Shown here: one piece after another, positions 1 to 64,000 of the stretch
How positions within the stretch are numbered: position 1 is the stretch's first letter
Layout of the letters: the number at the start of each line of letters is the position of its first letter
Origin: an uncultured Candidatus Binatia bacterium
Lineage (GTDB): Bacteria > Desulfobacterota > Binatia > UBA9968 > CAXXLF01
Reading direction: 5' to 3'
DNA: 64,000 bases
Assembly (NCBI GenBank): GCA_965218425.1
Contig: OZ244621.1
Coordinates: 353,368-417,367 of the forward strand
Program-made: the position numbers and the translations under genes
The notes under the pieces: generated by a model
Seen by the model: only the letters and a program-made list of their open reading frames with translations
What the model was told of the DNA's origin: nothing
The model's database searches: none

Positions 1-2
1 TT

Positions 3-101
3 TCGGCAGAGCACCAGAAACTCTATGAAACAAACATGAAACGCATCCTCGAAGAGCTACAGGCCCTCACCCCGCAACAGAAGAAAGTCGCGGTATAGAG
101 A
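3..101 (+). CDS. 3' end of an upstream CDS (partial, C-terminal 32 aa ...AEHQKLYETNMKRILEELQALTPQQKKVAV*)
   Basis: Open frame running in from the window edge to TAG at 99-101, followed by a strong hairpin. No family assignable from 32 aa. Confidence 0.25.
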
Positions 102-140
102 GCCTGTTAGATTCGAAGCGACTTCAATACATCCCTCTAT

Positions 141-169
141 GGCCACCCGCCGAAGAACGGCGGGTGGCC
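141..169 (+). terminator. GC-rich perfect hairpin ggccacccgcc-gaagaac-ggcgggtggcc followed by a T-containing tract; candidate intrinsic terminator
   Basis: 11-bp perfect stem with a 7-nt loop directly downstream of the partial CDS stop. The trailing T-run is imperfect (ctttactttcc). Confidence 0.4.
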
Positions 170-304
170 GATGCTTTACTTTCCATTTAGCGCCACTACC
201 GTTCTTTAAGAACACCGTTTCCCGCCTGAACTGGATCAAACACATGTGAGACAGATTTAAGCTACAAAGGAGGGGTTTTGTAAGTATAAAGAAAGGACCC
301 CTCC

Positions 305-1324
305 ATGAGCTACTTTGGACTGAACTGGCAATTTAACTGGGCTTGCCGTCATCTCCACACTAACCTCTCGCCCAAAGAGCGCGATCGACTTAGAGCCCTC
401 CTTCTGTGGCAGGAGACCAAAGACATAAAGCTTACCTACCGCACTTTTGACCTGAGCCGACCCACTGTTTACCTCCGGCTCCAACGCTTTGATCCCAACG
501 ACCTCGGCTCCCTTCGAGAGCGTTCTCGCAAACCGCACCGGTTCACACAGCCCCAATGGCCCCTGGCCCTCAAGCAGGCAATACTACGCTTAACAGAGCA
601 ATATCCCCGCTGGGGTAAAAACAAACTCGTAGTGCTACTTCAAAACGAAGGCTTTGAGGTCTGTGCTCCTACCGTGGGCCGTATTCTCAGCTCTGTCAGG
701 CAGCGCGGACAACTCATAGAGCCAAAACCCCAAGCTATCTCCACAAAAAGACGGCGTAAGCTAAGACCCTACGCTATCGGTAAACCCAAAGACTATCAGC
801 CCCTTTACCCTGGCGACCTGGTTCAAATCGACACCCTCGACATCGGTCCCGTGCCAGGCGTGATCCTCAAACAGTTCACTGCCCGCGATGTGGTCTCGCG
901 CTGGGACGTACTCAAAGTTCATCGTCAAGCTAGCGCCCCCCTAGCCGCCTCGTTCATCGATACCATCAAGGCTCGTATGCCCTTTGCCGTACGTGCCTTT
1001 CAGGTCGATGGAGGCTCAGAGTTGTTCTCTGACTTTGAGACCCACTGCCAACAACATGGCATCCGGTTGTTCGTCGTGGGGCCTAAAAGTCCTAAGCTCA
1101 ATGGTGCTGTGCAACGGGCTAACCGTACTCACACTGAGGAGTTCTATGAGGTCCAACAGTGTGCTTGGACCGTTGAGGCTCTTAACCAACAACTGCTCGA
1201 ATGGGAACGGACCTACAATACGGTACGGCCCCACCAGGCACTTAATTACTTAACTCCCTTGCAATATCTCCAAGACCGAGGCATCGTATCCTCCAAAAAC
1301 CCCTCCCTGTCTCATATGTACTGA
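305..1324 (+). CDS. IS481-family transposase (N-terminal HTH plus rve/DDE integrase core)
   Basis: The N-terminus (LSPKERDRLRALLL...LSRPTVYLRLQRF...RSRKPHR) matches the IS481 HTH region. The C-terminal rve core (QIDTLDIGPV...FQVDGGSEL...PKSPKLNGAVQRANRTHTEEF...YNTVRPHQALNYLTPLQY) matches the DDE integrase fold. Element ends not resolved. Confidence 0.75.
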   Translation: MSYFGLNWQFNWACRHLHTNLSPKERDRLRALLLWQETKDIKLTYRTFDLSRPTVYLRLQRFDPNDLGSLRERSRKPHRFTQPQWPLALKQAILRLTEQYPRWGKNKLVVLLQNEGFEVCAPTVGRILSSVRQRGQLIEPKPQAISTKRRRKLRPYAIGKPKDYQPLYPGDLVQIDTLDIGPVPGVILKQFTARDVVSRWDVLKVHRQASAPLAASFIDTIKARMPFAVRAFQVDGGSELFSDFETHCQQHGIRLFVVGPKSPKLNGAVQRANRTHTEEFYEVQQCAWTVEALNQQLLEWERTYNTVRPHQALNYLTPLQYLQDRGIVSSKNPSLSHMY

Positions 1325-1446
1325 TCCACTACGCCGCCTTGACATCCCTCCATAGCAGGAGATAGAGTCGCCCCCTGAACAAAGAAAGACACTCCATCGA
1401 AGGTCCATGTGAATTCAGTTTAGTCTTGTTTTTAAGGAGGGATACC

Positions 1447-2511
1447 ATGGAACAAAAAAGATATTTTGTAATGTTTTTGGTTACCCTTTTTGCGGTGGTT
1501 TGCGGAGCCAGCCTGGCATCTGCAGATCCCGTGGATGACTTGGTGGCAGCCGCAAAAAAGGAAGGCACCATTGAATACTACGCGCCAGGGATTCTAACTC
1601 CAAAAGCGGCGAAGGCCATAGCAAAAGCCTTCAATAAAAAACATGGGCTTAATATCAGGGTCAACTATACTCCGTCAGGAGGCATTAGCCGGCAGATCGG
1701 CATGCTCATCAGTCAATCGGTCACTGGAGTTGAACCGGAATGGGACGTAATGACGCTTCCCGACACCTTTCAGGGTCGGCTGTTTGGAAGGAAGTTGCAG
1801 CTGCCGTTTGACTACGCAAAGCTTGGCGTGAACCGAGAGACAATCCACTACAGAAACAACGCAGTTGCCATCTACAGCGCTTTTGCTCTCCCCGGCTACA
1901 ACACCAAACTTGTGGCCCCCAAGGATATTCCGAAGAAATGGGAGGATCTATTAAACCCCAAGTGGAAAGGAAAGCTGGGGCAGTCTACCCTTCTCCATCA
2001 CCTCGCTCGCTTGGCCGTAACTGATTGGGGAGAGGAGAGGACTACCGAGTTCGTCGAGGGTCTGGCCAAGCAAAACCTGGTTCTTGGTAGAATTGCAGAG
2101 ATCGTACAAAGACTCCAGCTAGGTGAAATTCAGGCAGCGACCTCAATTCTAGACGCGCATGTTTTCCAGTCTAAAAAAACCGGCGCACCCATTGCCTTGG
2201 CAGAAGGGGTGTCACCGATTGTCGGCTATACCGTACAGGCCAGTGTTCTCAAAGGGGCTCGCCATCCCAACGCAGGGCACCTCTTTGCCGCCTTCCTCAC
2301 AACTCCTGAGGTGCAGAAGATTATGTATGCCGATTTTGGCGAGAGCCTGCACACCGTCTCTGGCACCCCAGCTCACAACCTGGTCAAGAGCCGCAAGGTC
2401 GTATTTATGACCGATAAGGACGCCAGGGCCGTAGGAAAGCTCCAGAGAAAGTATAGCGAAATGGTAGGTTTCAAGAGGAGAAGAAGGGGAAAGAAGAAGA
2501 AAAATCAATAG
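1447..2511 (+). CDS. ABC transporter periplasmic substrate-binding protein, FbpA/AfuA/TbpA-type (SBP family 1)
   Basis: RBS aaggagg 7 nt upstream of ATG 1447. N-terminal signal peptide MEQKRYFVMFLVTLFAVVCGASLASA. Length and sequence consistent with the Fe3+/thiamine-type SBP family. Unusual basic tail KRRRRGKKKKNQ. Confidence 0.7.
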   Translation: MEQKRYFVMFLVTLFAVVCGASLASADPVDDLVAAAKKEGTIEYYAPGILTPKAAKAIAKAFNKKHGLNIRVNYTPSGGISRQIGMLISQSVTGVEPEWDVMTLPDTFQGRLFGRKLQLPFDYAKLGVNRETIHYRNNAVAIYSAFALPGYNTKLVAPKDIPKKWEDLLNPKWKGKLGQSTLLHHLARLAVTDWGEERTTEFVEGLAKQNLVLGRIAEIVQRLQLGEIQAATSILDAHVFQSKKTGAPIALAEGVSPIVGYTVQASVLKGARHPNAGHLFAAFLTTPEVQKIMYADFGESLHTVSGTPAHNLVKSRKVVFMTDKDARAVGKLQRKYSEMVGFKRRRRGKKKKNQ

Positions 2512-2527
2512 AGAAGAAATATTTGGA

Positions 2528-4288
2528 ATGAAACTTTTGACGGCCCAAGGTTCTGGATTGGGTGTCCTGGGCCGAACACTAGCTTTCAGACCCCAGGGCA
2601 GTAGTCTTTTTGCCGGGGCATTACTCGCCTTTTTAATTCTCATCGTTGGGGCACCGGTGGCTATGGTGGTGCTCATGAGCTTCCGAACCGGATTCCCAGG
2701 TGAGGACGTCCCATTTACCCTGGAGAATTACCAGGACATTTATACCGATCCGGGCTTTTACGAAATCCTCGACAACACCTTCCTCTTTGCCATGGGTAGC
2801 GTTACCGTAGCGCTCCTTTTTGCTATTCCGCTATCCTGGCTGCTAATGCGCACCGATATTCCTTTTAAGAAGACATTCTATGTTCTATTTACCGTGGGAA
2901 TCCTGATCCCCGTGTTTCTACGCACCATCGCTTGGATTCTGCTCCTTAGCCCACAGATCGGTTTGGTGAATCAATGGCTCTCACAAATTTTTGGTCTGGA
3001 CCGTCCTCTGCTAAGCCTTTACAACATCCCAGGCATGGCATTTATCCAAGGTATTTCTTTTGTCCCGGGCGCATTTTTCATGTTGGCAGCCTCTTACCGC
3101 AGCATGGACCCGACCCTCGAGGAGGCTTCCTACACCTCTGGGGTGAGCAAGCTTAGAACCTTTTTATGGATCAATATTCCCATCACGTTTCCCGCCATAG
3201 CGGCGGTGGTGATTTACCTCATCATGACGGCCATCGCTGTATTCGAGGTACCTGCCATCATAGGACTCCCTGCGAGGATCTTGGTTCTTAGCTCCCTAAT
3301 CTTCTCGTCCATTTCTGATCCAACGGGTCTTCCCGAGTATGGCCTTGCTGGCGCATGTGGAGCGGTCATGCTTGTGACGGGACTTGCATTTGCTTTTTTC
3401 TACGTGCGCTTGGTGCGTCACGGCAAGAAGTATACCGTCGTGACCGGAAGGGGCTATCGTCCTAGAGAAATTGAACTGGGTCGCTGGAAGTGGCCGGCCC
3501 TAGCCTTTGTCCTGCTCTACTTCACCCTGGAGGTGTTCTTACCCTTTCTTGTGCTACTCTGGACATCCTTCCTCCCCCGTGTTCAGCTTCCAAGCGTTGC
3601 TGCCCTAGGGACCATGAACTTCAACAACTACGTGGCTATCTTGGAATACGCAGGAGCCCGTCCGTTCATTAATACAGCGATTCTCATGTTTGGCGTGCCC
3701 ACGGGCGCAATGCTTCTCAGTGTCATGGTGTCCTGGGTAGTCATCAGGACCCAGGTGAGCTTCCGGGGAGTCTTAGACACCATGGCCTTTTTGCCCCATG
3801 CGGTTCCAAGCATCCTGCTTGCCATAGGTCTAGCCTACCTGGGACTCGTTTACAGGAACGTCTTTCCGATCTACGGTACCATTTTGATCATCATGGTGGG
3901 CCACATCATTAGTTGGGTCGCTTACGGCACCCGGACTACGAATGGTGTTATGATTCAATTGCATAAAGAGCTGGAAGAGGCCGGTAGAGTATCCGGCGCA
4001 TCGACTTCCCGCGTGCTTCTACGCATTGTTTTACCACTGATCGCTTCTGGAATATTCAACAGTTGGGTATGGATCAGTATGCTCTCTTACCGGGAAGTAA
4101 CCATGGCCTTAACTCTGCAAACCAGTAAGAGTGTGGTGGTCTCCACCATTGTCTTCCTGGCCTGGGGCAACGGACTGGTTCCGCAGGTGGCGGCACTGGG
4201 TGTGATGTTAATCGCCTTCGCGTTGGTTGTGGTAGGTGGGCTGCGTCTCGGCTTTTCCAGGCTTAACACGGTGGGCACAACAGGCTAG
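2528..4288 (+). CDS. ABC transporter permease, fused two-domain (FbpB/AfuB-type, 2x BPD_transp_1)
   Basis: 586 aa with about 12 predicted TM helices and two internally repeated permease modules, 16 nt downstream of the SBP gene. Confidence 0.75.
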   Translation: MKLLTAQGSGLGVLGRTLAFRPQGSSLFAGALLAFLILIVGAPVAMVVLMSFRTGFPGEDVPFTLENYQDIYTDPGFYEILDNTFLFAMGSVTVALLFAIPLSWLLMRTDIPFKKTFYVLFTVGILIPVFLRTIAWILLLSPQIGLVNQWLSQIFGLDRPLLSLYNIPGMAFIQGISFVPGAFFMLAASYRSMDPTLEEASYTSGVSKLRTFLWINIPITFPAIAAVVIYLIMTAIAVFEVPAIIGLPARILVLSSLIFSSISDPTGLPEYGLAGACGAVMLVTGLAFAFFYVRLVRHGKKYTVVTGRGYRPREIELGRWKWPALAFVLLYFTLEVFLPFLVLLWTSFLPRVQLPSVAALGTMNFNNYVAILEYAGARPFINTAILMFGVPTGAMLLSVMVSWVVIRTQVSFRGVLDTMAFLPHAVPSILLAIGLAYLGLVYRNVFPIYGTILIIMVGHIISWVAYGTRTTNGVMIQLHKELEEAGRVSGASTSRVLLRIVLPLIASGIFNSWVWISMLSYREVTMALTLQTSKSVVVSTIVFLAWGNGLVPQVAALGVMLIAFALVVVGGLRLGFSRLNTVGTTG

Positions 4289-4409
4289 CCCGTGGAAACA
4301 ATTGTCTCAGGTCATCTTTACAGGTCGACTCTCGATGGGGTCCGAAACCCAGCTATTTGAGACAAGACACTGAAGGGTCTAATTCCCAACAATGTTGTCT
4401 TGAAATGCT

Positions 4410-4970
4410 TTAGCGTCCTCTTGGACCAGATTTAGGAGCCTCCTCGATCTGCTCCAAATCATTATATCCCATAGCCTTGTAGATGCGGTTACTGGCTGAG
4501 ATGAATCTGGCGGAACTGTCAGGATCTGAATTGAAATGCTGGTGCACCGTGTTCACTGGGATGTAAACGATGTCTCCCTCTTGCCAATCAAAACGCTGAG
4601 GCTCTTGGTCCCTCTTCCATATGTATTTCTCCTTCAGATCAAAATCTACATCCCAGTGAAGGTCGTACCCCCTCCCCCCGAGAACAAATATGAACTCGTC
4701 GGCCATATGCCGATGCCTGCCTGAATGGCTCCCCGGAGGAATTTCCTGGATGTAGACGTCCATGGTTTTCGACCGGACGTTCATGTGCTCATTGGATAAA
4801 TGCTTGAGTCGCCCCTGCGGGGAATCATCCCATGGCATCTCCTTAGCCTTGATTACCTTTTGCAGTGTCTCGTCCCGACGCTGCCGCTCCCGGGCATCCT
4901 TGAGGGTTTTTTCGTAGTAACTCTTCTTCCGTTTCCCCTTGGAAAATTTTTTTGCTTCTCCAAATCGCAT
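4410..4970 (-). CDS. monocupin protein (cupin_2-type metal site HxH...E...H)
   Basis: SHSGRHRHMADEFIFVLGGRGY...GDIVYIPVNTVHQHFN has the cupin motif pair. Paralog of the adjacent gene. Confidence 0.6.
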   Translation of the reverse strand: MRFGEAKKFSKGKRKKSYYEKTLKDARERQRRDETLQKVIKAKEMPWDDSPQGRLKHLSNEHMNVRSKTMDVYIQEIPPGSHSGRHRHMADEFIFVLGGRGYDLHWDVDFDLKEKYIWKRDQEPQRFDWQEGDIVYIPVNTVHQHFNSDPDSSARFISASNRIYKAMGYNDLEQIEEAPKSGPRGR

Positions 4971-4990
4971 GACGGCTCTCTCTCCTCCGG

Positions 4991-5539
4991 TTAAAATTCA
5001 GGGGGCTCCCATCGTTCCAAACCAGGAACCGGTTCTTTGGGTGGCTGGGTGACGTTGTCCTGAAAGATCAGGTTCATGAACATAAAAAGGGTTTTGGACT
5101 TCAAGACCAACGCGCGTAAGACCTTTTCATTGTCCGCATTGAAGTGCTCGTGCACGCAGTTGTTGTGGACCACAACGAGGTCACCCTCTTCGTATTCGTA
5201 GCGCTTGCCGTCATGGATATCATAACCCTTCCCATCTAGAATATAGAAAAGAGCCTCGTTCGTGTGCCCATGGCATCCAGAACGGCCTCCCGGTGCATAT
5301 TCCACAATATGAGAATCCAATGCCTGGCTTAATCCCATGTTCGGGCGCATCAAGTCACGATTCCATACCTGGGGCCCCCCTTTACGAGGGAGATCCCGGG
5401 CACTGATGACCCGTGGCTCTTTGCGGATCCGTTGAACTTCATGGTCAAGGCCATAGGATGGCATCTCAAGACCGCGCACGTACACGCGATTTTTCTCGTA
5501 ACGCACCCCTTCTCCGCTGGTCTTCTTACGATCGGCCAT
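4991..5539 (-). CDS. monocupin protein, paralog of 4410-4970
   Basis: GCHGHTNEALFYILDGKGYDIH...GDLVVVHNNCVHEHFN, the same motif layout. The two are tandem and co-oriented with a 20-nt gap. Confidence 0.6.
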   Translation of the reverse strand: MADRKKTSGEGVRYEKNRVYVRGLEMPSYGLDHEVQRIRKEPRVISARDLPRKGGPQVWNRDLMRPNMGLSQALDSHIVEYAPGGRSGCHGHTNEALFYILDGKGYDIHDGKRYEYEEGDLVVVHNNCVHEHFNADNEKVLRALVLKSKTLFMFMNLIFQDNVTQPPKEPVPGLERWEPPEF

Positions 5540-5682
5540 ACCGGACTCCTTTCCAATTCCGTCGGTCTTTCATCACTCAGCTCTTAGATCGAGCAAAGCA
5601 TACGGCCAAGCGATGGCTTACCATCATTACCGACCGTCGAGAAGCTATAGGCACCTCCAGAAACAATGTTCGTGCAACCTAC

Positions 5683-6744
5683 TCAGCGCTGGAACCACTT
5701 GAACCACCCGGCGGGCATCTCCTGTCCGATGCCGCGCTTCTTCGCGCGGTCATAAACCAACGCAACCGTGGCCGCATACTGAACCCCGGTCCCATTATTA
5801 ATATAGTAGTTTCTCTCTTCCGGACTCTCCCGTCCCGGGGCTTTGCCAGATAGGACGTCCGCTAGCGTATGGTGATGCGGTATCACATTGAAAACGTCCA
5901 GCATCTCAGGCGTTGTCGCCGTCCTCAATGGACTATGTTCAGGCTCGGTAAAGTGATGGCTTGAGGCGCTGTCAAAGCTGGTGGCCAGCCGGTGGAACAG
6001 CTTGATCCCTTCTAACTCCAACTCCATGGACCCTTCGCCCGTCTGAACCCCGGTGAAATGTACACCTGGCTCCAGCCATTCCTTTTTCACGAGCGGCTCG
6101 AACCGACTTGAAGTACAGGCTGCGACGATGGCCGACCCTCGAACCACGGCCTCGGGGTTGTCCATGGATTTTACCCGCACCCCGGTCTTCAAGTTTAACC
6201 ATTCGGAAAAGGTGTTTCGGTGCTCCAGGCTTGGGCTGTAGACCTTGAACAACTCCAGCGGCCGGACGCAGGCGTAAGCCAAAGCATGGGCACGCGCCGT
6301 GCTACCGGAGCCAAGGATTCCTGCCACCTTGGCATCCGGCTGTGCCATCTCGCGCGCAGCCAGCCCAGCGCTCCCGGCATGCCGGTACCAGGAGATATCG
6401 CCGTTGCTCATCATGGCGAGCAGTTCACCGCTCTCGCCGCTAAAAAGCATGGACATGAAGGTGCCGTGTGGACCTTGCAGCTTGTGAATATCCCTGGTCT
6501 CGCTGGTTGCCTGGAGCATGGATCTGATATTGATAACCACCACAGGAGGATTTCTCAGTCCTCCCAGACTCGTGACATGAGTCATGGCGTGACCGTGTTT
6601 TCCACCCATGTAGACGGTGGCCTTGGGTCGATAGGAGGCCGCGCCCATGGCCTCTTGTTTATAGGCGCTCTCCAAGGCCTCCAAGTTCTCTTTCATGTCT
6701 AGGACAGAACGGACATCCTCTTCACTCAGTAGAATAGGTGGCAA
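5683..6744 (-). CDS. ornithine cyclodeaminase/mu-crystallin family NAD(P)-dependent oxidoreductase
   Basis: Rossmann GxGxxA (AGILGSGSTARAHALAY) and OCD-family N- and C-terminal regions. 353 aa. Confidence 0.65.
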   Translation of the reverse strand: MPPILLSEEDVRSVLDMKENLEALESAYKQEAMGAASYRPKATVYMGGKHGHAMTHVTSLGGLRNPPVVVINIRSMLQATSETRDIHKLQGPHGTFMSMLFSGESGELLAMMSNGDISWYRHAGSAGLAAREMAQPDAKVAGILGSGSTARAHALAYACVRPLELFKVYSPSLEHRNTFSEWLNLKTGVRVKSMDNPEAVVRGSAIVAACTSSRFEPLVKKEWLEPGVHFTGVQTGEGSMELELEGIKLFHRLATSFDSASSHHFTEPEHSPLRTATTPEMLDVFNVIPHHHTLADVLSGKAPGRESPEERNYYINNGTGVQYAATVALVYDRAKKRGIGQEMPAGWFKWFQR

Positions 6745-7401
6745 TGGCGTCTCCCTTCTTTCTAACAGCGAGTTAAAATGATCCGGCCTTTACAACCGCA
6801 AACCCCGGGTGAAATAGATAAGAAGTTAGTTCTAATTGATTGATCTGTCAAACGCACCAACCGTGCTTATCCACCCTGATTTCCACAGAGTACAAAGGTA
6901 TATTCCGAGCATGTCAATGGCGGAGTACGATTCCAGTTCCCGATGGACTAAGGAACGGTAGCGCGAGTGTCCGGCATTCTACGGCCTTCTTGTGGGCGGC
7001 ACGCAGTTGATCGATGTCATCTACGAACATGCACTTACCAAAATGGTAACAGACCGCAGCTGTGGTGAGATGCCGGCCGGCGCTGAGCTTATGTTCGGTG
7101 GCAAGTGCCTCGCGACCGTTTCTCTCGTGGAGAGCCCCCCGTTCGCTCCAGTCTCGACACCAGTTAGCTCAATGCTCGACAGAGTAAGCAACTTCCTGGA
7201 AATCGGCGCCGGGAATACCGGCGGCAGTGTATCGTGGGCCCCACGGTGCCCGTGCCACCTGCACCTTAACGTCTGGTTTCGCTTCAGTGGTCGTGTTTGT
7301 TGCCATGGCTTCCTCTCGCAGTCACTTGATCGACACGTTACCTGAAGACGTGTCAAAAGAGGCATCGCGCAAATGGGCGGAGGGCCGACCCTTGTCGTGG
7401 T

Positions 7402-7839
7402 TTATCCCTTAGATTTCAGCTCATAAGTACGGTTGTCGATCTCGAGGACCCCGTCTGCAAGATGAACGCTGATATGCACGGTCCCCTCGTTTCGCTGCCA
7501 GGGTGCCACTTCCATCGTGTGCAATCCGGATTTGGTAAATGGCTCGGAATATGCGACGGCTTCCGCATCCCCACGTGTTTTTGCGCGAACAATGATCATT
7601 CCGATACCGTGGGAAGTACTCCATTGACCATTTTCATCGCGGAACGGACCCGCGGCAAATAGAATCTCGCGCCGCTCCAAATCCACTAAGAAGTCATGAT
7701 GATCCAAGCGCAGCCGGTCGTGCGATTTCGTCTGCTCGGGCGGTGATTCGTTTTTTCTCATGATGCAGAGATAGCACTGCCCCCGAGTCAACCCCTTTTC
7801 CACCCTCTGTCGTGCAGATCCGATTTCGTCTTTGCTCAT
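7402..7839 (-). CDS. hypothetical protein, possibly YciI-like (Dabb-fold)
   Basis: The C-terminal half (ILFAAGPFRDENG...GMIIVRAKTRGDAEAVAYSEPF) resembles the YciI family pattern. Weak assignment. Confidence 0.35.
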   Translation of the reverse strand: MSKDEIGSARQRVEKGLTRGQCYLCIMRKNESPPEQTKSHDRLRLDHHDFLVDLERREILFAAGPFRDENGQWSTSHGIGMIIVRAKTRGDAEAVAYSEPFTKSGLHTMEVAPWQRNEGTVHISVHLADGVLEIDNRTYELKSKG

Positions 7840-8130
7840 GGTTTACCTCCTTTCGAGCTGATTACCCAATCTCGAGTGCTATTAATCCGCCGGCGCCGCA
7901 GCACCAACACCCCAACTAGCAAATACAACAGGAATCCAGAAACTATCCGATATCAAACTCTTATGTCAATCAAGGCTTGGATCAGTGAAATTGAAAGCGC
8001 CGAAAAGGGTGCTTATGCAGGATCTTTATTAGGACCATTCCTCGATAATCTCATGTCTAGTTGGATAGGGCCGGCTGACTAACGGTCAAAAGGTTCGGGG
8101 GGTTCCACTCAATCTGCGCGACTGAAGAGG

Positions 8131-8607
8131 GTGAACATAAGAATAGACCATCGATCAGGAAATGATAATCGGTTCCTAACTTCAATGGAACGACCAACCG
8201 CAGGCATCGAACTCGGATACCGCTACGAAAATTCACCGATCTGCGTGCCCGACGCAACACCACCCCCGCCCGATGATCCTAAAATCTACACTCCCACAGC
8301 GCGGCCGGGATCACGGGCGCCCCATGTCTGGATTAGTGAGAATAAGTCTGTCCTAGATTTGTACGGTAAGGCATTCGTTCTGTTGCGCTTGGGCAGTAAT
8401 GCGCCAAACACAAATGGTTTTACCTCCGCCGTAAGAAAACGCGGCATGCCCCCTCGAGGTCATCTCCTTGGACGTCGCCGAGCTCTCCGCACTCTATGAA
8501 CGTAAATTGGTTTTGGTCCGGCCGGATGGTCATGTAACATGGCGCGGCGATTCACCGCTGGATGATCGCGAAGCCGTAATCGACCGGGGCAGAGGCGCCG
8601 TTATCTG
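8131..8607 (+). pseudogene. C-terminal remnant of an FAD-dependent aromatic-ring monooxygenase (PheA/TfdB-like), frameshifted and N-terminally truncated
   Basis: Frame 1 gives ...YTPTARPGSRAPHVWISENKSVLDLYGKAFVLLRLG. A +1 frame continues ...LEVISLDVAELSALYERKLVLVRPDGHVTWRGDSPLDDREAVIDRGRGAVI*. This is the conserved C-terminus of class A flavoprotein hydroxylases. No upstream FAD-binding domain is present. Confidence 0.6.
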
Positions 8608-8774
8608 AGGTTAAGTACTATTGGCTTGAGCGTGGACCTCAGTTTATGCGGAGCGAGGAATATCGAAGTGTATTTAAAACAGATTGCTAATCGGAGGGAA
8701 GCCCCTTAGGTCGATCCCACCTTTAAGTTTGAACGATTATTTTTCCTGTAGAGGTCAATGACAATTTTGGCTTC

Positions 8775-8804
8775 TTGACACTTCAATCCGATCTGCCCTA
8801 TAAG
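8775..8804 (+). promoter_or_regulatory. candidate sigma70-type promoter for the ABC ATPase gene (TTGACA, 18 nt spacer, TATAAG)
   Basis: ttgaca at 8775-8780 and tataag at 8799-8804, about 17 nt upstream of ATG 8822. Confidence 0.35.
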
Positions 8805-8821
8805 ATGCCCGAGCTCTGGAA

Positions 8822-9895
8822 ATGATTCGAATCAAATCCCTGGAAAAGCACTTCAAGTCTCAGCAAGGATTCGTGAAGGCCTTGCGGGGAATTAGCCTGG
8901 ATGTTGCCGAAGGTGAGTTTTGCGTCCTTTTGGGCCCCAGCGGTTGTGGCAAAACAACCACTCTCCGTTCGGTGGCCGGACTGGAGAAACCCGACGCTGG
9001 CGAAATCGAAATCGACGGCACGGTGGTTTCTTCCCCAGCTCATCGGGTTCATGTCCCTACGGAAAAACGAGACATCGGCATGGTATTCCAGTCCTACGCC
9101 ATATGGCCGCATATGAATGTTTTCAAAAATGTCGCCTTCCCTCTGACGCAAGGCAAGAAGTGGTTTCCCAAAGAAGTCGTTATCGAGAAGGTACACAGGG
9201 CCCTCGGACTCGTACAGCTAAATGGCTTGGAAGACCGCCCGGCTACGGATTTGAGTGGTGGCCAACAGCAGCGCGTGGCCATGGCCAGGGCCATGGTGAC
9301 CGAACCCAAGATACTCCTAATGGACGAGCCTCTCAGCAACTTGGACGCACGTCTCCGAGAACAGATGCGGGTGGAGCTTAAAAAAATTACCAAGGCCATC
9401 GGTGTTACCACCCTCTATGTGACCCACGATCAGGCCGAGGCCCTGAGCTTGGGGGACAATGTCTGTGTGATGAACGAAGGTAATATTCTCCAGGTAGGTC
9501 CCCCGTCCGACATGTACTCACGCCCGACGAATTTGTTCGTTGCCCAATTCGTGGGTGAAATGAATTTTATCAAAGGTAAGGTTACAGGAGACGGACAGGC
9601 AGAATCAGCCATTGGCAAATTGCGCTGCCCTGTACCGCCGAATTGTCAAGCAGGCAAGGAAGTGACATTGGCAATTCGACCCGAGCACCTCATTGTCCAA
9701 CACACCGCCGACCACAATTCCCAGTGCGTGGACGGAACGATTATCGGCAAAACCTATCTCGGAGACACGGCCTTATATGAGGTGGAAATATCCGGAGTCA
9801 CCCTGACCGTTAAACTTCCAGGTGACTCGGAGCTGGCGGTGGGAAATCGGGCCGTAGTCGTTTTGCCCGAAAAGCGCTGGCACGTATACACATAG
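8822..9895 (+). CDS. ABC transporter ATP-binding protein (FbpC/PotA-type with C-terminal TOBE-like domain)
   Basis: Walker A GPSGCGKTT, signature LSGGQQQRVAMARAM, Walker B ILLMDEPLSNLD, and a C-terminal roughly 120-aa regulatory extension. Confidence 0.85.
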   Translation: MIRIKSLEKHFKSQQGFVKALRGISLDVAEGEFCVLLGPSGCGKTTTLRSVAGLEKPDAGEIEIDGTVVSSPAHRVHVPTEKRDIGMVFQSYAIWPHMNVFKNVAFPLTQGKKWFPKEVVIEKVHRALGLVQLNGLEDRPATDLSGGQQQRVAMARAMVTEPKILLMDEPLSNLDARLREQMRVELKKITKAIGVTTLYVTHDQAEALSLGDNVCVMNEGNILQVGPPSDMYSRPTNLFVAQFVGEMNFIKGKVTGDGQAESAIGKLRCPVPPNCQAGKEVTLAIRPEHLIVQHTADHNSQCVDGTIIGKTYLGDTALYEVEISGVTLTVKLPGDSELAVGNRAVVVLPEKRWHVYT

Positions 9896-9907
9896 AATTG
9901 GAGACTT

Positions 9908-10738
9908 CTACGCGGTAAACTCCCACCAGTTCTTGTCCTGATCGCTGAAGATAAAGGATAGATCACCGTTGGCTTGCTCTAGGTCCCAGAGTTCGGTAAT
10001 GCCCATCTTCTTGCCTGCTGTGGCAAACTCACGGTGGGTGTCCTCCACGGCTTCCTTTGATTCGAGCTTTAAAGTGAAACGATTAACCGGTGACAACAAT
10101 TCACGATTGCGACCGGGAAGCACGACGATGTACCAGGGACCGGCAGGATGGCTGATGTAAGTGGAGGTCTTGCCTCCTCCTACGATTTCAAGTCCCAATA
10201 CCTCTCGATAAAATCGATCGCTGGTTTCTTTATCGTCACACTGGAGCGTTCCATGAGAAATGGCTTGGGGGATATAGCCTCGGTTGGGAAATTGCTCCTC
10301 CGTTAGCAAGTGATTCCAATGGGGCGCAGCCACGGTACGGCCATGAGCCGCCGCCTTTGGATTATAGTACTCTATTTCCAAAGTGTTTCCGCCGGGTTCC
10401 TCAAAATAAACGGAATAGGCATAATGGGCTTCACTCGGCTCATAAACCCTCTTGAGCCGATACTTTTCCTTATGGGCTTCGAGATACTTCCAGGCTACGG
10501 GTATCTCCCTGGTATTCGCCACGCGAAAGCCATAGTGGTTGTTGTGGGGCTTATCGGCAACATTTGGGCCACCCTCGTGAACCACCAGCAACCAACCTGT
10601 ATTCGGGTGCTTGATGGTGGCTTCCGTATCTTTGCGCTGGACAATTTCCAGCGCCAAAAGATCGGTGAAAACAGGAAGTGTCTCGTCCAAAGAACGGCAC
10701 TCATAGTGGCCGCGGATCAGCCCAACCGATTTATGCAT
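9908..10738 (-). CDS. two-domain VOC/glyoxalase-family protein (extradiol dioxygenase-like)
   Basis: Two tandem VOC modules, 276 aa. Confidence 0.55.
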   Translation of the reverse strand: MHKSVGLIRGHYECRSLDETLPVFTDLLALEIVQRKDTEATIKHPNTGWLLVVHEGGPNVADKPHNNHYGFRVANTREIPVAWKYLEAHKEKYRLKRVYEPSEAHYAYSVYFEEPGGNTLEIEYYNPKAAAHGRTVAAPHWNHLLTEEQFPNRGYIPQAISHGTLQCDDKETSDRFYREVLGLEIVGGGKTSTYISHPAGPWYIVVLPGRNRELLSPVNRFTLKLESKEAVEDTHREFATAGKKMGITELWDLEQANGDLSFIFSDQDKNWWEFTA

Positions 10739-10947
10739 GGCCTTTCCTTTCTCAAGCCCGTTTAACCATTGCCTGTTTTTTTGCAGGTTAAATCAAACCT
10801 ACAATGTCGTCAAGAGCGGTAAAATAACATTGGCAACTACACCCTCTCGAGCTTCAAGAGGATTGCCGACCCAATTGACACTCCTGGTCGTATTCTGTAG
10901 ACAGATCCTCAGGAACCATGCAAAACCTGAACGCCGAAAGGAAAGGG

Positions 10948-12180
10948 ATGATGGCTCAAACGTCACAAGGCAAATTTAATGTGGGTGGCGTTCTTCTGGA
11001 CCGGCCATTCAAAATCCAACGCTTCGGACACTTCGGATTCAATATCGCACGAATGGAGGAGGCTGTTCCCTTTTACACCGAGCTGTTGGGGTTCCGCATC
11101 TCTGACACCAACGATATGGCCCGGCGAGCCACCCCGGAGCAAGTCGCGGGCCTTGGAGACACCAAAGGGTACTTCATGCGCTATGGCGGAGATCACCATG
11201 CTTTCGTCATCTTTCCCAGACGTGTTCAGGAGGCTCTGGGGAGACACAACCGGTTTGGGCCTAAGGTGACCATCAATCAAATTACATGGCAGGTGCCAAG
11301 TCTCGGTCAGATAGGTGACGCAATCAAATGGTTTGGTGAGAGAAAAATCGAAATTCGACGTTCCGGTCGCGACATGCCAGGTTCCAACTGGCACACTTAT
11401 GTTTACGATCCTGACGGTCACATCAATGAACTGTACTACGGCATGGAGCAGATAGGTTGGAACGGCCACAGCAAGCCTTTACCTATGCACAATCGCAAGT
11501 TCCAGGAAGCGCCCCAGTTACCCCAGATGTCGGAACTGGAGGAGGTACAAAAAGCCCTAGCCGAAGGTGTGGATATTTTATCTGGCTACCGCTATTTGGA
11601 AAAGAACCCACCCACTTACGACGTGGAGGGGATTCTCCTCTCCAGGCCTTTCAAGATCACCCGCCTTGGTCCAGTGAGTTTATTTGTTCAGGATGTCGAC
11701 GCAGCAGAGGTATTTTATCGCGACATACTGGGCTTCATTCCCACCGAGGAAGTGGTTTGGCAGGGACACCGCTGCGTGTTTTTACGTACCAACACCGAGC
11801 ACCATTCGGTGGCACTCTATCCTCTAGCACTGCAAAAGATTCTCGGCCTCAACTCCCAAACCACCTGTATGTCCCTGGGAGTTCAGCTGGGCAGTTACCG
11901 TCAACTGTGTGACGCCGTCAGTTTCTTGCGGGAGCGCAGCGTCCGTGTAATCGATACGATTCCGCCCGAGTTGTTCCCGGGTATAGACTTTTCAGCGCAT
12001 GTGCTAGATCCCGATGGTCACTGCATTCAATTGTATTATTACATGGAACAAGTGGGTTGGGACGGTCGCCCCAGGCCTAAGGAACTGCGTCGAAGGATAG
12101 TCAATGATCAATGGCCCGATGTGCTTGAACCCATGCCGGATACCTACCAGGGAGAACCATTTTTGGGACCTTGGGGTTAG
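10948..12180 (+). CDS. VOC-family extradiol ring-cleavage dioxygenase-like protein (two VOC pairs, about 410 aa)
   Basis: HFGFNIARMEEAVPFYTELLGFRISD...HHAFVIFP and LGPVSLFVQDVDAAEVFYRDILGF...HHSVALYP repeat the type I extradiol dioxygenase architecture. Divergent from the 9908-10738 gene. Start taken at ATGATG 10948 (the ORF is open from 10918). Confidence 0.55.
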   Translation: MMAQTSQGKFNVGGVLLDRPFKIQRFGHFGFNIARMEEAVPFYTELLGFRISDTNDMARRATPEQVAGLGDTKGYFMRYGGDHHAFVIFPRRVQEALGRHNRFGPKVTINQITWQVPSLGQIGDAIKWFGERKIEIRRSGRDMPGSNWHTYVYDPDGHINELYYGMEQIGWNGHSKPLPMHNRKFQEAPQLPQMSELEEVQKALAEGVDILSGYRYLEKNPPTYDVEGILLSRPFKITRLGPVSLFVQDVDAAEVFYRDILGFIPTEEVVWQGHRCVFLRTNTEHHSVALYPLALQKILGLNSQTTCMSLGVQLGSYRQLCDAVSFLRERSVRVIDTIPPELFPGIDFSAHVLDPDGHCIQLYYYMEQVGWDGRPRPKELRRRIVNDQWPDVLEPMPDTYQGEPFLGPWG

Positions 12181-12440
12181 CCAATGATATCGAGGGCTTC
12201 ACAATCCCTTCGAGATCATTGGCCATTGCGTTTAAAACTCTTGCCAATTGACTCGCTTTAAGGAAGTTTCCTTTGCCTGCTATTGCATCCCATGCAACCG
12301 TCAACAACTCGGAAAACTCGAAGGGTCTGATCAAATAACCCACCACCGCAAGCTTCATTGACTGGACTGCGAAATAGTGAAGGATAGCCTGTCACTGCAA
12401 TGACACGGAATTTGTATCTACGCGTAATGCCTTATTCTCA

Positions 12441-13224
12441 ACCATGTCCATCTCCTGGTCCAGACAAGCTCCCCTCCCTTATCCAGATTCATGCAAGGGC
12501 TTCAGCGATTATATACGCAATATTTCAACCGGACCCACCGAAAAGCCGGCCATGTATTTTAAGGACGCTATAAAGCTATCGTATGCAGTAGGAATGAGTA
12601 TTTACCGGCACTGGTGCGTTTCATTCATTAAAATCCGGTCAGAGCAAAAATGGTACGCAAAGCAGAAGATTATCCTTTACAGCGGGCATAAGAGTTATGC
12701 CAAAGGCCGGGACCGAGGTGGTCGATCCCCGGCTGGTATTAGAGATGCTTGGGGGACGGGGGGCATACAGGAGGTTTGTGGATCAAGAAGCCGGCGAAGG
12801 GCACAGGGAGGAGTGCTACCGGGTTGAGGATCAGCGTTTTTTAGGATCAACGGAATTTGGCGAAAGACTAGAAGGAGGAAAATAATGGTAAGCCTACGCG
12901 GCCATCGAAAGAAATGTTTCGGAAGGTTGCGCGCATGGTGTAGGAATAGAACCAAAGGTGCTTGGGGGAGCGGACCGGGCGTGGGGAGCATCTAAAATAC
13001 GAGCGTTGGTGGGTTACGTTATGATTCGGCGGATGGGATACAGCCTAAGGGAGGTTTCGTCGTGTTTGGGTCGGGATGTTGCCACGGTGAGCTCGTTGAT
13101 TCCACGGTTCTCGGTACGTATGACCAAAGATGCAGAGCTCAGGAAACAAGCAGGACGAATCATTAAGATTGTCTACAATCCTAAGCCTGAACATCCCGCT
13201 GGAAATTTCAAGCAGACGACCTAA
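12441..13224 (+). pseudogene. Y1 (IS200/IS605-like, RayT-type) transposase fused to a DnaA_C-like HTH; 5'-truncated with at least three frameshifts
   Basis: One frame reads LNHVHLLVQTSSPPLSRFMQGLQRLYTQYFNRTHRKAGHVF*, the Y1 transposase core (DNHYHLLVET...YTQYFNRRHGR.GHLFQGRF). The next frames read FKDAIKLSYAVGMSIYRH, then ...VVDPRLVLEMLGGRGAYRRFVDQEAGEGHREECYRVEDQRFLGSTEFGERLEG, then a DnaA C-terminal-like HTH ASKIRALVGYVMIRRMGYSLREVSSCLGRDVATVSSLI. There is a stop immediately upstream and no HUH N-terminus. Confidence 0.7.
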
Positions 13225-13258
13225 TCTCTACGGGCTCTGTTTGACAAATGTTTTGTTC

Positions 13259-13465
13259 TTAGCTGTTCGCTGATATTTTCGGCCTCCGTATTTGCCTTTT
13301 AAGCGATGATCTCGATCTGACCTTGGCTTGGGTACCCCCCTTTGCAGAGCGAAGTTGGTACTCTCGTTTTTCTTTGAGCATCTTGTAGATAATCCGACTC
13401 GGGTGTCGCCCTAGAGCTCGAATCGCCTGATTGTGCCTTTTACCCTGGGCTCGTTTCTTTTCATT
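13259..13465 (-). pseudogene. IS110-family transposase C-terminal fragment (about 69 aa), truncated at the IS3 insertion
   Basis: KKRAQGKRHNQAIRALGRHPSRIIYKMLKEKREY matches the conserved C-terminal helix of IS110/IS902 transposases. The listed ORF continues into the IS3 element only by coincidence. Confidence 0.5.
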
Positions 13466-13531
13466 GACCTTGCCCCCTAAAACGAGTCCAGGTGAAATGT
13501 TAGGGATTTTGATTTTAGGAAGGAGGCAAGG

Positions 13532-13810
13532 ATGGCAAGAAAGCGATTTACGGCCGAGCAGATTATCCTCAAGCTGCGTGAGGCGGAGGTGAGCTTGGCC
13601 CAAGGGAAGGCGGTGGGCCAGGTGTGCAAGCAGGTGGGGGTAACCGTGCAGACCTACTACCGGTGGAGGAAGGAATATGGAGGCCTGAAGATGGATCAGG
13701 CCAAGAGGCTCAAGGCCTTGGACAAGGAGAATGCGCGGTTGAAGAAGGTGGTGGCGGATCTATCGCTGGACAACCAGATCCTGAAGGAAGTGTCCTCGGG
13801 AAACTTCTAG
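13532..13810 (+). CDS. IS3-family transposase OrfA (HTH/leucine-zipper)
   Basis: [20 protein letters not shown]...TYYRWRKEY...[17 protein letters not shown] is the typical IS3 OrfA. RBS ggaaggagg upstream. Confidence 0.8.
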
Positions 13811-14703
13811 GCCCGGCGAAGAGGAGACGAGCGGTGATATGGGCCAGAGAAAGATTGGGACCTGATCGAGTCTCCGAACGCCGGGCTTGCCAAGTGTTGG
13901 GACAGCCGCGATCGACGCAACGAAGAGTCCGAGAGATCCCGGAAGAGGAAGCAAGACTAGTGGCTCGGATGATGGAGCTGGCCAGCGAATACGGGCGATA
14001 CGGCTACCGGAGGATTACGGCCATGCTGCGTGGGGAGGGGTGGAAGGTCAACCACAAGCGAGTGGAGAGGCTCTGGAGGCAGGAAGGGCTGAAAGTCCTC
14101 AGCCGTCAGCCTAAGCGAGGGAGGCTCCGGTTGACTGATGGCTCCTGCATTCGCCTGAGACCGGCGCATCGAAACCATGTGTGGAGTTATGACTTCGTGC
14201 ACGAGCGAACCGAAGACGGTCGGGCCTTTCGGCTGTTGAGCATCCTGGATGAATACACCCGGGAGTGCTTGGCGATTGATGTGGCCAGACGGATGAATCA
14301 CCGGGATGTGCTGGAACGGTTAGCGGAGCTATTCGTGGAACGGGGCGTGCCGCAGTCCCTTCGGTCCGACAATGGCCCCGAGTTTACGGCTCAGGCTATC
14401 CGGGACTGGCTCAAGGCCATTGGTGTCAGGACACTCTACATCGAGCCTGGCAGTCCTTGGGAGAATGGCTACGTGGAGAGTTTTAACGGAAAACTCAGGG
14501 ATGAGCTGCTCAACCGGGAGGTGTTTGAAACCCTGAGGGAAGCTCAGGTGCTGATCGAAAGATGGAGAAGAGAGTATAACCAGCGGCGGCCTCACAGCGC
14601 CCTGGGCTATCGTTCTCCGGCACCGGAGGCCTTTCTGCCCAGAGCGCAGGCTGGGAATTCATCCCCATGGGCTGGACTCCAGATAATTCCGGCTCTAACT
14701 TAA
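13624..14703 (+). CDS. IS3-family transposase OrfB (rve/DDE integrase core), expressed as an OrfAB fusion by -1 frameshift
   Basis: [31 protein letters not shown]...HVWSYDFVH...[49 protein letters not shown]...[15 protein letters not shown]. The frame is open back through the orfA overlap. No clean A6G slippery heptamer seen. Confidence 0.8.
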
Positions 14704-14782
14704 AGGGTGGTACCACTCCTGGGGGCAGGTCAATGGGAGATCCCGACTATGGAATCCCGCTCCATCCCTTGATGGACCCGCA

Positions 14783-15472
14783 ATGAACCCCGCCGAAATC
14801 CGCAGGAACCTCGAAATCGTCTCAACGGTCGTGACTCAGCATGCCGGAAATGGCAAACCTCTGAAGAACGTTGCAACGGAACCGTACAGGATCTTTGAGA
14901 ACATCCGCTATGAAGCCATCTCTGAAGTGGGCCGTGATGCGTTTGTGAGGGCCATGTCTCAGGCCGCAAACGAGCTTTTTCTTTCCATTCCAACCCTTGA
15001 TTTTAAGACCGTACTTCAGGCCTCATCCAAACTTATCGGCTTGGGCCCCGGGCTTACGCCTTCAGGCGAGGACGTCCTGGCAGGCGTCATGGCAGCGGGA
15101 ACCTTTTTTGGCCTGGCCCATGAGTCCCTGAGATCCGAGGTCGAAAGGGTAAACTCGACCATCGTCTCACTTGCGCCGGGTCGAACCACCACATACGCCC
15201 AGGTTCTCCTGACCGATGCCAACAGGGGTGAGGTGGTTCGGCCTCTAAGTCAACTTCTACGAACAATCCTGTGCGCAGACCAAGTTGCGTCTGTTGTCTC
15301 ACTGGCTCGTCAAGTCATGGTCATAGGGGAATCCTCCGGCAAAGATACATTGGCAGGAACTCTTATCGGCATGGAAGCGCTGCTGAGGCTAGCAGAAAGG
15401 ATGAATGCGAATCAAGACGGATTGGGGCTGAATCGCTCACAGCGTAAATCAAGGATGTTAAGGTATCTATGA
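14783..15472 (+). CDS. hypothetical protein (229 aa) translationally coupled to the TauE/SafE gene
   Basis: Contains GLGPGLTPSGEDVLAGVMAAG. No confident family. Its stop overlaps the start of the next gene by 4 nt. Confidence 0.4.
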   Translation: MNPAEIRRNLEIVSTVVTQHAGNGKPLKNVATEPYRIFENIRYEAISEVGRDAFVRAMSQAANELFLSIPTLDFKTVLQASSKLIGLGPGLTPSGEDVLAGVMAAGTFFGLAHESLRSEVERVNSTIVSLAPGRTTTYAQVLLTDANRGEVVRPLSQLLRTILCADQVASVVSLARQVMVIGESSGKDTLAGTLIGMEALLRLAERMNANQDGLGLNRSQRKSRMLRYL

Positions 15473-16581
15473 GATTAATGGGCAAAGAGAAAACGGTAGG
15501 ACGTGAGTTTCTTACAGAACAACTTCCTTTGATCGTGATTACATTCGGCCTCGGTATAGCTCTGAGTTACGTCCAGCATGGATTTCTCATCGGCGGCTCT
15601 CGTGGTGTCCCCCTTGCCGGAAATGATATCTATGTACCCATCTGGCACCTTCTTTGGATGGGGCTTTGGACCGGATACGCGATGGGAGTCGTAGGGGAGG
15701 CGACGGGCATCTTCTCTCTTCCCTACTCCATGTCTATACTGCAATTTAACAGCGTACACATAAGTCCGACGGATCTTGTGGTCACGTTCTTAAATCCGTT
15801 CGGCGCTCTGTTCGGGTTTCGAAGGGAGAAACAGTGGAACCTGGACCTTGCCATTTGGCTCTGTATAGGTGCGGCCGTTGGGGCCCAGATAGGGCCCTTT
15901 CTACGGGTGCATTATCTCTCCGATCCCGTTCCCTTCAAGGCTGCGGTCGGTCTCGCGCTCCTATTTTTGGGAGGCCATCTGATATATGAAGCAACACCGC
16001 GACATATAAAGTCCATGCCTTCCAAGCAGAGACTCGAGGAGAAGTTTGCCTTGGAGGTCGAGCAACGTCTGAAAAATAATCAGCTCCCCTCTGGATTGCC
16101 CGAGGACATCAGGATACACACCGTGGAGAAAAACTTCCGTGTCATCACCATAGAGTTCTGGGGCGAAAGGTGGACTCTCTCCGTACCCATTCTATTGGGA
16201 ATCGGCCTGGGGGTGGGCATTGTGGCATCTACCTTCGGGGTTGGCGGCGGGTTTCTGTTAGTCTCGATATTGACGACGTTTTTCCACCTCCCCATGTACG
16301 TGCTGGTGGCGGCGACCATACCGTTCGTTATCACCCTATCCGCCATGGGACTTATATCCTATACCCTGACCGTCCCCCTGCTGAGTGGAAATTATGTGGC
16401 CCCGGAGTGGGCCTGGGGTTTCTTCGTTGCCAGCGCAGCAATATGCGGCTCTTGGGCGGCTTCCAAGACTCAGAAATTCGTGCCGGAAAAGTCCTTGAAA
16501 GTAATGCTCGGAGTCCTGACCGGCGCAATAGGTTTAATCTACTTGTTAAACTATCTGACAGGCCTGCCGTTTAAAGTCTGA
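15469..16581 (+). CDS. TauE/SafE (DUF81) family anion/sulfite exporter with a roughly 90-aa soluble insert between the two 4-TM repeats
   Basis: Two halves each with the G-rich motif (GVGGGFLLVSILT...). The central hydrophilic segment KSMPSKQRLEEKFALEVEQRLKNNQLP...RVITIEFWGERW is not typical of this family. Confidence 0.65.
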   Translation: MRLMGKEKTVGREFLTEQLPLIVITFGLGIALSYVQHGFLIGGSRGVPLAGNDIYVPIWHLLWMGLWTGYAMGVVGEATGIFSLPYSMSILQFNSVHISPTDLVVTFLNPFGALFGFRREKQWNLDLAIWLCIGAAVGAQIGPFLRVHYLSDPVPFKAAVGLALLFLGGHLIYEATPRHIKSMPSKQRLEEKFALEVEQRLKNNQLPSGLPEDIRIHTVEKNFRVITIEFWGERWTLSVPILLGIGLGVGIVASTFGVGGGFLLVSILTTFFHLPMYVLVAATIPFVITLSAMGLISYTLTVPLLSGNYVAPEWAWGFFVASAAICGSWAASKTQKFVPEKSLKVMLGVLTGAIGLIYLLNYLTGLPFKV

Positions 16582-16957
16582 GATACAAGGTTGTAGGAAT
16601 GGCTAAGTATGATAAGAACATTTTAAGAAGCATATTTTTTGCGGCACTCCCACTCCTTCCCTTTCTCTTCCTGATACTCGCGACAATTGTAGCTATCATT
16701 CATGTGAAGTTTTATTGGCTTTAGAAAAGGGGCCGCTCTTCCTCGCTACTTTTGGGATTCACCGACTCGGGCTGTGGTTCCGGGACCCTAGACCCCGGGA
16801 TCAAGGTTTCAATCGTCCCGCAGCTCAAGAAAACGGCTAATGCAACCTAGGATAACGCACTACCGGCACATTAGCACCGGCGTAACACAAATTTAACATT
16901 GAACTGACATCAGGAGTTGTCCAACCATCTGGCTATCAGAGCCCTTGTTGTATTTCT

Positions 16958-17836
16958 CTATCGCCCGGTTTTCGAAGCACAAAATCGTGTCCAAAGGCCT
17001 CGAAGCATCAGCACGGGGAGCACGACCATAATTCCCACAAACAGAAACGCACAACTTTCTGCGAAATGGAAAATTCTTGCTTCTAAGGCAACTCTTCCAC
17101 CGAATCTGCTCAAATAATCGCTGGCCAGCCTCCTTGCTAGATCCAGTTCAGATTCCTCCATCACTTGTTCTAAGATTCGAACTGCCCTAGCAGCTGTTCT
17201 CCAGTCCGTGACGGCGTCGCGTTTCGATGTGGTTGTCATGGACGGGTTTAGATCGGGTCTCGCCGCCACCGCAAACCAACCGTAGGCCTGAACATAATCA
17301 AGGGAGACACTCGCTCCATTTGCGAATAGGGCACCTAAACGGTACTGAGCCCCGGGATCGCCGGCTTTCGCAAGCCTCCTCTCCCGAGGAATCTTTTCCT
17401 TTGGGGGAACGATCCTCTTTCCCCAAACAAAGTCCCTATAAACCGGTGCGCTGATCCCCAGCGCGTCACCACGATGTGGATGGCCGGCTTGGATAGCAAG
17501 CTTGTACCACTTGACCCCTTGCGCCTCATCACCAAGAAATTCCATTAAATAGTAACATCTCTTCATGGCGGCCTCGGGATTGCCCTGTTCGGCGGCTAGG
17601 CGAAGCCACCTTAGTGTTTCCTCGACATCGTCTTTGCCCAAGAGCTCTGCCAATCGCATCTGCGCTCGTACATGGCTTTGCTCGGCGGCTTTTCTCAACC
17701 ACTTAATGGCCTCATCCATGTCCGCCTGGGCAATCTCGTTTCCTCCATCCTCAGGCCAATATCTGTTGGCTAATGCGAATTGGGCGCTCGGATCTCCACC
17801 TTCTGCTTGGGCTCTAAGGGTTGATCGTTCGGCCAT
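16958..17836 (-). CDS. Sel1-like/TPR repeat protein
   Basis: Repeated about 36-aa units such as AQFALANRYW...GNEIAQADMDEAIKWLRKAAEQSHVRAQMRLAELL. Confidence 0.6.
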   Translation of the reverse strand: MAERSTLRAQAEGGDPSAQFALANRYWPEDGGNEIAQADMDEAIKWLRKAAEQSHVRAQMRLAELLGKDDVEETLRWLRLAAEQGNPEAAMKRCYYLMEFLGDEAQGVKWYKLAIQAGHPHRGDALGISAPVYRDFVWGKRIVPPKEKIPRERRLAKAGDPGAQYRLGALFANGASVSLDYVQAYGWFAVAARPDLNPSMTTTSKRDAVTDWRTAARAVRILEQVMEESELDLARRLASDYLSRFGGRVALEARIFHFAESCAFLFVGIMVVLPVLMLRGLWTRFCASKTGR

Positions 17837-18127
17837 GGTCTAAACCAAATCGGTTAGATTCCCGACGTGAATTTCTATAAGACTTATCAGGACAAAGACA
17901 GCAGGTATTACCAACAGAGTGTACATACCAAGGTCCCAGCCCGGGACTATTTTCCTCTCCGGGAACGTGGGGTTCGTTTTACCACCCCGGGCAAAGGAGC
18001 GGATTCGAGGATAACGTGGAAAATCAAAGCCTCACAGATTCCGTCCAAAGATTTGTCGTGGAGGCATTTTAGAAACATCGAACCTGCTGGGAATTGAGCT
18101 ATGGCAGGTAACTAGCTCTAAATTAAA

Positions 18128-18201
18128 TGCCCCCGACCGGATTCGAACCGATGGCCCCAGGATTAGGAATCCTGTGCTCTATCCTCCTGAGCTACGGGGG
18201 C
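18128..18201 (-). tRNA. tRNA-Arg (anticodon CCU)
   Basis: The reverse complement folds as a 74-nt cloverleaf GCCCCCG-TA-GCTC-AGGAGGATA-GAGC-A-CAGGA-TTCCTAA-TCCTG-GGGCC-ATCGG-TTCGAAT-CCGGT-CGGGGGC-A. CCA not encoded. Confidence 0.85.
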
Positions 18202-19081
18202 GAATTAACTAGATCAAATATTTACCACCCCTGGTGCGCAATTCCAACCTTATATAAGAAGGTAGGCCCACCGGTTGTGTTATCCCCATCCAAAATATTT
18301 GTTTTATCAATACTTGTATTTACCTTGTCAATTCCTTCTCTTCCGCAGTTTTTTGGTGGGTCTCCCACCAGGATGCCGAGTTTTTTTCTAGGCTTCGAGG
18401 GAGGCCCTTGGAACGAGCTTCACGTGACCAAACCGAAGTGCCGCAAGCCGTCTGTTTTTTATGGCCTGCCTAGTGGTTCTAAGGACTTTTGCGCATTTTG
18501 TATATGTGGCACTGATTTTCTCTATACACCCCCTGGTAATGAGAAAAATGATGCGAATGACATATACTGGGTCCAGATTGGCCGTGGAAAGGGTTACGCG
18601 ATAAAATTCCAATTTCGGCTTTAATCTGCATCAGGACAAATAGTTTCACGTAAAAAGTGTCCAAAATATACCGAGAATAGCTTTACTGTACCGTCCTGTC
18701 CTGAAATGTTCCCGAAGGTCAACCCTTCAATGAGCGTTCCCTTCTCCTTGTGCCCCAATCCCATCCGGAGGATGACTCATGGAATATCAAGCTCTCGCAT
18801 ATTCGCTAGGTTCTCGACCCCTCAGCCTTCTCTGCGCGATTGAGTCTGCTCTGGTGACCGGAGAACCCTGCACTCTGGTGGATGTTCATTATGACGAAGG
18901 ATAATACGAACCATTTCCCGTACCTCCCCAAACTAACGGTTGAAATTTAAGGTCATGAATCGCACAACGGATATGGGGTAAAAGGTAACCAACTGGACGA
19001 TCAGGCCCTCGCCTTGGTGAACGAGACCCCCTGAGCGGAACTTGACTAACACTGCCTACTTCTTTAAGGTAAAAAATCCAT

Positions 19082-19157
19082 TGAGGAGTCGGCTAATTGG
19101 TAAGCCACCTGACTCTGGATCAGGCGATTGTAGGTTCGAGTCCTACCTCCTCAGCCA
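19082..19157 (+). tRNA. tRNA-Gln (anticodon CUG)
   Basis: TGAGGAG-TC-GGCT-AATTGGTA-AGCC-A-CCTGA-CTCTGGA-TCAGG-CGATT-GTAGG-TTCGAGT-CCTAC-CTCCTCA-G-CCA. All stems pair. CCA encoded. Confidence 0.85.
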
Positions 19158-19158
19158 T

Positions 19159-19233
19159 GGTCCCATCGTCTAGCGGTTAGGACACCGGCCTCTCACGTCG
19201 GTAACACGGGTTCGATTCCCGTTGGGACCACCA
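19159..19233 (+). tRNA. tRNA-Glu (anticodon CUC)
   Basis: GGTCCCA...anticodon loop CTCTCAC...T-arm ACGGG-TTCGATT-CCCGT-TGGGACC-A-CCA. Starts 1 nt after tRNA-Gln. Confidence 0.8.
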
Positions 19234-19800
19234 TATCCCCTCACCCGTCGGTGTCCCCTTATTCAAAGGGCTCACTTTTTAAATTCCATCAAACCCGCAT
19301 GGGGCTGACACCCTATTCGACAAACTCTATCGTTTCGCAGATTCAACACGTCCGTGCTCACGCATACCCCCAGAGGCTTTCCCTCAAGGAAAACAACCTT
19401 CTCCTCCTTCTCAAAGGGGTCGAAGCAGGACGTTCTGGCCTCGTATCTATCACCGTTGATAATAAAATCTTATCCTCATGGGCCACTTCAACCTCATGGC
19501 TTTCATAGCTGAGGCGGTCTTTGGACCGCCTGGCAGAACTCTCATCGATCAACCGCCCGAAAACCGGTCGGACTTCTTGAAACTCCTAGGGGGAAAGCTG
19601 GTGGACTGTTTTCTTTTTATCAATCAATGTCCGAATAGTTCTGGATTCCACGGCTGGGATCCTGAGCTGAGACAGTAAACACCATCGCCAAAAGAATGGG
19701 CAAGGTGAGTAGAGAGCGTAACGTTACGGCCCTCATATGACTTGCAACCCTTTCAAGCTAGAGATCAGGGAACTTACCTTGAGCAGGCAGATCTTGGTTA

Positions 19801-20739
19801 TTAAATGTGAAGCAACCGGCGTGAATTACGCTCCGTAACCGACCTGACCGAACTGGAATCCGGCTGTTCCTCTATCACCGGCATGGCCTTCTTGAGCGGA
19901 CCTAGCCCCCCACAGTAGTCCGACCCAAACACAACCCGCTCTGAGCCAAGGGTATCCAGTAGAAAGCGCAGAGTTCTCGCGTTTACGCTTGCGGTATCCA
20001 CCAGGAAATGCTCGAGCAATATCTCCGAGTAACGCTTCTCCTCACCCGGCCCCTTATGTTTCCAGAATAATTTGTTGAGCAACAGCGGTATTCCCCCTCC
20101 TCCACTCCTAATGACCACCTGCAAATTGGGGTGGCGGTCAAAAACACCGCTTGCAATCATCCTAACCACGCACTCGGACACGCCGGCGTCGGCAAGAGCG
20201 CTTGCGCTTACCCCGGCACCGCCGTCCTCCAGTCTTTTAAGACTTGGATCGCTTCGGCCTCCCCCACCACCATGAAGGAATATGGGAAGATTCAACTCGG
20301 CAATCTTTGCTAAAAGGGGCTCGCTCTCGGGCCGGTCCGCCATTACCTCACCATTTATACTTGAATACATGAGTACGGCTCGAAAACCCTGAGCGGCCAT
20401 TCGATCAATCTCTGCTACTGAACCTTCCACGTTCTTTAGCGAAATGGCCATGACCCCCATTAACCGGTCTCGGTGGGCGGCCAATCGCTGGGCTAGGAGA
20501 TTATTGGACTCCCGTACCAACTCCATGGCCTGGTCCGGTGGAAGAAAATCCGCGTGAACCCCGGCCCCCTGGCAGACCAGTTGCAGGTCCAGCCCCGCTT
20601 CGTCCATCTCTTTTACCCTTTTTGAGAAATCGGGCGAATCGTAGTCGTCGATACGAGGACCACGACCGCCCAAAGAGACCAATCTTTCTACGAGTTCATG
20701 CGGCGTGTGATGGGAGTGCCAGTCAATTAATAGAGGCAC
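19801..20739 (-). CDS. amidohydrolase_2 (PF04909) family metal-dependent hydrolase/decarboxylase (LigI / ACMSD-like)
   Basis: N-terminal IDWHSHHTPHE metal-binding motif, C-terminal VVFGSDY, 312 aa. Confidence 0.65.
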   Translation of the reverse strand: MPLLIDWHSHHTPHELVERLVSLGGRGPRIDDYDSPDFSKRVKEMDEAGLDLQLVCQGAGVHADFLPPDQAMELVRESNNLLAQRLAAHRDRLMGVMAISLKNVEGSVAEIDRMAAQGFRAVLMYSSINGEVMADRPESEPLLAKIAELNLPIFLHGGGGGRSDPSLKRLEDGGAGVSASALADAGVSECVVRMIASGVFDRHPNLQVVIRSGGGGIPLLLNKLFWKHKGPGEEKRYSEILLEHFLVDTASVNARTLRFLLDTLGSERVVFGSDYCGGLGPLKKAMPVIEEQPDSSSVRSVTERNSRRLLHI

Positions 20740-20775
20740 GATCCCTCCTCATTGCTTGGTAGAGCACTTGATCGG

Positions 20776-21873
20776 CTAACCGGCCTTGGCCATTTCTTTC
20801 TGAGTGCACGTGGATACCATACTTCCCATCTTGCACTGGACGTTGACCTTGGCCAGAGCGGACTCGAACATCTCGTGCACCCTTGAATCTTCGTCTTCGT
20901 ACTCGATCTGTCCCCCGCCTTCTTTTACGCTTTTGTCAATGGGTCTCTCGTCGGTGAGGCCCACGAATCGAAAACGCCAGTTGTTCCAACGCAACGCCAG
21001 ATAGCGAGCAGGCTCCGCGCCGGAATTGAAATGCTGATGAAACCACGTGGTGGGTGGAACCACAACACTGCCGGGCTTCCAGTCCACTCGCCGCGGCTCA
21101 TCTCCCTCCCGCCAGAGTAATGAATAGCCTTCTCCCTTTAGAATGATGACGTGGGCGCCGGGACCGTGGCGATGGGCCTTTTTGTACGTGGCCACGGGAA
21201 ACTCCGAGATATGAGATCCCATGACGTTACCCGCGAGATCAAAGTTAATGTTCTTCCCTCCCGCGCCTCGTTCCTTCCACTCGTAGAGAGCGATGTCCTT
21301 TGTGTTGGGAACAAAATTCACTGAAAGCTTCCGTGACCCCCAGTACTGCCCCTTGCTGTTAAAGTAATCGTCTTCATCGGGCGCAAAACGGTCTTTAAAG
21401 ATAAAATCGTTATCAAACACAAAGTCCACATTATGAAAGAGGTTCATGATGAAGGGCGCGTTGGTAACGGCAAAGTACCTCGCGGGGGCGTTTCCTTGCC
21501 CGTTGAAATGCTGATACCGGGCGTTCAATGGTATTGCGAAAAGGCTTCCAGGATGCCACTCGAAGCTGTGCTTCTTGCCGTCCTTCTGCCAAATTGACGT
21601 GGCCCCATGCCCGTCAATGATATAGACCATCTCTTCATAAAGCTGCTTTTGAACTTTCGTCTGCCCCTTGGGAGGGATCTCCAACACATAGGCATCGTTG
21701 CTCCCCCCGGTCCCCTCCAGATTAATGAACGCTCCGTTGGCGCCCTTAAAATCCCAGGGGGCCACCTCCACCTCTTTCAGATCGGATATATAGAACTCTT
21801 TGTTAATGGGAACCTTCTGTGCCACCTGCCAGTCATTGTAGGTATCGACTCTTTCGTCATTGGCATACTTCAT
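20776..21873 (-). CDS. bicupin ring-cleaving dioxygenase (gentisate / 1-hydroxy-2-naphthoate 1,2-dioxygenase family)
   Basis: Two cupin barrels, 365 aa, with a conserved HRH...H metal site (ATYKKAHRHGPGAHVIILKG) and HQHFN motifs as in gentisate dioxygenases. Confidence 0.6.
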   Translation of the reverse strand: MKYANDERVDTYNDWQVAQKVPINKEFYISDLKEVEVAPWDFKGANGAFINLEGTGGSNDAYVLEIPPKGQTKVQKQLYEEMVYIIDGHGATSIWQKDGKKHSFEWHPGSLFAIPLNARYQHFNGQGNAPARYFAVTNAPFIMNLFHNVDFVFDNDFIFKDRFAPDEDDYFNSKGQYWGSRKLSVNFVPNTKDIALYEWKERGAGGKNINFDLAGNVMGSHISEFPVATYKKAHRHGPGAHVIILKGEGYSLLWREGDEPRRVDWKPGSVVVPPTTWFHQHFNSGAEPARYLALRWNNWRFRFVGLTDERPIDKSVKEGGGQIEYEDEDSRVHEMFESALAKVNVQCKMGSMVSTCTQKEMAKAG

Positions 21874-21986
21874 AGAATCTCCTTTTTTTGAACTGAAATA
21901 TTTAAGATGTTTTCCCTAAATACCATCCGGTCTGCGCCATTATGTTCTTTTAACAGATCAACGACAATTTGGGAAGGTTCCGAGCC

Positions 21987-23153
21987 TCAATCCCGGATAT
22001 CCTGGAGGAACCACTCCGTTGGAACTTCCTTCCCCAATTGTGCCTGTTTGACTAAGTCATACACCAGGGATCCAACGGTGGCAAACTGCATCCCCTGTTT
22101 CAGCCCTCCCCCCAACCTTCCCCCACCCGAGGCACTAACTTCGTCTTGGTTTAACCTTCCCTTGGCCCGGCCAAGGATTAAATCAACTAAAGGCACCCTT
22201 CTTGCAGGGAAGGCGGATGATGGTTCGGGTTCGGATTGAACTTCCTTTGCCAGTATTCGGTCGCCATGAGCCGCCTGCCCCCGCCTGAATCCTCTCGCCT
22301 CCCGCAGGGCATCCCAACTCCCCGCCAAATAGGTGGTGAACCCCTGTGAATCGTCCAATGGCACACCGCCGACAACCTGGCTTTTTGGATCACCGCCCAC
22401 ACACACATCCACTTTGGGGTAAACATCGTCCGCATACTCACCTGCCACCTGTGTGAGGTGCATCCCGGGCTCTAACATTCTGGCAAATACCGTGCGGTCG
22501 ATGGAGTTCGTACAGGTGGCAAGTATATCCGCTCCCTTCACGGCATCTTGCGGACTGGTGCAGGGAATGACTTCAATACCCAGCTTTTCTGCCATCTTAC
22601 TTGCGTAGAGATCTCTGTTACCTTTAGTGGGACTGTAAACCTTTACCTTTTTGATATTCCTCACTTCGGCAAAGGCCAATAGATGGCTCCTTGCCATACC
22701 CCCTGCTCCCAGCATCCCCACAACGGAGGCATTTTCCTTGGCTAAATACTTCGCCCCTAGCGCACCAAGGGCCCCCACCCTCAAATGTTGCAGGTACCCA
22801 TCGTTGATGATGGCCAAGGGCTCGCCGTTGTTGGTATCGAAGAGAAAGATCAGCCCGCAGAAGAGGCCCGGCCGAACGCAGAACTTGTCCTCCACCGTCA
22901 GGCCATTCCTTTGCGGCCAGCTCATCATATCCGATTTCATCCTTATGGCATGGCGATGTAGCCCCTTACTGGAGCCTTCCATGGTCCCCCAGCGGTGAAA
23001 CTTGCCCTGGGAACGTGTCTCGGTATAGATGTCCACTCGCGGCCGCACCACCAGTTCGGCCTTCGCCAACTCCAGGTGCCCATCCTCCAGGACCCGGAGC
23101 ACGTCTGCAATGGTTAGGACCTTTTCAACGTCTAGGTTGCTGATGAAAAGCAT
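21987..23153 (-). CDS. ornithine cyclodeaminase/mu-crystallin family oxidoreductase (second copy)
   Basis: VVGMLGAGGMARSHLLAF Rossmann motif and family-typical flanks. 388 aa. Divergent paralog of 5683-6744. Confidence 0.65.
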   Translation of the reverse strand: MLFISNLDVEKVLTIADVLRVLEDGHLELAKAELVVRPRVDIYTETRSQGKFHRWGTMEGSSKGLHRHAIRMKSDMMSWPQRNGLTVEDKFCVRPGLFCGLIFLFDTNNGEPLAIINDGYLQHLRVGALGALGAKYLAKENASVVGMLGAGGMARSHLLAFAEVRNIKKVKVYSPTKGNRDLYASKMAEKLGIEVIPCTSPQDAVKGADILATCTNSIDRTVFARMLEPGMHLTQVAGEYADDVYPKVDVCVGGDPKSQVVGGVPLDDSQGFTTYLAGSWDALREARGFRRGQAAHGDRILAKEVQSEPEPSSAFPARRVPLVDLILGRAKGRLNQDEVSASGGGRLGGGLKQGMQFATVGSLVYDLVKQAQLGKEVPTEWFLQDIRD

Positions 23154-23156
23154 ACC

Positions 23157-24140
23157 CTAGTTCCAATAGGCGAATGTGACTCCATGTCCAGTACCTGCAG
23201 GCGAACGATAACACGGCACGTAATCCACCAAGGTCATGGTAGAGGATTCCATGGCGCCGGCCACAGCCACCCAATTGAGTATTTCTGGAGTGCCCGGTGC
23301 GCGGTTCAAGCGATCCCTCGGCAGGGAGCAAAGCCGCTGGACATCTTTTTCCTTCAAGGCATGGATCACTTGCTGGTCCAGTTCCTCGTCGACAATCTGA
23401 TGACTGAGCCCACCCGAGGCCATAACCACGACCCTCTTGTCCTCCTTCCAGGACTCGATGGACCGACGCAGGGCCTGGCCCAGGGCATAGCAGCGCGCAG
23501 ACTTGGCCTGGCTCGGCAGATATCGACTGACGATCAATGGAACCATGGGAACCGTCCCATCCGTTTGATACAACTCATAAAACGTACTGAAGGCCTCATC
23601 TAGCCCATGCTCCGCCCGAAACTGGCTTGAGGACGCGATATCAAACCCCTCGTCAATCAAACTATCGATCAGATGATTCGCCAACTGCGGAAATCCAGGG
23701 AAATGCCTCTGCTCCCTTCTCGGCCTGGAGGTAGCCACCGGGGGCGGCCCCGTCATCGCAGCCACCTTGGGATCCGAACTTCTTCCGGCCCCCCCAAGCG
23801 AACGGGTGGACAGTTGATCACCGGAAAAGACCCCAAAAACAGTCAACGGGTCATCCGGTAGGATTCCGTGGGGGTTGCTGACCACTACAGCCACATCCGG
23901 CTCCGATTGGGCCACCACACCAGCAAGTTTTTTAATTGCCACTTGGCATCTGTCGTAGCGTTCCTGTTTCTTCTGGAGGGTGACTTCTTGTGCAATGGCC
24001 GGGCTCGCGTTTCGCAGCAGCTCACCGTAGTCGTAACGAGGATCCTTCTTATCCCGCTCAACGATACTATCCCACTGGCCGGGTAACGTCTTGATCGTAG
24101 GGCCGTGTGAACTCGCAAAACCCAAGACTATCTTTGCCAT
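23157..24140 (-). CDS. class III extradiol dioxygenase (LigB/DODA-type) family protein
   Basis: N-terminal KIVLGFASSHGP matches the SHGSP signature of LigB-type enzymes. RBS ggaaaggaagg upstream of ATG 24140 (the ORF is also open from 24161). Confidence 0.5.
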   Translation of the reverse strand: MAKIVLGFASSHGPTIKTLPGQWDSIVERDKKDPRYDYGELLRNASPAIAQEVTLQKKQERYDRCQVAIKKLAGVVAQSEPDVAVVVSNPHGILPDDPLTVFGVFSGDQLSTRSLGGAGRSSDPKVAAMTGPPPVATSRPRREQRHFPGFPQLANHLIDSLIDEGFDIASSSQFRAEHGLDEAFSTFYELYQTDGTVPMVPLIVSRYLPSQAKSARCYALGQALRRSIESWKEDKRVVVMASGGLSHQIVDEELDQQVIHALKEKDVQRLCSLPRDRLNRAPGTPEILNWVAVAGAMESSTMTLVDYVPCYRSPAGTGHGVTFAYWN

Positions 24141-24316
24141 TTTAAAACCCTTCCTTTCCACTCACCCGGACGTGACACATTCCTGTCACGAATACGGGTT
24201 TTCCATATGACCAGAACATTTTCATGGGGCGGCACCCAACTGCCTACCCACTGAACAGCTTCCTTGAAGACAACAATTTGGTTAGACCGCTGCTTCATGA
24301 CTGGGAGAAGGGCCTC

Positions 24317-25450
24317 TCAACCTTGAGGAGGGAAAACCGCCACACACTTGCACGAGTTGAAGATATAGGTCTCGGCGTAGGCCAGCACCTTCGCCTTGCG
24401 CCCTTCCATGGCACCGGCAAGACAGATCCAGTTGCGCATCTCATGCTGACCGGATGCGCGGAGTTGTTCCTGCTCCAACTCTCTCCACTTGTGGTGCTGC
24501 CCCGCCTTGAGCTGCTCGTAGCGCCGACGATCGCAGTCAACATCCCCCCACAGAAACCCGTGCATGTTGGTTAATGACGCGTGGGACCAGCTCGATGAGC
24601 CGATCATCACCGCCCGATACGGGCTTTCCTTGATGATCTGCCCCACCATCTTCCCCAGGTCGTAGCAGCGCCAAGGTGGCGGAGAGCCGGGGGGCAGACT
24701 TTCCCCCCCCTCGATTCGCCGAGCCTTATCATCGGGGTCAGGCAGACGGCCGATCCACTCATGTGACCCGAGGGAGGGCATGCGCATGTCTTCTCCGTAG
24801 CAGTTTACGTGAAAAGGGATGATGGGATAGTCGAATCCCCTGCGGTCCCAATCCAGATAATCAAGGGTCCCGGAGAAAGCATGCCCAATGGTGGTGACGT
24901 TGTTTAACTTCGATGACCAGCCCACTTCGTAGCCGCGATGGATCAACCCGGTGGCAATGAAGGTGCCTATCTTCTTAGCCCCCTTAAACCTGGTCTGTAA
25001 TGGCGGGCGTTCCATGGGGAGTCCAACATTAGTGAGTCCGGTGTCCAAAATCCCCTTGGGTCCATATTCAACCTTGATCCCACCGCGCCGCTCAACGATT
25101 TCAAACTCATCGTGAGCGAATATGGAAAAAGGAGGGAAAATATCTTCTTTAAAATTCTCGTACTGGTCGTCCCCGAATATCAAGACGAAATCTGGACTGA
25201 AGTCGTCAATGGCTTCCCGGGCAGCCCGATAGCCATCAAGGACCACCTTTCGATGTTTAGCCGCAGCTTTGACTCCTTCATCGTCCCCCCATTCCTCCCT
25301 CATTTTTTCAGGCCAGTTCTTCGGGTCCCTCCAGAAGGCCGGGGTTTTCTGATTCCTGAAATTGAGACGAAAATAATTGTTCGCCATCGTCTCGTCGGTG
25401 AACCTAAGGTGGGGTCCGTGAGGACAACCGATACCTAATATCTCACCCAT
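24317..25450 (-). CDS. class III extradiol dioxygenase (LigB-type) family protein, paralog
   Basis: N-terminal ILGIGCPHGPHL. 377 aa. Tandem with the preceding LigB-like gene. Confidence 0.5.
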   Translation of the reverse strand: MGEILGIGCPHGPHLRFTDETMANNYFRLNFRNQKTPAFWRDPKNWPEKMREEWGDDEGVKAAAKHRKVVLDGYRAAREAIDDFSPDFVLIFGDDQYENFKEDIFPPFSIFAHDEFEIVERRGGIKVEYGPKGILDTGLTNVGLPMERPPLQTRFKGAKKIGTFIATGLIHRGYEVGWSSKLNNVTTIGHAFSGTLDYLDWDRRGFDYPIIPFHVNCYGEDMRMPSLGSHEWIGRLPDPDDKARRIEGGESLPPGSPPPWRCYDLGKMVGQIIKESPYRAVMIGSSSWSHASLTNMHGFLWGDVDCDRRRYEQLKAGQHHKWRELEQEQLRASGQHEMRNWICLAGAMEGRKAKVLAYAETYIFNSCKCVAVFPPQG

Positions 25451-25474
25451 GGCCGTATCCCTCCCAAATAATAG

Positions 25475-26461
25475 TCAACTGAGATAACCGCGTTCCTTCC
25501 AGAAGCGCTCCGCCGCAGGGTGCAGCGGGATATCCAGCGGACCTTCCGGCGTATCCTTGCACATACGCTCTAACGGCAACGGCCCCTCACCCTGCCATGG
25601 GATATGCTCCTTCCTCGCCTCCAAAGCCTGGCAAAATGACGTGATCACCTCGTCGGACACGTCGGCATGGGTATAGATGGGCCAGCCGCTGAAATCCAGG
25701 GCCAACACATCCCCCGGCAGCTTGGACCACCTTTCCTTCTTGATGTAGGAGCGTCGAAACCCCATGGACTCCAGCTTTTCAACCACCGACTCCTGCAGGG
25801 GCAAGACCCTCATCCCCGCATCCAGGGCAAGCCCCACCCAGGCATTGACCGCCTCGTCGAAGATGGCGTCCACATCACCCCGTTTGACGAGATCGATGCG
25901 GGTCAACTCATAATTCTTACCCGAAGTGGAAATGCCGTTGGGGAGCCCGGGGTCATAGCGCACTTGGCCACCCCAGGACTCAATGTCCTCAAGAGAGAAC
26001 CCCATGGTTTCCAGCACGACTTTTTCGAAAAAGTGATTGCTATGATCCCGTTGCCCTCGGAGGGAAACACGAAGGGGATACTTCTTGTCCCGAATATCCT
26101 CCAAGGAAGTCAAACCAGTGCTCTCACTGACCGCAAAGGCGTAGGAATCAAGGGAGGGTATAACGGCAATTGCCCGCAAGGGAATAGGCTCCTTGAAGGG
26201 TCCCGTCCCTCGTAGAGCAAGGGTAACAGGCTCCGCGGGGTTGATGATCGCCAGTTGAACCTCCCCCCGGGCCACCCCGTCGATGGCCTCAAAACTATCA
26301 CTCCCGAACAGGACCACGGGTTTTGCGTCCCCCCCTTGAGGTCTGAGGGTTACGCTAGCCTGTTGCAAGGGCCAACTGTTATCGGCGGCCAACTGGGCGG
26401 CCATCTCCAATACGAGTTTAGAACGGGTTACCACGGGACGCGCATAACGAGGGCGCTGCTG
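25475..26461 (-). CDS. TAXI-family (TRAP-type solute receptor-like) SBP-fold protein without signal peptide
   Basis: The C-terminal hallmark WPIYTHADVSDEVITSFCQALEA...PLHPAAERFWKERGYLS matches TAXI receptors. The N-terminus MQQRPRYARPVVTRSKLVLEMAAQLAA lacks a hydrophobic signal peptide. RBS gaaaggagag upstream of ATG 26461. Confidence 0.55.
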   Translation of the reverse strand, partial: QQRPRYARPVVTRSKLVLEMAAQLAADNSWPLQQASVTLRPQGGDAKPVVLFGSDSFEAIDGVARGEVQLAIINPAEPVTLALRGTGPFKEPIPLRAIAVIPSLDSYAFAVSESTGLTSLEDIRDKKYPLRVSLRGQRDHSNHFFEKVVLETMGFSLEDIESWGGQVRYDPGLPNGISTSGKNYELTRIDLVKRGDVDAIFDEAVNAWVGLALDAGMRVLPLQESVVEKLESMGFRRSYIKKERWSKLPGDVLALDFSGWPIYTHADVSDEVITSFCQALEARKEHIPWQGEGPLPLERMCKDTPEGPLDIPLHPAAERFWKERGYLS

Positions 26462-26489
26462 CATAAGAACTCTCCTTTCGAACTTCCGA

Positions 26490-28151
26490 TCAACGCTGAG
26501 ACGGAAATCCTTCCTTAGAGTCGAGGGCCACATCCACGAGGGTGGGCCTGCCGGAATCCAGTCCTTTCTGGATGGCAGAGTGGATCTCATCCGGGTGTTC
26601 CACCCGGATCCCTTCGCATTTAAATTCCTTTGCGATATTGGCAAAGTTCAATCCAGGGACGAAGTTCATCTCCTGGCTAAGGGCATACTCCCTCATATGG
26701 TTTTTTTCCAGGAGGTAGGTTCCATTATTGAAAACCACCACCACAATCGGGATGTTATATCGGGCCGCCACCTCCAATTCGGAGATGATGCCGCACATGA
26801 TCCCGCCGTCACCTTCAAAACAGATGACCCTCTTATCCGGCGCCGCGAGCTTGGCCCCGATGGCCATGGGGATGCCGGTCCCAATGGCACCTGTCCCCCT
26901 GGGTGTAATAAAGGTGGGGCCTGATTCCACAAAGGTGTGGCTGGTGGCCCACATGAAAGGGCTTGACCCGTCGGATACCAAAATCGTATCGGGTCCAATA
27001 AATTCCTGCACCTCCCTCATCAAACGGGCCGGATGAATGGGCACCGTATTGGAGTTGGCCCGCGCCGCGTTGTCCTCACGCCACAGATGGAGCAGACTTC
27101 TGATTTCATCGGCGCGTGACATTTTCGGCCGAAATGACTGTCTCCTAAGTTCGTTGACGAGGGCTTCCAGGGCAAGCCTTGCATCGGCAATCATCCCCAC
27201 TCGAGTCTGGTAGTTTCTGCCGATCTCCTTCTGGTCAATGTCGATATGAATAAGGGTGGAACCTGGATCAGGGACGGACCAACGGGCGGTGGCCATCTCA
27301 TTGGTGCGGGTTCCCACCAGCAGCACAGCGTCCGAGTCTTTGACAATCCGTTCCGACACCCGTCCCCTGCCCAACCAACCACCCACCACGGCACCCGTGG
27401 GACCGGCGCTAAGGGGGTGCTTCTCCGGGAAGGCGCCCTTCCCTGAAATGGTTGTGGCCACGGGCAATTGACCCAACTCGGCGAGTTCCTTCAGCGCATC
27501 CCACCCACGGGAAAGGTTTACCCCACCGCCGGCAATGATGCAGGGCCGTCGTGCCTGGCGCAAAGTCTCGACGGCCTTCTCAACCTGGCCTGGTTCAGGA
27601 GATATCCTCATTGCCGGGAAGCTGGCATATTCTTCTTCCGCAAAGGGTTCTGCGTCGATATGATGCTGAGGAGAAAAAGTCGCCCCCATGCCTCGTATGT
27701 TTAAGACCACGGGACCGGGTCTACCCGTGGTGGCCATGCGAAAGGCCTTGCGAAGCATTTCCGGTGCCTTGGCCATGTCCGTGATGTCACCAATCCATTT
27801 TGACACGGGCTTGACCATTCCCATCTGGTCCTGCTCGTAGAGTGCGTTCTTCCCCTCACTGGACGTGGCTAGACCTTCCATGAGGACTATGATGGGAACC
27901 GATGAGTTCCACGCCTCGGTCAGTGCCATGATGACGTTCATGGTGCCCGGCCGGTTCAAGGTAATGACTCCGGGCTTCCCACTGATACGCGCATAGCCAT
28001 AGGCCATGAGGCCGGCGGAGGTTTCGTGATGGATATTGATGGGCCTGATCTTGGACAGGTCCATTTCGGGATAAACACGCATCCCAAAGACCTGCGGAAT
28101 ACCGTATTGAATCAGCATCTCGGTGAAGTGGTTATAGACATGGGCTTTCAT
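26490..28151 (-). CDS. thiamine diphosphate-dependent enzyme (acetolactate synthase / benzoylformate decarboxylase / Xsc family)
   Basis: 553 aa with three-domain ALS-like layout and the ThDP GDGG...NN motif (CFEGDGGIMCGIISELEVAARYNIPIVVVVFNNGTY). Confidence 0.7.
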   Translation of the reverse strand: MKAHVYNHFTEMLIQYGIPQVFGMRVYPEMDLSKIRPINIHHETSAGLMAYGYARISGKPGVITLNRPGTMNVIMALTEAWNSSVPIIVLMEGLATSSEGKNALYEQDQMGMVKPVSKWIGDITDMAKAPEMLRKAFRMATTGRPGPVVLNIRGMGATFSPQHHIDAEPFAEEEYASFPAMRISPEPGQVEKAVETLRQARRPCIIAGGGVNLSRGWDALKELAELGQLPVATTISGKGAFPEKHPLSAGPTGAVVGGWLGRGRVSERIVKDSDAVLLVGTRTNEMATARWSVPDPGSTLIHIDIDQKEIGRNYQTRVGMIADARLALEALVNELRRQSFRPKMSRADEIRSLLHLWREDNAARANSNTVPIHPARLMREVQEFIGPDTILVSDGSSPFMWATSHTFVESGPTFITPRGTGAIGTGIPMAIGAKLAAPDKRVICFEGDGGIMCGIISELEVAARYNIPIVVVVFNNGTYLLEKNHMREYALSQEMNFVPGLNFANIAKEFKCEGIRVEHPDEIHSAIQKGLDSGRPTLVDVALDSKEGFPSQR

Positions 28152-28235
28152 AGACTCTGTGCTGTCCTTCCAGTTGGGATAGGGATCGCCGTTTGAGCAG
28201 CAACCCCCGGTAGTGACTGAGGAGACAAACGGAGC

Positions 28236-29444
28236 TTACGCGGCCGCGCCCGCTATCTTTTGCAGCGCCGGGCGCAGTGGAGACGGCACCTGGTGCTTCA
28301 TGATAATCTCCTTGCGCTCGCAGCGAGAATCGATCATCGCAATACATGCCTCCAAGGTTGCTCGGCCCCAGCGCACGTCGGGAAAGGACGGCTGACTCTC
28401 TCTGATGGCATCCACCAACGCCTGGATCTCCCCGGCACGTAGCTCTCGTTCAGTCATGAGAACTTCTTCCCGCCCTTTCTCCGTATACACGTATAGGCCA
28501 TCGGGGGATTGGCGGATATCTCCGTTCTCACAGCTTACGATCATGAGCCCGAAGAAATCCTGTTTTCTCTCTCCTCCAGCGCTAAACGCCTCGATGGAGT
28601 ACTGAGGAAGGTTATAAAACTCTTGTGCCGCAATCGGCCCTTTCGCTCTCGGCTTGGGTCCTAACATGGTGTTCTCGTCCACACGTCTCCCCCCTTCTCC
28701 GATCCCCCATGTTAGCTCGCGGATATCAAAATTCGCATAGCCGTTGAAGCTAACCATCGCCGTGGGCCCATCCTCAAAATCGATAAACGCGTGGTAGTCA
28801 CCCTCGACATCGTAGCTAGGGTGCCACTTTCCCGCCGTTCCACGCACACCACGAATCATCCCTCCAGCCAGATAGCGCACCACGTCCATCTGATGCGGTC
28901 CCTGCCGAAAGACAGAGCCACCCCCGCGCTTTGGGTCTAGTGTATGTGCCTCCCAGGGCCGTTGAATCCAGTCATTATACATCCACGTGTTGATGTGAAT
29001 GATCCTCCCCAGACGCCCGCTGGCAATCATGTCCCCCATTTTTCGAACGTAAGGGCGGTGAATGCGGCTGTGCCCTTGGACATACTTAACGCCATTACGC
29101 TCAATGGCATCAACCATGCGGTTCGCCTCGTCAATCGAGATGGCCATAGGCTTCTCACATATAACGTGCTTACCATGGTCCGCGGAGATGATCGTATGTT
29201 CGGCATGGAAATTATTGGGCGTGGCCACCCATACAGCATCCACGGGGCCGTGCTTGCACATATCCTCGATTTGCGTGAAGCCCTCGACGCCGAAGCGCTT
29301 TTTAAACCGGTCCACTTCGTCGGCTCGAATATCGCATACGGCCGTAAGCTCCGCACCTTCCGTTTGCTCGATACTCCCAAGCACCTGGCGCGCCGCGATG
29401 CCAATCCCGACGATCCCCACTCGGACAACAGTGTTCTCAGCCAT
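28236..29444 (-). CDS. Gfo/Idh/MocA-family NAD(P)-dependent oxidoreductase (cis-dihydrodiol dehydrogenase-like, Pht4/OphB-type)
   Basis: N-terminal Rossmann VRVGIVGIGIAARQVLGSIEQTEGAELTAVCD and a GFO_IDH_MocA C-terminal domain. Sits immediately downstream of two Rieske oxygenase genes. Confidence 0.65.
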   Translation of the reverse strand: MAENTVVRVGIVGIGIAARQVLGSIEQTEGAELTAVCDIRADEVDRFKKRFGVEGFTQIEDMCKHGPVDAVWVATPNNFHAEHTIISADHGKHVICEKPMAISIDEANRMVDAIERNGVKYVQGHSRIHRPYVRKMGDMIASGRLGRIIHINTWMYNDWIQRPWEAHTLDPKRGGGSVFRQGPHQMDVVRYLAGGMIRGVRGTAGKWHPSYDVEGDYHAFIDFEDGPTAMVSFNGYANFDIRELTWGIGEGGRRVDENTMLGPKPRAKGPIAAQEFYNLPQYSIEAFSAGGERKQDFFGLMIVSCENGDIRQSPDGLYVYTEKGREEVLMTERELRAGEIQALVDAIRESQPSFPDVRWGRATLEACIAMIDSRCERKEIIMKHQVPSPLRPALQKIAGAAA

Positions 29445-29518
29445 GTGACCTAGCTCCTTTGTTTTCGGCCCACTCCATATTGGAAACGTTCACTGGATCC
29501 AGAAAACCGCCTTGAAAC

Positions 29519-30772
29519 TCATTCGGGACGCGGCCGGGCAGTGCCGAATGGGACTTCAAAAACCTCGTGTCTGCTATCAAAGACTTCCTTCTTGGTTCGT
29601 ACGCGGCTCAGTTCGATTCCCTTCCGTCGCGCTCCTGCGCGGGTGTCCCGCTCTGAGCACCATCCTTCGAGGTCGATGGCCTTGTTGTCGCCCAGGTCAC
29701 GAATGATGTTCATAGGTTCCCCACCCCGCTCAACCACCTCGATCTGTTCCTTCAGCATCTTGCGATACATGATTATTCCGCGATCGGACATCCCCACGTG
29801 CTCTTCATCCCGCCCATAGATCTGCCCCTGGGTTTCCCAGGCCATCTTGTCCTGGCTATAGAAGGTATTCATTGTATATTCGCCATCAGGATAGGTCTGA
29901 GGCGGGGGGTCTTCCAGCGGCGGTTCCTCCGGTTGCGCAACAGGCTCCCCATCGTCGCTGGGTTTGAAAAGGACGACGTAGATTTCCGTATGGGTATCGT
30001 CCACGGGAACCCGCCAGTGCATAGCGCTCCAGATATCCGATTGCCGAAACATAGTAGGAAAGACGAGTGGATTGCCCCATCCGGATCCGGCAGTATCGCC
30101 TTCGTACTCCCAGCTTTTCAGTAGACCCCACTGAAACGGCTGGAAACCATACCGGGCAAACGGACGTCCCAAAAACCCGGTGGACATGGTGCTTCGTCCC
30201 GCCTTTTTGAAGGCATAGGCGTGGAGGATTGAGGTATGGACAAAATCCATTGTGTTCTCGACTGCCTGTAGCCAATTGCAGTTCAACGTCTCCTGGCGTT
30301 CGATTCTCCGGTGACCCCGGTCCCAAACGAGGATGTCCCACCGCGGTAACAAGGGAGCCGGTTCCGGTCCCATGTAGGCGAACAAGAGACCTGCGAGTTT
30401 CTGGACCGGGTAGGCCCTATGCCGGATACTTTCCTTGAATTTAGGATTGGGCTCGAAGGGCTGCTCAAGACAACTGCCGGAGCGGTCGTAAAGCCACCCG
30501 TGGTAAGGACACCTTAGGCCACCATTTTCCAGGAAACCATAGTACAGGGAAGTGCCCCTATGGGAGCAGTGCTCTTCCAGGAGACCGAATTCGCCCTTCT
30601 CGTCCCGAAACAGCACCAGATCCTCTCCCAAGACCTTGACCCGTTTTTTCGGACGGTCAGCGGTTAGCTCGCTTGCCGCTGTCACCGGATGCCAGTAGCG
30701 GCGCATCAGATTTCCACACGGGGTACCAGGTCCCACTTTGGTCAACAGATCGTTTTCATCCTTGGTAAGCAT
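29519..30772 (-). CDS. Rieske [2Fe-2S] non-heme iron oxygenase alpha subunit (phthalate dioxygenase/VanA/KshA-type), paralog 1
   Basis: Rieske CSHRGTSL...CPYHGW, mononuclear iron motif DFVHTSILH, N-terminus MLTKDENDLLTKVGPGTPCGNLMRRYWHP. Start taken at ATG 30772; the ORF is also open from a TTG at 30790. Confidence 0.8.
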   Translation of the reverse strand: MLTKDENDLLTKVGPGTPCGNLMRRYWHPVTAASELTADRPKKRVKVLGEDLVLFRDEKGEFGLLEEHCSHRGTSLYYGFLENGGLRCPYHGWLYDRSGSCLEQPFEPNPKFKESIRHRAYPVQKLAGLLFAYMGPEPAPLLPRWDILVWDRGHRRIERQETLNCNWLQAVENTMDFVHTSILHAYAFKKAGRSTMSTGFLGRPFARYGFQPFQWGLLKSWEYEGDTAGSGWGNPLVFPTMFRQSDIWSAMHWRVPVDDTHTEIYVVLFKPSDDGEPVAQPEEPPLEDPPPQTYPDGEYTMNTFYSQDKMAWETQGQIYGRDEEHVGMSDRGIIMYRKMLKEQIEVVERGGEPMNIIRDLGDNKAIDLEGWCSERDTRAGARRKGIELSRVRTKKEVFDSRHEVFEVPFGTARPRPE

Positions 30773-30786
30773 GCTCTTTGCTTCGC

Positions 30787-32127
30787 TCAACTACCGTTAC
30801 GGTTAACCTTCGCGGCATCGATCTTTGGCCTCGCCGCACCGTAGGGAACATCGACTATCTCATGCCGATTGTCAAAGATCTCATCCTTCGATTTCCCATG
30901 CGATTTGCCGCCGGCCCAATAGGGGTCCCGGTAAAGATCGGCTTCGTTTTGCCACCCCGCAAGCTCGATGCAGACGTTCTTCTCGGGGTCGCGTACAAGC
31001 CCCCAGGGATCCCCGCCCTGACCAACGATCTCGATCTGTTCCTTAAGCATTTTACGGAACATGATGATTCCCCGATCGGATTCACCCAGGTGCTCCTTTG
31101 AACGGTCAAATAGCGCACCTTGGGTCTCCCAGGCCATCTTGTCATGACTGAAGAAGGTATCCATTGTGTATTCGGCGTTGGGGAGCATCTGCGGTGGCAT
31201 GAATTGGACTAAAGGGTCCTCTCCCTCCTCCACCTCCTGACCATCCTCGCTCGGGCGGAAATGGACAATGATGAGCTCTGTACGGTAATCGTCAATAGGA
31301 ACGCGCCAGTGCATCTGAGCAGTAATGCGCAGCATGTTGGGAAAAATTAATGGATGCCCCCAGCCTTCACTGCCATGCTTGCCTCCATAAACCCAACTTT
31401 TTAACAGCCCCCACTCGAAGGGCTGGAACCCATAACTTTCAAACGGACGTCCATAACCAATTTCATCGGCAGGCGATCTGTTGCCATCCGGCTGGTATCC
31501 CAAGGGAAGGTTACCAGGGCTCATTACCCCCTGTTCTGATTGAGCTCGGGCCCTTTGTCTCAGTGTGTGGGAATGGAGGAAAAAAGTGTGGGTTACATCC
31601 ACGGAATTTTCTTCTGCCTGGAGCCAGTTACAGTTGAGGGTCTCTTGACGCAGGACGCTACGGTGACCATTTTTCCATGCTAGTATATCCCAACGGGGCA
31701 GGAGGGGCTTGCGGTCTGGGGGACCCATGTAGGTGAATAATAACCCGCCCAGTTTCGCAACCGGATAGGCCGGGTGTCTCACCTGTTCCCGAAACTTCGG
31801 GTTGGGCTCGAAAGGCTGCTCTAAACATTTTCCGGCCTTGTCGTAAAGCCAGCCGTGATAGGGACAACGGATGGAGCCACTTTCTATGAATCCATAGTAA
31901 AGAGACGTCCCACGGTGGGCACAGTGCTCACCAATAAGACCATAGCCACCTTTTTGGTCGCGAAAAAGGACAAGCTCTTCGCCCAGAATCTTGATTCGCT
32001 TCTTGGGCCGATCCTCCGTCAACTCCCTGGCTCCGGCTATGGGATGCCAGTAACGGCGCAGCAACTCACCGCACGGAGTCCCGCGGCCTACGCGGGTTAA
32101 AAGCTGGTTTTCTTCATTTGAGAGCAT
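30787..32127 (-). CDS. Rieske non-heme iron oxygenase alpha subunit, paralog 2
   Basis: CAHRGTSL...CPYHGW, VDVTHTFFLH, N-terminus MLSNEENQLLTRVGRGTPCGELLRRYWHP. 14 nt upstream of paralog 1. Confidence 0.8.
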   Translation of the reverse strand: MLSNEENQLLTRVGRGTPCGELLRRYWHPIAGARELTEDRPKKRIKILGEELVLFRDQKGGYGLIGEHCAHRGTSLYYGFIESGSIRCPYHGWLYDKAGKCLEQPFEPNPKFREQVRHPAYPVAKLGGLLFTYMGPPDRKPLLPRWDILAWKNGHRSVLRQETLNCNWLQAEENSVDVTHTFFLHSHTLRQRARAQSEQGVMSPGNLPLGYQPDGNRSPADEIGYGRPFESYGFQPFEWGLLKSWVYGGKHGSEGWGHPLIFPNMLRITAQMHWRVPIDDYRTELIIVHFRPSEDGQEVEEGEDPLVQFMPPQMLPNAEYTMDTFFSHDKMAWETQGALFDRSKEHLGESDRGIIMFRKMLKEQIEIVGQGGDPWGLVRDPEKNVCIELAGWQNEADLYRDPYWAGGKSHGKSKDEIFDNRHEIVDVPYGAARPKIDAAKVNRNGS

Positions 32128-32277
32128 AGGAAATTCCGACAATGAGGGAAGTACCACCGTTGGCGGGGACTGTCAACGACTTCAATGGGTTACCTATTAC
32201 CACCGATATCACTCAAAGGATCCGCTACCCGGGCTTTTCACTCCATCAGATCTCCACACTGAATTCGGCCAGGTTAA

Positions 32278-33564
32278 TCAAGCACCCGGCCGCTTTGCCG
32301 CTACTTCTGAAGCACGCCGTTCGACAGGGTCTATCTCATTGAGAGCAAAACGTTTAAGACCCGGGTAAAGGTAGTTGGTCCACAGCATGGATCCACCGAT
32401 AACAAGTCCGGCCGAAAATACGGCCAAACGGCCACCGAGAAGGGCTATGAACATTCCCGTGGGGGCCTGGCCAAGATGATTCAATCCCCTGAAGGTCATC
32501 TGGGAGATACTCATGACCCTGCCTCTCATTCCCTCCGTGCTCGAATACTGGAAGATGACGTTCCGCGTGGTTCCCCACATGGTGTCGCTCATGCCCAGGA
32601 TCAACAACAGAAAAAGCGAGAAGGGCCATGCCTGAGAGTACGCAAAAAGTAAGTAGGTCAACACATGGATGGTCCCAAGAACATAGAGGGTTCTTCCCGG
32701 GCGGCGAAAATTCCCCATGAAAATGAGTGCCAGCGCACCAGTGATGCTGCCCACTCCCCTGGCAGACTGCATGAGGCCGAATCCCCCTGCGCCAACCTGC
32801 AATATGTCTTTGGCAAATACCGTAAGAAACACCTGGTTCAGTGAAAAGAAGGATGCGAAAGCTTCCAACAGCAATGCTCCGCAGATGACCGGCTGGCGGC
32901 GGACGTAATTGAGGCCTTCAAAAACACTTCGGAGCAGTTGGGTGCGCCCCGCGCTCCCCACAGAAGTGGCACGTATGAAAGGAAGGGTGAACACCACCAC
33001 AAGATGAAATAGGGAATTTGCGGTATAAGCCCCGCCAATGCCCCAAGCGGTGATGATAATTCCCCCAAGGGCAGGACCAATGAGAGCGCTACCCCTAAAG
33101 AGTATCGAATTCATGGCCACCGCATTGGCAAGGGCACTTCTGGGTATAAGGCTGGGGAGCATGGCGCTTTGAGCAGGGCTCCCAACCGCCTGAACAGTGG
33201 CATTGGCAGCTGTAATAAGGTAGATGGACCATGCCGTAAGGGTACCGGTAAACGCGAGGGCCGCCAGAATAAACGACAGCACCACCTGGATGGAAGTGGT
33301 GATGAGGACGATAATTTTCCGCTCATAGCGGTCCGCAAACACGCCGCCAAAAAAACCAAAGCCGAAGGAGGGGGCGGCACGAAAAAGACCGTTTAAACCA
33401 ACACCGATGGCAGAGCCGGTGATCTCATAAAGCGCCCAGCTCTGAGCCATGATCTGCATCCAGACGCCACAGTGGGAGACAAATTGGCTCCACCAATAGA
33501 GGCGAAAATCACGGTAACCGAATGCTGGAAAGTAACCCTGCGCCGGAGGAGATTCAGGAGACAT
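32278..33564 (-). CDS. MFS transporter
   Basis: 428 aa with about 12 TM helices. Heads the minus-strand Rieske gene block. Confidence 0.7.
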   Translation of the reverse strand: MSPESPPAQGYFPAFGYRDFRLYWWSQFVSHCGVWMQIMAQSWALYEITGSAIGVGLNGLFRAAPSFGFGFFGGVFADRYERKIIVLITTSIQVVLSFILAALAFTGTLTAWSIYLITAANATVQAVGSPAQSAMLPSLIPRSALANAVAMNSILFRGSALIGPALGGIIITAWGIGGAYTANSLFHLVVVFTLPFIRATSVGSAGRTQLLRSVFEGLNYVRRQPVICGALLLEAFASFFSLNQVFLTVFAKDILQVGAGGFGLMQSARGVGSITGALALIFMGNFRRPGRTLYVLGTIHVLTYLLFAYSQAWPFSLFLLLILGMSDTMWGTTRNVIFQYSSTEGMRGRVMSISQMTFRGLNHLGQAPTGMFIALLGGRLAVFSAGLVIGGSMLWTNYLYPGLKRFALNEIDPVERRASEVAAKRPGA

Positions 33565-33706
33565 GAAGCGCCCAAGATAAGCCTCTCAATTGAAAAAGAC
33601 AACAACGATAGTGCGTTAAGAGCATGCCCTAGACGAAGATGCTGGAATACAACCACTGCTGTTCCACCCGCACGGAAGGACAGGCCATGGTCCCGCTGGC
33701 AACGTC

Positions 33707-35461
33707 TCACTGCTCTCGCCCGCTGAGCCTGACGTCCACCAGCGCCAGGGTGCTCTCCTTTTTCATGACTTGAAAGGCACGTTCGATGGCTGGCCTCAGG
33801 CCGGAAGGATTTTCCACGGGTCCTTCCGCGTAGGCCCCCTGAGCCCGGGCCAGACTCGCGAAATCAACTCTCGGATTCTGAATCTCCGTAGCGATGTGCT
33901 TGTTTGCCGTGGAACGCTGCCGCTGTTCCGATGTCCAGGTGACATGGGCCCCTTCACCTACATAACCTCCATTATCTAAAAGAAATACCAGTAGAGGTAT
34001 ATGATGGTGTACAGCAGTCCAAATGGAGCTAGGCACATAAAGAGATTCGCCGTCACCTATAAACGCTACACAAAAACCTCCTACCTTTTTCACCGCCAAC
34101 GCAGCCCCAATGGACCGGGACAACGCCGTTCCTAATCCTGCCGCCTTCTGGCCTCCCATGAGACTGCCTGGTTTTTCCAATTCCCAGAGGTTTCTTGTCC
34201 AACCTCCGATGTTCCCTGTCACGATCCATTCCTCCCCTTTCACGCAGTTCCAGACTGCATTGGAGAGGGTCGCCAACGAAATCTCCTCTCTGCTCGCATC
34301 CTTCTCAAGCTGGTCTCTTGCCCTTTTCTTTACCGCATCGTGAATTTCCTTGGCTCGGGCGAACCGTTCATCCGCCATCCTCTTTCGGTCGGGGTTCTTA
34401 TCCAAAATCTCCCGCAATTCTCGTGTCAGCTGGGGGAGCGCAAGGCTCGTATCCGCTGCCACGGTGAACTCCACCGGCCACACGCGATCGAAATCCAACG
34501 TGGTGCTTTTGATCCATTGATCGAACAGGCCGATATTAACGATTTTGGTACCGGGCTTGATGCGACTCTCCTTCTGCCTATTGTAGCGGTTCGAAATGGT
34601 GAAGGTCTGCTCGAGTTTATCCACATCCAATAGGATAATAACGTCGCTACGAGTGATCAAATCGCCCCCGGTTACATCAAGGGGATGAGTGCTGGGAAAA
34701 TTCAAACTCCCTCCCCCGTCGATGACCGGGATCGAACCGGCTTCCGCCAACTGGACTAAATAATGGACCGCTTGCGGGTTCCTTCCAACCTGATCCGCAA
34801 TAATGAGCGGTGCCTCAGCGTTGGCCAGCAATTCGGCAGTCTTCCTAAGAAAGGCAGGGTCACCCTGCACTCCAGTAGGAACCGCATATTTACTAATATC
34901 CGGGATCGTCACAGGCTCAGAAAGTTTTGCTTCCTGCCAACCTGCATCGAGGGCTATGTAAACCGGTCCCTTGGGCTCCGTCATGGCCACCCGGTAGGCT
35001 CGTATAAAAGATTCAGGGACGCTCTCGGGATCATGAGGCTGATCGTCCCACTTGACATACTCCCTGACCAGGTTTCCTTGGACCAACGCCGTGTGTACCC
35101 AGTCGATCCACGGTCGCCTCCCTTTAAGGCTCATGGGGCCTGTACCGCTCATGATGATTACAGGGGTTCGGTCCACATAGGCATTGTATATGGCCATGGC
35201 AGCATGCAGAGTACCCACCACATTATGAACCAAAGCCACTGCCGGTTTTCCGGTGGCCCTCCCATATCCCATGGCCACTCCAACGGCTATCTCCTCATGT
35301 AAGCACTCGATGATCTCGGGGGTCTTATTTTCACCAAAGTTAATGATCGAATCCAGCAAACCTCGATAGGTAGCACCAAGATTCGCGGGGGCATACTCGA
35401 TCCCATACTGCTGCATCATTTCAACGACGACATCCGAACCCCATTCTGCTCTACCGGCCAT
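33707..35461 (-). CDS. thiamine diphosphate-dependent enzyme (ALS/benzoylformate decarboxylase family), second copy
   Basis: 584 aa with ThDP motif IGDGESLYVPSSIWTAVHHHIPLLVFLLDNGGY. Confidence 0.7.
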   Translation of the reverse strand: MAGRAEWGSDVVVEMMQQYGIEYAPANLGATYRGLLDSIINFGENKTPEIIECLHEEIAVGVAMGYGRATGKPAVALVHNVVGTLHAAMAIYNAYVDRTPVIIMSGTGPMSLKGRRPWIDWVHTALVQGNLVREYVKWDDQPHDPESVPESFIRAYRVAMTEPKGPVYIALDAGWQEAKLSEPVTIPDISKYAVPTGVQGDPAFLRKTAELLANAEAPLIIADQVGRNPQAVHYLVQLAEAGSIPVIDGGGSLNFPSTHPLDVTGGDLITRSDVIILLDVDKLEQTFTISNRYNRQKESRIKPGTKIVNIGLFDQWIKSTTLDFDRVWPVEFTVAADTSLALPQLTRELREILDKNPDRKRMADERFARAKEIHDAVKKRARDQLEKDASREEISLATLSNAVWNCVKGEEWIVTGNIGGWTRNLWELEKPGSLMGGQKAAGLGTALSRSIGAALAVKKVGGFCVAFIGDGESLYVPSSIWTAVHHHIPLLVFLLDNGGYVGEGAHVTWTSEQRQRSTANKHIATEIQNPRVDFASLARAQGAYAEGPVENPSGLRPAIERAFQVMKKESTLALVDVRLSGREQ

Positions 35462-36208
35462 GGTTCACCTCCATTAGTTTTCCAACGATACGCCTTTTGA
35501 GATCTTTCTTGTACAGCGAGTCCAGTCGCGCCTTCAATACATCCGCCTAGGTTCGCCTGTCAAGTTATGGTTGGCTCGCCGACAGAAATTGTGGCGGCGA
35601 CATCTACCCCACCTTATCCAACAGGGCAATCTGGCGAGCGCTCATTTTCCATCCCTATTCCTTTAGGCCTCGGAGACTCCCTTCACTCCACGGGACTCTC
35701 GCAACGACCCACCGGGCCAGCGCTCGCACGAATCTTCCGGATCTCAGATTAGCCGTGGGCGGACTCCCGCTTTCATACGGCGCCGACCTCGATGGGTATC
35801 CCGCTGCTCCGTCCAGTTCCGCTCAGCAAGCCCCCTCAGCCCACAGCCGATGCGAAGGAGCTGGTGTGCCTGAGCGGAAGTTTGACCCTGAAGGGTGCAA
35901 GCCTCTGCGAAGCTGAGGATAAGCGGCATCGACTGTTTGAGCGCAGCGAGTTTCGAGGCTGCCCGAAGCGAGCGGCTAAGGCTTCCCATCGAGGGACCAC
36001 TGAAGCAAAGGGACACCAGTTCCGGCACAAGAACGCTCAACTCCTGCCAGGACAAGCTGCTACGACGAACACACCCATACGTCTTATAAAAGAGACCGGT
36101 TTTAAGTTGTCCTTCCACCTGCGGTGTGATAGGGAAAAATCGTAGGAGAACGCAAACTTAGACGTTTTCGAGCCCCCCTAACAAACCCACTATGGGAGGA
36201 AGATTGCC

Positions 36209-37471
36209 ATGCTACCCAAAGAGAGCAATGAGCTGATTACTCGAACGGGACCGGGTACGCCTATGGGTGAGTTGATCAGACGATATTGGATCCCCGCCTT
36301 GTTGTCAGAGGAAATCACTCAGCCGGACTGCCCCCCGGTGCAGGTGAGGATCCTGGGTGAGGAGCTCGTTGCCTTTCGCGACACCAAGAGAAAGATTGGC
36401 CTCCTGAATGAACACTGCTCCCACCGGGGAACATCACTCTTTTATGGCCGAAACGAAGACTGCGGCCTACGGTGTATCTACCATGGCTGGAAGTACGACG
36501 TGGAAGGAAACGTTGTGGACACTCCGGCGGAGCCCGCTAACAGCGACTTTAAGAAAAAGCTGCGCCACCCTGCCTATCCCACCGTGGAAGTGGCCGGGAT
36601 TGTCTTTGCTTATTTAGGTCCTAAAGAAAAGATGCCCTTGTTTCCCATGTATGAATGGGCTGAGCTTCCCCAGGACCACACCTATGTTACCAAGTGTCTA
36701 CAGGACTGCAACTATCTGCAGGGCCTTGAAGGCGAATGCGACTCGTCCCATCTTTCCTTCCTGCACCGCGAGTTCAGCAAAGACCGCGTACAAGCGTTGT
36801 ACCAAAGGGATAGCGCGCCCAAATATGAAATCGAAGAAACCGATTTCGGCCTGAGGCTCATCGCTACCCGTAAGGCGGGTGCCGACCAAACCTACATCAG
36901 GGTATCCAGTTTCACTACACCCATTGCCTGCTGGGTACCGGCACGTGGCCGCGAAACCCATATCTACGTACCGGCAGATGACACCCATAGCTGGAGATAC
37001 GATCTTGGGTTCCTCAAGGATAGAGCCGTACGCGACGATGAGGTCCACCGGCGCAAACAGATCGGGCCTGATTATCGCAGGATACGAAACATCCACAACC
37101 ACTACCTGCAGGACAGGCAGGTACAAAAAACGATCAGTTACACCGGAATTGAGGATTTTCTAAACCATGACTCTTGCGCCACGGAGACTATGGGCCCCCT
37201 CTATGACCGCAGCAAGGAACATTTAGGGGTTAGTGACACCGCGGTCATTGCCATGCGCAAGTACTTGTTGGATGCTGTTAAAACTCTGCAGGAGGGTAAA
37301 GAACCCCCGCACATCGTGCGAGACCCTGCAAAGAACAACTTCGGCCACGTGGATACCCTAGCCCAAGTGATTCCTTCGAACATACCCTGGCGAGAGTTCT
37401 TCACACACCTAACCAAAACAGGTCAAGCGAAGGGCTCGGCGACGGGCAAAACGAGGCAAAAGGCTTCTTAG
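36209..37471 (+). CDS. Rieske non-heme iron oxygenase alpha subunit, paralog 3
   Basis: CSHRGTSL...CIYHGW, CDSSHLSFLH, N-terminus MLPKESNELITRTGPGTPMGELIRRYWIP. RBS gggagg upstream. Confidence 0.8.
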   Translation: MLPKESNELITRTGPGTPMGELIRRYWIPALLSEEITQPDCPPVQVRILGEELVAFRDTKRKIGLLNEHCSHRGTSLFYGRNEDCGLRCIYHGWKYDVEGNVVDTPAEPANSDFKKKLRHPAYPTVEVAGIVFAYLGPKEKMPLFPMYEWAELPQDHTYVTKCLQDCNYLQGLEGECDSSHLSFLHREFSKDRVQALYQRDSAPKYEIEETDFGLRLIATRKAGADQTYIRVSSFTTPIACWVPARGRETHIYVPADDTHSWRYDLGFLKDRAVRDDEVHRRKQIGPDYRRIRNIHNHYLQDRQVQKTISYTGIEDFLNHDSCATETMGPLYDRSKEHLGVSDTAVIAMRKYLLDAVKTLQEGKEPPHIVRDPAKNNFGHVDTLAQVIPSNIPWREFFTHLTKTGQAKGSATGKTRQKAS

Positions 37472-37528
37472 CTCGCCTGATTCCGATGTTTTTTAGGCAA
37501 AATTCGCCCGGGTATTGTACGACCTATC

Positions 37529-38290
37529 CTATACCCAACCCCGATTCCATCGCTCGCCTTTTTTAACCTTGTCGGCGTAATAGTTCCACTCGGCAGAGTG
37601 TTGGGCCGGCGCCGCTCCCCTCCCAAGCTCCCGAGCACGCGCCATGAGCTTTGCCGAGGTGGCCTGAATGGACTGGATAAATTCCGGTGTTGGACCCGTG
37701 TACCCAAGCATGTGTGCCATGGCCTGCATTTTCGCAGTGCGCTCTAAATAGAGGGCGTTCATGCAGGCTTCGTCCACCGTCTTTCCAACCGAGACGATGC
37801 CATGTCCCTTGATGATCACCGCGGGGGCCTGACCAAGGGTCTTGGCCAAGTCCGCTCCCTCCTGCGCGTCAATGATAAAAATGGGGTCCGGATAGATGGG
37901 AACGCCTTTGCCGAATCGTTTCGACTGTTGGTGCATGTTATACACCGTCTTATCGGCCATACTGAGGGCAATACACATGGGTGCATGGGAATGAACGGCG
38001 GCGGTCACGTCTGGCCGGGCCTTGAATGCCTCGCTGTAGATGGCCGCCTCCATGGGTATGGTTCCAACACCGGACAGTTTGTTCAGCGAGTAGTCGAAGC
38101 GAACGAACCAGTCTTTGACTCCCGGCTCCTCCGGGGGGCGAAAAATCTTCACCGCGATGGATTCGGAATCCGGGATTCGGGTGGCCACGTGACCCCAGAT
38201 ATCCCCCATTTCCCATTCGAGGATCGACGAGGCAATCCTCAACTCTTCTTCCAATACATCAATGTCTGACATGCACCCCGCCTTTTGCAT
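37529..38290 (-). CDS. class II aldolase/adducin-family protein (3,4-dihydroxyphthalate decarboxylase / L-fuculose-phosphate aldolase-like)
   Basis: Metal-binding histidines in ...WGHVATRIP...AAVHSHAPMCIA...HGIVSVGKT. Its start overlaps the stop of the upstream SsuA-fold gene by 1 nt (TAATG). Confidence 0.65.
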   Translation of the reverse strand: MQKAGCMSDIDVLEEELRIASSILEWEMGDIWGHVATRIPDSESIAVKIFRPPEEPGVKDWFVRFDYSLNKLSGVGTIPMEAAIYSEAFKARPDVTAAVHSHAPMCIALSMADKTVYNMHQQSKRFGKGVPIYPDPIFIIDAQEGADLAKTLGQAPAVIIKGHGIVSVGKTVDEACMNALYLERTAKMQAMAHMLGYTGPTPEFIQSIQATSAKLMARARELGRGAAPAQHSAEWNYYADKVKKGERWNRGWV

Positions 38291-39252
38291 TATGTTTCAA
38301 GCGTGCCTGCCGCAAAGAAATCCTCTAATGCGAGCTTCTTGCTGGTGATGCCCTGCTCGGCATTATAGGTAAGATAGCTATCGATCATGTTCTTGTTTGC
38401 CCTGACCCCATATTTCCAAGGGTCTCCCCAATCCTTTATCTGTTCCTCCAGGCGCTCTCGTAGATAGACCACTGAGAATCCCGCCCGGTCGTTCAGGATA
38501 TCCTCATAGGCCAGCTTTTTTGCCTCCTCAAAGGCGGTAAAGAGCTTGCCGGCCAGATCCGGATTCCCACGGTCCAGTTTCTTGCTCATTACGATCTGGT
38601 GCATGGTGGCGTAAATGCCGGTCTCCCGATACAGCTGCAGGTCCTCCTCCACGTAATTGGGAAATAGACGCATAATCGACGGGTCTTGCTCGAGAGTACG
38701 GAAAGCCTTACCGTCTGAAATATCGGTGATGATGGCGTCTACCTCTCCATCCAGCAGGCGGTTTATTGGAGTCTTCTTGGGGTCCTCTGCAGCTTCAACC
38801 TTGGGTTCGGTTTTATGGAGGGGAAAGACCCTGCGTGGGATCGAGGTCACCCACCGCAGCTTGGAGGTGTCCACGCCATGCCTGTGTTGAAGCAGGCCCT
38901 GCAACCAGATGGTAATGGACGTTGGATAGGAGTTGCTCCCGATACGCTTGCCCTCGAGGTCCTTGGGTGAGTTGATCCCTCGGTCCGCGCGGCAAAACAG
39001 AAAGGTGTAAACCGGTTTCCTCTTTGAGAATACCGGCAGGCCGATCAGTTCCCAACCTGCTTCGATGGCTGGCAACACGTAGCCCGCGTTCAAGTCACAG
39101 AGCCCAAAAGCACCTTCTCGAAGCTCCGGTACGTCGTTGAAAACCATGGAGCTGGTGCGCACAGGCTTTAACTCAACACCCTCGATTTTCACCCGCCCTT
39201 CGAGCAAGGGCATGGTGTGATCGTAACGCATTATTGGAAACGGTACTTCCAT
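38290..39252 (-). CDS. cytoplasmic SsuA/NMT1-fold (COG0715-like) protein of the 4,5-dihydroxyphthalate decarboxylase-like family, copy 1
   Basis: SBP type II fold signature (LEGKRIGSNSYPTSITIWLQGLL...GVD...GEVDAII). No signal peptide. Start taken at ATG 39252 (MEVPFPIMRYD...), which has a G-rich RBS; the ORF is open to 39309. Confidence 0.55.
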   Translation of the reverse strand: MEVPFPIMRYDHTMPLLEGRVKIEGVELKPVRTSSMVFNDVPELREGAFGLCDLNAGYVLPAIEAGWELIGLPVFSKRKPVYTFLFCRADRGINSPKDLEGKRIGSNSYPTSITIWLQGLLQHRHGVDTSKLRWVTSIPRRVFPLHKTEPKVEAAEDPKKTPINRLLDGEVDAIITDISDGKAFRTLEQDPSIMRLFPNYVEEDLQLYRETGIYATMHQIVMSKKLDRGNPDLAGKLFTAFEEAKKLAYEDILNDRAGFSVVYLRERLEEQIKDWGDPWKYGVRANKNMIDSYLTYNAEQGITSKKLALEDFFAAGTLET

Positions 39253-39364
39253 TTTGCAACCCCCCGACAAAGCTGGTGCAGAATTACCACCCTCCCCAAT
39301 GGCAGTCAAGGGGGAACGACTCTATCATGCGATCCGGTGCGTGTAGCACCTCAGTCCTCGGCAA

Positions 39365-39562
39365 GGAAGGGCTCGGGGGCCCGTCCCTCAGCGGGAGCCG
39401 ATGGGTTTATACATCGAGGTCCCGCCATTAAATTCGAAATGCCAAGCTGGATTAAGCATCCAGTATCGGACGTCTCCCTTTCTTCGGAACAGGCCCCCCT
39501 GCACTCTCATCCGGAAGACGACGCGGGGGAGTAAAACGGAAGACCGTGGGCATCGAACACGG
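39365..39562. repeat. copy 1 of a roughly 195-bp conserved intergenic element shared with 42310-42505
   Basis: Three highly similar blocks (cagcgggagccgatggg..., cagtatcggacgtctccctttcttc..ggcccccctgc, gtgggcatcgaac) in the same order and orientation as copy 2. Confidence 0.6.
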
Positions 39563-39629
39563 ATCACCTGACATTTACAGGCCTATTGGCCTCGGTCGGA
39601 GGCGGATCTTCAACGCTTTTTCGCGAGCC

Positions 39630-40847
39630 TCACTTGACGAGATAGGGCCAGTGCTCACGCCAGCTTTCCTCTGCAGGGAACACTTCATGGACGGTGTCCA
39701 CATGGGTCATGTCGTTTTTTGCGGCATCCGTAATGATATGAGGGGGCTCCGTACCGTTCTGAAATGACTTCACCGCATTTAGAAGATAGTTACGCACCGC
39801 GATGACGGCTTTGTCGCTCATGCCCAAGCGCTCCTTCGAACGATCGAAGATGCCAGAATAGGACATGGTCTCCGTAGCGCAGGCATCCTGCACCATGATC
39901 TCCTTGATGCCGGTGAAATTCTGACTTCGCATCATCTCCGCGTCCTGGAGGTAGTCGTTGCTGAGATTGGGGATTTTCCGATAATCAGGACCGATGGAGG
40001 ACCGACGGTGCATATCCTCCGGCGTGACGGGCCGGTTCAGATAACCAAGGTCGTATCTCCACGTACGGGTGTCGTTGATGGGCGCATACATGTGAATTTC
40101 CCGGTTAAAAACCGGCACCCAAACCTCCACGGGCATAACAAAGCTCGAGACGCGTATATAGTGTTCCTTTGGATCGGGCTGGGATCGAGCGGCGATTAAA
40201 CGCACCCCGAAGTCAGTCTCCTCTGTCTCGTATTCGGCTGTCAGGTCCTGGAGCACGGGTCTACCTCGACCGAACTTTTGGGCACCATGGTGCATGATGG
40301 CCACATGGGCGGTATCACACTCCCCTTCCAGTCCCTGTAACCAATTGCATTCCAGGAGGACCTTGGTGACGTAAACATTCTCCTTTGGCGCCTGCGTAAA
40401 GCGATAGTTGGGAAAAAGAGGCATTTTCTCCCTGGGACCCAGGTAAGCCCAGATAATTCCGGCAACCTCATGCGTTGGATAGGACAGGTGTTTGACTTTA
40501 TCCCTGATGACACTGCGGTCTGGTTCTCCGGGGGTATCTAGTACGTTTCCCTCCACGTCATATTTCCAACCATGATAGATACAGGTCAGGCCACACTCTT
40601 CGTTGCGTGCATAAAACAGCGAGGTTCCGCGATGGGAACAATGTTCGCCCAGCAATCCGACCCTGCCCTCACTGTCTCGGAAGGCCACCAATTCTTCGCC
40701 CAGTAACCGCACACGCACGGGACGGCCGTCTCGCTCGGAGATTTCTTCCGAGAGCAGCGCAGGCAGCCAGTAGCGCCGCATCAATTGACCAAGCACCGCC
40801 CCGTTGTCCGTCCTGGTAATGAGATCATTGTCTTCTTTGCTCAGCAT
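39630..40847 (-). CDS. Rieske non-heme iron oxygenase alpha subunit, paralog 4
   Basis: CSHRGTSL...CIYHGW, CDTAHVAIMHHG, N-terminus MLSKEDNDLITRTDNGAVLGQLMRRYWLP. Confidence 0.8.
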   Translation of the reverse strand: MLSKEDNDLITRTDNGAVLGQLMRRYWLPALLSEEISERDGRPVRVRLLGEELVAFRDSEGRVGLLGEHCSHRGTSLFYARNEECGLTCIYHGWKYDVEGNVLDTPGEPDRSVIRDKVKHLSYPTHEVAGIIWAYLGPREKMPLFPNYRFTQAPKENVYVTKVLLECNWLQGLEGECDTAHVAIMHHGAQKFGRGRPVLQDLTAEYETEETDFGVRLIAARSQPDPKEHYIRVSSFVMPVEVWVPVFNREIHMYAPINDTRTWRYDLGYLNRPVTPEDMHRRSSIGPDYRKIPNLSNDYLQDAEMMRSQNFTGIKEIMVQDACATETMSYSGIFDRSKERLGMSDKAVIAVRNYLLNAVKSFQNGTEPPHIITDAAKNDMTHVDTVHEVFPAEESWREHWPYLVK

Positions 40848-40995
40848 AAGCGTCCTCCTTACTCCTCACAGCTATACAGCCAGATGAAGAAGGCACATGA
40901 GACACGAATAACATTACACCCTGCGCCCGATTCCCTCCTCACTCAGTACTAAACCGCATTGCCCACTGCTCTCTGCTACTATGCCGTGGTGTCTC

Positions 40996-42024
40996 TTAAG
41001 TGTCCCTTACGGCCGTGTGAAATAGATCGTCTACACTAGACCGCCCCTGGGTTAAGCCCTGCTCCGCGGAGCTGTGAAACATCATCTCCAGCATTTTTCG
41101 ATTGGCCTTCAAGCCCAATGGAAAGGGATCTTCTCCAAAGATCTTGGTTTGCCTTCTAATATCGTCTGCCAAGAACAATAGATATCCAGCCCCCTGTTGT
41201 TTTGCCCTTTCATAGGCTACTTCCTTGCTTTTCTGAAATGCCTTGAAGAGTTCCATGGCCACCCAGGGCTCTTTTTCCAAAACCTTGTTCTTGACTATCA
41301 CCATATGGTTTACGGGGATCACCCCCGTTTTGCCATAGAAATCACCAATAATCTGCCGGCCGAAATCGGGAAATAATTTTCGGATTCTTGGATTATCCTC
41401 GATGATGGTGCCTCCATGACGGTCGATAGGCTTGGCCACGCCAGGGTACTGGCGCGCAATCACACCATAGGCAGCGTCCAGCTCTCCCCTGTCTAGCATC
41501 ACATCAAGAGACTGATCTTCCTTGAGCCAGTGAAGGTCAATACCGGTGGGCGGGGTCTCGGCCAGCCCCAGCTCACCTCCGTGGCTGTGCTCAACTGTTC
41601 GGCCGTTGAACCAGACAATATCTTTGGCGCCAATTCCATAGAGCTCCTTCAGCACCGCCTTCATCCAGACCGCCGCAGTCATATTGTAATCGGGGACGCC
41701 CACTCTTTTGCCTGCGAAGTCTTTTAGCTCGTTGATCTTGGCCCCCGTATTCACAAACAAGGTAAGCCAGACAAAGGCCTTGGAGAGAAAGACCGGCAGA
41801 CCGCTCCATTGCCATCGGGTACCGTCGCCCCGCTCCTTGGTCATGGAAAAACTGGAGATGGACATTTCAGACACGTCGAATTCTTCATTTTTTAGATTGC
41901 GGTAAAAGAGGTTTCCCGGATCAATGATGACAAACTCCAGCTCGATGCCTTTTGGTTTTACAGTACCGTCGGCTAAAGGCTGTATGCGGGGATTGTTGGA
42001 AAATCCGATGGTAAGCTTGAGCAT
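40996..42024 (-). CDS. cytoplasmic SsuA/NMT1-fold protein (4,5-dihydroxyphthalate decarboxylase-like family), copy 2
   Basis: MLKLTIGFSNNPRIQPLADG... starts directly in a beta-strand with no signal peptide. LKDFAGKRVGVPDYNMTAAVWMKAVLKELYGIGAKDIVW fits the SsuA-like fold. Confidence 0.55.
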   Translation of the reverse strand: MLKLTIGFSNNPRIQPLADGTVKPKGIELEFVIIDPGNLFYRNLKNEEFDVSEMSISSFSMTKERGDGTRWQWSGLPVFLSKAFVWLTLFVNTGAKINELKDFAGKRVGVPDYNMTAAVWMKAVLKELYGIGAKDIVWFNGRTVEHSHGGELGLAETPPTGIDLHWLKEDQSLDVMLDRGELDAAYGVIARQYPGVAKPIDRHGGTIIEDNPRIRKLFPDFGRQIIGDFYGKTGVIPVNHMVIVKNKVLEKEPWVAMELFKAFQKSKEVAYERAKQQGAGYLLFLADDIRRQTKIFGEDPFPLGLKANRKMLEMMFHSSAEQGLTQGRSSVDDLFHTAVRDT

Positions 42025-42309
42025 AGTGCCTCCTCGGTTTTAATGAGATGGTGAGTTTACGCGGCATTCCCGTAGCGGATCATAACAGAACATTGGCGTA
42101 TGATGTCAACCTGAGACTGGCTATCAGGCTAGTGGTGCGGTTGCGTGGATGAGAACCCTGGTCCTAACGATGAAATGAACATGAGTTTGCACAAGGAGTC
42201 GCCGTCCCTTTTCCTCGACAGGCTCGGGATGGTGAGCGAAGTCGAACCACGATTCAGCGGTGCTTCGGCGGGAAGGATTGCTTGCCGATGTAAAAACCGG
42301 CGAGGAAAT

Positions 42310-42505
42310 CATGGGCTCGGAAACCCGCCCCCCAGCGGGAGCCGATGGGCTCATACCTCGAGGCCCCGTCGTTTGATCCGGCACGTCAACTTGGCATGAA
42401 CCTGCAGTATCGGACGTCTCCCTTTCTTCAGGCCAGGCCCCCTGCGCCCTGGATTCAATGAGCGACGAGGGGGCGAGGATGAAGAACGTGGGCATCGAAC
42501 GTGGT
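42310..42505. repeat. copy 2 of the roughly 195-bp conserved intergenic element
   Basis: See 39365-39562. Lies in the divergent region between the SsuA-fold gene and the epimerase gene. Confidence 0.6.
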
Positions 42506-42759
42506 GCTTCAGAAATTCACTGGCTTATTGCCCACGGCCTGAAGACTCGCGCACCGAAGAGCACGGATGGATTGGGAGAAATTGGTCTTGGCGGCCTGCG
42601 CCGTATGAAAACCAGAGGCCTCCCACTCGCAGGACCCTCGTCGCAATAGACCGCATATCCGAATCCACGAGGACCGACTGGGGCTTTCAATGGGATCGCT
42701 ATCCGTATAATAAGGTTTGAAGTGAATTCTTTATTAGGGCGCTGATAGGAGGATATGCC

Positions 42760-43707
42760 GTGATTCTAATCATTGGTGGCATGGGATTCATCGGTCTGAA
42801 TACCGCTCTCCGTCTGCTGGACGTGGGAGAGAGTGTTGTCATTACGCAGTACAGCATGCGTCGAGTGCCCGCCGTTCTTGAGCCGGAGTTGGATAAACGG
42901 GCCTTTGTTGCACCAATGGACGTGACAAAAGGCTATGAGGTGATGGACGTTGTTCACCGATACAAAGTGGAGAGCATCATCTCATTTGCGGCCCCTCCCG
43001 CCCGAGGCATCAGCGCTCAGGAAGATTACCGCATCTATACGGACGGGCTACAGAACACCCTCGAGGCGGCACGGGTTTTCGGCCTGCACAGGGTATCCCT
43101 GGCCAGTTCCACCTCGGTGTACGGCAGCCTTCAGGAAGGGCCCTTCCGGGAGGACATGCCGCTACCGGTTCAGGCCAAGACCCAAATAGAGGCGTTCAAA
43201 AAAGCCATGGAGGTCCACGCATTCCACTATTCAACTCGGATCGGTCTAGACTTGGTTGCGCTCCGCATCGGCAGCATCTACGGGCCCCACTACTACAGCA
43301 TGTTCAACCCCATGAGTCGCATGTGCCAGGCGGCGTTGAAGGGTTCAGACCCCGACTTCTCCGATCGCCCCGCCGGCTCCATACGCGAGGATGACGAAGG
43401 CGATTGGACCTATGTCGCGGATCTAGCCAGAGGTATCGAGCTGGTACACAGGGCGGGAAAGCTTTCCCACAACACTTATAACGTAGGCTCAGGCAAGGCC
43501 ACTTCCACCAGGCGCATATTTGAAGCGGTGCAAAAGATCATACCAGGTGCGCGCTGCTCTGCTCTCAAACCCGGGCGAAGCGGCGCCATGCCCATAAACC
43601 CGGTTATGGACTTAAGCCGAATTAGCAAGGATGTCGGCTACGAACCTGAGTACGATATCGACTCCGGTATGGCGGCCTACGTGGAACATCTCAAGGGACA
43701 GCCCTAA
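42760..43707 (+). CDS. NAD-dependent epimerase/dehydratase (extended SDR) family protein
   Basis: N-terminal ILIIGGMGFIGLNTALRLL Rossmann motif. 315 aa. Confidence 0.7.
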   Translation: MILIIGGMGFIGLNTALRLLDVGESVVITQYSMRRVPAVLEPELDKRAFVAPMDVTKGYEVMDVVHRYKVESIISFAAPPARGISAQEDYRIYTDGLQNTLEAARVFGLHRVSLASSTSVYGSLQEGPFREDMPLPVQAKTQIEAFKKAMEVHAFHYSTRIGLDLVALRIGSIYGPHYYSMFNPMSRMCQAALKGSDPDFSDRPAGSIREDDEGDWTYVADLARGIELVHRAGKLSHNTYNVGSGKATSTRRIFEAVQKIIPGARCSALKPGRSGAMPINPVMDLSRISKDVGYEPEYDIDSGMAAYVEHLKGQP

Positions 43708-43753
43708 CAGCAAGAAGGCTCTTCAGCCCTCTAAGCGAAACCCACAGGACCCG

Positions 43754-45076
43754 TCACGATTCCGCTTGATTTACACCGACACCTTCCCATCGTGAGGCGG
43801 AAAGGATGTCACGATAGGCGTCGAGCCAATGGGTTCCTTCATCGGCCACAAAATGGCCGCCACGAACCCGGTCATAGTATTCCGGGTGATCTGCGCTGGG
43901 GGGCAGGGTCTTATCCTTCTCGTAAGCAAGCGCGCTCCGAATCAAGAGACGACGCACCCGGGCAATCATAATGTCGCTAGGGGCCAGATGCTCTATGGTG
44001 CGGTCGAGGATGGCTCCCATGCTCTCCTGGATCGCCTGGTCCTGCATTTGGACTCCTTCAATTCCGGTATAGCTTTGGGTACGCTGGACCTCGCGGTCAA
44101 TACCATAGTCGTTAGTTGCGTTGAGGGAGAGCCGCCAGCGACCATACCAATCCGTGGTGTTGGGGAGATAGGGATAGTTTCGTGAGGCGCCGGCAATCTC
44201 ACCGTCGCGGACGGGTCGGCCTTGATAAGGATAGGCTCCCTGCTTGATGAGCTCCACGATCATGGTGTGAGTGTCGTCCATAGGCACATAGGCGCGAGTC
44301 AACACATTGGTTTGCAATGAATTGATGGGGGGCATGGTCCAGAAAGGAAAAAGGAAATGGCCGAACCGCCAGTAGGTCTGTCCCTCATGGGCCGGTCGGT
44401 GGGCGGCGTAGATGTAGCCGTAATCGGTTTCCTGGATTTTGTATTCCGGCGCCCGGTTAGCAACCACGAACTGTTGTTGAGCGTCTGGCTGAAAGGCGCT
44501 GCGGTCGATCTTACCGAAATGCATAATCCCCACGTGGGAGGTATCCAGCTCCCCCTCCAACCCCTGGAGCCAGTTGGCCTCCCGCTGGGTAAAACGGATG
44601 CTGAGCTGATCCTCTGGCACTAACGTGGATTCCACAGGGGGAAAGGCGGGAGGAGCCTCCTGGCGCTCACCCATGTAAACATAGACAACCCCGTTGCGCT
44701 CCACAATCTTGTAGGCCCCGGCTTTCACCTTGTGTTTGAAATCTAAATCCGGCGGCAAATTGGCTTGATCGACGCAATTGCCTCGCACGTCGAACTTCCA
44801 TCCGTGATAGACGCATCGGATTCCGTCCTCTTCGTTCCTACCAAAAAAGAACGAGGCGCCGCGGTGCGGGCAGCGGTGGTCCATGATACCCGCTCGACCC
44901 GAGGAATCGCGAAACGCGATGAGCTTCTCCCCCAGGAGCACCAGCCGCATGGGATCGCCGTCAGCTTTGAGCTCCGCAGACATGGCCGCGGGGATCCAGA
45001 ATTGCCGCATTAACTCCCCCATGGGCGTACCACGCCCAACCCGGGTCAGGATCTCGTTATCGCGTATGTTGGTCAT
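43754..45076 (-). CDS. Rieske non-heme iron oxygenase alpha subunit, paralog 5
   Basis: CPHRGASF...CVYHGW, LDTSHVGIMHFG, N-terminus MTNIRDNEILTRVGRGTPMGELMRQFWIP. Its start overlaps the nitroreductase stop by 4 nt. Confidence 0.8.
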   Translation of the reverse strand: MTNIRDNEILTRVGRGTPMGELMRQFWIPAAMSAELKADGDPMRLVLLGEKLIAFRDSSGRAGIMDHRCPHRGASFFFGRNEEDGIRCVYHGWKFDVRGNCVDQANLPPDLDFKHKVKAGAYKIVERNGVVYVYMGERQEAPPAFPPVESTLVPEDQLSIRFTQREANWLQGLEGELDTSHVGIMHFGKIDRSAFQPDAQQQFVVANRAPEYKIQETDYGYIYAAHRPAHEGQTYWRFGHFLFPFWTMPPINSLQTNVLTRAYVPMDDTHTMIVELIKQGAYPYQGRPVRDGEIAGASRNYPYLPNTTDWYGRWRLSLNATNDYGIDREVQRTQSYTGIEGVQMQDQAIQESMGAILDRTIEHLAPSDIMIARVRRLLIRSALAYEKDKTLPPSADHPEYYDRVRGGHFVADEGTHWLDAYRDILSASRWEGVGVNQAES

Positions 45077-45809
45077 GACCGTCCCTCCTCCGGCACATCA
45101 CTTTCAGGCCGGGTTTTCCTCCCGTAGGAACCCCGACGGGTCAGGGTCATAAGGAACTTGTTAAAATCCTTTTCGCCTCTAAATTTCTTCATGTCATATT
45201 TCTCCGCGTGTGTCATACTGTCCAATGCACGACGAGGCGGAGGACTCACTGGTGTAGAAGGATACCCAATCGGGACAACGTGGTAGATTCTCAAAGGTTC
45301 GGGAACCCCCAACAGAACCTTGAGCATGGTAGACATATAAGGAGAGCTGGCGTCGCTCACGTATTGAGCCCCCAAGCCTAGGCTGGTGGCTGCAAGATGA
45401 ATCAAGAGAGTCGCATTGGCCAACCCACTGTAAAAATGGGAATCGGATTTTTCCTCCCGTGTTCGGATGGGATAGGATTCATTGACTCTGGGATCGCCGA
45501 GAACCACAATATGGACCGGCGCATTGCGAAACCCGGCCCCCGTCATCTTGATCTCCCCTCGCACGGCCATCTCCCTCTCTTTTTTATGCTCCAACTGCTT
45601 TAGGTATAGATCCGCGATTTTGTTTCTCGTTTCCTGATCTCGGACCACGATAAATTCCCAGGGTTGCCCATTGCCCCCCGACGGCGTCCAACTGGCAACC
45701 CCCAGTATTTTCTTGACCACCTCTTCGGGAACGTCCTTGTCCTTCTGATATCCCCGGATGCTTCGCCGGCTCATCACTAACTCGCAGAATTCATCAATAC
45801 TCGACATGG
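45073..45809 (-). CDS. nitroreductase-family FMN-dependent oxidoreductase
   Basis: LVMSRRSIRGYQKDKDVPEEVVKKILGVASWTPSGGNGQPWEFIVV is the classic nitroreductase N-terminus. Start taken at ATG 45809 (RBS ctggag upstream); the ORF is open to 45870. Confidence 0.7.
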
Positions 45810-45832
45810 CCATCTCCAGATCCGGATTCAAC

Positions 45833-46804
45833 CTAGAGTGTGAGACTCTCGGGAAAGAATAGATCCTCAAGCTTCGGTTTTTTGTCTAAAAGTCCCTGCT
45901 GGACCTGGTATTCCATGAGAGTCTCCAAGGACTTCCGGGCACAGGAATCCAACCTATAGGAGAATGGATCGTCCTCCATGACTTCCCGCTCCCATCGGGC
46001 TTCTTTCTTTTGCTCTTCGTTCATGTAATTCTCCGCCAGTGCACGGGCCTGTCGAAAGACCCTCAACAAACTCCCAACCACCCAAGGATGCCCGGCCACT
46101 AGTTCCTCCCGTAAAGCCAAACTATGGATGATGGGGATAACCTGAGTTCGCCGGAAGTAGTCTGCCTCCACTCGATACGAGTCTTCGAATAGGCGACGCA
46201 ACCTAGGATTTTTTGCCAGGCCAGGATAGGGCTCCAGCGCAGCGTCTATCTCACCCTCCTCCAGGAGCTCAATGGCATGCTCCCGAGTTCTCGGCGCCGA
46301 TATGAACTGCACCCGGACGCCTTCGGGTCGAAGGCGTAGCCCTTCCTCCCCCACATCGTTTTCGGCAACGTACCAATCCATCTCCTCTGGCCGTACCCCG
46401 TAATCGTTTTGCAGCAGTCCACGCACCCATACGGACGTGGATGCATTGTAACGATGCACGGTGACCCGTTTTCCTTTCAAATCCGACGGCTGGCGCACCG
46501 ATGAATTAGCCGGGCAATATATGCATCGATGCCGAAACTGGCGGGAAATAAATACTGGAAATATCTTTAAGGGCACTCCGCGGTTACGAGCCAGAATAAA
46601 CGAAGACGTGGAGCATTCCCCACCGGGAATCTTACCCTCAATGATCCATCGGTGGCGAGCACCCGTGTTGTCGTATCCCTGCGAAAACTGGCTCCGGCAC
46701 TCAAGATCGATGCCCTCTGGTTTAACATGCCCGTCGAACAGGGCCTGAGTGCGGTTATTTAGGGACAATCCTAAAGTGAGGGGCAAGGGCTTAGCCATGG
46801 TCAT
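45833..46804 (-). CDS. cytoplasmic SsuA/NMT1-fold protein (4,5-dihydroxyphthalate decarboxylase-like family), copy 3
   Basis: MTMAKPLPLTLGLSLNNRTQALFDGHVKPEGIDLE... with no signal peptide. DLKGKRVTVHRYNASTSVWVRGLLQNDYGV fits the SsuA-like fold. First gene of a three-gene overlapping operon. Confidence 0.55.
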   Translation of the reverse strand: MTMAKPLPLTLGLSLNNRTQALFDGHVKPEGIDLECRSQFSQGYDNTGARHRWIIEGKIPGGECSTSSFILARNRGVPLKIFPVFISRQFRHRCIYCPANSSVRQPSDLKGKRVTVHRYNASTSVWVRGLLQNDYGVRPEEMDWYVAENDVGEEGLRLRPEGVRVQFISAPRTREHAIELLEEGEIDAALEPYPGLAKNPRLRRLFEDSYRVEADYFRRTQVIPIIHSLALREELVAGHPWVVGSLLRVFRQARALAENYMNEEQKKEARWEREVMEDDPFSYRLDSCARKSLETLMEYQVQQGLLDKKPKLEDLFFPESLTL

Positions 46805-47037
46805 GCCTCCCTTCCTGGTTGGAAGCTAACATACGCAAAATACCCCCATCTGTCATCAACGGGTGGACGATTTTCGCAAGAGTCTATGAGAGAAACCTAG
46901 ACAAATCAACTGCGGATTGAGGCTCTAAAAGAGGGACGGCAACCGAAACTTGAACTCCGGCTCATTCTGGATTAATCTTTAACAGAATCGAAAATATCTG
47001 AACCAGAAAATTCCAACACCTTGGAGGTGTAATACTG

Positions 47038-47856
47038 ATGGCAACCATGATAGCTTCCGACTGTATCAATTGTGGCGCCTGTGAGCCGGAATGCCCCAAT
47101 AACGCCATCTCCGCTGGCGATCCCATCTATGTTATTGATCCGCAGCTCTGTACGGAGTGCGTCGGCTTTCATGATTACGAAGCCTGCGCAGCGGTATGCC
47201 CCGTGGACGTATGTGTAACCGATCCTAACAATATTGAAACAGAAGAAACGTTGATCGCTCGGGCTCGAAAGTTGCACCAAGATGAAGAGTTTGGGGAGAA
47301 TTTCGAGTCGCGATTTCGAAAGGAAGAGAAAAAGCCCGAGGCAGAAGCCGCAACGGCCCCCGCCCCATCCGCGGAAGGAGAAGAGACTCCTACTACAGAG
47401 AGAGCAATTTCCGAAGGGCAACCCGCGATTGACGGCGGAAAAGTTGATCTATCTAAACTGGCTTTGCCCGACGCGGCTCAATGGGAAGTGGCTGTTCAGT
47501 GTATCAAATGCGGCCAGGACTATACGACACCAGCAAAGCACTTCATGATCGGCAATGTCCTATTCTGCCCCCATTGTTTTAAATCCATGGTTGTCAAGGA
47601 TAACCTGAACTTCCAAATTCTATCCCTCCTAAAGGAATCCTACGAGAACTGGGAGCGCAGGCTAGAGGAGTTTCAAACCAAAAGGGAGAAACTGATCAAG
47701 GAACTTCAACAGTCCCTCGAAAAAGAACAAAAAGGCCTTGAGTTAGAAAAAGAGAGAGTGACCCGTTCCATAGACAACCAACTCAAAGGAATTGTAGAAT
47801 CTTACAAGGCACCCGGCACCCCCACAAACAAAAGGTCCCTTTTTCGTTGGGGTTAA
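47038..47856 (+). CDS. 2x[4Fe-4S] ferredoxin domain fused to an acidic linker, a Zn-ribbon-like CxxC...CxxC motif and a C-terminal coiled coil
   Basis: N-terminal about 80 aa CINCGACEPECP...CTECVGFHDYEACAAVCPV is a clostridial-type dicluster ferredoxin. Then an E/K/A/P-rich linker, CIKCGQ...CPHC, then heptad-rich LEEFQTKREKLIKELQQSLEKEQKGLELEKER. Confidence 0.65.
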   Translation: MATMIASDCINCGACEPECPNNAISAGDPIYVIDPQLCTECVGFHDYEACAAVCPVDVCVTDPNNIETEETLIARARKLHQDEEFGENFESRFRKEEKKPEAEAATAPAPSAEGEETPTTERAISEGQPAIDGGKVDLSKLALPDAAQWEVAVQCIKCGQDYTTPAKHFMIGNVLFCPHCFKSMVVKDNLNFQILSLLKESYENWERRLEEFQTKREKLIKELQQSLEKEQKGLELEKERVTRSIDNQLKGIVESYKAPGTPTNKRSLFRWG

Positions 47857-47966
47857 CCCCGATCCGACTTTGATCCGCCCAAATCATCCACCTATCCTAT
47901 GGCATGCAGCCCAGAGCCTCCTATGTTTCGAGAATTTTGTCAGATCGGGGGTAAATTCCCGTACCC

Positions 47967-48434
47967 ATGCTGAGCTTCTGGCTCCACCTCGTCGCCCTAA
48001 CAGTGTATTTGGGGTCCCTGGTTGGATTTTGGGTTCTTGGCATTTCCCAACTCTCCGGCCTTCAAACCCATGAATCTCAGGTAGTCCTTCTTATCCATCG
48101 GCTGAAAGTTTACAATCCCGTGCAGATCGGGGCACTTGGTGTATTGATTGTTACGGGCGCATTTCAGCTGACGGACCTGAAGGATACCCACCGCGCCTTA
48201 TATACGCGAGAATTTGGTGAATCCCTCAGCCTTAAACTTCTGTTGGCCTTCGTCGTTATCATCCTCAGCACCTATCAGGCCCTGGGAGTGGGCCATCGCT
48301 TTGTTAGGCGTAGTGAAGCGCCCGAACCTGTGTCCCCTGGGGAGTTTCGGTCTGTGGCGACAAAGCTTCGAATCCTAACCCTTGTCATCTTTATTACGAC
48401 CCTTGTCACCGTGTGGGTAAGCATTAGGATTTGA
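47967..48434 (+). CDS. hypothetical integral membrane protein (about 4 TM)
   Basis: Hydrophobic segments LHLVALTVYLGSLVGFWVLGI, IGALGVLIVTGAF, LLLAFVVIILSTY, ILTLVIFITTLVTVWV. Confidence 0.45.
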   Translation: MLSFWLHLVALTVYLGSLVGFWVLGISQLSGLQTHESQVVLLIHRLKVYNPVQIGALGVLIVTGAFQLTDLKDTHRALYTREFGESLSLKLLLAFVVIILSTYQALGVGHRFVRRSEAPEPVSPGEFRSVATKLRILTLVIFITTLVTVWVSIRI

Positions 48435-48631
48435 GAGCGGCGGGGCAGTTTGAAAGCTATTCATTTGGCATCGCTATCTATTGGAAAAACAAGACAAAAC
48501 TCAAAATACCCGCTCCCTGTTGACAATTTTTTTTGGATTATTTATAAGGGCATTTCAGGTCAGCGAACGCTCGCTGGCCTTTCTTATCAGATAATTGATA
48601 CGTACTTCTGCTTTCACACTAGAGGTACCAC

Positions 48632-48994
48632 ATGCCCAGAACAAAGAAATCTTCCAAGGAAGATTCAGCGAAACAGAAGGGTCGTTCTACAAATAGTATC
48701 TATCTCGACGACTCGGACGATCAAGGATTGCCTGGTGATGAGGCGGGCCGGCTGAAAATCAAAAAACACTACGAGGAACTATTAGGAATTCGTCTGCAGA
48801 AACTCAAGGGTCAAGTCTTGAATCGAGAAAAGATTAACAAAAGCATCGAAGGCATCTATTTCATATGTGGTGAATGCAAAAAGGTTTGCCACAACCTTGA
48901 TGAAGGCTTGATTCAGGAACTGGAAAATCAAGTTAACCTCTGTAGCGCATGCGCTAAAGGAAAAGGGATTCGCAGCGCTACGGCTCAGGGATAA
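48632..48994 (+). CDS. hypothetical small basic protein with a C-terminal CxxC...CxxC zinc-ribbon-like motif
   Basis: ICGECKK...CSACAKGK. No recognised family. Confidence 0.35.
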   Translation: MPRTKKSSKEDSAKQKGRSTNSIYLDDSDDQGLPGDEAGRLKIKKHYEELLGIRLQKLKGQVLNREKINKSIEGIYFICGECKKVCHNLDEGLIQELENQVNLCSACAKGKGIRSATAQG

Positions 48995-49109
48995 CCCTAA
49001 GAAATCACCGAACCCGCAACGGTGGTGCCGCGTCTTGCAGCTACCGTCTCTTTCCTTTCTTAAAACGTGGAGTATCGCTCAAGCGCTTTCAAACCGTATC
49101 CGAATCTCC

Positions 49110-49895
49110 ATGGACAATCAATGGTGAAAGGACAACGCTACGCAGTAATCATGGCAGGAGGGCAAGGAGCTCGGTTCTGGCCCCTCAGCCGAAGCCGACG
49201 CCCCAAACAAGTCCTTAAAATCCTTGAAGGCAAGAGCCTCTTTCAAGAAACCGTAGCGCGGATCCTCCCTTATTTGGCGGGGATAAAATCCTAATCGTTA
49301 CCGTTAAGGACCAGTTCCGCTTTCTACCCATTACGGCAGGCCACTCGTTTAATGAAATCCGGATCCTTATGGAACAGTGGAATTTTCGTCCGGAAAGTTT
49401 CAACTCTTTTAACCCTGCTAGAAGGATTCACTCTTCGTGTTTACAGCGGTCTGCAGAAAATCAAGAAAGAAACCAATGAACAGAGGCCTACCAGACTAAC
49501 ACCCAGTGGACAAAGAATTCTCCGGAGAGAATACAAAAAGAGGCCGAATATATCCATCGACCACGCTCCTACTTGAAAAAGCAGGATCCAAGAAGAAGGT
49601 TTTGACCGTAGAGGCAAATTTTCCATGGAGCGATTTGGGAAGTTGGGCGGCTCAGCAGCAGTTTCTTCCAAAAGATAAGATGGGCAATGCGGCCATTGGA
49701 CAGTGGCTCGGCATCGACTCAAGGAACTGTCTCGTTCATTCACGGGATCGTCCGGTGGTCCTCATAGGGGCAGAGGGGCTCATAGTAGTGGACGCTCCCG
49801 ACGCGCTACTGGTTGGGGATATTAGCCGTGCACAGGATATTCGGGAAGCTGTTAAGAAGTTAGAACAAAGCGGTAGGGGTAAGCTGATTAAATAA
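49110..49895 (+). pseudogene. mannose-1-phosphate guanylyltransferase (ManC-like) gene remnant with internal deletion and frameshifts
   Basis: The N-terminal frame [35 protein letters not shown] is the NTP-transferase G-loop. A later frame ...WSDLGSWAAQ...NCLVHSRDRPVVLIGAEGLIVVDAPDALLVGDISRAQDIREAVKKL matches the ManC C-terminal part of the domain. The middle is missing or frameshifted. Confidence 0.6.
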
Positions 49896-50604
49896 TTTTT
49901 TCAAAGAGCCAACCGATGCCAAAACCCACCCCAGAAGCCAGGACTCCGAGAAAAGTCATTTCAAAACCGGACTTCCAGGGGTTGACCATTGTCAACCGGG
50001 TTTTCGCAACACCAGCCACAAAGAGAAACAACACGGACACCACAATGGCCACCCAAATGGCGCTACCCGGGGTGCGCATGAAAAAGTAGGGAACCAGAAG
50101 AGGGAGTGAACCACCCAAGAAAGAAATCCCCATGGTGAAGGCCACCTTGCTTGGGTCATCGAGATGTTCATCCATCAGACCAAGCTCTTCACGCTTCATA
50201 ATCCGGAGCATGAGCTCTTTATCGGCCGTGGCCCTTTTCACAATGATATCCTGCTCAGACCCACTAAAACCCATCTCTTTGTAGATCTCCCTAAGCTCCC
50301 GAACTTCCTTTTCCGGCGTCCTTTCAATTTCCCATCTTTCCAGCTCCACTTCAGACTGGAAGAACTCCCTTTGGGACTTCGTGGAGAGATAGGCTCCAAT
50401 GGCCATGGAAAGCGCTCCGGCCGCTATCTCGGCCACTCCGGCCAAGATGACAAAACGCATCTCCGAAATGGCAACGGTGACCCCCGCCAAGAAGCCTATG
50501 GTGGTCACCAATCCATCGTTCATCCCGAAAATGACTTCGCGGATGGCTCTACCTTTAGGGGTATGCCAAGCTTCACCGTGATGTGTCCTCGGTCTGACAG
50601 CCAT
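49888..50604 (-). CDS. VIT1/CCC1-family iron/manganese transporter
   Basis: REVIFGMNDGLVTTIGFLAGV... and a C-terminal TM cluster. PF01988-like. Confidence 0.7.
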   Translation of the reverse strand: MAVRPRTHHGEAWHTPKGRAIREVIFGMNDGLVTTIGFLAGVTVAISEMRFVILAGVAEIAAGALSMAIGAYLSTKSQREFFQSEVELERWEIERTPEKEVRELREIYKEMGFSGSEQDIIVKRATADKELMLRIMKREELGLMDEHLDDPSKVAFTMGISFLGGSLPLLVPYFFMRTPGSAIWVAIVVSVLFLFVAGVAKTRLTMVNPWKSGFEMTFLGVLASGVGFGIGWLFEKII

Positions 50605-50697
50605 GATTTTCCAAAGCTAACACTTCCATTGGCAAAAACCAATGTGGACTGGATTTGACTTCTCATTCGCAGTCCTCTATTTTTCAGCCCTATTCTC

Positions 50698-51532
50698 CAT
50701 GGATGAACTCCAGCCAAAGAAACCTCCCAGAGGTCCATTGCGCGAAGATGAAGCCGTTATATTCCTAGACCGAAAAGAGAGGGAATACCTGCGAAAGCTT
50801 AGGAAGGGCAAAAAGATTTCAATTCGTGGAGGTATGATTCTCGCAGAGGACCTTATCGGTACGGATGAAGGATCCTTGGTTCGTTCCTCCATGAACGAGC
50901 CGTTCATCGTCCTGCGACCCACGCTTGTTCAAATCATCCCGAATTTGCCACGCAGGGCTCAAGTCATATATCCCAAAGACACGGGTGTCATTCTCCTATG
51001 GGGCGACATCTTTCCCGGTGCGAGGGTCATCGAAGCTGGGGTTGGGCCCGGTGCGCTGACCATGGCTTTGCTGCGCACAGTGGGACCGGAGGGCCAAGTG
51101 ACCTCCTATGAAATCCGTGAAGACTTCGCAAAAATGGCACAGGATAATATTGCCGCCTTTTACGGACCCGCCCCCAATTGGAATCTTAAGGTTAAAGATA
51201 TCTCTCAAGACCTGGACGAGACGGAGGTGGATCGAATCATTCTCGATCTCCCGCAACCCTGGCGGGTAACCCCCAAGGCCTGGGGGGCGCTGCGCCCTGG
51301 GGGCATCCTTTTGAGCTACGTGCCTACAGTCCTTCAGATCAAAAATTGGGTGGACTCCCTCAAGGAGCATGGAGGATTTACCTGTATTGAGACCATGGAA
51401 AACCTTTTACGGTTTTGGCATATCAAGGACCTCAGCGCGAGACCCCAGCACCGGATGGTTGCCCACACAGGATTCATCACCTTGGCCCGACGCCTCAAGG
51501 ATACGGCCACGAGTCTCCCCGGAGCCCCATAG
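50698..51532 (+). CDS. trmI: tRNA (adenine58-N1)-methyltransferase TrmI (GCD14 family)
   Basis: SAM-binding VIEAGVGPGALTMALLRTVGPEGQVTSYEIREDFAKMA and a C-terminal GCD14 region. The ORF is open from 50642; start taken at ATG 50698. Confidence 0.7.
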
Positions 51533-51714
51533 CTTCACGGCCGTGGATTTCTGCGCGTCTGGACAATAGGTTTTACCCCAGGTCCTTGCCAGGGTACTCT
51601 CGACATTCAATGTCAAATTTCCCAGTGAACCCGACATGGACACAGTTCATTTGGAAGGATACGTGCTAGGGGAAACCATTTTGACGGGACATTAGTAAAC
51701 GGATGACTATTCTT

Positions 51715-52239
51715 TTACGGCTCAATTTGCTCCGTCACCACATTCAAGCGCTCCAGCAATTCCATCCGAGAGTGCACACCCATTTTTTGAATATTGACTT
51801 CAGATGATTTCGGACTGTGCTTGGACTGATATGGAGGACCGAGCAATAGCCACCACACGCCGGTTGGCTCGTAACAGGCGAAGAATCTCCCATTCACGTG
51901 GGGTGAGGACATGCAAATCCTTATGAGGCATCTCCCCGTTGATTTCATCTGCCAGCTCTATAAACCGTGCCTTATTAGAAAAAAACTTCAATTTCTATGA
52001 AAGGTAACGAGGATCCACCGGAATGCAATGCCCCCCAGCCCTGGGCCTGGATAAAATGGCATAAATCCGAAAGGTTTGGTTGCCGCAGTTCCAATCACCT
52101 CCCAAACATCTAAGTCCAGCCGATGACACATCATGGTAAACTCGTTCACCAAGCCAATGTTGACACTGCGAAACACGTTTTCCAGGAGCTTAACCATTTC
52201 CGCTGAATCCGTATTGTTTACGGGAACCACCTGTTCCAC
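51715..52239 (-). pseudogene. fragment of a UDP-glucose/GDP-mannose dehydrogenase central domain followed by a frameshifted LuxR-type HTH
   Basis: ...AEMVKLLENVFRSVNIGLVNEFTMMCHRLDLDVWEVIGTAATKPFGFMPFYPGPGLGG matches the UDPG-DH central region. Then LTPREWEILRLL... and, in another frame, NIQKMGVHSRMELLERL match a LuxR HTH. No N- or C-terminal dehydrogenase domains. Confidence 0.55.
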
Positions 52240-52379
52240 GATTAAAAGTCTGACTCTTTTTTTGTAAGTTTCAATAAAACTTTCATATAGGGTCTGACCC
52301 CAATGGTTGTGGATAACCGAGTTAAGCCTTATATATTAATAACCTTCAAAACAAAATTTAAAACTTTAGCCGACCGTTA

Positions 52380-52520
52380 CTGGCTAAGAGCGTTTGGCTG
52401 GTTAGATTTTGGGCGTTATTGGGTTGATTGCGTTTGTTGGGCTTAAGGGACCAGAGGTCGGGAGTCAGAGGTCAGACAACGGAAATGGGCAATCGAATAT
52501 CGGACTCGGGGAAAAGATCA
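52380..52520. repeat. composite intergenic heptamer-repeat element, copy a (G/T-rich TTGGGTT-type block, then a (TCAGARR)n-like block)
   Basis: gtttggctggttagattttgggcgttattgggttgattgcgtttgttgggctt ... ccagaggtcgggagtcagaggtcagaca. Confidence 0.5.
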
Positions 52521-52626
52521 CTCACGCAAAGACGCAAAGCACGCGCAGTTCGGAGAAAAAAGTCAGGGCAAGGGTTAAGGGACAGGACAGTTTTCAATCC
52601 ATTTGTGGATTAGGTAAGATTATTGA

Positions 52627-53745
52627 GTGACCATTAAGCGCAACAACATCCGGAAGATACAAGCCTGTATCAGCAATCCAGTAAATCAAAGAACCATAGG
52701 AACGAAGAAAATCGTCGGAATCATCGGTGATGCGCCGTCTCACTATGCCAAGAGCCCACCTATCTGGAACGCAGTATTCCAGCAATTGAAATTAAATGCT
52801 GTGTATCTACCGTTTGATGTGCAGCCAACCCGCTTGAAGGATTTAATAAACGCTCTCAGAGAGTCGGACCGGCTCATGGGAGCTAACGTGACGGTTCCTT
52901 ACAAAGTGCGGGTTCTCGATCTCTTGGACTCCCTGGATGAAAAGGCAGCTCAAATTAGAGCTGTAAATACGATTGTTAAGGCCAAAGACGGGAAACTGGT
53001 AGGCTATAATACTGACGGGAGCGGTTTTATCGAAAGCATCCTAAACCCACGGTATGGACAAGGCGCCCCTTTTGTAAAATCATTGAAGGGGGTGGACGTT
53101 TTGATGATCGGCGCGGGTGGCTCCGCCCGTGCCGTCGCCTTTTATCTCGCCGGGCTGCTGGGCAAAGGAACCTTTTTTATTTGCAATAGGACAATGGAAA
53201 CGGCCGTGTCCCTGGCGGAAGAAGTAAAAAATCTTTTCGGCAATGCGAAGGCGATCCATGAAAGGGACATCCCGAAATGGGCACCAAAGGCGGGATTGAT
53301 TGTTAACTGTTCCACCAAGGGTCAAGGGGGAATCAGAAAGACCTCTGATGGAAGGGTTACCATGCTGGAGCCATACTCCGCCCTGGCCCCTGCCCATCCC
53401 GTGACTTTACCAGGCTCAGACGAAGGCAAACCTGAATTGTATCGTGATTTCCTTGGTGCCTCTCTATCTGACATAGAGGCAAACAACGAGGCGTCGCTGA
53501 GGCTGGCTGTGTCAATTCCACTTAATGTGAAGTTTTGCGACCTGGTATATTTCCCTTTAGAGACGGTCTTTTTACGTCACGGGCGTCTTAGCGGACATGA
53601 AACTTTGAACGGCAAGGGTATGAACGTGGCTCAGGCGGCAGATGCGTTTTTCAATAAGATCTGCAAAGGGATGCTCCGGGAAGGGAAGTTGCATAACCTC
53701 AAGGCCTACCAAAGCATTGTAGAGACTATGTCCTCTGCCTGGTAA
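52627..53745 (+). CDS. shikimate/quinate dehydrogenase (AroE) family protein with a C-terminal extension
   Basis: IVGIIGDAPSHYAKSPPIWNAVF...NVTVPYK...NTDGSGF are AroE motifs. 372 aa is about 90 aa longer than typical. Start uncertain (GTG 52627). Confidence 0.6.
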   Translation: MTIKRNNIRKIQACISNPVNQRTIGTKKIVGIIGDAPSHYAKSPPIWNAVFQQLKLNAVYLPFDVQPTRLKDLINALRESDRLMGANVTVPYKVRVLDLLDSLDEKAAQIRAVNTIVKAKDGKLVGYNTDGSGFIESILNPRYGQGAPFVKSLKGVDVLMIGAGGSARAVAFYLAGLLGKGTFFICNRTMETAVSLAEEVKNLFGNAKAIHERDIPKWAPKAGLIVNCSTKGQGGIRKTSDGRVTMLEPYSALAPAHPVTLPGSDEGKPELYRDFLGASLSDIEANNEASLRLAVSIPLNVKFCDLVYFPLETVFLRHGRLSGHETLNGKGMNVAQAADAFFNKICKGMLREGKLHNLKAYQSIVETMSSAW

Positions 53746-53892
53746 ACCCCAAACCACGGGCTCAGATTCTGCCACATCGAACACACGGCTGAATGAATTC
53801 CCCCTTATGACTTTTTTAGGACTGAAATTCGAGTGTTCCTATCGGACCACATTGGTCCATTGAAATCGTTGAAACGGCAGGTTAATTGATAC

Positions 53893-54687
53893 TCAGGTAC
53901 GCGGCGTTTTGTGGTACGGGGGAAAGGTTTTCCACAGCATAGACCCACCTAGAAGTACTAGAACGATGGCTAGCCATTGCGCCTGTGTCATACCGAGAGC
54001 AATTACCGGATTGATCCGCCAGAACTCCACCGAGAAGCGGGCAATGCCAGCCAGGATCAAATAAAGCCAGAAAATCACTCCGGGCGGAAAGTCTTTTTTC
54101 CTCACAGACCAGAGAACTCCAAAGATTACGAAAGATTGAAATGTTTCGTAGAGGGGGGTTGGGTGAACCTTTACACCCTCAGGATATGGGATACCAGTCA
54201 TGGGATGGACCCAGCCGATGATCGCGTTGGTGTATTGAGCCGCCCAGGGAACATCCGTAACCGTTCCCCAATCGCCATCCCCTGCAATGTGACATCCGAT
54301 ACGGCCAATGCCGTAGGCGAGCGCCACCGCGGGTGAACAGATATCAGCCGTATGGAGCCAAGGAATCCCCTTTTTCCGGCCTACCCAACTGACGGCCAGG
54401 GCACCGCCAAACAGGCCACCGTACCAGGTGAATCCGGCACCGCTCAGGATCAGATCAAATGGGGCCTGAACAAAACGTTCCCAATCTTCAAAAATGAAAA
54501 AAATCCTGGCACCGAGCAGTCCTCCCACAGCAGCCGCAATCACCGTCGTAGAAGCAAGGTCGGGGTCATACTGGTAGCGTTTGAGCTCGCACCACGCAAT
54601 CCAGCCGCCAGCAAGGGCGGCAACGGCCATTAAGGTTCCAAAGCTATATACTGTGAGAGGACCAATCGTAAAAATAATAGGATACAT
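53893..54687 (-). CDS. lgt: prolipoprotein diacylglyceryl transferase
   Basis: MYPIIFTIGPLTVYSFGTLMA..., a conserved Lgt signature region (...GRIGCHIAGDG...), 264 aa. Confidence 0.85.
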   Translation of the reverse strand: MYPIIFTIGPLTVYSFGTLMAVAALAGGWIAWCELKRYQYDPDLASTTVIAAAVGGLLGARIFFIFEDWERFVQAPFDLILSGAGFTWYGGLFGGALAVSWVGRKKGIPWLHTADICSPAVALAYGIGRIGCHIAGDGDWGTVTDVPWAAQYTNAIIGWVHPMTGIPYPEGVKVHPTPLYETFQSFVIFGVLWSVRKKDFPPGVIFWLYLILAGIARFSVEFWRINPVIALGMTQAQWLAIVLVLLGGSMLWKTFPPYHKTPRT

Positions 54688-54689
54688 TA

Positions 54690-55035
54690 TGGTTAATTTA
54701 GTCTAACTGGTCTATTCGGTCTATCTAGTCGATCTGGTTTGTTGTGTTGTAAAAGTTCATCGGGTTAATTGAGTTGACGGATATTGTGAGGCATGTTTGG
54801 TTGACCCGGACTGTCTCATCTATCTCGTCTGTGCGATGAATCCGCAATGGGTACACGATCTGTCGCTTATGGTACCCGCCAAAGAAGGAATAGTAAACCC
54901 CGAATTGGTGCCTAGGGAGTTTAATGAGTTCTTTGGGTAGATTGAGTTTATTGGGTTTTAGAAATCGGACATCAGAGATCAGAAATCGGAACTTTGAAAG
55001 TCAGCGGTCAAGGGAGTCACCAGCAATTAACCGCA
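54690..55035. repeat. composite intergenic heptamer-repeat element, copy b (GTCT-type block, G/T-rich block, TCAGARR block)
   Basis: tagtctaactggtctattcggtctatctagtcgatctggtttgttg ... gagtttaatgagttctttgggtagattgagtttattgggtttt ... catcagagatcagaaatcggaactttgaaagtcagcggtc. Confidence 0.5.
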
Positions 55036-55318
55036 GATTCACGCAGATTATGATTCACCGCAGGGGCCCAGAGGACGCAGAGATTTTCCGGTTTTTTGTT
55101 TGTCGGGAGACGACGACAAACAAAAACATGCCTCTTCCAAAGAATAGGTCTTTTGCCGGGTTTAGGGGCATCACCGAGCTCTGAACTCTGTTATATCCGA
55201 CATCCATTAGTTGCCGACTGCTAGCTGCTCACTGCCCCCCGGCAATTGAGGGGCGCGATGTTTTGGTTTCATTCGTAAAGATTTGACTAATATTGTCTGA
55301 CAGTTTACGAGAGTATCA

Positions 55319-55759
55319 ATGCGTCTTTTGATTCAAAGAGTTAGCGAAGCGAATGTGACTATTGAAGGGAGCGAAGTTGGCGCAATCGGGCCTGGCCTCT
55401 GCTTATTTCTAGGTGTCGCAAAAGATGATACGGAGGAGGACTCAACCTATTTAGCCCAGAAGGCCGTGGATCTGAGGATATTTGAAGACGACGAGGGCAA
55501 GTTCAACCGGACCTTGGTGAACGTGGGCGGAGAGATCCTGGTGGTCTCACAATTCACCCTTTATGGGGATTGCACCAAGGGGCGGCGCCCCTCATTCAGC
55601 CATGCTGCGGCACCCGAAGAGGCAGAGCGACTCTACCGGCACTTCGTCGCACAGCTTCGAGCAAAATCCCCTAAGGTCGCTACCGGTCAATTCCAAGCCA
55701 AAATGGACGTATCTCTTGTGAACGACGGCCCAGTGACCTTTATAATAGACAGCAAATAG
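55319..55759 (+). CDS. dtd: D-aminoacyl-tRNA deacylase
   Basis: [33 protein letters not shown]...SQFTLYGD...[11 protein letters not shown] aligns with Dtd along its full length. 146 aa. Confidence 0.9.
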
Positions 55760-55764
55760 TGGGC

Positions 55765-55925
55765 AGTTAGCCTATCGAGTCTATTTTGTCTATCTCGTTG
55801 ATTTTGTGGTACAAATGGTCCGAAAAGGTCAGATTAATAAACCAGACCGAACAAACCAAATCGACCAAATAAACTAGATAATCCGGATAAACCAACCTGA
55901 CCAAATTGACGAAACAGACTTGAGC
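55765..55925. repeat. composite intergenic repeat element, copy c (GTCT-type block in inverted orientation)
   Basis: gagtctattttgtctatctcgttgattttgtgg ... aaccagaccgaacaaaccaaatcgaccaaataaactagataatccggataaaccaacctgaccaaattgacgaaacagac is the reverse complement of the GTCT/TTGGTT block type. Confidence 0.45.
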
Positions 55926-55926
55926 C

Positions 55927-56379
55927 ATGCACGTCGTCCTATACCAACCTGAAATCCCACCCAATACTGGTTCCATTGCGCGCCTGTGTGCCGCGACTAA
56001 AACCCCCCTCCATTTGATTGCGCCACTTGGCTTCAAAATTGACGACAAGCATTTAAAACGCGCCGGCCTCGATTACTGGGGGTTTGTTGATCTACGACTT
56101 CATGAATCCTGGCAGCACTTTCTTGATCTGCATGGCAAAAACCGTATGTTTTTCTTTTCTAAAAAGGCAAAATGCTCCTATATCAAAGCGGAATTTCAAA
56201 GGGGAGATTTCCTGGTTTTTGGCCCCGAGACTCGCGGTCTCCCCGAGGAACTCTTATCAGCTAACCAAGAAAAGGCCTACGTGATCCCCATGATGAGCGA
56301 AGGGGTACGGAGCCTCAACCTTTCCAATGCCGTGTCAATTGTTCTCTATGAGGCCCTGCGACAACTGGGTCAAGTATAA
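55927..56379 (+). CDS. trmL: tRNA (cytidine/uridine-2'-O-)-methyltransferase, SpoU/TrmL-type
   Basis: MHVVLYQPEIPPNTGSIARLCAATKTPLHLIAPLGF is the TrmL N-terminus. 150 aa. Confidence 0.85.
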   Translation: MHVVLYQPEIPPNTGSIARLCAATKTPLHLIAPLGFKIDDKHLKRAGLDYWGFVDLRLHESWQHFLDLHGKNRMFFFSKKAKCSYIKAEFQRGDFLVFGPETRGLPEELLSANQEKAYVIPMMSEGVRSLNLSNAVSIVLYEALRQLGQV

Positions 56380-56513
56380 ACCAGGCCGCTAAAATAGACA
56401 CACTTGGAAGGGGAAATCGTTCAAAATACCTACAAAAGTCTTGACGAGAGCGAAGAATGTGATTAATGTTTCTATCCGCTTGATATTATTACTTAATGGA
56501 GGGGAATTTTCCT

Positions 56514-57734
56514 ATGTTGTCACGGCGCTTAAATTCTACCTGGGTAACGCTGCTTTTATTGGTTTTCCTATCCGTCCTAATAGGATCAGCGGATCCAACC
56601 ACAGCAGCCCAAAGCAGTAAGCCCTTCAATCTCATACTCTCCTACACAGACGTCACAGTGGGGCCAGGCCAGGAATTCGAGATGGATGTTGACGTGGCCA
56701 ACCCCGGAAAAGACCCCGTGCTGGTCTTGCTAAAAACCGATTCGGTTCCAGAGGGTTGGAAGGCCGCATTTCACTCCCGCTATCCCAGCTTCCCGGTGCG
56801 GTCAGTAATGGTGGAGGGCGAAAAGTCCAAGACTCTTGAGTTCAAGGTGGACGTTCCGGACAAAGTCGAGGGGAAGTCCTACGAGATCAAGGTCTCCGCC
56901 AGTGACAGAAATGGCCTAAACGCCATGTCGGAAACCATGACCTTCCGCCTATCACCCAAGAAGGTGGAGACCGGAGGACTAAAAACCGAGAGCCAGTATC
57001 CTGATTTGACCGGCCCCAGCAACCAGACCTTCAAGTTCAGTGTGGATTTAAAAAACGAAACGGACAAAGACCTGACCGCAGCTCTGGCAGCGGAGGGACC
57101 CACAGAATGGAGGGTGCGCATCAAACCACAGTTCGAAGATAATGTGATATCTTCCGTGGCCCTCAAGAAGGACTCCTCCCAGACTCTGAGCGTGGAAATC
57201 GATCCGCCGGCCCTGGCCAAAGCGGGCGAGTATCCCGTGACCTTCAAGGCACGATCCGGCTCTTTTACGGCAGAGAGACAATTCAAGATAAACCTCACGG
57301 GTACGTATGACTTCATCATGGGAGTCCCCACCATGGGAAATACGCTGGCCCTAAAACTGAACACATCCGTTACGGTGGGTAAAAAATCCGACGTGGAGTT
57401 TCTAGTGGCCAACACGGGCACGGCTCCCCTGACCAATCTTGGCTTCGACGCCACCAAGCCGCAAGGGTGGAGCGTGGAATTCGAACCCAAGAAATTCGAC
57501 TCCCTCAACCCCGGTGATGTCCAAAAAGTAACCACCATAATCCAGACGTCAGATAGAACCATTGCCGGGGACTATCTTCTGACCGTGAGTTCTAATAGTC
57601 CTGACGCAAGAAAGTCCATCGATTTCAGAGTCACCGTGGCGACTCCAACACTGTGGGGATGGATTGGGGCAGCCATTGTGGCAGCGGTGGTTTTGGGTCT
57701 GGGGCTTGTATTTGTCCGACTGGGGCGGCGATGA
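56514..57734 (+). CDS. secreted, C-terminally membrane-anchored protein with repeated NEW3/NPCBM-associated-like beta-sandwich modules
   Basis: Signal peptide MLSRRLNSTWVTLLLLVFLSVLIGSA, about four 100-aa repeats (...VGPGQEFEMDVDVANPG..., ...PALAKAGEYPVTFKA...) and a C-terminal TM helix WGWIGAAIVAAVVLGLGLVFV. RBS ggagggg upstream. Confidence 0.55.
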   Translation: MLSRRLNSTWVTLLLLVFLSVLIGSADPTTAAQSSKPFNLILSYTDVTVGPGQEFEMDVDVANPGKDPVLVLLKTDSVPEGWKAAFHSRYPSFPVRSVMVEGEKSKTLEFKVDVPDKVEGKSYEIKVSASDRNGLNAMSETMTFRLSPKKVETGGLKTESQYPDLTGPSNQTFKFSVDLKNETDKDLTAALAAEGPTEWRVRIKPQFEDNVISSVALKKDSSQTLSVEIDPPALAKAGEYPVTFKARSGSFTAERQFKINLTGTYDFIMGVPTMGNTLALKLNTSVTVGKKSDVEFLVANTGTAPLTNLGFDATKPQGWSVEFEPKKFDSLNPGDVQKVTTIIQTSDRTIAGDYLLTVSSNSPDARKSIDFRVTVATPTLWGWIGAAIVAAVVLGLGLVFVRLGRR

Positions 57735-58663
57735 GCGCGATTATTGACACCAGCAAACTGACCAAACGCTACCGCGACATGCTAGCGGTCAACGATCTCA
57801 ACCTTAAGGTTGAACAAAAGGAAATCTTCGGCTTCCTCGGACCTAATGGAGCCGGCAAAACGACTACGATCCTGATGCTGATTGGTCTAACGGAACCCAC
57901 CAGTGGAAGCGCCTCCGTGTGCGGTTTCGATCCCACCCGAAAGCCCCTGGAGATCAAGAGGAGGGTGGGCTATTTGCCGGAGAATCCAGGTTACTACGAG
58001 GACTTGAGTGCAGAGGAAAACCTGCTCTACATCGCTCGGCTAAACCAAATACCCTTGGGGAATAACGGCCAGAAGATTGTGGATGTACTGGCACAGGTGG
58101 GTCTCGCGGACGACAGACGGCGGCCCGTGAGGGAGTACTCTCGCGGTATGAAGCAGCGCCTGGGCTTCGCAGAAGTGCTGGTAAAACAGCCTGAGGTGGT
58201 GATTTTGGACGAGCCCACTCTCGGTATCGACCCGGATGGAGTCACCCGCATACTCGACCTCATCACAGAGCTGAACCGGGATCGAGGGCTCACCGTCCTA
58301 CTCTGTTCCCATTTGCTCCATCAGGTCCAAAGGATCTGTCACCGTATTGGCATCATCGTGAATGGGAAAATGATCGTTCAGGGAAAGACGGACGAGCTGG
58401 GAAAGACCATTCTCAAGGAACACCAATGGAATTTTCTACTGGAGGTGGGCGGCCAGGCGGAGGATCTTCAGGCGGAGTTGCGTTCCATCGCTGGCGTAGG
58501 GGTGGTGGAAGAACGAAACGGAGGTTGGTTTTTACGGTGCACTAAAGACGTCCGGCCGGATGTCTTTTCCTTGGTAGCTAAAAAGGGCCTCACCCTGCTT
58601 CAACTCCGCAGTGAGGATCCAACCTTAGAAGAGATATATCTTAAGTACTTCCGAGAAGCATAA
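57731..58663 (+). CDS. ABC transporter ATP-binding protein (ABC-2 type exporter)
   Basis: Walker A GPNGAGKTTT, signature YSRGMKQRLGFAEVL, Walker B VVILDEPTLGID. Start ATG 57731 overlaps the upstream stop by 4 nt. Confidence 0.85.
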   Translation: MSAIIDTSKLTKRYRDMLAVNDLNLKVEQKEIFGFLGPNGAGKTTTILMLIGLTEPTSGSASVCGFDPTRKPLEIKRRVGYLPENPGYYEDLSAEENLLYIARLNQIPLGNNGQKIVDVLAQVGLADDRRRPVREYSRGMKQRLGFAEVLVKQPEVVILDEPTLGIDPDGVTRILDLITELNRDRGLTVLLCSHLLHQVQRICHRIGIIVNGKMIVQGKTDELGKTILKEHQWNFLLEVGGQAEDLQAELRSIAGVGVVEERNGGWFLRCTKDVRPDVFSLVAKKGLTLLQLRSEDPTLEEIYLKYFREA

Positions 58664-58819
58664 ATGTCGATCCAACTAACTTCGCCTAACTTCGTTTCTC
58701 GTCCTTTGATCTCCTTGCAACGTACTGCCAAAGTACGCTTCAGTCGACTCGGGGCTCGCGCCTCGTTATGCTCGTTCCATGGATCCACAAGAAGTTATCC
58801 ACTAGATAGAGAGCGGCAA

Positions 58820-59005
58820 GCAGATTTCGGAGAACGGAGCTCAGAGGTCAGAAATCGGAAGTCAAAGGTCGGCCGTATCGCCGAATTCCGACCTCTGATT
58901 TCAGACGTTGGCTCTGTCGAACGCAACAAACTCAATGAACTCAAAAAACCATGGAAACAAGTTGGCTAGCTCAACTAGATAGACTAAACAAACCTTATTG
59001 ACGAA
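58820..59005. repeat. composite intergenic repeat element, copy d ((TCAGARR)n plus hairpin-like tail, then inverted GTCT block)
   Basis: gctcagaggtcagaaatcggaagtcaaaggtcggccgtatcgccgaattccgacctctgatttcagac ... ctagatagactaaacaaacc. Confidence 0.5.
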
Positions 59006-59020
59006 AGAGACGGGACCACA

Positions 59021-59917
59021 ATGAGCGTTGTTTTCTGGAAAGAGCTTTCGGACCATTTTAGTAGCCGTCGTTTCATGATCCTGCTGGTGCTGATCATTCT
59101 GACCGGATTCTGGGCCGTCTTTACCTCAGGTCAGGCCATTCGCGGACTTGCCGATGAAGTACCCACACGGTTTGTTTTTCTACTCCTTCTCACGTCGCAA
59201 CCCGGCGCTCTCTTTTCTCTGGCCGCCTTTCTTGTGTTCTTCGGCCCCCTGGTGGGTATCACACTTGGTTTCGACGCCATCAGCGGAGAATACGCTCGGG
59301 GGACATTGAGTCGAGTCCTCTCCCAACCCATCTATCGTGACAGCCTGATCAACGGAAAATTTCTCGCAGGCCTCACAACGGTTGCAATCTTCTGGGCCGC
59401 CATACTTCTCATCGTTATCGGCCTTGGCATTACTCTGCTTGGTTTTCCACCCAACGGAGAAGAGCTCTGGCGCATGCTTATTTTTACACTGGTTGGGATC
59501 CTTTATGTGGGCTTTTGGCTCGCGCTGGCCTTGCTGTTTTCCCTGCTCTTCCAGCGTACCGTCACAGCCGCCCTGGCTTCCCTTGCCGTCTGGCTCTTCC
59601 TTGCCATCTTCGTCGGGATGATTGCTCAATCCCTCGCATCGCTGTTTGCCTCCTCCGGTGTTAATTTTGACGTCATCATCAGCCGGATATCCCCCAATAC
59701 ACTTTTCGTCGATGCCGTTCGGATCCTGATTGATCCCGGAAGGGAAATTCTCGAGCGTGCAACCCGAGGCCAAGCGGAAGGGATCTTGCCCACCCCGCTT
59801 GCTCTAGGACAGAGCGTTCTCTCAATATGGCCCCATTTGACCACGTTGTTTGCCATGGTAGCCATCTGCTTTGGGGTTGCTTATATCAAGTTCATGCGCG
59901 ACGAAATTCGTGCCTAG
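59021..59917 (+). CDS. ABC-2 family transporter permease
   Basis: 298 aa with about 6 TM helices downstream of the ABC-2 ATPase. Confidence 0.7.
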   Translation: MSVVFWKELSDHFSSRRFMILLVLIILTGFWAVFTSGQAIRGLADEVPTRFVFLLLLTSQPGALFSLAAFLVFFGPLVGITLGFDAISGEYARGTLSRVLSQPIYRDSLINGKFLAGLTTVAIFWAAILLIVIGLGITLLGFPPNGEELWRMLIFTLVGILYVGFWLALALLFSLLFQRTVTAALASLAVWLFLAIFVGMIAQSLASLFASSGVNFDVIISRISPNTLFVDAVRILIDPGREILERATRGQAEGILPTPLALGQSVLSIWPHLTTLFAMVAICFGVAYIKFMRDEIRA

Positions 59918-60132
59918 AATCGGTGAACGGTAGGCAGTAAGCAGCAGGCAGCAAACACTTGGAAGCAGAGCGCAAACCGTCTAAAGCTATGAACCTCAGA
60001 CTTGCGAATAAAGATACACGCCAAAGGCACAAAGGATACCAAGTATCGATAAAGAGCTGAAAATTTGAGCTTCGGATTTCGGATTTTACTTCGTTGGCGT
60101 CTTGGGGCGAAAATCTTACTAAGCCGAACCGC

Positions 60133-60639
60133 TTATTTCCCCTGTCCCATTTTTTCCGCCGCCGCCAGGATAGACTCGACGATTTTCTTGTAACCGGTAC
60201 AGCGACAGAGGTTGCCCTGCATAAACCGAATTACGTCCTCTTCCGTAGGGTTAGCATTTTCGGCCAGCATCGTTTTTGCGGTAAGAATCATGCCAGGGGT
60301 ACAAAAGCCGCACTGGAAGCCACCCTTCTCAATGAAGGCTTCCTGCAAGGGATGAAGCTTGCCCTGCTGGGCAAGACCCTCAATGGTCAGGACGTCACGG
60401 CCTCTTGCCTCAAAGGCCGGTAAGGTACAGGAGCTAACGGGCCGACCGTCTAGGAGCAAGGTACACGTGCCGCAGACCTGCATGTCACAGGACCTTTTTG
60501 CGCCGGTTAGGCCCAAACGATTGCGCACCACATCGAGCAACAGCTCATGGGGCTCCACTTCCAACTCATGCTGTCTACCATTGACAGTAATCGTCACTGG
60601 AATAGTTTGCACGGCCCGTCTCACGTGACCATTAGGCAT
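60133..60639 (-). CDS. (2Fe-2S)-binding subunit of a molybdopterin-dependent dehydrogenase (CoxS/CutS/XdhC-small type)
   Basis: The plant-type motif CDMQVCGTCT and the second motif GFQCGFCTPGMI...CRCTGY are both present. 168 aa. Confidence 0.85.
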   Translation of the reverse strand: MPNGHVRRAVQTIPVTITVNGRQHELEVEPHELLLDVVRNRLGLTGAKRSCDMQVCGTCTLLLDGRPVSSCTLPAFEARGRDVLTIEGLAQQGKLHPLQEAFIEKGGFQCGFCTPGMILTAKTMLAENANPTEEDVIRFMQGNLCRCTGYKKIVESILAAAEKMGQGK

Positions 60640-61525
60640 GAGCCCCTCCCCCGCTCCTGCTGGAGAAGTCCTCTTCGACCATCTTTTGAAAAACCCGCTT
60701 CAACAGGACTTGAATGATATGCTCCTTATACTCAGCCGACCCGTGCAGGTCACCAATGGCCTCAGCGGCACGGCTGGCCATTTGCCCGGCTTCACCTACG
60801 AGTTTGGACGCATCACGGAGTTCTTTACCCTTCAGAACCGCTTCGGCTTCTTCCACACGACATGGTTTCGGACCAGCGCAACCCACTGCGATCCGCACAT
60901 CTCGGATCAGCTCCCCGTCTTCCAAGGCCAAATGAAGCGCCACCCCCACACTGGGGCGCTGCAGATATCCGAACTTGAGATACCGGACCGCTGATTGAGG
61001 CGGAGGAACTGGCACTCGAACTTCAGTCAGAAGTTCATCAGGATTCAAGCAGGTTTCATAGGCATCCACAAAAAACTTGTCCATGGGAATCTCCCGCACG
61101 TTAGCGGCGTTTTGCGCAATCAGGCTTGCCCCAAGGGTCAGAAGGAGGATTCCCGGGTCCGCATGTGGTTCGGCAAATGAAAGGTTTCCTCCCACCGTTC
61201 CAACTTCACGAACCCTGATATTGGCAACATTTGCCTCCATCTGAACAAAGGCCGGGAGGGTTTGCCGTAGCTCGGTGGAGCATTCGAGTTTGCGGTGGGT
61301 TGACAGGGCTCCAATATGCACCGAATCCCCCACTTGTTTAACGCTGTCCAACCCCGGAATATTTTTAACGTTCACCAACCGCTCCGACTGAATAAGCCCT
61401 TCTTTCATGGCCAAGAGTAACTCGGTCCCTCCGGCGTAGACTCTGGCAGATTCACCATAACGTGATAGGAGATCGGAGGCGTCCTTCACCGTCGCAGGCT
61501 CGTCCAGACGGAATCTCCTCAGCAT
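60632..61525 (-). CDS. FAD-binding subunit of a molybdopterin-dependent dehydrogenase (CoxM/CutM type)
   Basis: N-terminal FAD_binding_5 (YAGGTELLLAMK) and a C-terminal CO_deh_flav_C-like domain. Overlaps coxS by 8 nt. Confidence 0.8.
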   Translation of the reverse strand: MLRRFRLDEPATVKDASDLLSRYGESARVYAGGTELLLAMKEGLIQSERLVNVKNIPGLDSVKQVGDSVHIGALSTHRKLECSTELRQTLPAFVQMEANVANIRVREVGTVGGNLSFAEPHADPGILLLTLGASLIAQNAANVREIPMDKFFVDAYETCLNPDELLTEVRVPVPPPQSAVRYLKFGYLQRPSVGVALHLALEDGELIRDVRIAVGCAGPKPCRVEEAEAVLKGKELRDASKLVGEAGQMASRAAEAIGDLHGSAEYKEHIIQVLLKRVFQKMVEEDFSSRSGGGAHA

Positions 61526-61526
61526 C

Positions 61527-61979
61527 TCAAGATTCCCCTTCTAAGTTTTTTTTGATTGCTTGAACAAACTCCGCCATCACCTGATCCGCTTTTCGTTTGA
61601 TCATACTGTGACCCAATGCAGCTAACTTTCCCAATATATCAACTGTTGCCACCAATGAAAGAAGGGTCCCCGTCCCTTCCTCTGCTAACTTAACATCCAG
61701 TTGGAGCTTCATGAGACTGCCAATTTTGCTGTCGCTGCCCGACGCTCGAGCCTTGATGTGGGAGAGGGGCTCCCTTTGCTCCACCTCGATTCTCATTGGA
61801 AACTCCACGCGAAACGGACCAACCTTTTCTACCATAGTAGCGGTATAAACCTTTGCATTTTCGACGGTCTTCGCCTCTTTACATCCGGGAACACATGCAA
61901 TGAACCGGTCCACGTCCCAGATAAAGTCCCATACCATTTGCCTAGAGGCCGAGACTGGTATTTGCTTCTCAAATTGCAT
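61527..61979 (-). CDS. CoxG-like SRPBCC-family protein
   Basis: 150 aa. MQFEKQIPVSASRQMVWDFIWDVDRFIACVPG matches CoxG. 1-nt gap to coxM. Confidence 0.7.
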   Translation of the reverse strand: MQFEKQIPVSASRQMVWDFIWDVDRFIACVPGCKEAKTVENAKVYTATMVEKVGPFRVEFPMRIEVEQREPLSHIKARASGSDSKIGSLMKLQLDVKLAEEGTGTLLSLVATVDILGKLAALGHSMIKRKADQVMAEFVQAIKKNLEGES

Positions 61980-61999
61980 CTATGGACCCTACCGTTGAA

Positions 62000-62195
62000 T
62001 AATTCCTTGGGGCTGTTCGGTTTGTCTAGTCGATTGAAGAGTTTGAGTCAATAGCGGAGGCGTCGTCCATTGGGTTTTCGAGTTCTTTGAGTTTATTGAG
62101 TTCATTGGGCTTGGGAGGTCAGAAGTCGGATGCCAGACGTCAGGAATCAAAGGTCAGCGGTATAACCGATCTCTGATCTCTGTTAGCTGCTAACT
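62000..62195. repeat. composite intergenic repeat element, copy e
   Basis: gttcggtttgtctagtcgattg ... gagttctttgagtttattgagttcattgggcttggg ... aggtcagaagtcggatgccagacgtcaggaatcaaaggtcagcggtataaccgatctctgatctctg. Confidence 0.5.
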
Positions 62196-62198
62196 GGT

Positions 62199-63341
62199 TC
62201 ATTGTGTCATTTCCAGATACCGCTTGAGGCGCTCCAGGGCCTTTTCGATGTTGTCCACGGATCTGGCGTATGAAAACCTCAGATATCCTTCTCCGTTTGG
62301 GCCAAAATCGATACCTGGAGCAACACCCAAATGAACCTTCTCTAGAATATCCATGGCCAGCTTGAGGGAGTCCTGGCCAAGGTGCTTTGCGTTGACGAAG
62401 ACATAAAACGCACCCTTGGGTTCGTGCTTGATGGTGAAGCCTAGCTGTCTTAAGCCGCGGAGCAACATTCGTCTTCGCTCGTCGAAAACGGAAACGATTG
62501 AAGCCACCTCCGACCTGGCCTGATGAAGCGCTGTGATTCCGGCCCATTGCACGAAGGCATTGGTAGAAATGAAGAAGTTTTGATGGATTTTCTGTACGGC
62601 TCGAGCAAACTCCTGCGGTACGATCACGTAGCCCAGCCTCCAACCCGTCATGGCGTAGAGTTTGGAAAATCCATTAAACACAAAGGCGCGATCGGTGAAC
62701 TCCAGAGCCGAGTGAGCCTTTTCCCCGTAGGTCAGGCCATGGTAGATTTCATCAGAGAGGAGCATGAAACCCAGTTGTGCGATCTTCTGCATGCGTTCCT
62801 CAGAGAGCAACGCTCCGGTGGGATTGGCGGGTGAATTGATCAAAATACCTTTCGTGCGCGGTGACAGCTTTGGACAGACCGCCTCGGGATGGTACTGAAA
62901 ACCATCATCCTCACTCACCTCCACGGCAATGGGAACCCCACCCTGAAAGGTAATCATGTTAGCGTAACAAGCGTATCCAGGATCCGGCAGGACCACCTCA
63001 TCTCCTTGCTCCAAAAGGGCGGATAAGGCCAAGGCAATGCCTGGGGAGCTTCCAGCAGTGACAAGAATGCAGTCTGGCGAGACCTGAACACGATACAACT
63101 CCCAATATCTGTCGCTAATGGCCTCCCTGAGCTCCAGTAACCCCATGCTGTGAGTGTAGCGGGTCTTCCCTTCACTCAAGGCGCGGGCAGCCGCCTCCCT
63201 GATGACTTGAGGAGTGTCGAAGTCTGGCTCCCCCAGCTCCAGGTGGATGACTCGCTTGCCAGTTCTTTCAATCTCCTGGGCTCGCTCCAAGACATCCATT
63301 ACGAGAAAGGGTGTCATGGTATCGGATTTATGTGGGCTCAT
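62199..63341 (-). CDS. pyridoxal-phosphate-dependent aminotransferase class I/II (aspartate/aromatic aminotransferase-like)
   Basis: 380 aa with fold type I features, including the candidate PLP lysine region FNGFSKLYAMTGWRLGY. Confidence 0.75.
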   Translation of the reverse strand: MSPHKSDTMTPFLVMDVLERAQEIERTGKRVIHLELGEPDFDTPQVIREAAARALSEGKTRYTHSMGLLELREAISDRYWELYRVQVSPDCILVTAGSSPGIALALSALLEQGDEVVLPDPGYACYANMITFQGGVPIAVEVSEDDGFQYHPEAVCPKLSPRTKGILINSPANPTGALLSEERMQKIAQLGFMLLSDEIYHGLTYGEKAHSALEFTDRAFVFNGFSKLYAMTGWRLGYVIVPQEFARAVQKIHQNFFISTNAFVQWAGITALHQARSEVASIVSVFDERRRMLLRGLRQLGFTIKHEPKGAFYVFVNAKHLGQDSLKLAMDILEKVHLGVAPGIDFGPNGEGYLRFSYARSVDNIEKALERLKRYLEMTQ

Positions 63342-63344
63342 CTT

Positions 63345-63600
63345 GCTTTTAGGTAACTGAGTGCGTTGGGTTTATGGGATTTGTTGCGTTTATGGCGTTG
63401 GTTGGGCTTATCTAGTCTGTTTCGTCTTTCTAGTCTATTCGGTCATTTCAGTTAATCTGGCTCTTGCGGTTTGTTTGGTTCTGGAGATGGAAAATCAGAA
63501 GTCAGAGGTCAGAAATCAGAGGTTAGACACCAGACGTTGAAAGTCAGAGGTCGGCCGCATCACCGATCTCCCACGTCTGTTCTCTGACATCTGAGATAGA
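63345..63600. repeat. composite intergenic repeat element, copy f (the longest (TCAGARR)n run)
   Basis: gttgggtttatgggatttgttgcgtttatggcgttggttgggcttatc / tagtctgtttcgtctttctagtctattcggtcatttcag / aaaatcagaagtcagaggtcagaaatcagaggttagacaccagacgttgaaagtcagaggtcggccgcatcaccgatctcccacgtctgttctctga. Confidence 0.55.
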
Positions 63601-63613
63601 TCATCCGCCTCAC

Positions 63614-64000
63614 CTAGCCGACGCCCGCCACGCTGTCTTTGATGTCTTTGAACTCCTTGGTGAGGTATGCTTTGAGTTTTTTCTTGAGTCTTTCCTCAAT
63701 CTGGCGCACCCGCTCACGACTGATCCCAAACTCCCCGCCGATCTCCCTGAGAGTAAGCGGGCTGTCGGTTAATAGACGCTTGTGGAATATATACAACTCC
63801 TTATCCTTGAGACCTTGAGCAAAATCTTGGATTTTCTCTTTCACCAGCCGGCGATACTCCACCTCTGCCAGTTGATCCTCCGGGGTCTCCTTATCATCGG
63901 GCAGGAAATTGAGCAGAGTCAAATCCTGGTCTTCACCAATGGGAACATCTGTGGACAGATCTCTATGGGACAAACGCTGTTCCATCTCCACGATCTCCCC
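63614..64000 (-). CDS. RNA polymerase sigma-70 family factor, C-terminal regions 3-4 (partial; the N-terminus lies beyond the window)
   Basis: Region 4 HTH LTLREIGGEFGISRERVRQIEERLKKKL. Confidence 0.7.
   Translation of the reverse strand, partial: GEIVEMEQRLSHRDLSTDVPIGEDQDLTLLNFLPDDKETPEDQLAEVEYRRLVKEKIQDFAQGLKDKELYIFHKRLLTDSPLTLREIGGEFGISRERVRQIEERLKKKLKAYLTKEFKDIKDSVAGVG

Follow-up and report, generated by a model that had tools for sequence, protein, structure and literature searches.

Diverged phthalate-pathway enzyme families and a signal-less TAXI-like protein in a probable catabolic island rich in Rieske oxygenases

Why does a single catabolic island carry five paralogous Rieske oxygenases together with four proteins that have the fold of solute-binding proteins (SBPs) and no signal peptide? 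The first-pass annotation of this 64 kb window (the whole stretch of DNA analyzed here) had proposed that each SBP-fold protein is the substrate-specific partner of one oxygenase, possibly a dedicated component for substrate capture or delivery. All nine genes were found where they had been reported and in the gene orders described. The island occupies 19.8-47.9 kb of the window and is made up as follows, with R1-R5 designating the Rieske oxygenases, A the TAXI-like protein and B, C and D the SsuA/NMT1-like proteins.

19801..20739, minus strand: Amidohydro_2 protein, LigW/ACMSD-type decarboxylase or hydratase family (Pfam PF04909, E 3e-23)
20776..21873, minus strand: bicupin protein, ring-cleavage dioxygenase-like (Pfam Cupin_2/Cupin_1)
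21987..23153, minus strand: ornithine cyclodeaminase/mu-crystallin family protein (Pfam PF02423, E 2e-36)
23157..24161, minus strand: LigB-type extradiol ring-cleavage dioxygenase (Pfam PF02900, E 3e-27)
24317..25450, minus strand: LigB-like protein, partial domain match (Pfam PF02900, E 2e-13)
25475..26461, minus strand: A, signal-less TAXI-fold protein, 328 aa (Pfam NMT1_3)
26490..28151, minus strand: thiamine-diphosphate (ThDP) enzyme, 28 nt upstream of A (Pfam TPP_enzyme_N/M/C)
28236..29444, minus strand: Gfo/Idh/MocA protein, putative dihydrodiol dehydrogenase (phthalate dihydrodiol dehydrogenase PDB 7wzd, E 3e-63)
29519..30772, minus strand: R1, Rieske oxygenase (Pfam Rieske and LigXa_C; motifs intact)
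30787..32127, minus strand: R2, Rieske oxygenase (Pfam Rieske and LigXa_C; motifs intact)
32278..33564, minus strand: MFS permease, within the cluster and directly upstream of R2 (Pfam MFS_3/MFS_1)
33707..35461, minus strand: second ThDP enzyme (Pfam)
36209..37471, plus strand: R3, phthalate dioxygenase family, the sole Rieske gene on this strand (LigXa_C, E 1e-44)
37529..38272, minus strand: class II aldolase/adducin family protein, close behind B (Pfam PF00596; start from the gene call)
38290..39252, minus strand: B, divergent member of the 4,5-dihydroxyphthalate decarboxylase family (9jp7, E 1.2e-33)
39630..40847, minus strand: R4, phthalate dioxygenase family (PDB 7fjl, E 2.5e-84, full length)
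40996..42024, minus strand: C, 4,5-dihydroxyphthalate decarboxylase family (9jp7, E 2.2e-47)
42760..43707, plus strand: NAD-dependent epimerase/dehydratase (SDR) family protein (Pfam)
43754..45076, minus strand: R5, phthalate dioxygenase family (LigXa_C, E 4e-29)
45073..45807, minus strand: nitroreductase/BluB-like flavoprotein (Pfam PF00881; start from the gene call)
45833..46804, minus strand: D, 4,5-dihydroxyphthalate decarboxylase family (9jp7, E 6e-38)
47038..47856, plus strand: 4Fe-4S dicluster protein, divergent from D (Pfam Fer4_7/Fer4), a possible electron carrier

The pairing of oxygenases with SBP-fold proteins is not one-to-one. Five Rieske genes stand against four for SBP-fold proteins; R4 has one of the latter on each side, R3 has none on its own strand, and R1 and R2 share A, which lies three genes off. 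Nor does the interleaving exceed chance: in random orderings of the 22 island genes there were on average 1.8 adjacent Rieske/SBP pairs as compared with the 2 observed (P = 0.59), and 2.6 SBP genes with a Rieske gene no more than two genes away as compared with 3 (P = 0.58). Co-amplification of the two gene types had also been suggested. However, B, C and D share only 25-32% pairwise identity, and the 58% identity of R3 to R4 contrasts with 26% between their neighbors B and C, so we are dealing with old paralogs and not with units duplicated together. R1 and R2 are 61% identical; their longest ORFs have 4 nt in common (30787-30790), and a 14-nt gap separates the two when ATG starts are used. 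The stop of the nitroreductase-like gene overlaps the start of R5 by 4 nt. The orders D > nitroreductase > R5 and C > R4 > B > aldolase are shared with MAGs that are 88% and 75% identical at the nucleotide level. Homologues came mainly from Dehalococcoidia/Chloroflexota, Binatia and Rokubacteria.

It could be argued that A-D are ordinary extracytoplasmic uptake proteins whose signal peptides were missed through wrong starts or unusual export, and public annotation does often call such proteins "ABC transporter substrate-binding protein" or "TAXI family TRAP transporter solute-binding subunit". We find this hardly credible. No signal peptide was found in A, B, C or D, whose maximal 12-residue hydropathy within the first 50 residues is 0.2-1.2, and none of 360 homologues (120 each of the C, D and TAXI-like types) exceeded 2.2, whereas genuine SBPs encoded in this window and at those loci reach about 3.0. 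Starting translation farther upstream brings in no hydrophobic segment, and in the case of A leads into the gene before it; the start codons in use agree with an independent gene caller on the identical public contig, explicitly so for B, C and D. No twin-arginine motif was visible in the N-terminal sequences inspected and no ABC or TRAP permease adjoins the four genes. The absence of signal peptides noted in the first-pass annotation therefore holds, also after start revision. Its statement that permease genes are lacking is correct for ABC and TRAP permeases beside the SBP-fold genes but overlooked the MFS permease upstream of R2. An ABC system is encoded elsewhere in the window (1426-4288 and 8822-9895).

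As judged from sequence, B, C and D are cytoplasmic, SBP-fold proteins of the 4,5-dihydroxyphthalate decarboxylase family. All three align over their full length with the solved enzyme of Comamonas testosteroni KF-1 (9jp7), and the AF2 model of B superimposes on it with a TM score of 0.82-0.84, with Thi5 and SsuA next at about 0.5. The structural matches of B after 9jp7 also include DUF178 proteins, which we take to correspond to MqnA. Homologues of C carry the JGI label 4,5-dihydroxyphthalate decarboxylase. Three of the four SBP-fold genes thus belong to a known decarboxylase family that is usual beside such oxygenases, which leaves only A as unusual. Since each protein is only about 30% identical to the characterized enzyme, activity and substrate are extrapolated. 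Tight clustering with characterized decarboxylases, which had been named as an outcome that would count against the partner proposal, was not seen at this level of identity.

How likely is it, then, that B, C and D are non-catalytic binding proteins that each hand a substrate to one Rieske oxygenase? They share the SsuA/NMT1 binding-protein fold, they sit in operons with Rieske genes and B, which falls in a small clade with its own sequence signature, has lost 6 of the 14 polar residues conserved in the family, as a binding-only protein might. Nevertheless, we consider a delivery role very unlikely for the following reasons: (i) the family founder, 9jp7, is a solved enzyme and both C and D keep all 14 of the polar residues with a conservation of 90% or more over 83 family members (9jp7 included), a test that speaks to conservation because no published catalytic residues for the family were found in the literature; (ii) adjacency of Rieske and decarboxylase genes is the normal pathway layout; (iii) in 64 other genomes Rieske genes are not enriched near C-type genes (6 of 353 ORFs within three genes versus 4 of 588 farther away); (iv) in a related genome D is intact despite the loss of most of R5; and (v) the gene order in the window is neither one-to-one nor distinguishable from random. 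Near C-type genes it is Amidohydro_2 that is strongly enriched (p = 3e-7), and genes for fumarylacetoacetate hydrolase and for secreted binding proteins of the NMT1 type are further neighbors. With Rieske genes so rarely among these neighbors, an oxygenase-coupled role is not general in the C-type clade. Some C-type genes occur in MAGs of anaerobic lineages.

The oxygenases themselves have intact CxH...CxxH and DxxHxxxxH motifs in all five cases, as had been reported. R3-R5 all match phthalate dioxygenase 7fjl and are members of its family, with 41% identity between R3 and PDO_KF1; R1 and R2 form a more distant pair. The arginines equivalent to PDO Arg231 and Arg244 are present in R3-R5 but not in R1. 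Arg207 is required for ortho-carboxylate binding and phthalate turnover (PMC8649396), and its position is occupied by Leu, Met, Leu, Pro and Phe in R1-R5, respectively. Because the ortho-carboxylate-binding arginine is missing, none of these enzymes should be a true o-phthalate 4,5-dioxygenase. This weighs heavily against the cluster being a genuine o-phthalate (plasticizer) pathway with redundant copies, even though each of the three families that mark the 4,5-dioxygenase route is represented and automatic annotation labels such genes phthalate enzymes. Identity to characterized enzymes is just 30-41%, B, C and D are no closer to one another than to the Comamonas enzyme, no PDR/VanB-type reductase is encoded within the window, and the SAR202 literature already doubts that phthalate is the substrate. 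We regard such a pathway as highly improbable.

We favor instead, with a probability of roughly 0.6, the possibility that the island serves the catabolism of carboxylated aromatics with several diverged copies of the o-phthalate-pathway enzyme set. This set would comprise the homo-oligomeric phthalate-dioxygenase-family enzymes R3, R4 and R5 plus the distant pair R1/R2, a Gfo/Idh/MocA dihydrodiol dehydrogenase, the deep decarboxylase paralogs B, C and D, and LigB-type and cupin ring-cleavage enzymes. We infer the following order of reactions: an aromatic carboxylate would be hydroxylated or O-demethylated by an oxygenase; the diol would, where needed, be re-aromatized by the dehydrogenase, for which there is one gene as against five for oxygenases; the new hydroxyl would activate the ring, allowing the neighboring decarboxylase paralog to remove the carboxyl group; and the ring would then be cleaved. 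The single dehydrogenase gene, the missing PDR/VanB-type reductase, the residues replaced in B and the neighborhoods of C-type genes elsewhere speak against this reading. Each paralog probably serves a different substrate, and the link to the oxygenases would therefore be metabolic, that of consecutive enzymes in the manner of a canonical operon, and not one of physical delivery. The family of the class II aldolase-like protein includes aromatic-pathway decarboxylases, and its member DhbB functions as one (PMC6362003).

There is a close parallel in the pht/oph operons of C. testosteroni KF-1, Burkholderia cepacia DBO1 and Polaromonas naphthalenivorans pPNAP04, which process o-phthalate via 4,5-dihydroxyphthalate. 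They share with the island a phthalate-dioxygenase-type Rieske protein, a Gfo/Idh/MocA dihydrodiol dehydrogenase (the island protein is 35% identical to its Polaromonas counterpart) and a signal-less SBP-fold decarboxylase, and in both the Rieske and decarboxylase genes adjoin. The order on pPNAP04 is Rieske > decarboxylase > TTT binding protein > PDR/VanB reductase > Gfo/Idh/MocA; no other gene separates the first two, and the apparent pairing in the island is therefore ordinary pathway layout in several diverged versions. The conservative reading in the first-pass annotation, a decarboxylase family within a phthalate-like route, is accordingly upheld at the family level (9jp7, 7fjl, 7wzd and the Polaromonas operon). 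The island differs in its five oxygenases and three decarboxylase paralogs, which show 25-41% identity to characterized enzymes, in lacking Arg207 and the TTT binding protein as well as the reductase, and in its interposed nitroreductase-like, class II aldolase-like, ThDP and TAXI-like proteins. Precedent for paralog expansion comes from SAR202, marine and sponge Chloroflexota. SAR202 genomes are described as having expanded ring-hydroxylating or demethylating oxygenases and ring decarboxylases (PMC6946804, PMC6123686), and sponge Dehalococcoidia as highly expressing a K04102 decarboxylase without a canonical phthalate dioxygenase (PMC13200403). In the parts of these three papers available to us, many Rieske genes annotated as phthalate dioxygenase and K04102 decarboxylases are reported per genome, near ring-cleavage enzymes; families are counted per genome, and the operon-level layout, the divergent B clade and the signal-less TAXI-like family do not appear there.

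Protein A calls for a separate explanation. It scores 42.8 bits with Pfam NMT1_3 (cut-off 27) and 37 with NCBIfam TIGR02122 (cut-off 84), and the best Foldseek matches of its AF2 model (pLDDT 92.9) are the TAXI SBPs 1us4, 8u79 and 4ddd; Thi5, ATP phosphoribosyltransferase and the NrtC/CmpC domains (8wm7_C, 9u9z_C) are also among its matches. With TAXI-type TRAP binding proteins (1us4, 8u79 and VcGluP, 8s4j) it has in common the fold and a C-terminal HPAAE..W..GY motif, but identity is 15-22% and A lacks a signal peptide, a lipobox and a nearby membrane partner. A has more than 2300 homologues, the best 120 being 278-336 aa long (median 324), and no TRAP-type membrane protein was found within three genes in 76 loci. 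A is a member of a large, conserved, signal-less TAXI offshoot inside catabolic operons. A 2025 TAXI paper describes every other SBP as either secreted or anchored by a lipid (PMC12344293).

One possibility, to our minds a doubtful one, is that A is a cytoplasmic non-catalytic ligand binder (a carrier, a reactive-intermediate buffer or a sensor) for neighboring catabolic enzymes including Rieske oxygenases. In keeping with this idea, cytoplasmic binding-protein-like regulatory domains exist in NrtC and CmpC, A-type genes are always found among enzymes and a Rieske gene lies directly downstream in 9 of 61 loci versus 5 of 192 background ORFs. However, once homologues are collapsed at 70% identity, only 2 of 16 clusters have a Rieske gene at +1, and 5 of 17 have one no more than three genes away. 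Furthermore, immediate neighbors are highly diverse (Zn-dehydrogenase, cupin, Mo-enzyme, ThDP enzyme, UbiD), while about 21 polar residues, among them one Cys and the two His of an RGQxDHxxH motif, do not vary across 45 sequences. Such invariance agrees better with a chemistry or a ligand that stays the same than with substrate capture specific to each pathway. Our guess leans toward A being an enzyme derived from the binding-protein fold, although we know of no TAXI-derived enzyme. Thi5/NMT1 HMP-P synthase, MqnA-type proteins and HisG are, like A-D, cytoplasmic and signal-less with the two-lobe binding-protein fold, and have their active site in the inter-lobe cleft; they differ from A-D in chemistry and have no detectable sequence kinship with them beyond the fold.

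At 7 metagenome loci, LigB-type ORFs lie no more than three genes from a TAXI-like gene; of the 10 ORFs concerned, 7 are of the 24317..25450 type. In the island, the Amidohydro_2 gene is the final gene of a long minus-strand operon.

All of the Rieske and binding-protein-fold genes named in the first-pass annotation were recovered in our ORF list and Pfam scans, and both metal-site motifs (CxH...CxxH and DxxHxxxxH) are intact in each of the five Rieske proteins. These genes reside in a 28-kb island (19.8-47.9 kb), where A is a TAXI-like protein, B, C and D are SsuA/NMT1-like proteins with a substrate-binding-protein (SBP) fold and R1 to R5 are Rieske oxygenase paralogs:

25475-26461, minus strand: A, Pfam NMT1_3 (TAXI type)
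29519-30772, minus strand: R1, Rieske oxygenase
30787-32127, minus strand: R2, Rieske oxygenase
36209-37471, plus strand: R3, Rieske oxygenase
38290-39252, minus strand: B, binding-protein fold
39630-40847, minus strand: R4, Rieske oxygenase
40996-42024, minus strand: C, binding-protein fold
43754-45076, minus strand: R5, Rieske oxygenase
45833-46804, minus strand: D, binding-protein fold

The island also encodes two LigB-type proteins, a bicupin and an Amidohydro_2 protein; further enzymes are two ThDP enzymes, a Gfo/Idh/MocA oxidoreductase, an ornithine-cyclodeaminase-like protein, a class II aldolase-like protein and an SDR, and there are also an MFS permease, a nitroreductase-like flavoprotein and a 4Fe-4S protein. 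Independent gene calls, available from a public contig with an identical copy of D, agree on where B, C and D start and give shorter products for the nitroreductase (244 aa) and the aldolase (247 aa).

The proposal that each Rieske oxygenase is paired with its own SBP-fold partner grew out of an observation that is real but was over-read. Five oxygenases face four SBP-fold genes, R4 has C on one side and B on the other, R3 lacks a partner and A is three genes away from R1. When the 22 island genes were permuted, the two adjacent Rieske/SBP pairs observed compared with a mean of 1.8 in shuffled orders (P = 0.59), and we therefore rejected order-based pairing within the island as no better than random. 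A Rieske gene beside a signal-less SBP-fold gene is in fact the textbook layout of the phthalate pathway, given the canonical order on the Polaromonas plasmid pPNAP04: Rieske oxygenase, decarboxylase, TTT binding protein, PDR/VanB reductase and Gfo/Idh/MocA protein. Two related MAGs, at 88% and 75% nucleotide identity, share the island arrangement. In the 75% relative about 1 kb is deleted, which takes out most of R5 (its 3' part) and part of an epimerase gene and leaves D intact; the same locus has a split nitroreductase gene and a 142-aa ABC permease fragment inserted between B and the aldolase gene (8110-9630 and 13892-14320 of that locus).

Judging from sequence and predicted fold, the cytoplasmic enzyme family to which B, C and D belong is a known one, found here among its customary neighbours. 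Our reasoning for this is that: (i) each gives a near-whole-chain match to 9jp7, the solved 4,5-dihydroxyphthalate decarboxylase of Comamonas testosteroni KF-1 (E = 1.2e-33 for B, 2.2e-47 for C and 6e-38 for D); (ii) the AlphaFold model (pLDDT 85.8) of B, which has diverged furthest of the three, superimposes on 9jp7 with a TM score of 0.82-0.84, the next structures scoring about 0.5 and including Thi5, SsuA and DUF178 proteins, the last of which we take to be the MqnA family; (iii) all three have the two-lobe, signal-less form and the length (about 320-345 aa) of the decarboxylase family and (iv) homologues of C and D carry the JGI label '4,5-dihydroxyphthalate decarboxylase'. We also considered that B, C and D could be ABC-type SsuA/NMT1 periplasmic binding proteins, and rejected this: C and D score only 24.7 and 42.1 bits against the NCBIfam SsuA_fam cut-off of 163.5 and B gives no match, all three are signal-less and no ABC genes adjoin them.

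Membership in the family does not imply close kinship with its characterised enzymes. Identity to 9jp7 is 30-31% for B, C and D, as against 58-78% for true plasmid orthologues of 9jp7, and the tight clustering with characterised decarboxylases expected of orthologues was thus not seen. Nor did the suggested co-amplification of SBP-fold and Rieske genes survive: B, C and D are 25-32% identical among themselves and the R3/R4 and B/C divergences disagree with each other, and on these grounds a recent tandem co-duplication of SBP/Rieske units was rejected. By this measure of divergence the three are ancient paralogs and not local duplicates. Holding several diverged copies is typical of the paralog expansions that have been reported from SAR202 and its relatives (PMC6946804, PMC6123686, PMC13200403).

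An alignment of 83 family members including 9jp7 defined 14 polar positions conserved in at least 90% of sequences (9jp7 numbering: R64, E75, S77, S79, K124, Y131, T134, W138, W156, D199, N214, H242, W256 and D303). All 14 are retained in C and 13 in D, whose one change (T134 to Ser) is conservative, whereas B has swapped six (R64 to N, E75 to D, S77 to N, S79 to G, N214 to D and W256 to D). The B-specific residues at the swapped positions are conserved inside B's small clade, which comprises four or five cluster representatives above 43% identity among 1.84 billion. The family as a whole numbers about 1,300 clusters at 50% identity. We found no characterised activity for it in the literature besides 4,5-dihydroxyphthalate decarboxylation, and no published catalytic residues or mechanism, the early enzymology lying outside the scope of that search; a 2019 review describes the mechanistic class of the decarboxylase as unclear.

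The absence of signal peptides from A to D was borne out by hydropathy, alternative starts and homologues. Taking the most hydrophobic 12-residue stretch within the first 50 residues as the measure, A to D score 0.2-1.2 and all of 120 C-type, 120 D-type and 120 A-type homologues score 2.2 or less, while genuine binding proteins with obvious signal sequences, both in the window (1426-2511) and in related loci, score about 3.0. Longer alternative starts bring in no hydrophobic segment, and the possibility that signal peptides would appear on start revision was rejected. The absence of a signal peptide is a trait of the protein families and not of these gene calls.

The Rieske proteins belong to the phthalate dioxygenase (PDO) family. 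R4 matches the C. testosteroni KF-1 PDO structure 7fjl (PDO_KF1) over its full length (E = 2.5e-84 across residues 1-399), and identities to PDO_KF1 are 41% for R3, 40.5% for R4 and 34% for R5; R1 and R2, which are 61% identical to each other, reach 29-31%, mostly in the N-terminal half to about residue 270. The mononuclear iron motif with bridging Asp178 is present in all five. In the PDO structure Arg207 and Arg244 bind the two carboxylates, and each is needed for turnover (PMC8649396). Arg207 is absent from every one of the five (L, M, L, P and F in R1 to R5, respectively), and for this reason the predicted PDO-family members R1 to R5 are not o-phthalate 4,5-dioxygenases. Arg231 and Arg244 are kept in R3-R5 and their equivalents are missing from R1 and R2; R1-R4 carry His at the position of His257, the meta-carboxylate binder in an isophthalate dioxygenase model (PMC8649396). 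The Rieske proteins probably bind an aromatic carboxylate. The longest ORFs of the R1/R2 tandem (29519-32127) overlap by 4 nt, with both metal sites intact, and tandem Rieske pairs of this kind also occur in other loci (L068 and L116); such pairs could form a mixed alpha/alpha' oligomer.

The Gfo/Idh/MocA protein aligns with 7wzd, a phthalate dihydrodiol dehydrogenase (E = 3e-63), and is 35% identical to its counterpart in the Polaromonas pht operon. Unlike that operon, which encodes a PDR/VanB reductase, the 64-kb window yielded no PDR/VanB-type or ferredoxin-NAD reductase among its scanned ORFs. A nitroreductase/BluB-like flavoprotein gene (45073-45807) is translationally coupled to R5, and a gene for a 272-aa 4Fe-4S protein (47038-47856) is divergent from D; either product could be an unconventional electron donor. 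Some C-type genes elsewhere also have a nitroreductase-family gene beside or close to them, in MAGs of Syntrophorhabdales, Thermodesulfobacteriota and deltaproteobacterial origin (L067, L071 and L073). Since these lineages are anaerobic, the association of the flavoprotein with decarboxylase-family genes may be independent of oxygenases.

We favor the possibility that the island works by sequential catalysis, which is its most likely mechanism. A Rieske oxygenase would hydroxylate or demethylate the substrate, re-aromatisation would follow where needed, CO2 would then be lost and ring cleavage would come last. The phthalate-like route put forward earlier thus stands at the level of families, given the matches to 9jp7, 7fjl and 7wzd, but not for o-phthalate as substrate, given the missing Arg207; the substrates are most likely carboxylated aromatics other than o-phthalate.

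In a census of other genomes that covered the C clade, we fetched C-type genes from 80 species genomes and called the target ORF in 64. Rieske genes are immediate neighbours in one of the 64 loci and within two genes in five, and they account for 6 of 353 ORFs within three genes versus 4 of 588 farther away, a difference that is not significant. A family-wide association of C-type genes with Rieske genes was therefore not found; the associated family is Amidohydro_2 (23 of 353 ORFs within three genes versus 4 of 588 farther, p = 3e-7). Other recurring neighbours are fumarylacetoacetate hydrolase, a secreted NMT1 binding protein and CoA-transferase III, and several of the C-type loci come from anaerobic lineages. 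In many phyla the Amidohydro_2 gene directly follows the C-type gene (L009, L018, L027, L028, L038, L045, L047, L057, L060-L062, L064 and L065, the C-type match lying at about 10001-11030 of each 21-kb locus), the two being adjacent in 18 of the 64 loci; in this conserved module fumarylacetoacetate hydrolase is often upstream and a secreted NMT1 binding protein two genes downstream. Contexts of D-type genes were taken from three look-ups. A convergent LigXa_C-type Rieske gene is two genes off in two of the three, and a class II aldolase gene is directly upstream in L092 and L093; the third look-up (L091, L092) has an ABC transporter upstream and RidA and Amidohydro_1 downstream. Taken together, the C-type and D-type contexts mark the decarboxylase family as a flexible catabolic building block, which stands beside Rieske genes sometimes and not regularly.

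The TAXI-like protein A is a separate case. Its model (pLDDT 92.9) has TAXI proteins as top Foldseek matches (E about 1e-13, TM 0.5-0.6, 15-22% identity), with an amphipathic helix (residues 9-26) in place of a hydrophobic N-terminus. A passes Pfam NMT1_3 (42.8 bits against a gathering score of 27) and fails NCBIfam TIGR02122 (37 bits against a cut-off of 84.35). It has more than 2,300 homologues, the best 120 of which are mostly 304-336 aa and signal-less, and neither a lipoprotein anchor nor a signal peptide was found in A or in these 120. The window encodes no TRAP membrane component (fused DctQM), and no TRAP-type membrane protein lies within three genes of A-type genes in 76 metagenome loci, where no neighbour above 577 aa has many transmembrane segments and the 12 membrane proteins are of MFS-transporter or ABC-permease size. 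According to a 2025 paper on TAXI proteins, every other binding protein is either secreted or held by a lipid anchor (PMC12344293), and on this statement the signal-less TAXI-like family appears to be undescribed so far.

Neighbours of A-type genes in the 76 loci include Zn-dehydrogenase (16 loci), cupin (9), Mo-enzyme (9), LigB (7) and ThDP enzyme (5) genes; a Rieske gene is directly downstream in nine, and UbiD decarboxylases flank the A-type gene in two more. Most of the A-type/Rieske cases are one conserved block (cupin, TAXI-like, Rieske, secreted SBP, LigB), and once the homologues are collapsed at 70% identity, 2 of 16 A-type clusters have a Rieske gene at +1 and 5 of 17 have one no more than three genes away. 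In soil metagenomes the block reads bicupin, signal-less TAXI-like, Rieske (Aromatic_hydrox/VanA_C type), secreted SBP_bac_1 and LigB-like (L129, L131, L162, L163, L166 at 3200-9076, and L172; also L116 and L122); L166 has an alpha/beta hydrolase and an Amidohydro_2 gene upstream of it. A, and possibly B, might be a non-catalytic cytoplasmic binder that captures a labile intermediate or an aromatic acid and delivers it to the Rieske or ring-cleavage enzymes encoded nearby, an idea that we consider improbable. If it were true, a transporter binding-protein fold would be at work inside the cell, a use undescribed for oxygenase systems. Across 45 A-type sequences about 21 polar residues are invariant, including two His of an RGQxDHxxH motif and one Cys, and a presumably invariant cleft combined with varying neighbours argues against pathway-specific substrate capture by A. 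The pattern fits a fixed chemistry or a fixed ligand.

Current understanding is not overturned by these results. They do show that two kinds of automatic label mislead here: "ABC/TRAP substrate-binding protein" suggests transport for proteins that are cytoplasmic, and "phthalate" enzyme suggests plastic degradation for oxygenases that lack the phthalate-specific arginine. As lineages credited with consuming recalcitrant dissolved organic matter are rich in the decarboxylase family, knowing the substrates of the B, C and D clades would help to interpret how carbon turns over in oceans and soils. Two groups deserve follow-up: the B clade with its swapped residues, and the signal-less TAXI-like family as a clear and testable example of how cytoplasmic metabolism has recruited part of a transporter.

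With regard to the surroundings of the island, three tRNA genes lie immediately to its left (18128-18201, minus strand; 19082-19154 and 19159-19230, plus strand) and two IS-type integrase genes farther left (305-1324 and 13624-14703), which is consistent with an acquired or rearranged genomic island. In the 75% relative the left half of the island (R2 to Amidohydro_2) does not adjoin the MFS gene. Outside the island is an ABC transporter (1426-4288, 8822-9895), beside which (4410-6744, 9908-12180) are two small cupins, a second ornithine-cyclodeaminase-like gene and two glyoxalase/extradiol-dioxygenase-fold genes. Small (2Fe-2S) and medium (FAD) subunits of a molybdenum hydroxylase and a CoxG-like protein are encoded at 60133-61979; no large subunit was seen among the scanned ORFs of the window. 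Finally, a minus-strand repeat of about 230 nt (73% identity) occurs upstream of B (39369-39595) and of C (42313-42537). It has no Rfam match, and its two copies fold differently with z-scores of -1.9 and -1.6, which is no evidence for a structured RNA. The repeat is missing from the two related MAGs, and in the 88%-identical one the R4-B spacer holds instead a sequence found in the window upstream of R3 (35666-36014).

Follow-up and report, generated by a model that had tools for sequence, protein, structure and literature searches.

The locus examined here raises the question of how five Rieske oxygenases are supplied with electrons when no partner protein is encoded beside them. The window, a 64-kb stretch of DNA from a Candidatus Binatia metagenome-assembled genome (MAG), contains an island of catabolic genes that spans 27 kb (∼19.8–46.8 kb) and includes five full-length Rieske alpha subunits (R1–R5, positions 29519–45076), each with the Pfam domains Rieske (PF00355) and LigXa_C (PF19301) (Table 1). 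An earlier note on this DNA had described the set as lacking a beta subunit, reductase, ferredoxin and regulator. All long non-overlapping ORFs of the window were scanned with Pfam together with the small intergenic ORFs, and Fe–S motifs were sought in six frames between 15 and 50 kb. Between 19.8 and 47 kb, Pfam detected in neither the long nor the small ORFs a Ring_hydroxyl_B beta subunit, an FNR-like or Pyr_redox_2 (glutathione-reductase-type) reductase, or a LysR, IclR, MarR, GntR or TetR regulator, and no Fer2 or Rieske ferredoxin emerged from Pfam, the small ORFs or the six-frame motifs. The only Fe–S motif matches at 15–50 kb are the five oxygenases and the ferredoxin gene at 47038. The 10 kb past each window end, taken from the 363,605-bp contig, are likewise free of genes for a reductase, a ferredoxin or a regulator of the pathway, the only regulatory gene there being that of a 320-aa sigma-70 factor in the right flank. 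The description is thus confirmed, with no partner found within 10 kb outside the window or overlooked within it.

Table 1. Features of the window, in order of position.
Feature	Coordinates	Strand	Evidence
tRNA-Arg(CCT), tRNA-Gln(CTG), tRNA-Glu(CTC), left island edge	18128..19233	.	ARAGORN + Rfam
Lower-pathway genes: Amidohydro_2, bicupin, OCD/mu-crystallin, two LigB-type extradiol dioxygenases	19801..25450	-	Pfam
ThDP enzyme TPP1, 553 aa	26490..28151	-	Pfam TPP_enzyme_N/M/C
Gfo/Idh/MocA oxidoreductase, downstream of R2-R1	28236..29444	-	Pfam
R1, Rieske alpha, 423 aa, divergent PDO-family subgroup	29519..30790	-	Pfam; PDB 7FHR E=1.5e-51
R2, Rieske alpha, 456 aa, tandem paralogue of R1	30787..32157	-	Pfam + ligand table
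Second ThDP enzyme, TPP2	33707-35461		Pfam TPP_enzyme_N/M/C
R3, Rieske alpha, 420 aa, PDO family	36209..37471	+	Pfam LigXa_C 1.2e-44 + Rieske
Class II aldolase/adducin-family protein, after third decarboxylase homologue	37529-38290		Pfam Aldolase_II
Third decarboxylase homologue, 339 aa	38290..39309	-	Pfam NMT1; blastp 1e-39 to Burkholderia decarboxylase
R4, Rieske alpha, 405 aa, PDO family	39630..40847	-	PDB 7FJL (PDO_KF1) E=2.5e-84, residues 1-399
4,5-Dihydroxyphthalate decarboxylase homologue, 342 aa, upstream of R4	40996..42024	-	tblastn + blastp
R5, Rieske alpha, 440 aa	43754..45076	-	PDB 7FHR E=5.7e-90
Nitroreductase-fold FMN protein, 246 aa, BluB/iodotyrosine-deiodinase-like subgroup	45073..45813	-	Pfam PF00881
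4,5-Dihydroxyphthalate decarboxylase homologue, 323 aa, 'NMT1/SsuA fold'	45833..46804	-	PDB 9JP7 E=6e-38, residues 7-320
YfhL-type 2[4Fe-4S] ferredoxin, C-terminal Cys4/coiled-coil extension, 272 aa	47038..47856	+	NCBIfam YfhL 104.6 bits > cut-off 86
CoxG-CoxM-CoxS operon	60133..61979	-	Pfam

The ligand table, in PDO_KF1 numbering, shows that R1–R5 all retain C70/H72/C89/H92, D178, H181/H186 and D343, which make up the ligands of the Rieske cluster, the bridging Asp and the mononuclear 2-His-1-Asp site. The top PDB matches are PDO_KF1 (7FJL/7V25) and RO_CH34 (7FHR), with E-values of 1e-49 to 1e-90; R4 and R5 align to the structures of this family over nearly the whole length and R1 over its N-terminal half. 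In agreement with the earlier note, R1–R5 are of the alpha-only phthalate dioxygenase type, all five having this family as their nearest, and the beta subunits are missing because oxygenases of this type are built from alpha subunits, PDO_KF1 being an alpha3alpha3 hexamer (PMC8649396). Phthalate 4,5-dioxygenase, a Rieske oxygenase of the two-component class IA, pairs PDO_KF1 or PDO_DB01 with phthalate dioxygenase reductase; R1–R5 resemble its oxygenase in subunit type and in the full ligand set, at 28–41% identity to PDO_KF1 (alignments near-full-length for R3–R5). The highest value is that of R3, which keeps R231 and R244 and not R207. Unlike PDO_KF1, none of the five proteins has the Arg207 that binds phthalate, and Ser182, Phe278 and Phe280 are likewise replaced (PMC8649396); the substrates are therefore probably carboxylated aromatics other than phthalate.

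The genes around the oxygenases are also reminiscent of phthalate dioxygenase systems, in that a Gfo/Idh/MocA dehydrogenase and 4,5-dihydroxyphthalate decarboxylase homologues are present. Three of the four proteins that had been read as 'SsuA-fold' are cytoplasmic homologues of this decarboxylase by tblastn, blastp and comparison with PDB 9JP7, itself a 4,5-dihydroxyphthalate decarboxylase. One leads the decarboxylase–nitroreductase–R5 operon and is 32% identical to a Burkholderia protein annotated as such, and the homologue upstream of R4 matches plasmid genes of the same annotation over its full length (32% identity, tblastn E=1e-50; blastp 2e-61). The Gfo/Idh/MocA protein, likely a cis-dihydrodiol dehydrogenase, has 39% identity (E=2e-85) to a gene of Burkholderia sp. 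RPE67 that adjoins a PDR-type reductase. The nearest PDB entries of the two ThDP enzymes are BbmA and acetolactate synthase (TPP1) and benzoylformate decarboxylase (TPP2), and both look like C–C lyases or decarboxylases, not electron carriers. Two IS transposases lie at 305–1324 and 13624–14703, and near the island ManC is split and a fragment of UDP-glucose dehydrogenase occurs. Taken as a whole, the island probably encodes a set of peripheral pathways by which aromatics that are carboxylated or derived from lignin are degraded. Each oxygenase sits beside phthalate-pathway-like partners (a Gfo/Idh/MocA or SDR dehydrogenase, 4,5-dihydroxyphthalate-decarboxylase-like, class II aldolase-like and ThDP enzymes), and the products would enter LigB-type ring cleavage.

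Unlike the PDO/PDR system, the island has no linked gene for a PDR-type reductase. The kind of partner that is missing is illustrated by the RPE67 cluster on plasmid p1 (AP014579.1, about 1.062–1.081 Mb), which matches the island in its Rieske alpha subunit (40–42% to R1/R2), class II aldolase (33%) and 4,5-dihydroxyphthalate decarboxylase (28–32%) as well as the Gfo/Idh/MocA protein, but additionally has a FAD_binding_6 + NAD_binding_1 + Fer2 reductase, a MarR and a LysR regulator, none of which the island has. An external electron donor is still required, as the earlier note had held, and the ORF and flank scans bear out that none is encoded locally. The best explanation, to which we assign a probability of roughly 75%, is that R1–R5 are fed in trans by electron-transfer components which they share and whose genes lie in another part of the genome. 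We infer both the existence and the sharing of these components: one or a few, in a genome of roughly 4.5 Mb, would serve all five oxygenases, the donor being either a reductase of the FNR type that carries its own [2Fe-2S] domain or a small ferredoxin together with its reductase. Regulation, in the absence of a local LysR/IclR/MarR-type gene, would probably depend on promoters of the sigma-70 type, with control that is global or comes from unlinked genes.

Such an organization has precedents. LigXa, the oxygenase of 5,5'-dehydrodivanillate O-demethylase from Sphingobium sp. SYK-6, works with the ferredoxin LigXc and the reductase LigXd, and R1–R5 resemble it in all matching the Pfam LigXa_C catalytic domain, a likeness at the level of the domain match. 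The genes listed for the ligXa cluster exclude ligXc and ligXd (PMC6874591), and the island is like it in having oxygenase genes within a catabolic cluster whose gene list is without ferredoxin and reductase, whereas the MarR-type regulator DdvR of the SYK-6 cluster (PMC6874591) has no counterpart in the island. In Rhodococcus, five KshA proteins (KshA1–5) are served by a single KshB (PMC4064121), and in sphingomonads seven RHOs depend on a sole ferredoxin/reductase set (PMC4048848). As in those systems, the paralogous oxygenases of the island would outnumber, and be unlinked to, a shared electron-transfer chain, which was identified and tested in Rhodococcus and the sphingomonads but is deduced for this uncultured Binatia lineage.

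The in trans reading is also consistent with the related loci, 79 of which were compared on genome contigs of Binatia, Chloroflexota and Verrucomicrobiota using ORF calls made in this analysis. By blastp, a PDR-like reductase is absent within about 10 kb in all 79, and they contain no ORF with FNR + Fer2 motifs and no credible GR-type ORF. Pfam assigned the 300 nearest unassigned neighbour ORFs to families such as SBP, NMT1, ECH, GST, DUF218, RidA and hydrolases, a mix of solute-binding, decarboxylase-like and other enzymatic proteins. No electron-transfer family figures among the 25 commonest Pfam families listed for either neighbour scan (floor of two members), and the only regulators there are three HTH_3 proteins; such summaries would miss a single reductase among 300 neighbours, but its presence is made unlikely by the motif and blastp screens. 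Of the 79 loci, 24–28 share the module Rieske + NMT1-like + aldolase II, and in about 15 the Rieske gene is followed by one resembling TPP1. Three further Binatia assemblies keep the order ferredoxin fusion, decarboxylase-like, nitroreductase, epimerase, decarboxylase-like, R4, decarboxylase-like, aldolase II, R3, TPP2, again with no reductase. The partner-less arrangement is normal for this enzyme clade, and it is therefore a modest finding and no puzzle. For these enzymes it is not unusual, as the related loci and published precedents show. The lack of regulators, which the earlier note had called unusual for aromatic catabolic clusters, stands; it sets the island apart from cultured Proteobacteria and Bacillota but is common to related uncultured lineages.

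Among the alternatives, the one that fares best, although improbable, is that the nitroreductase-fold protein is a dedicated NAD(P)H-dependent reductase of R5, and perhaps of the other oxygenases, which would make it a reductase of a kind new to Rieske oxygenases. It is the sole flavoprotein of the island, and its stop codon overlaps the start of R5 by 4 nt (ATGA) within the three-gene operon, both here and in locus L020; such translational coupling could mean a functional link. The most likely start is the ATG at 45813 and not the TTG at 45870, and the protein scores 77 bits against NCBIfam BluB, below the cut-off of 150. However, it has no Fe–S domain, and its PDB matches (4DN2, IYD, BluB) have a nitroreductase, iodotyrosine deiodinase and BluB as the nearest structures. 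Most enzymes of the nitroreductase fold are flavoenzymes that obligately transfer two electrons and act on small substrates. R5 is moreover variable in close relatives, being present in L020, cut to residues 1–131 in L021 and absent from L011, and the decarboxylase-like/nitroreductase pair persists in the latter two. Orthologues of 65–76% identity have GntR or genes of the solute-binding fold as neighbours, and Rieske genes are missing from the 7–8 kb around them. Thus, the comparative data lend no support to the nitroreductase, one of the redox candidates of the earlier note, as the reductase of the Rieske proteins, a role that it probably does not have.

A generic low-potential carrier nearby, either the YfhL-type fusion at 47038 or the orphan CoxM/CoxS pair (FAD + 2x[2Fe-2S], 60.1–61.5 kb), is less likely still, even if both are Fe–S proteins with no obvious local partner and the ferredoxin gene and R5 operon are transcribed divergently. 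Far from being 'unusual', the fusion belongs to a large conserved family of 3502 homologues, full-length among the matches listed and including Methylomirabilota. With its conserved partner (157 aa; range 155–157 aa) it occurs in genomes that lack the island at this site and have no Rieske genes nearby (L100 and L101, the latter also with ManC/VIT1/TrmI neighbours), and it is a conserved core gene that flanks the island and lies outside it. The CoxG-CoxM-CoxS genes are about 13 kb away behind housekeeping genes for a tRNA methyltransferase, LGT, D-Tyr-tRNA deacylase, SpoU and ABC proteins, and CoxL was not found in the window or 10 kb past its right end. A YfhL-type or CoxMS donor is not known for any Rieske oxygenase. 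Both had been named as redox candidates, and neither finds support in the comparison.

Equally unlikely is a state of decay in which the oxygenases have ceased to function and the genes of their partners have been lost. The IS transposases, the split ManC and UDP-glucose dehydrogenase fragment, and the truncation of R5 in one relative would fit such decay, but R1–R5 are of full length and lack no ligand, four assemblies have R3, R4 and their partner genes in synteny at 82–95% identity, and the 79 loci repeat the partner-less arrangement across several phyla. Loss of the partners by misassembly or chimerism of the MAG, conceivable in that the source is a metagenome assembly, is hardly credible, as the proteins lie on contigs of 363,605 bp and 4,459,497 bp from independent sources and the gene order recurs in L002, L011, L012, L020 and L021. 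Finally, the tandem of R2 and R1, which are 62% identical and overlap by 4 nt (R1 start, R2 end), has a counterpart in the Chloroflexota locus L062, where an R2-like and an R1-like gene are spaced by 8 nt.

A Pfam scan covering all long non-overlapping ORFs of the window places the catabolic island at 19.8–46.8 kb, with nearly all genes on the minus strand (see table). The earlier note had counted five Rieske oxygenase alpha subunits (here R1–R5) without local partners, and both the Pfam and the motif scans bear this out. No FNR-like or glutathione-reductase-type reductase, no [2Fe-2S], Rieske or [3Fe-4S] ferredoxin and no HTH regulator is detected by Pfam in any ORF of the island. A six-frame scan for Fe-S motifs across 15–50 kb returns signatures only at R1–R5, at the ferredoxin gene at 47038 and at a chance out-of-frame match internal to R4, and the small intergenic ORFs of the island have no Pfam match; hidden small ORFs for a ferredoxin or a regulator were rejected on these results. 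Neither a dedicated reductase nor a dedicated regulator, which the note had allowed might lie just beyond the window, is found within 10 kb on either side, and a class IA FNR-like reductase with a C-terminal plant-type [2Fe-2S] domain is absent from the window as well as from its ±10 kb flanks. The left flank carries a DHDPS gene, an ABC uptake system and a further LigB gene, and the right flank encodes a sigma-70 factor, RidA, a luciferase-like monooxygenase, an Amidohydro_2 protein, PgpA, a protease and a penicillin amidase. Rfam and ARAGORN detect only three tRNA genes in the window (18128–19233), at the left edge of the island. The window's proteins are encoded on two metagenome contigs, the 363,605-bp source and one of 4,459,497 bp, and the closest species-level genome is that of an uncultured Candidatus Binatia bacterium, in which R4 is 94% identical.

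Genes of the catabolic island
Feature	Position	Strand	Basis
Amidohydro_2	19801		Pfam
Bicupin	20776		Pfam
OCD/mu-crystallin	21987		Pfam
LigB-type extradiol dioxygenases (two)	23157, 24317		Pfam
NMT1_3 binding protein	25475		Pfam
ThDP enzyme, first (TPP1)	26490		Pfam
Gfo/Idh/MocA oxidoreductase	28236		Pfam
R1	29519-30790		Pfam Rieske + LigXa_C
R2	30787-32157		Pfam Rieske + LigXa_C
MFS transporter	32278		Pfam
ThDP enzyme, second (TPP2)	33707		Pfam
R3	36209-37471	+	Pfam Rieske + LigXa_C
Class II aldolase-family protein	37529		Pfam
NMT1-like protein	38290		Pfam
R4	39630-40847		Pfam Rieske + LigXa_C
Binding-protein-fold protein, 342 aa	40996		Pfam scan
NAD-dependent epimerase/SDR	42760	+	Pfam
R5	43754-45076		Pfam Rieske + LigXa_C
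Nitroreductase-family protein	45073-45813		Pfam
NMT1-like protein, further copy	45833-46804		Pfam

R1–R5 align with one another throughout, and the Rieske CXH...CXXH motif is present in each (PF00355, E-values of 1.6e-20 to 2.2e-15), with the equivalents of C70, H72, C89 and H92 invariant in an alignment with PDO_KF1, the phthalate dioxygenase (PDO) used for residue numbering. All five likewise keep the 2-His-1-carboxylate triad and the bridging Asp (equivalents of D178, H181, H186 and D343); residue roles were assigned according to PMC8649396, where Asp178 bridges the mononuclear iron to the neighbouring Rieske cluster and His181, His186 and Asp343 are the iron ligands. The top PDB matches for R1, R4 and R5 are the alpha-only PDO-family structures 7FJL, 7FHR and 9INA (R4 against 7FJL/7V25, E=2.5e-84; R5 against 7FHR, E=5.7e-90; R1 against 7FHR, E=1.5e-51), R3 is 41% identical to PDO_KF1, and the beta-subunit family (Ring_hydroxyl_B) is not found by Pfam in any ORF of the window. 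On this sequence evidence R1–R5 qualify as putative alpha-only (alpha3 or alpha3alpha3) phthalate-dioxygenase-type oxygenases, as had been proposed earlier, and membership of this class accounts for the missing beta subunits. The substrate-residue set of phthalate 4,5-dioxygenase (Arg207, Arg244, Arg231, Ser179, Ser182, Phe278, Phe280, Phe339) is not retained as such: Arg231 and Arg244 are kept in R3–R5 only, Arg207 has given way to another residue in every one of the five (L, M, L, P, F), and Ser182, Phe278 and Phe280 are likewise replaced throughout. With these last four positions changed, none of the five is predicted to be strictly a phthalate 4,5-dioxygenase. LigXa_C (PF19301) is matched in 5/5 (42–153 bits against a cut-off of 27), at the level of the domain only; this is the catalytic domain of the LigXa-type O-demethylase, and no genes for LigXc and LigXd, the partners of LigXa in O-demethylation of DDVA, are local.

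The earlier note regarded the missing partners as unusual, a view that comparison with related loci does not sustain. GTDB species representatives were scanned for relatives of R4, yielding 444 stretches from which 79 loci were kept. Most belong to Binatia, Chloroflexota and Verrucomicrobiota, with many of the Binatia labelled "delta proteobacterium", and 15 loci have at least two PDO-family genes. Genes that recur nearby encode decarboxylase-like NMT1 proteins (28 loci), class II aldolase-family proteins (24–26) and ThDP enzymes (about 15), as well as bicupins and Amidohydro_2. Among the ORFs of these 79 loci, none matches the Burkholderia PDR-type (phthalate dioxygenase reductase) protein by blastp, none combines FNR with plant-type Fer2 motifs, and none looks like a GR-type reductase. 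Pfam was further applied to unassigned neighbours, first to the nearest 150 (within 1.2 kb) and then to the next 150 (to 2.9 kb), returning SBP, NMT1, ECH, GST, DUF218, RidA and hydrolases; no electron-transfer family is among the families listed for either set, and the only regulator-type neighbours among them are three small HTH_3 proteins. Small 2[4Fe-4S] ferredoxin ORFs occur 5–9 kb from the Rieske gene in the related loci L073, L076, L077 and L079, where they adjoin an unrelated conserved 246-aa gene, and were not taken as partners. The homologous plasmid cluster of Burkholderia RPE67, in contrast to the island, contains a FAD_binding_6 + NAD_binding_1 + Fer2 reductase together with MarR and LysR, and a Peribacillus plasmid with the same modules carries one LysR and two IclR genes that the island lacks. 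As the same absence extends over the 79 related loci, the lack of partners and regulators is real, but it is characteristic of the clade and not peculiar to the window.

Rieske oxygenases accept two single electrons per turnover at the Rieske cluster (PMC8649396, PMC4064121), and the need for external donors pointed out in the note holds, with no donor encoded locally. Because of this, the best-supported model is one in which electrons would be delivered in trans by shared components encoded elsewhere in the genome, a step that we infer from the comparative analysis. There are precedents for such sharing: five KshA paralogues all use one KshB (PMC4064121), sphingomonads employ one ferredoxin/reductase set for seven oxygenases (PMC4048848), and ligXc and ligXd are not among the genes listed for the ligXa cluster of SYK-6 (PMC6874591). 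Transcription would proceed from plain sigma-70 promoters; a TTGACA-N19-TGTTATGAT site ∼75 nt upstream of the start of gene 40996, conserved in the window and in L020 (a syntenic Binatia relative), is consistent with promoters of this kind, and control may be exerted by unlinked regulators. The finding overturns no current view of Rieske oxygenase biology. With this locus, an aromatic catabolic island with several oxygenases is assigned to the uncultured phylum Binatota. Here, as in neighbouring uncultured phyla, the genes for PDO-type oxygenases are as a rule accompanied by neither electron-donor genes nor local regulators. Such systems will be under-counted in metagenomes if pathway calls demand a linked reductase, and expression of these oxygenases requires that a surrogate or genome-mined reductase be supplied.

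A more radical alternative is that the PDO-family oxygenases use a non-canonical donor, because of which a linked canonical reductase is never present in Binatia, Chloroflexota and related uncultured phyla. The candidates would be the nitroreductase-fold flavoprotein coupled to R5 or a general housekeeping ferredoxin, e.g. the YfhL-type fusion, and with either one the electron-transfer chain would be of a class new to Rieske oxygenases. A lesser possibility concerns the translationally coupled tandem paralogues R1 and R2, which form a distinct subgroup: they are 62% identical, their genes overlap by 4 nt (30787–30790), and they are closest to a Burkholderia RPE67 oxygenase, at 40–42% identity. 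The overlap, together with an R2-like/R1-like tandem 8 nt apart in the Chloroflexota locus L062 (4592–6905), raises the possibility of a heteromeric alpha/alpha' (alpha3/alpha'3) oxygenase, although no enzyme of this kind is known to have been described in the PDO family. We regard it as very improbable that either the non-canonical donor or the heteromeric oxygenase is real.

The note had singled out three local redox candidates, none of which emerges as a favoured donor in view of synteny, conserved core-gene status and separation by housekeeping genes. The stop of the nitroreductase gene overlaps the R5 start in the window and likewise in L020. In the syntenic relative L021, R5 is cut to its first 131 codons and the decarboxylase-like/nitroreductase pair is whole, and in L011–L013 (also syntenic) R5 is absent and the pair again whole. 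Orthologues at 65–76% identity have solute-binding-fold genes or GntR as neighbours, and no Rieske gene is found within 7–8 kb of them. The linkage is thus confined to the window and L020; L011 and L021 have lost it, and it is absent from the related loci L003, L005, L006 and L008. This lack of conservation argues against the nitroreductase as Rieske reductase. The protein has no Fe-S domain, and among solved structures it comes closest to a nitroreductase, iodotyrosine deiodinase and BluB; a role as a substrate-directed flavoenzyme, acting together with the decarboxylase-like protein, is more likely. Across lineages the nitroreductase is paired with a gene of periplasmic-binding-protein fold (decarboxylase-like NMT1 in the window, 45833–45073; SBP_bac_6 in L003 and L008; NMT1_3 in L006), in what looks like a conserved two-gene module.

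The N-terminal 78 residues of the ferredoxin fusion pass the NCBIfam YfhL model, and thousands of sequences share its whole 272-aa architecture at 53–79% identity, Methylomirabilota being among the matches listed. In related loci without a Rieske island the fusion is kept with a 157-aa partner (L100), in L101 also with ManC, VIT1 and TrmI. As the family is widespread and persists with its partner where the island is absent, the fusion is a conserved core gene flanking the island and was rejected as a component of it. The conserved block at 47038–48994 is made up of three genes, encoding this YfhL-type 2[4Fe-4S] ferredoxin with its Cys4/coiled-coil tail, a membrane protein of 155 aa that matches CopD weakly, and a 120-aa protein of no family; adjacency of the ferredoxin to the 155–157-aa protein extends from Binatia to Methylomirabilota. 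Nothing ties the third candidate, the CoxG-CoxM-CoxS operon (60133–61979), to the oxygenases. About 13 kb of housekeeping genes separate it from the island, and neither the window nor the 10 kb to its right contains a CoxL gene.

The ThDP/FAD enzymes were considered as electron donors since about 15/79 loci have a TPP1-like gene after the Rieske gene; they were rejected, and are more likely catabolic C-C enzymes because their nearest structures are BbmA/acetolactate synthase and benzoylformate decarboxylase. The Gfo/Idh/MocA and class II aldolase-family proteins are 39% and 33% identical, respectively, to their counterparts in the Burkholderia RPE67 cluster. Three of the four proteins earlier labelled "SsuA-fold" (38290–39309, 40996–42024, 45833–46804) show full-length identities of 28–32% to the product of a Burkholderia gene that carries the annotation 4,5-dihydroxyphthalate decarboxylase, the last also matching the solved 4,5-dihydroxyphthalate decarboxylase 9JP7 (E=6e-38), and no signal peptide or hydrophobic leader is seen in their N-termini read by eye. 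The three are therefore probably cytoplasmic decarboxylases, and the accessory genes as predicted point to phthalate-like chemistry.

A non-coding element of about 240 nt occurs in two copies in the island (42304–42542 and 39360–39600, both on the minus strand; 73–77% identity). Its 26-nt core, CGAAGAAAGGGAGACGTCCGATACTG, is invariant, and a conserved fold is plausible, with a long-range stem and a few compensatory changes. It has no Rfam match. Three unrelated metagenome contigs carry further copies (L017, 2397–2540, minus; L018, 230–373, plus; L019, 1–63, minus), in each case upstream of a gene for a 124-aa glyoxalase. The element is missing at both syntenic sites of the 94%-identical L020 and from 1.4 Mb of related loci, which argues against a riboswitch-like cis-regulator replacing a protein regulator. 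Given this absence, and since the conserved promoter-like site lies downstream of copy A, the element is probably a strain-specific, mobile insertion. A second repeat is present at about 35650–35810 (plus), within the 747 bp that separate the ThDP gene from R3, with an inverted copy at 42593–42626, and a similar sequence occupies the R4/NMT1 spacer of L020 (about 11330–11450), where the window has the 240-nt element; the island spacers thus seem to be colonised by differing small repeats in differing strains.

A tRNA-Arg/Gln/Glu cluster directly precedes the start of the island (19801–46804), and in L101 two class Ic aminoacyl-tRNA synthetase genes (Glu/Gln type) occupy the site upstream of the ferredoxin block. 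The G+C content is 0.54–0.57 in the island and 0.48–0.52 in its surroundings, and the island may be a flexible genomic region. The ManC (mannose-1-phosphate guanylyltransferase) gene at 48995–49895 is broken into two pieces, a beta-helix one of 129 aa and an NTP_transferase one of 57 aa, being whole in the syntenic relative L012 and in L101 (361–371 aa), and the next gap (about 51988–52239) holds an 83-aa fragment of UDP-glucose dehydrogenase; both regions look like pseudogene remnants. Together with two IS transposases in the window (305–1324 and 13624–14703), they suggest local gene decay.

Follow-up and report, generated by a model that had tools for sequence, protein, structure and literature searches.

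How can two stretches of non-coding DNA resemble each other more closely than the genes beside which they lie? The question is raised by a 64,000-nt window (the whole stretch of DNA analysed) on a contig of an uncultured Candidatus Binatia bacterium, in which both stretches are found 5' of minus-strand genes encoding SsuA-fold (4,5-dihydroxyphthalate-decarboxylase-like) proteins, paralogs with 27% protein identity. The initial annotation read the similarity as conservation of a cis-regulatory site or structured 5'-UTR RNA, with a MITE-like mobile element as the alternative. The two copies, w1 and w2, and the core they have in common are listed below; they are assigned to the minus strand, on which the hairpin of their first module (D1) is better kept, while the family consensus is written on the plus strand.

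39369..39603, minus strand: copy w1, matching positions 1-234 of the 249 of the nhmmer family profile (E 9.5e-65), with modules D1 at ~39369-39508 and D2 at ~39509-39603 and a decayed tail to ~39627
39461..39485, no strand assigned: block B core of w1, the exact 25-mer CAGTATCGGACGTCTCCCTTTCTTC
42313..42561, minus strand: copy w2, full length, matching profile positions 1-249 (E 1.4e-68), with modules D1 at ~42313-42451 and D2 at ~42452-42561
42405..42429, no strand assigned: block B core of w2, the same exact 25-mer

That a non-coding element is duplicated here, beside paralogs that are far more diverged, was borne out, with the family alignment giving slightly longer extents than first claimed. 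The two copies are about 73-76% identical and were retrieved by a repeat search of the window as two pairs of direct repeats (39360-39498 and 42304-42442, 139 nt, 76%; 39539-39600 and 42481-42542, 62 nt, 74%). MAFFT alignment recovered the three near-identical blocks reported in the same order and orientation, as collinear exact stretches of 17, 25 and 14 nt (CAGCGGGAGCCGATGGG, CAGTATCGGACGTCTCCCTTTCTTC and CGTGGGCATCGAAC). The window has two exact matches to the 25-mer, where none is expected (100 shuffles, up to three mismatches). The positions proposed relative to the genes were roughly right. w1 is situated between the stop of a Rieske/LigXa-like gene (39630) and the SsuA-fold gene at 38290-39252, and starts 117 nt 5' of the called ATG (39252) and 60 nt from a TTG at 39309. 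w2 occupies the divergent spacer between the SsuA-fold gene at 40996-42024 (minus strand) and an epimerase gene at 42760-43707 (plus strand), starting 289 nt 5' of the ATG at 42024.

The element is not confined to these two sites. A scan for the exact 19-mer core, using one genome per species, returned 17 loci; a single Candidatus Binatia MAG accounts for 15 of these, on four contigs, and a second Binatia MAG for one. Additional copies and fragments without the exact 19-mer were recovered by nhmmer, six loci matched the family in metagenomes, and a search for a viral origin gave no match in viral contigs. The best genome contains at least about 18 copies, a count biased by the exact-match search. 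The flanking genes are functionally unrelated (GST, Maf, ThiF, GDSL lipase, ilvN/ilvC, MoaA, YchF, Jag, UbiD, PCMT, SDR, NUDIX, amidohydrolases and an IS256 transposase). Every copy is nevertheless 5' of at least one gene and D1 was seen in spacers only, these being divergent for nine of the 15 classified copies, tandem for six and convergent for none; the tandem-spacer copies are co-oriented one way in two cases and the other way in four. Moreover, identity with copies in the other genome reaches 77-80% for w1 and w2, as against 73% between the two, which argues against taking their similarity above that of the ORFs for regulatory conservation. Scattered copies unlinked to the SsuA-fold genes, named beforehand as the outcome that would speak against regulation, are thus what the related genome holds. 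We consider it probable, at roughly three chances in four, that w1 and w2 were inserted independently and belong to a dispersed repeat, non-coding, non-autonomous and lineage-specific, present in some Candidatus Binatia; their excess similarity over the ORFs would then stem from the insertion of two members of one repeat family and not from conservation since gene duplication.

Comparison of orthologous sites bears directly on this point. w2 is missing from the orthologous spacer of the related locus L022, which measures 196 nt against 735 nt and precedes a gene whose SsuA-fold product is 89% identical. w1 has an orthologue in L022 and is missing from L024, so that L022 lacks w2 only while L024 has the element at neither SsuA site, the SsuA-fold genes being intact in both. 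Similarly, the ilvN-ilvC spacer is occupied only in CBDCDW01 and not in the window's own genome (L034), and one spacer shared by the orthologous loci L006 and L017 contains family members that point in opposite directions in the two. A clean pair of filled and empty sites was sought at the two SsuA sites and ilvN-ilvC and none was found; each of these spacers is a patchwork of several repeats and deletions, and the element ends are approximate. The sole orthologous pair, w1 and its L022 counterpart, shows 70% identity including 23 gap columns (77% excluding them), whereas identity to L022 amounts to 66-73% at third codon positions, 84-89% in coding sequences and 84-89% in gene-proximal upstream DNA. 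The orthologous w1 copy, which has a 1-nt deletion in the arm pairing with the core, therefore appears to evolve at about the neutral rate. Between each copy and its SsuA-fold gene is a gene-proximal block.

39279..39309, minus strand: block with promoter-like TTGACT ... TAATTC, between w1 and its SsuA-fold gene
42079..42109, minus strand: block with TTGACA ... TGTTATGAT (extended -10-like), between w2 and its SsuA-fold gene

Over the 64 nt 5' of w1's SsuA-fold gene, identity to L022 is 84% with a single gap, and the block can also be recognised in L023 and L024; the 89 nt 5' of w2's SsuA-fold gene are 89% identical to L022 without indels. Judged by the sigma-70 consensus, both blocks are putative promoters, and w1 and w2 would lie upstream of them.

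A structured cis-regulatory RNA (riboswitch, attenuator or leader) controlling the two SsuA-fold genes would explain why both copies share an orientation and lie 5' of the paralogs, and would account for a long stem with G·U wobbles kept on the gene-sense (minus) strand, and w1 could share a transcript with the upstream Rieske gene. However, the other copies flank unrelated genes with mixed orientation in tandem spacers, and the element is missing at orthologous loci (the w2 site in L022, both sites in L024) whose genes are intact. A 5'-leader position conserved across genomes was not found, and neither was purifying selection between orthologues, the w1 orthologue diverging like third codon positions and by numerous gaps. 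In addition, both copies are upstream of the conserved block that we take for a promoter, their distances from the start codons are unequal (117 and 289 nt), and Rfam 15 gave no match on the element in the window and both copies, at the gathering score or at E values up to 10, nor over the element in 16 related loci. The proposal of a cis-regulatory site or 5'-UTR RNA for these genes did not survive the scattered copies, the orthologous absences and the near-neutral divergence; the riboswitch reading is largely refuted and very improbable.

What, then, is the repeated unit? A full-length family member of ~250 nt consists of the 138-nt long-hairpin module D1 followed by the ~110-nt second module D2. 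D1 is a long imperfect hairpin around a near-invariant 25-nt core, block B (CAGTATCGGACGTCTCCCTTTCTTC), which is the best-conserved stretch of the family and forms one stem arm around a GACGTC palindrome; in three copies found without requiring the core (L010a, L022a and L027b) it is identical at 23-24 of 25 positions (92-96%). The complementarity claimed between the first two blocks does produce a stem, in which GGGAG pairs with CTCCC and CCGAT with ATCGG on either side of an ACGT internal loop. The arms of ~35 nt contain internal loops, with CGTC inside one of them and no terminal tag. When 20 pairs were scored in 23 copies, 96.3% of the cells were paired on the minus strand and 89.3% on the plus strand. 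Read on the window minus strand, the mismatches comprise 35 G·U and only two A·C, an asymmetry spread across 11 of the 20 pairs, while D2 has none (13 G·U and 10 A·C). The stem is thus kept strand-specifically, which suggests that it exists in single-stranded form, as RNA or DNA. The covariation score of D1 is 0.161, against at most 0.067 in slid controls and lower values also in shuffled ones, and six pairs are changed on both sides, although the copies are related paralogs in which inverted-repeat ends would mimic such a signal. In a metagenome variant (L028, L030) the outer stem is swapped for another complementary pair (GGAGAGGGAGG / CCTCCCTCTCC). Single-sequence folding was uninformative (z-scores 0 to -2.2).

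Coding capacity is not apparent: frames are not consistently open across copies and copy lengths differ by non-multiples of three, and a small-ORF reading was accordingly rejected. Sigma-70 and terminator scans combined with flank inspection found no conserved promoter or intrinsic terminator within the repeat unit; their counts were not above those in shuffled sequence, and no terminator was seen at the element ends. A sigma-54 promoter suspected by eye in the TGGCA-containing apical region was discarded on account of wrong spacing and a motif not conserved between copies, and an integron attC reading on account of the lack of R'/R'' boxes and the dispersal of the copies. Copies are often truncated at differing points, and some form partial head-to-tail tandems mixed with other repeat families.

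Upstream enrichment, core conservation and strand-specific wobbles would also fit a selected function. A multi-copy family of trans-acting small RNAs, or a mobile element carrying a functional RNA, could use the core either as a C/U-rich anti-Shine-Dalgarno-like seed on the plus strand (CUCCCUUUCUUC) or through the purine-rich GAAAGGGAG on the minus strand. In accord with this scenario, the core is far better conserved than the remainder even in the diverged subfamilies L006, L028/L030 and L032, conservation of the structure is strand-specific and convergent spacers are devoid of copies. The conservation of the core is nonetheless partly an artefact of the core-based search, and a unit that has neither a conserved promoter nor an intrinsic terminator, is truncated at different points in many copies and decays with indels in the orthologous copy, including the deletion opposite the core, makes this possibility unlikely. 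Along the same lines, D1 might be a structured nucleic acid that is mobile and strand-specific, with selection acting on its core and G·U-tolerant stem in diverged Binatia subfamilies, for example as the orphan guide or scaffold RNA of a transposon-encoded enzyme or as a portable promoter-proximal regulatory RNA. We see only an outside chance of this which, if true, would account for copies always facing at least one gene start. More doubtful still is a repeated DNA site bound by a regulator or a nucleoid-associated protein, whose operator would be the near-palindrome TCGGACGTCTCC. The nine of 15 copies in divergent promoter spacers with none in convergent ones, and the GACGTC palindrome in the most conserved stretch, would be consistent with such a site. 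Yet a 250-nt unit with a conserved hairpin far exceeds operator size, the neighbouring genes have no common function, sites are not kept between orthologous loci and a double-stranded operator leaves the strand-asymmetric wobbles unexplained, all of which renders this reading extremely improbable.

Most likely, then, the repeat is a small piece of mobile or selfish DNA rather than a switch devoted to the SsuA-fold genes, and the MITE-like alternative of the initial annotation proved closer to the mark than the regulatory one, except that neither target-site duplications nor a matching transposase turned up at the loci inspected. Small size, lack of coding capacity, multiple copies and variable presence, all seen here, are what a classical cut-and-paste MITE descended from a DDE-type insertion sequence (IS) would show, and there are inverted repeats both at the ends of D1 (GGGC..GGGGGCC / GGCCCCC..GCCC) and at those of the unit. 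These outer ends of the whole D1-D2 unit match, however, over only 7 nt (CTCGGGG / CCCCGAG), and inspection of the flanks of ~20 copies revealed no target-site duplication apart from a possible CATAA at L027b. An IS256-family transposase gene is found 460 nt from one copy, but it is unrelated, no IS with matching ends was seen at the loci inspected and no transposase is consistently near the copies. The asymmetry of the stem mismatches (35 against two) would also be unexpected for a purely double-stranded mechanism, leaving descent from such an element improbable. Neither copy end has a conserved target motif of the IS200/IS605 type; the left flanks of copies look A/T-rich by eye. The gene flanked by two inverted D1 copies (L010:976-1560) was considered as a RAYT and rejected, since it has no Y1_Tnp match and is not HUH; its product has a sub-threshold DUF7255 match and an EFDESQH motif.

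Among known repeats, ERIC/IRU and BOX of enterobacteria and pneumococci are imperfect palindromes or modular units of ~100-150 nt, intergenic and often transcribed, with moderate copy numbers, truncated or interrupted copies and incidental effects on neighbours. They are not known to have a transposase of their own. The Binatia family is likewise modular and intergenic with truncated copies, but it has no sequence relationship to them and resides in another host phylum. According to one account (PMC3733652), REPs are palindromic units of 20-40 bp that carry an unpaired GTAG or CGTC tag at one end; they usually number in the hundreds and lie mostly 3' of genes, in tandem or convergent spacers. 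REPINs are non-coding, extragenic, lineage-specific replicative units of ~100 nt that are predicted to form hairpins in ssDNA or mRNA and occur in clusters and tandems (PMC3733652). The Binatia repeat is similarly a hairpin-forming extragenic inverted doublet, shows no target-site duplications and has a CGTC tetranucleotide inside its conserved core. In contrast to REPs, it is neither a 20-40 bp unit with a terminal GTAG or CGTC tag nor located predominantly downstream of genes, in tandem or convergent spacers; its hairpin, which has a complex apical part, measures 138 nt and is followed by a 110-nt second module, the copies seen in one genome number only about 18, and a RAYT was not identified at the loci inspected. 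Bacterial MITEs such as Correia/NEMIS are short, non-autonomous, hairpin-forming and strain-variable elements with inverted-repeat ends, found near promoters; target-site duplications and terminal inverted repeats that match a parent IS are their defining marks (PMC10969869), neither of which was found in the Binatia family. The element is, in short, a new lineage-specific family of REPIN/ERIC/MITE-like repeat.

These features outline a model in which the repeat would spread as small mobile DNA, probably via a hairpin intermediate formed by the single-stranded minus strand of the window and without target-site duplication, as proposed for REPINs, with the conserved core as the putative recognition site of a mobilising protein. 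Copies would accumulate in spacers 5' of genes, beyond the conserved promoter region close to the gene and before the neighbouring gene, and turn over fast between related genomes, and any effects on the two SsuA-fold genes would be incidental. High similarity of non-coding stretches beside diverged paralogs would here be a signature of repeat insertion rather than of regulation, and the SsuA-fold genes should therefore not be annotated as riboswitch-controlled. A limited literature search found nothing relevant on the family, which is previously undescribed in the uncultured and little-studied Candidatus Binatia. It could serve as a marker for strain typing or assembly quality, and the strand asymmetry of its stem recommends it as a candidate system in which to study how repeats move via single strands outside Proteobacteria.

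A second repeat is present beside w2.

42195..42275, no strand assigned: Module A, a distinct dispersed repeat (..CCTCGACAGGCTCGGGATGGTGAGCGAAGTCGAACCACGATTCAGCGG..), just left of w2

Module A belongs to the ~590-nt block missing from the L022 orthologue and has blastn matches of 73-87% in L014, L015 and L018; in L014 and L015, inverted copies flank the element on its right. Several repeat families share the fast-changing spacers 5' of conserved promoter-proximal DNA in Binatia genomes.

The window carries two direct copies of a non-coding sequence, as the initial annotation had claimed, and a repeat search of the window returned them as the pairs 39360-39498/42304-42442 (139 nt, 76%) and 39539-39600/42481-42542 (62 nt, 74%). 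The three blocks said to share one order and orientation are all exact in the pairwise alignment, and the 25-mer CAGTATCGGACGTCTCCCTTTCTTC occurs exactly twice in the window where chance expectation is none, even with three mismatches. Each copy (w1 and w2) is flanked by an NMT1/SsuA-fold gene:

39369-39603: copy w1
38290-39309 (called start 39252), minus strand: NMT1/SsuA-fold gene flanking w1
39309-39279, minus strand: promoter-like block upstream of this gene, TTGACT hexamer then a -10-like motif
42313-42561: copy w2
40996-42024, minus strand: NMT1/SsuA-fold gene flanking w2
42109-42079, minus strand: promoter-like block upstream of this gene, TTGACA hexamer then a -10-like motif

The claimed excess of non-coding over gene similarity is indeed pronounced, since the copies are 73-76% identical while the two flanking proteins have merely 27% of residues in common.

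Both copies belong to a family of dispersed repeats. The exact 19-mer TATCGGACGTCTCCCTTTC, searched for in one genome per species, yielded 17 loci. A single Candidatus Binatia MAG (CBDCDW01) accounts for 15 of them, distributed over four contigs; a second Binatia MAG (CAXXLF01) has one, and the last is in a Rhodospirillales contig, where the alignment is confined to a nearly invariant 25-nt core and the match is probably due to chance. Alignment of the matches delimits a repeat unit of ~248 nt, from GGGCTCGGGGGCC to CGCTCCCCGAGGAG, consisting of two modules, D1 (138 nt) and D2 (~110 nt). A profile of 12 full-length copies recovers w1 and w2, and adds copies or fragments without the exact 19-mer in related loci (L010:626-792, L007:309-436, L015:4460-4579 and L022:8316-8539). 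Six copies are truncated at variable points inside D2 or just before it, and isolated D2 fragments lie head-to-tail directly ahead of full copies. The family is narrow in distribution, given that a scan of JGI metagenomes gave only six loci; no member was found in the viral contigs scanned, the element has no Rfam match in either window copy or in 16 related loci, and a literature search on the repeat gave nothing mentioning Binatia.

On the best-supported interpretation, the element would be a non-autonomous, lineage-specific hairpin repeat, forming a new family but one of the known REPIN/ERIC/MITE type, and would have inserted independently near each of the two SsuA-fold paralogs. The identity between w1 and w2 is 73%, and both are nearer to particular CBDCDW01 copies (77-80%) than to each other; they are therefore most likely separate insertions of family members, not inherited from the gene duplication behind the paralogs. 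Syntenic loci, taken from homologs of the 40996-42024 protein, differ in occupancy. The spacer between epimerase and SsuA-fold gene measures 735 nt in the window and 196 nt in L022 (89% protein identity), where both w2 and the repeat adjacent to it (module A, see below) are missing. At the w1 site, L022 does have the element, plus an extra D2 fragment, whereas L024 (72% identity, spacer of 202 nt) is empty and no element was seen in L023. Likewise, the ilvN-ilvC spacer contains the element in CBDCDW01 (L008), while the window's own assembly (L034) and four further relatives with 95-98% identical IlvN have other repeats or nothing in its place. Across these ilvBNC clusters (L008, L033-L037; IlvN 95-98% identical), this spacer ranges from 254 to 720 nt because repeat insertions differ between genomes, and the ~75 nt directly before ilvC (TTGACA-16-GATATT plus a ribosome-binding site) are conserved in 6/6 loci. 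In two orthologous loci from two Binatia genomes (ThiF 74%, lipase 62%), family members occupy one common divergent spacer, between a GDSL lipase and a SAM riboswitch-ThiF, in opposite orientations (L006:4542-4814 and L017:6017-6265); in the latter, an inserted IS256-family transposase separates the element from the riboswitch.

Control of the SsuA-fold genes by a riboswitch or leader, as initially proposed, does not hold, given the element's distribution, its orthologous sites, its rate of change and its position. The supposed link to these genes dissolves in CBDCDW01, where the copies flank functionally unrelated genes with no common theme (glutathione S-transferase, Maf, ThiF, GDSL lipase, ilvN, ilvC, MoaA and YchF; Jag, luciferase-like monooxygenase, UbiD, alpha/beta hydrolase, NUDIX and PCMT; SDR, amidohydrolases, CoxG, epimerase and IS256-family transposase). 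Among the 15 copies with both neighbours classified, nine are in divergent, six in tandem and none in convergent spacers. The minus strand of the element is co-oriented with the genes in two of the tandem spacers and opposed in four, hence the element has no fixed orientation relative to the downstream gene. As for rate, estimated from a single orthologous pair, w1 and its L022 counterpart are 70% identical including 23 gap columns (77% excluding gaps), flanking genes are 66-73% identical at third codon positions (84-89% over whole CDS), and identity is 84-89%, with no more than one gap, in the 64-89 nt that directly precede the two SsuA-fold genes. The element overall evolves close to neutrally; in this pair the core is 24/25 identical and its pairing arm has lost one base. 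The conserved gene-proximal blocks are putative promoters of the SsuA-fold genes. If this is correct, w1 and w2 lie upstream of the transcription start, outside the leader, although transcripts of the Rieske gene upstream could still read through into w1.

The proposed stem was borne out by RNAalifold, which predicts a long D1 hairpin on either strand; its paired segments are GGGGGCC/GGCCCCC, CAG..GGGAG/CTCCC..CT and, flanking an ACGT internal loop, CCGAT/ATCGG. L028 and L030 have the fully complementary GGAGAGGGAGG/CCTCCCTCTCC in place of the outer stem. For a fixed 20-pair structure in 23 copies, 96.3% of cells pair on the minus strand vs 89.3% on the plus strand, the minus strand having 35 G·U and two A·C and the plus strand the converse (two and 35). 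This asymmetry involves 11/20 pairs and many different copies, and there is none such in D2. The minus-strand covariation score (0.161 vs 0.125 for shuffles, 0/500 of which reach 0.161, and ≤0.067 for slid partners) is, like the pairing counts, only indicative because the copies are related, and paired transposon ends would co-vary as well. Such a wobble-tolerant stem, kept on one strand, points to a single-stranded form of the minus strand (in window orientation), whether RNA or DNA. We regard a mobile RNA with a function, or a family of small RNAs acting in trans, as improbable, but either would fit the wobble asymmetry, the absence of copies from convergent spacers and a core 23-24/25 identical even in copies found without requiring it.

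The mechanism we favour, as an inference, is spread by way of a hairpin of single-stranded nucleic acid that causes no target duplication, the route suggested for REPINs (PMC3116915); the 25-nt core would serve as recognition site. Neither target-site duplications at the flanks of about 20 copies nor a conserved target motif at their ends were found, and the copies have no consistently open reading frame and no transposase consistently nearby. The MITE-like alternative initially raised is broadly right, but the element falls short of a classical MITE in lacking such duplications. Nor does the element belong to the REP super-families in the definition of Di Nocera et al. (PMC3733652), which are short tagged palindromes located mostly downstream of genes, whereas the element has no such palindrome, is modest in copy number and lies upstream.

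Other repeats share these spacers. Module A (..CCTTTCCCTCGACRGGCTCGGGATGGTGAGCRAAGTCGAACCACGCTTCAGYGG..CTCGGCGG..) is a second dispersed repeat adjoining several copies (window 42195-42275; L014:3450-3530 and ~4060-4130; L015:612-686; L018:4143-4230). In L014 and L015 it is also found, inverted, beyond the opposite end of the element; some copies may thus belong to a larger composite unit of ~700 nt. A third family (..GAACATGGACGGAGCAGCGGGCTACCCACCGTGGTCGGCGCCGCATGAAAGCCGGAGTC.. then GGGTCGCTGCGGGAGTCCCGTGGAGCGAAG) occurs in the same kind of spacers (L005:6700-6790; L007:8-140; L017 ~5700-5950; L034:3800-4150, between ilvN and ilvC in the genome that the window comes from), and in some loci takes the place of D1-D2 between left and right modules common to both. 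Intergenic arrays of 9-nt GTCTATYTA-like and 7-nt TCAGARR-like units in the window (52449-52484, 54688-54991, 55766-55806, 58825-58860, 62117-62152 and 63402-63542) resemble AGTACTGAGT-type arrays beside elements in the related genome. In L010:626-1804, an inverted D1 pair brackets a 194-aa gene (976-1560; ..ILEFDESQHF.. motif) with a sub-threshold DUF7255 match, which might be cargo that the repeats carry along, or else a nuclease-like gene; an HUH enzyme was rejected on domain search. One copy has a group II intron at ~3.5 kb distance (L014:7372-8000; Rfam domains D1-D4 and D5-D6), with no relation to the repeat seen.

The SsuA-fold genes are located in a dense cluster (window 36209-46804) whose products comprise three Rieske oxygenases of the LigXa type, three cytoplasmic proteins with the NMT1/SsuA fold, and one class II aldolase, one nitroreductase and one epimerase. 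The SsuA-fold proteins have no evident transporter partner here. This composition suggests an aromatic-acid catabolic island whose 'binding-protein fold' genes encode enzymes. One source names homologs 4,5-dihydroxyphthalate decarboxylase, an annotation that concerns the single SsuA-fold protein searched among the three. Finally, a 191-nt direct repeat (29715-29905 and 31007-31197, 73%) lies inside adjacent minus-strand ORFs (29519-30790 and 30787-32157) that are probably tandem paralogous genes.
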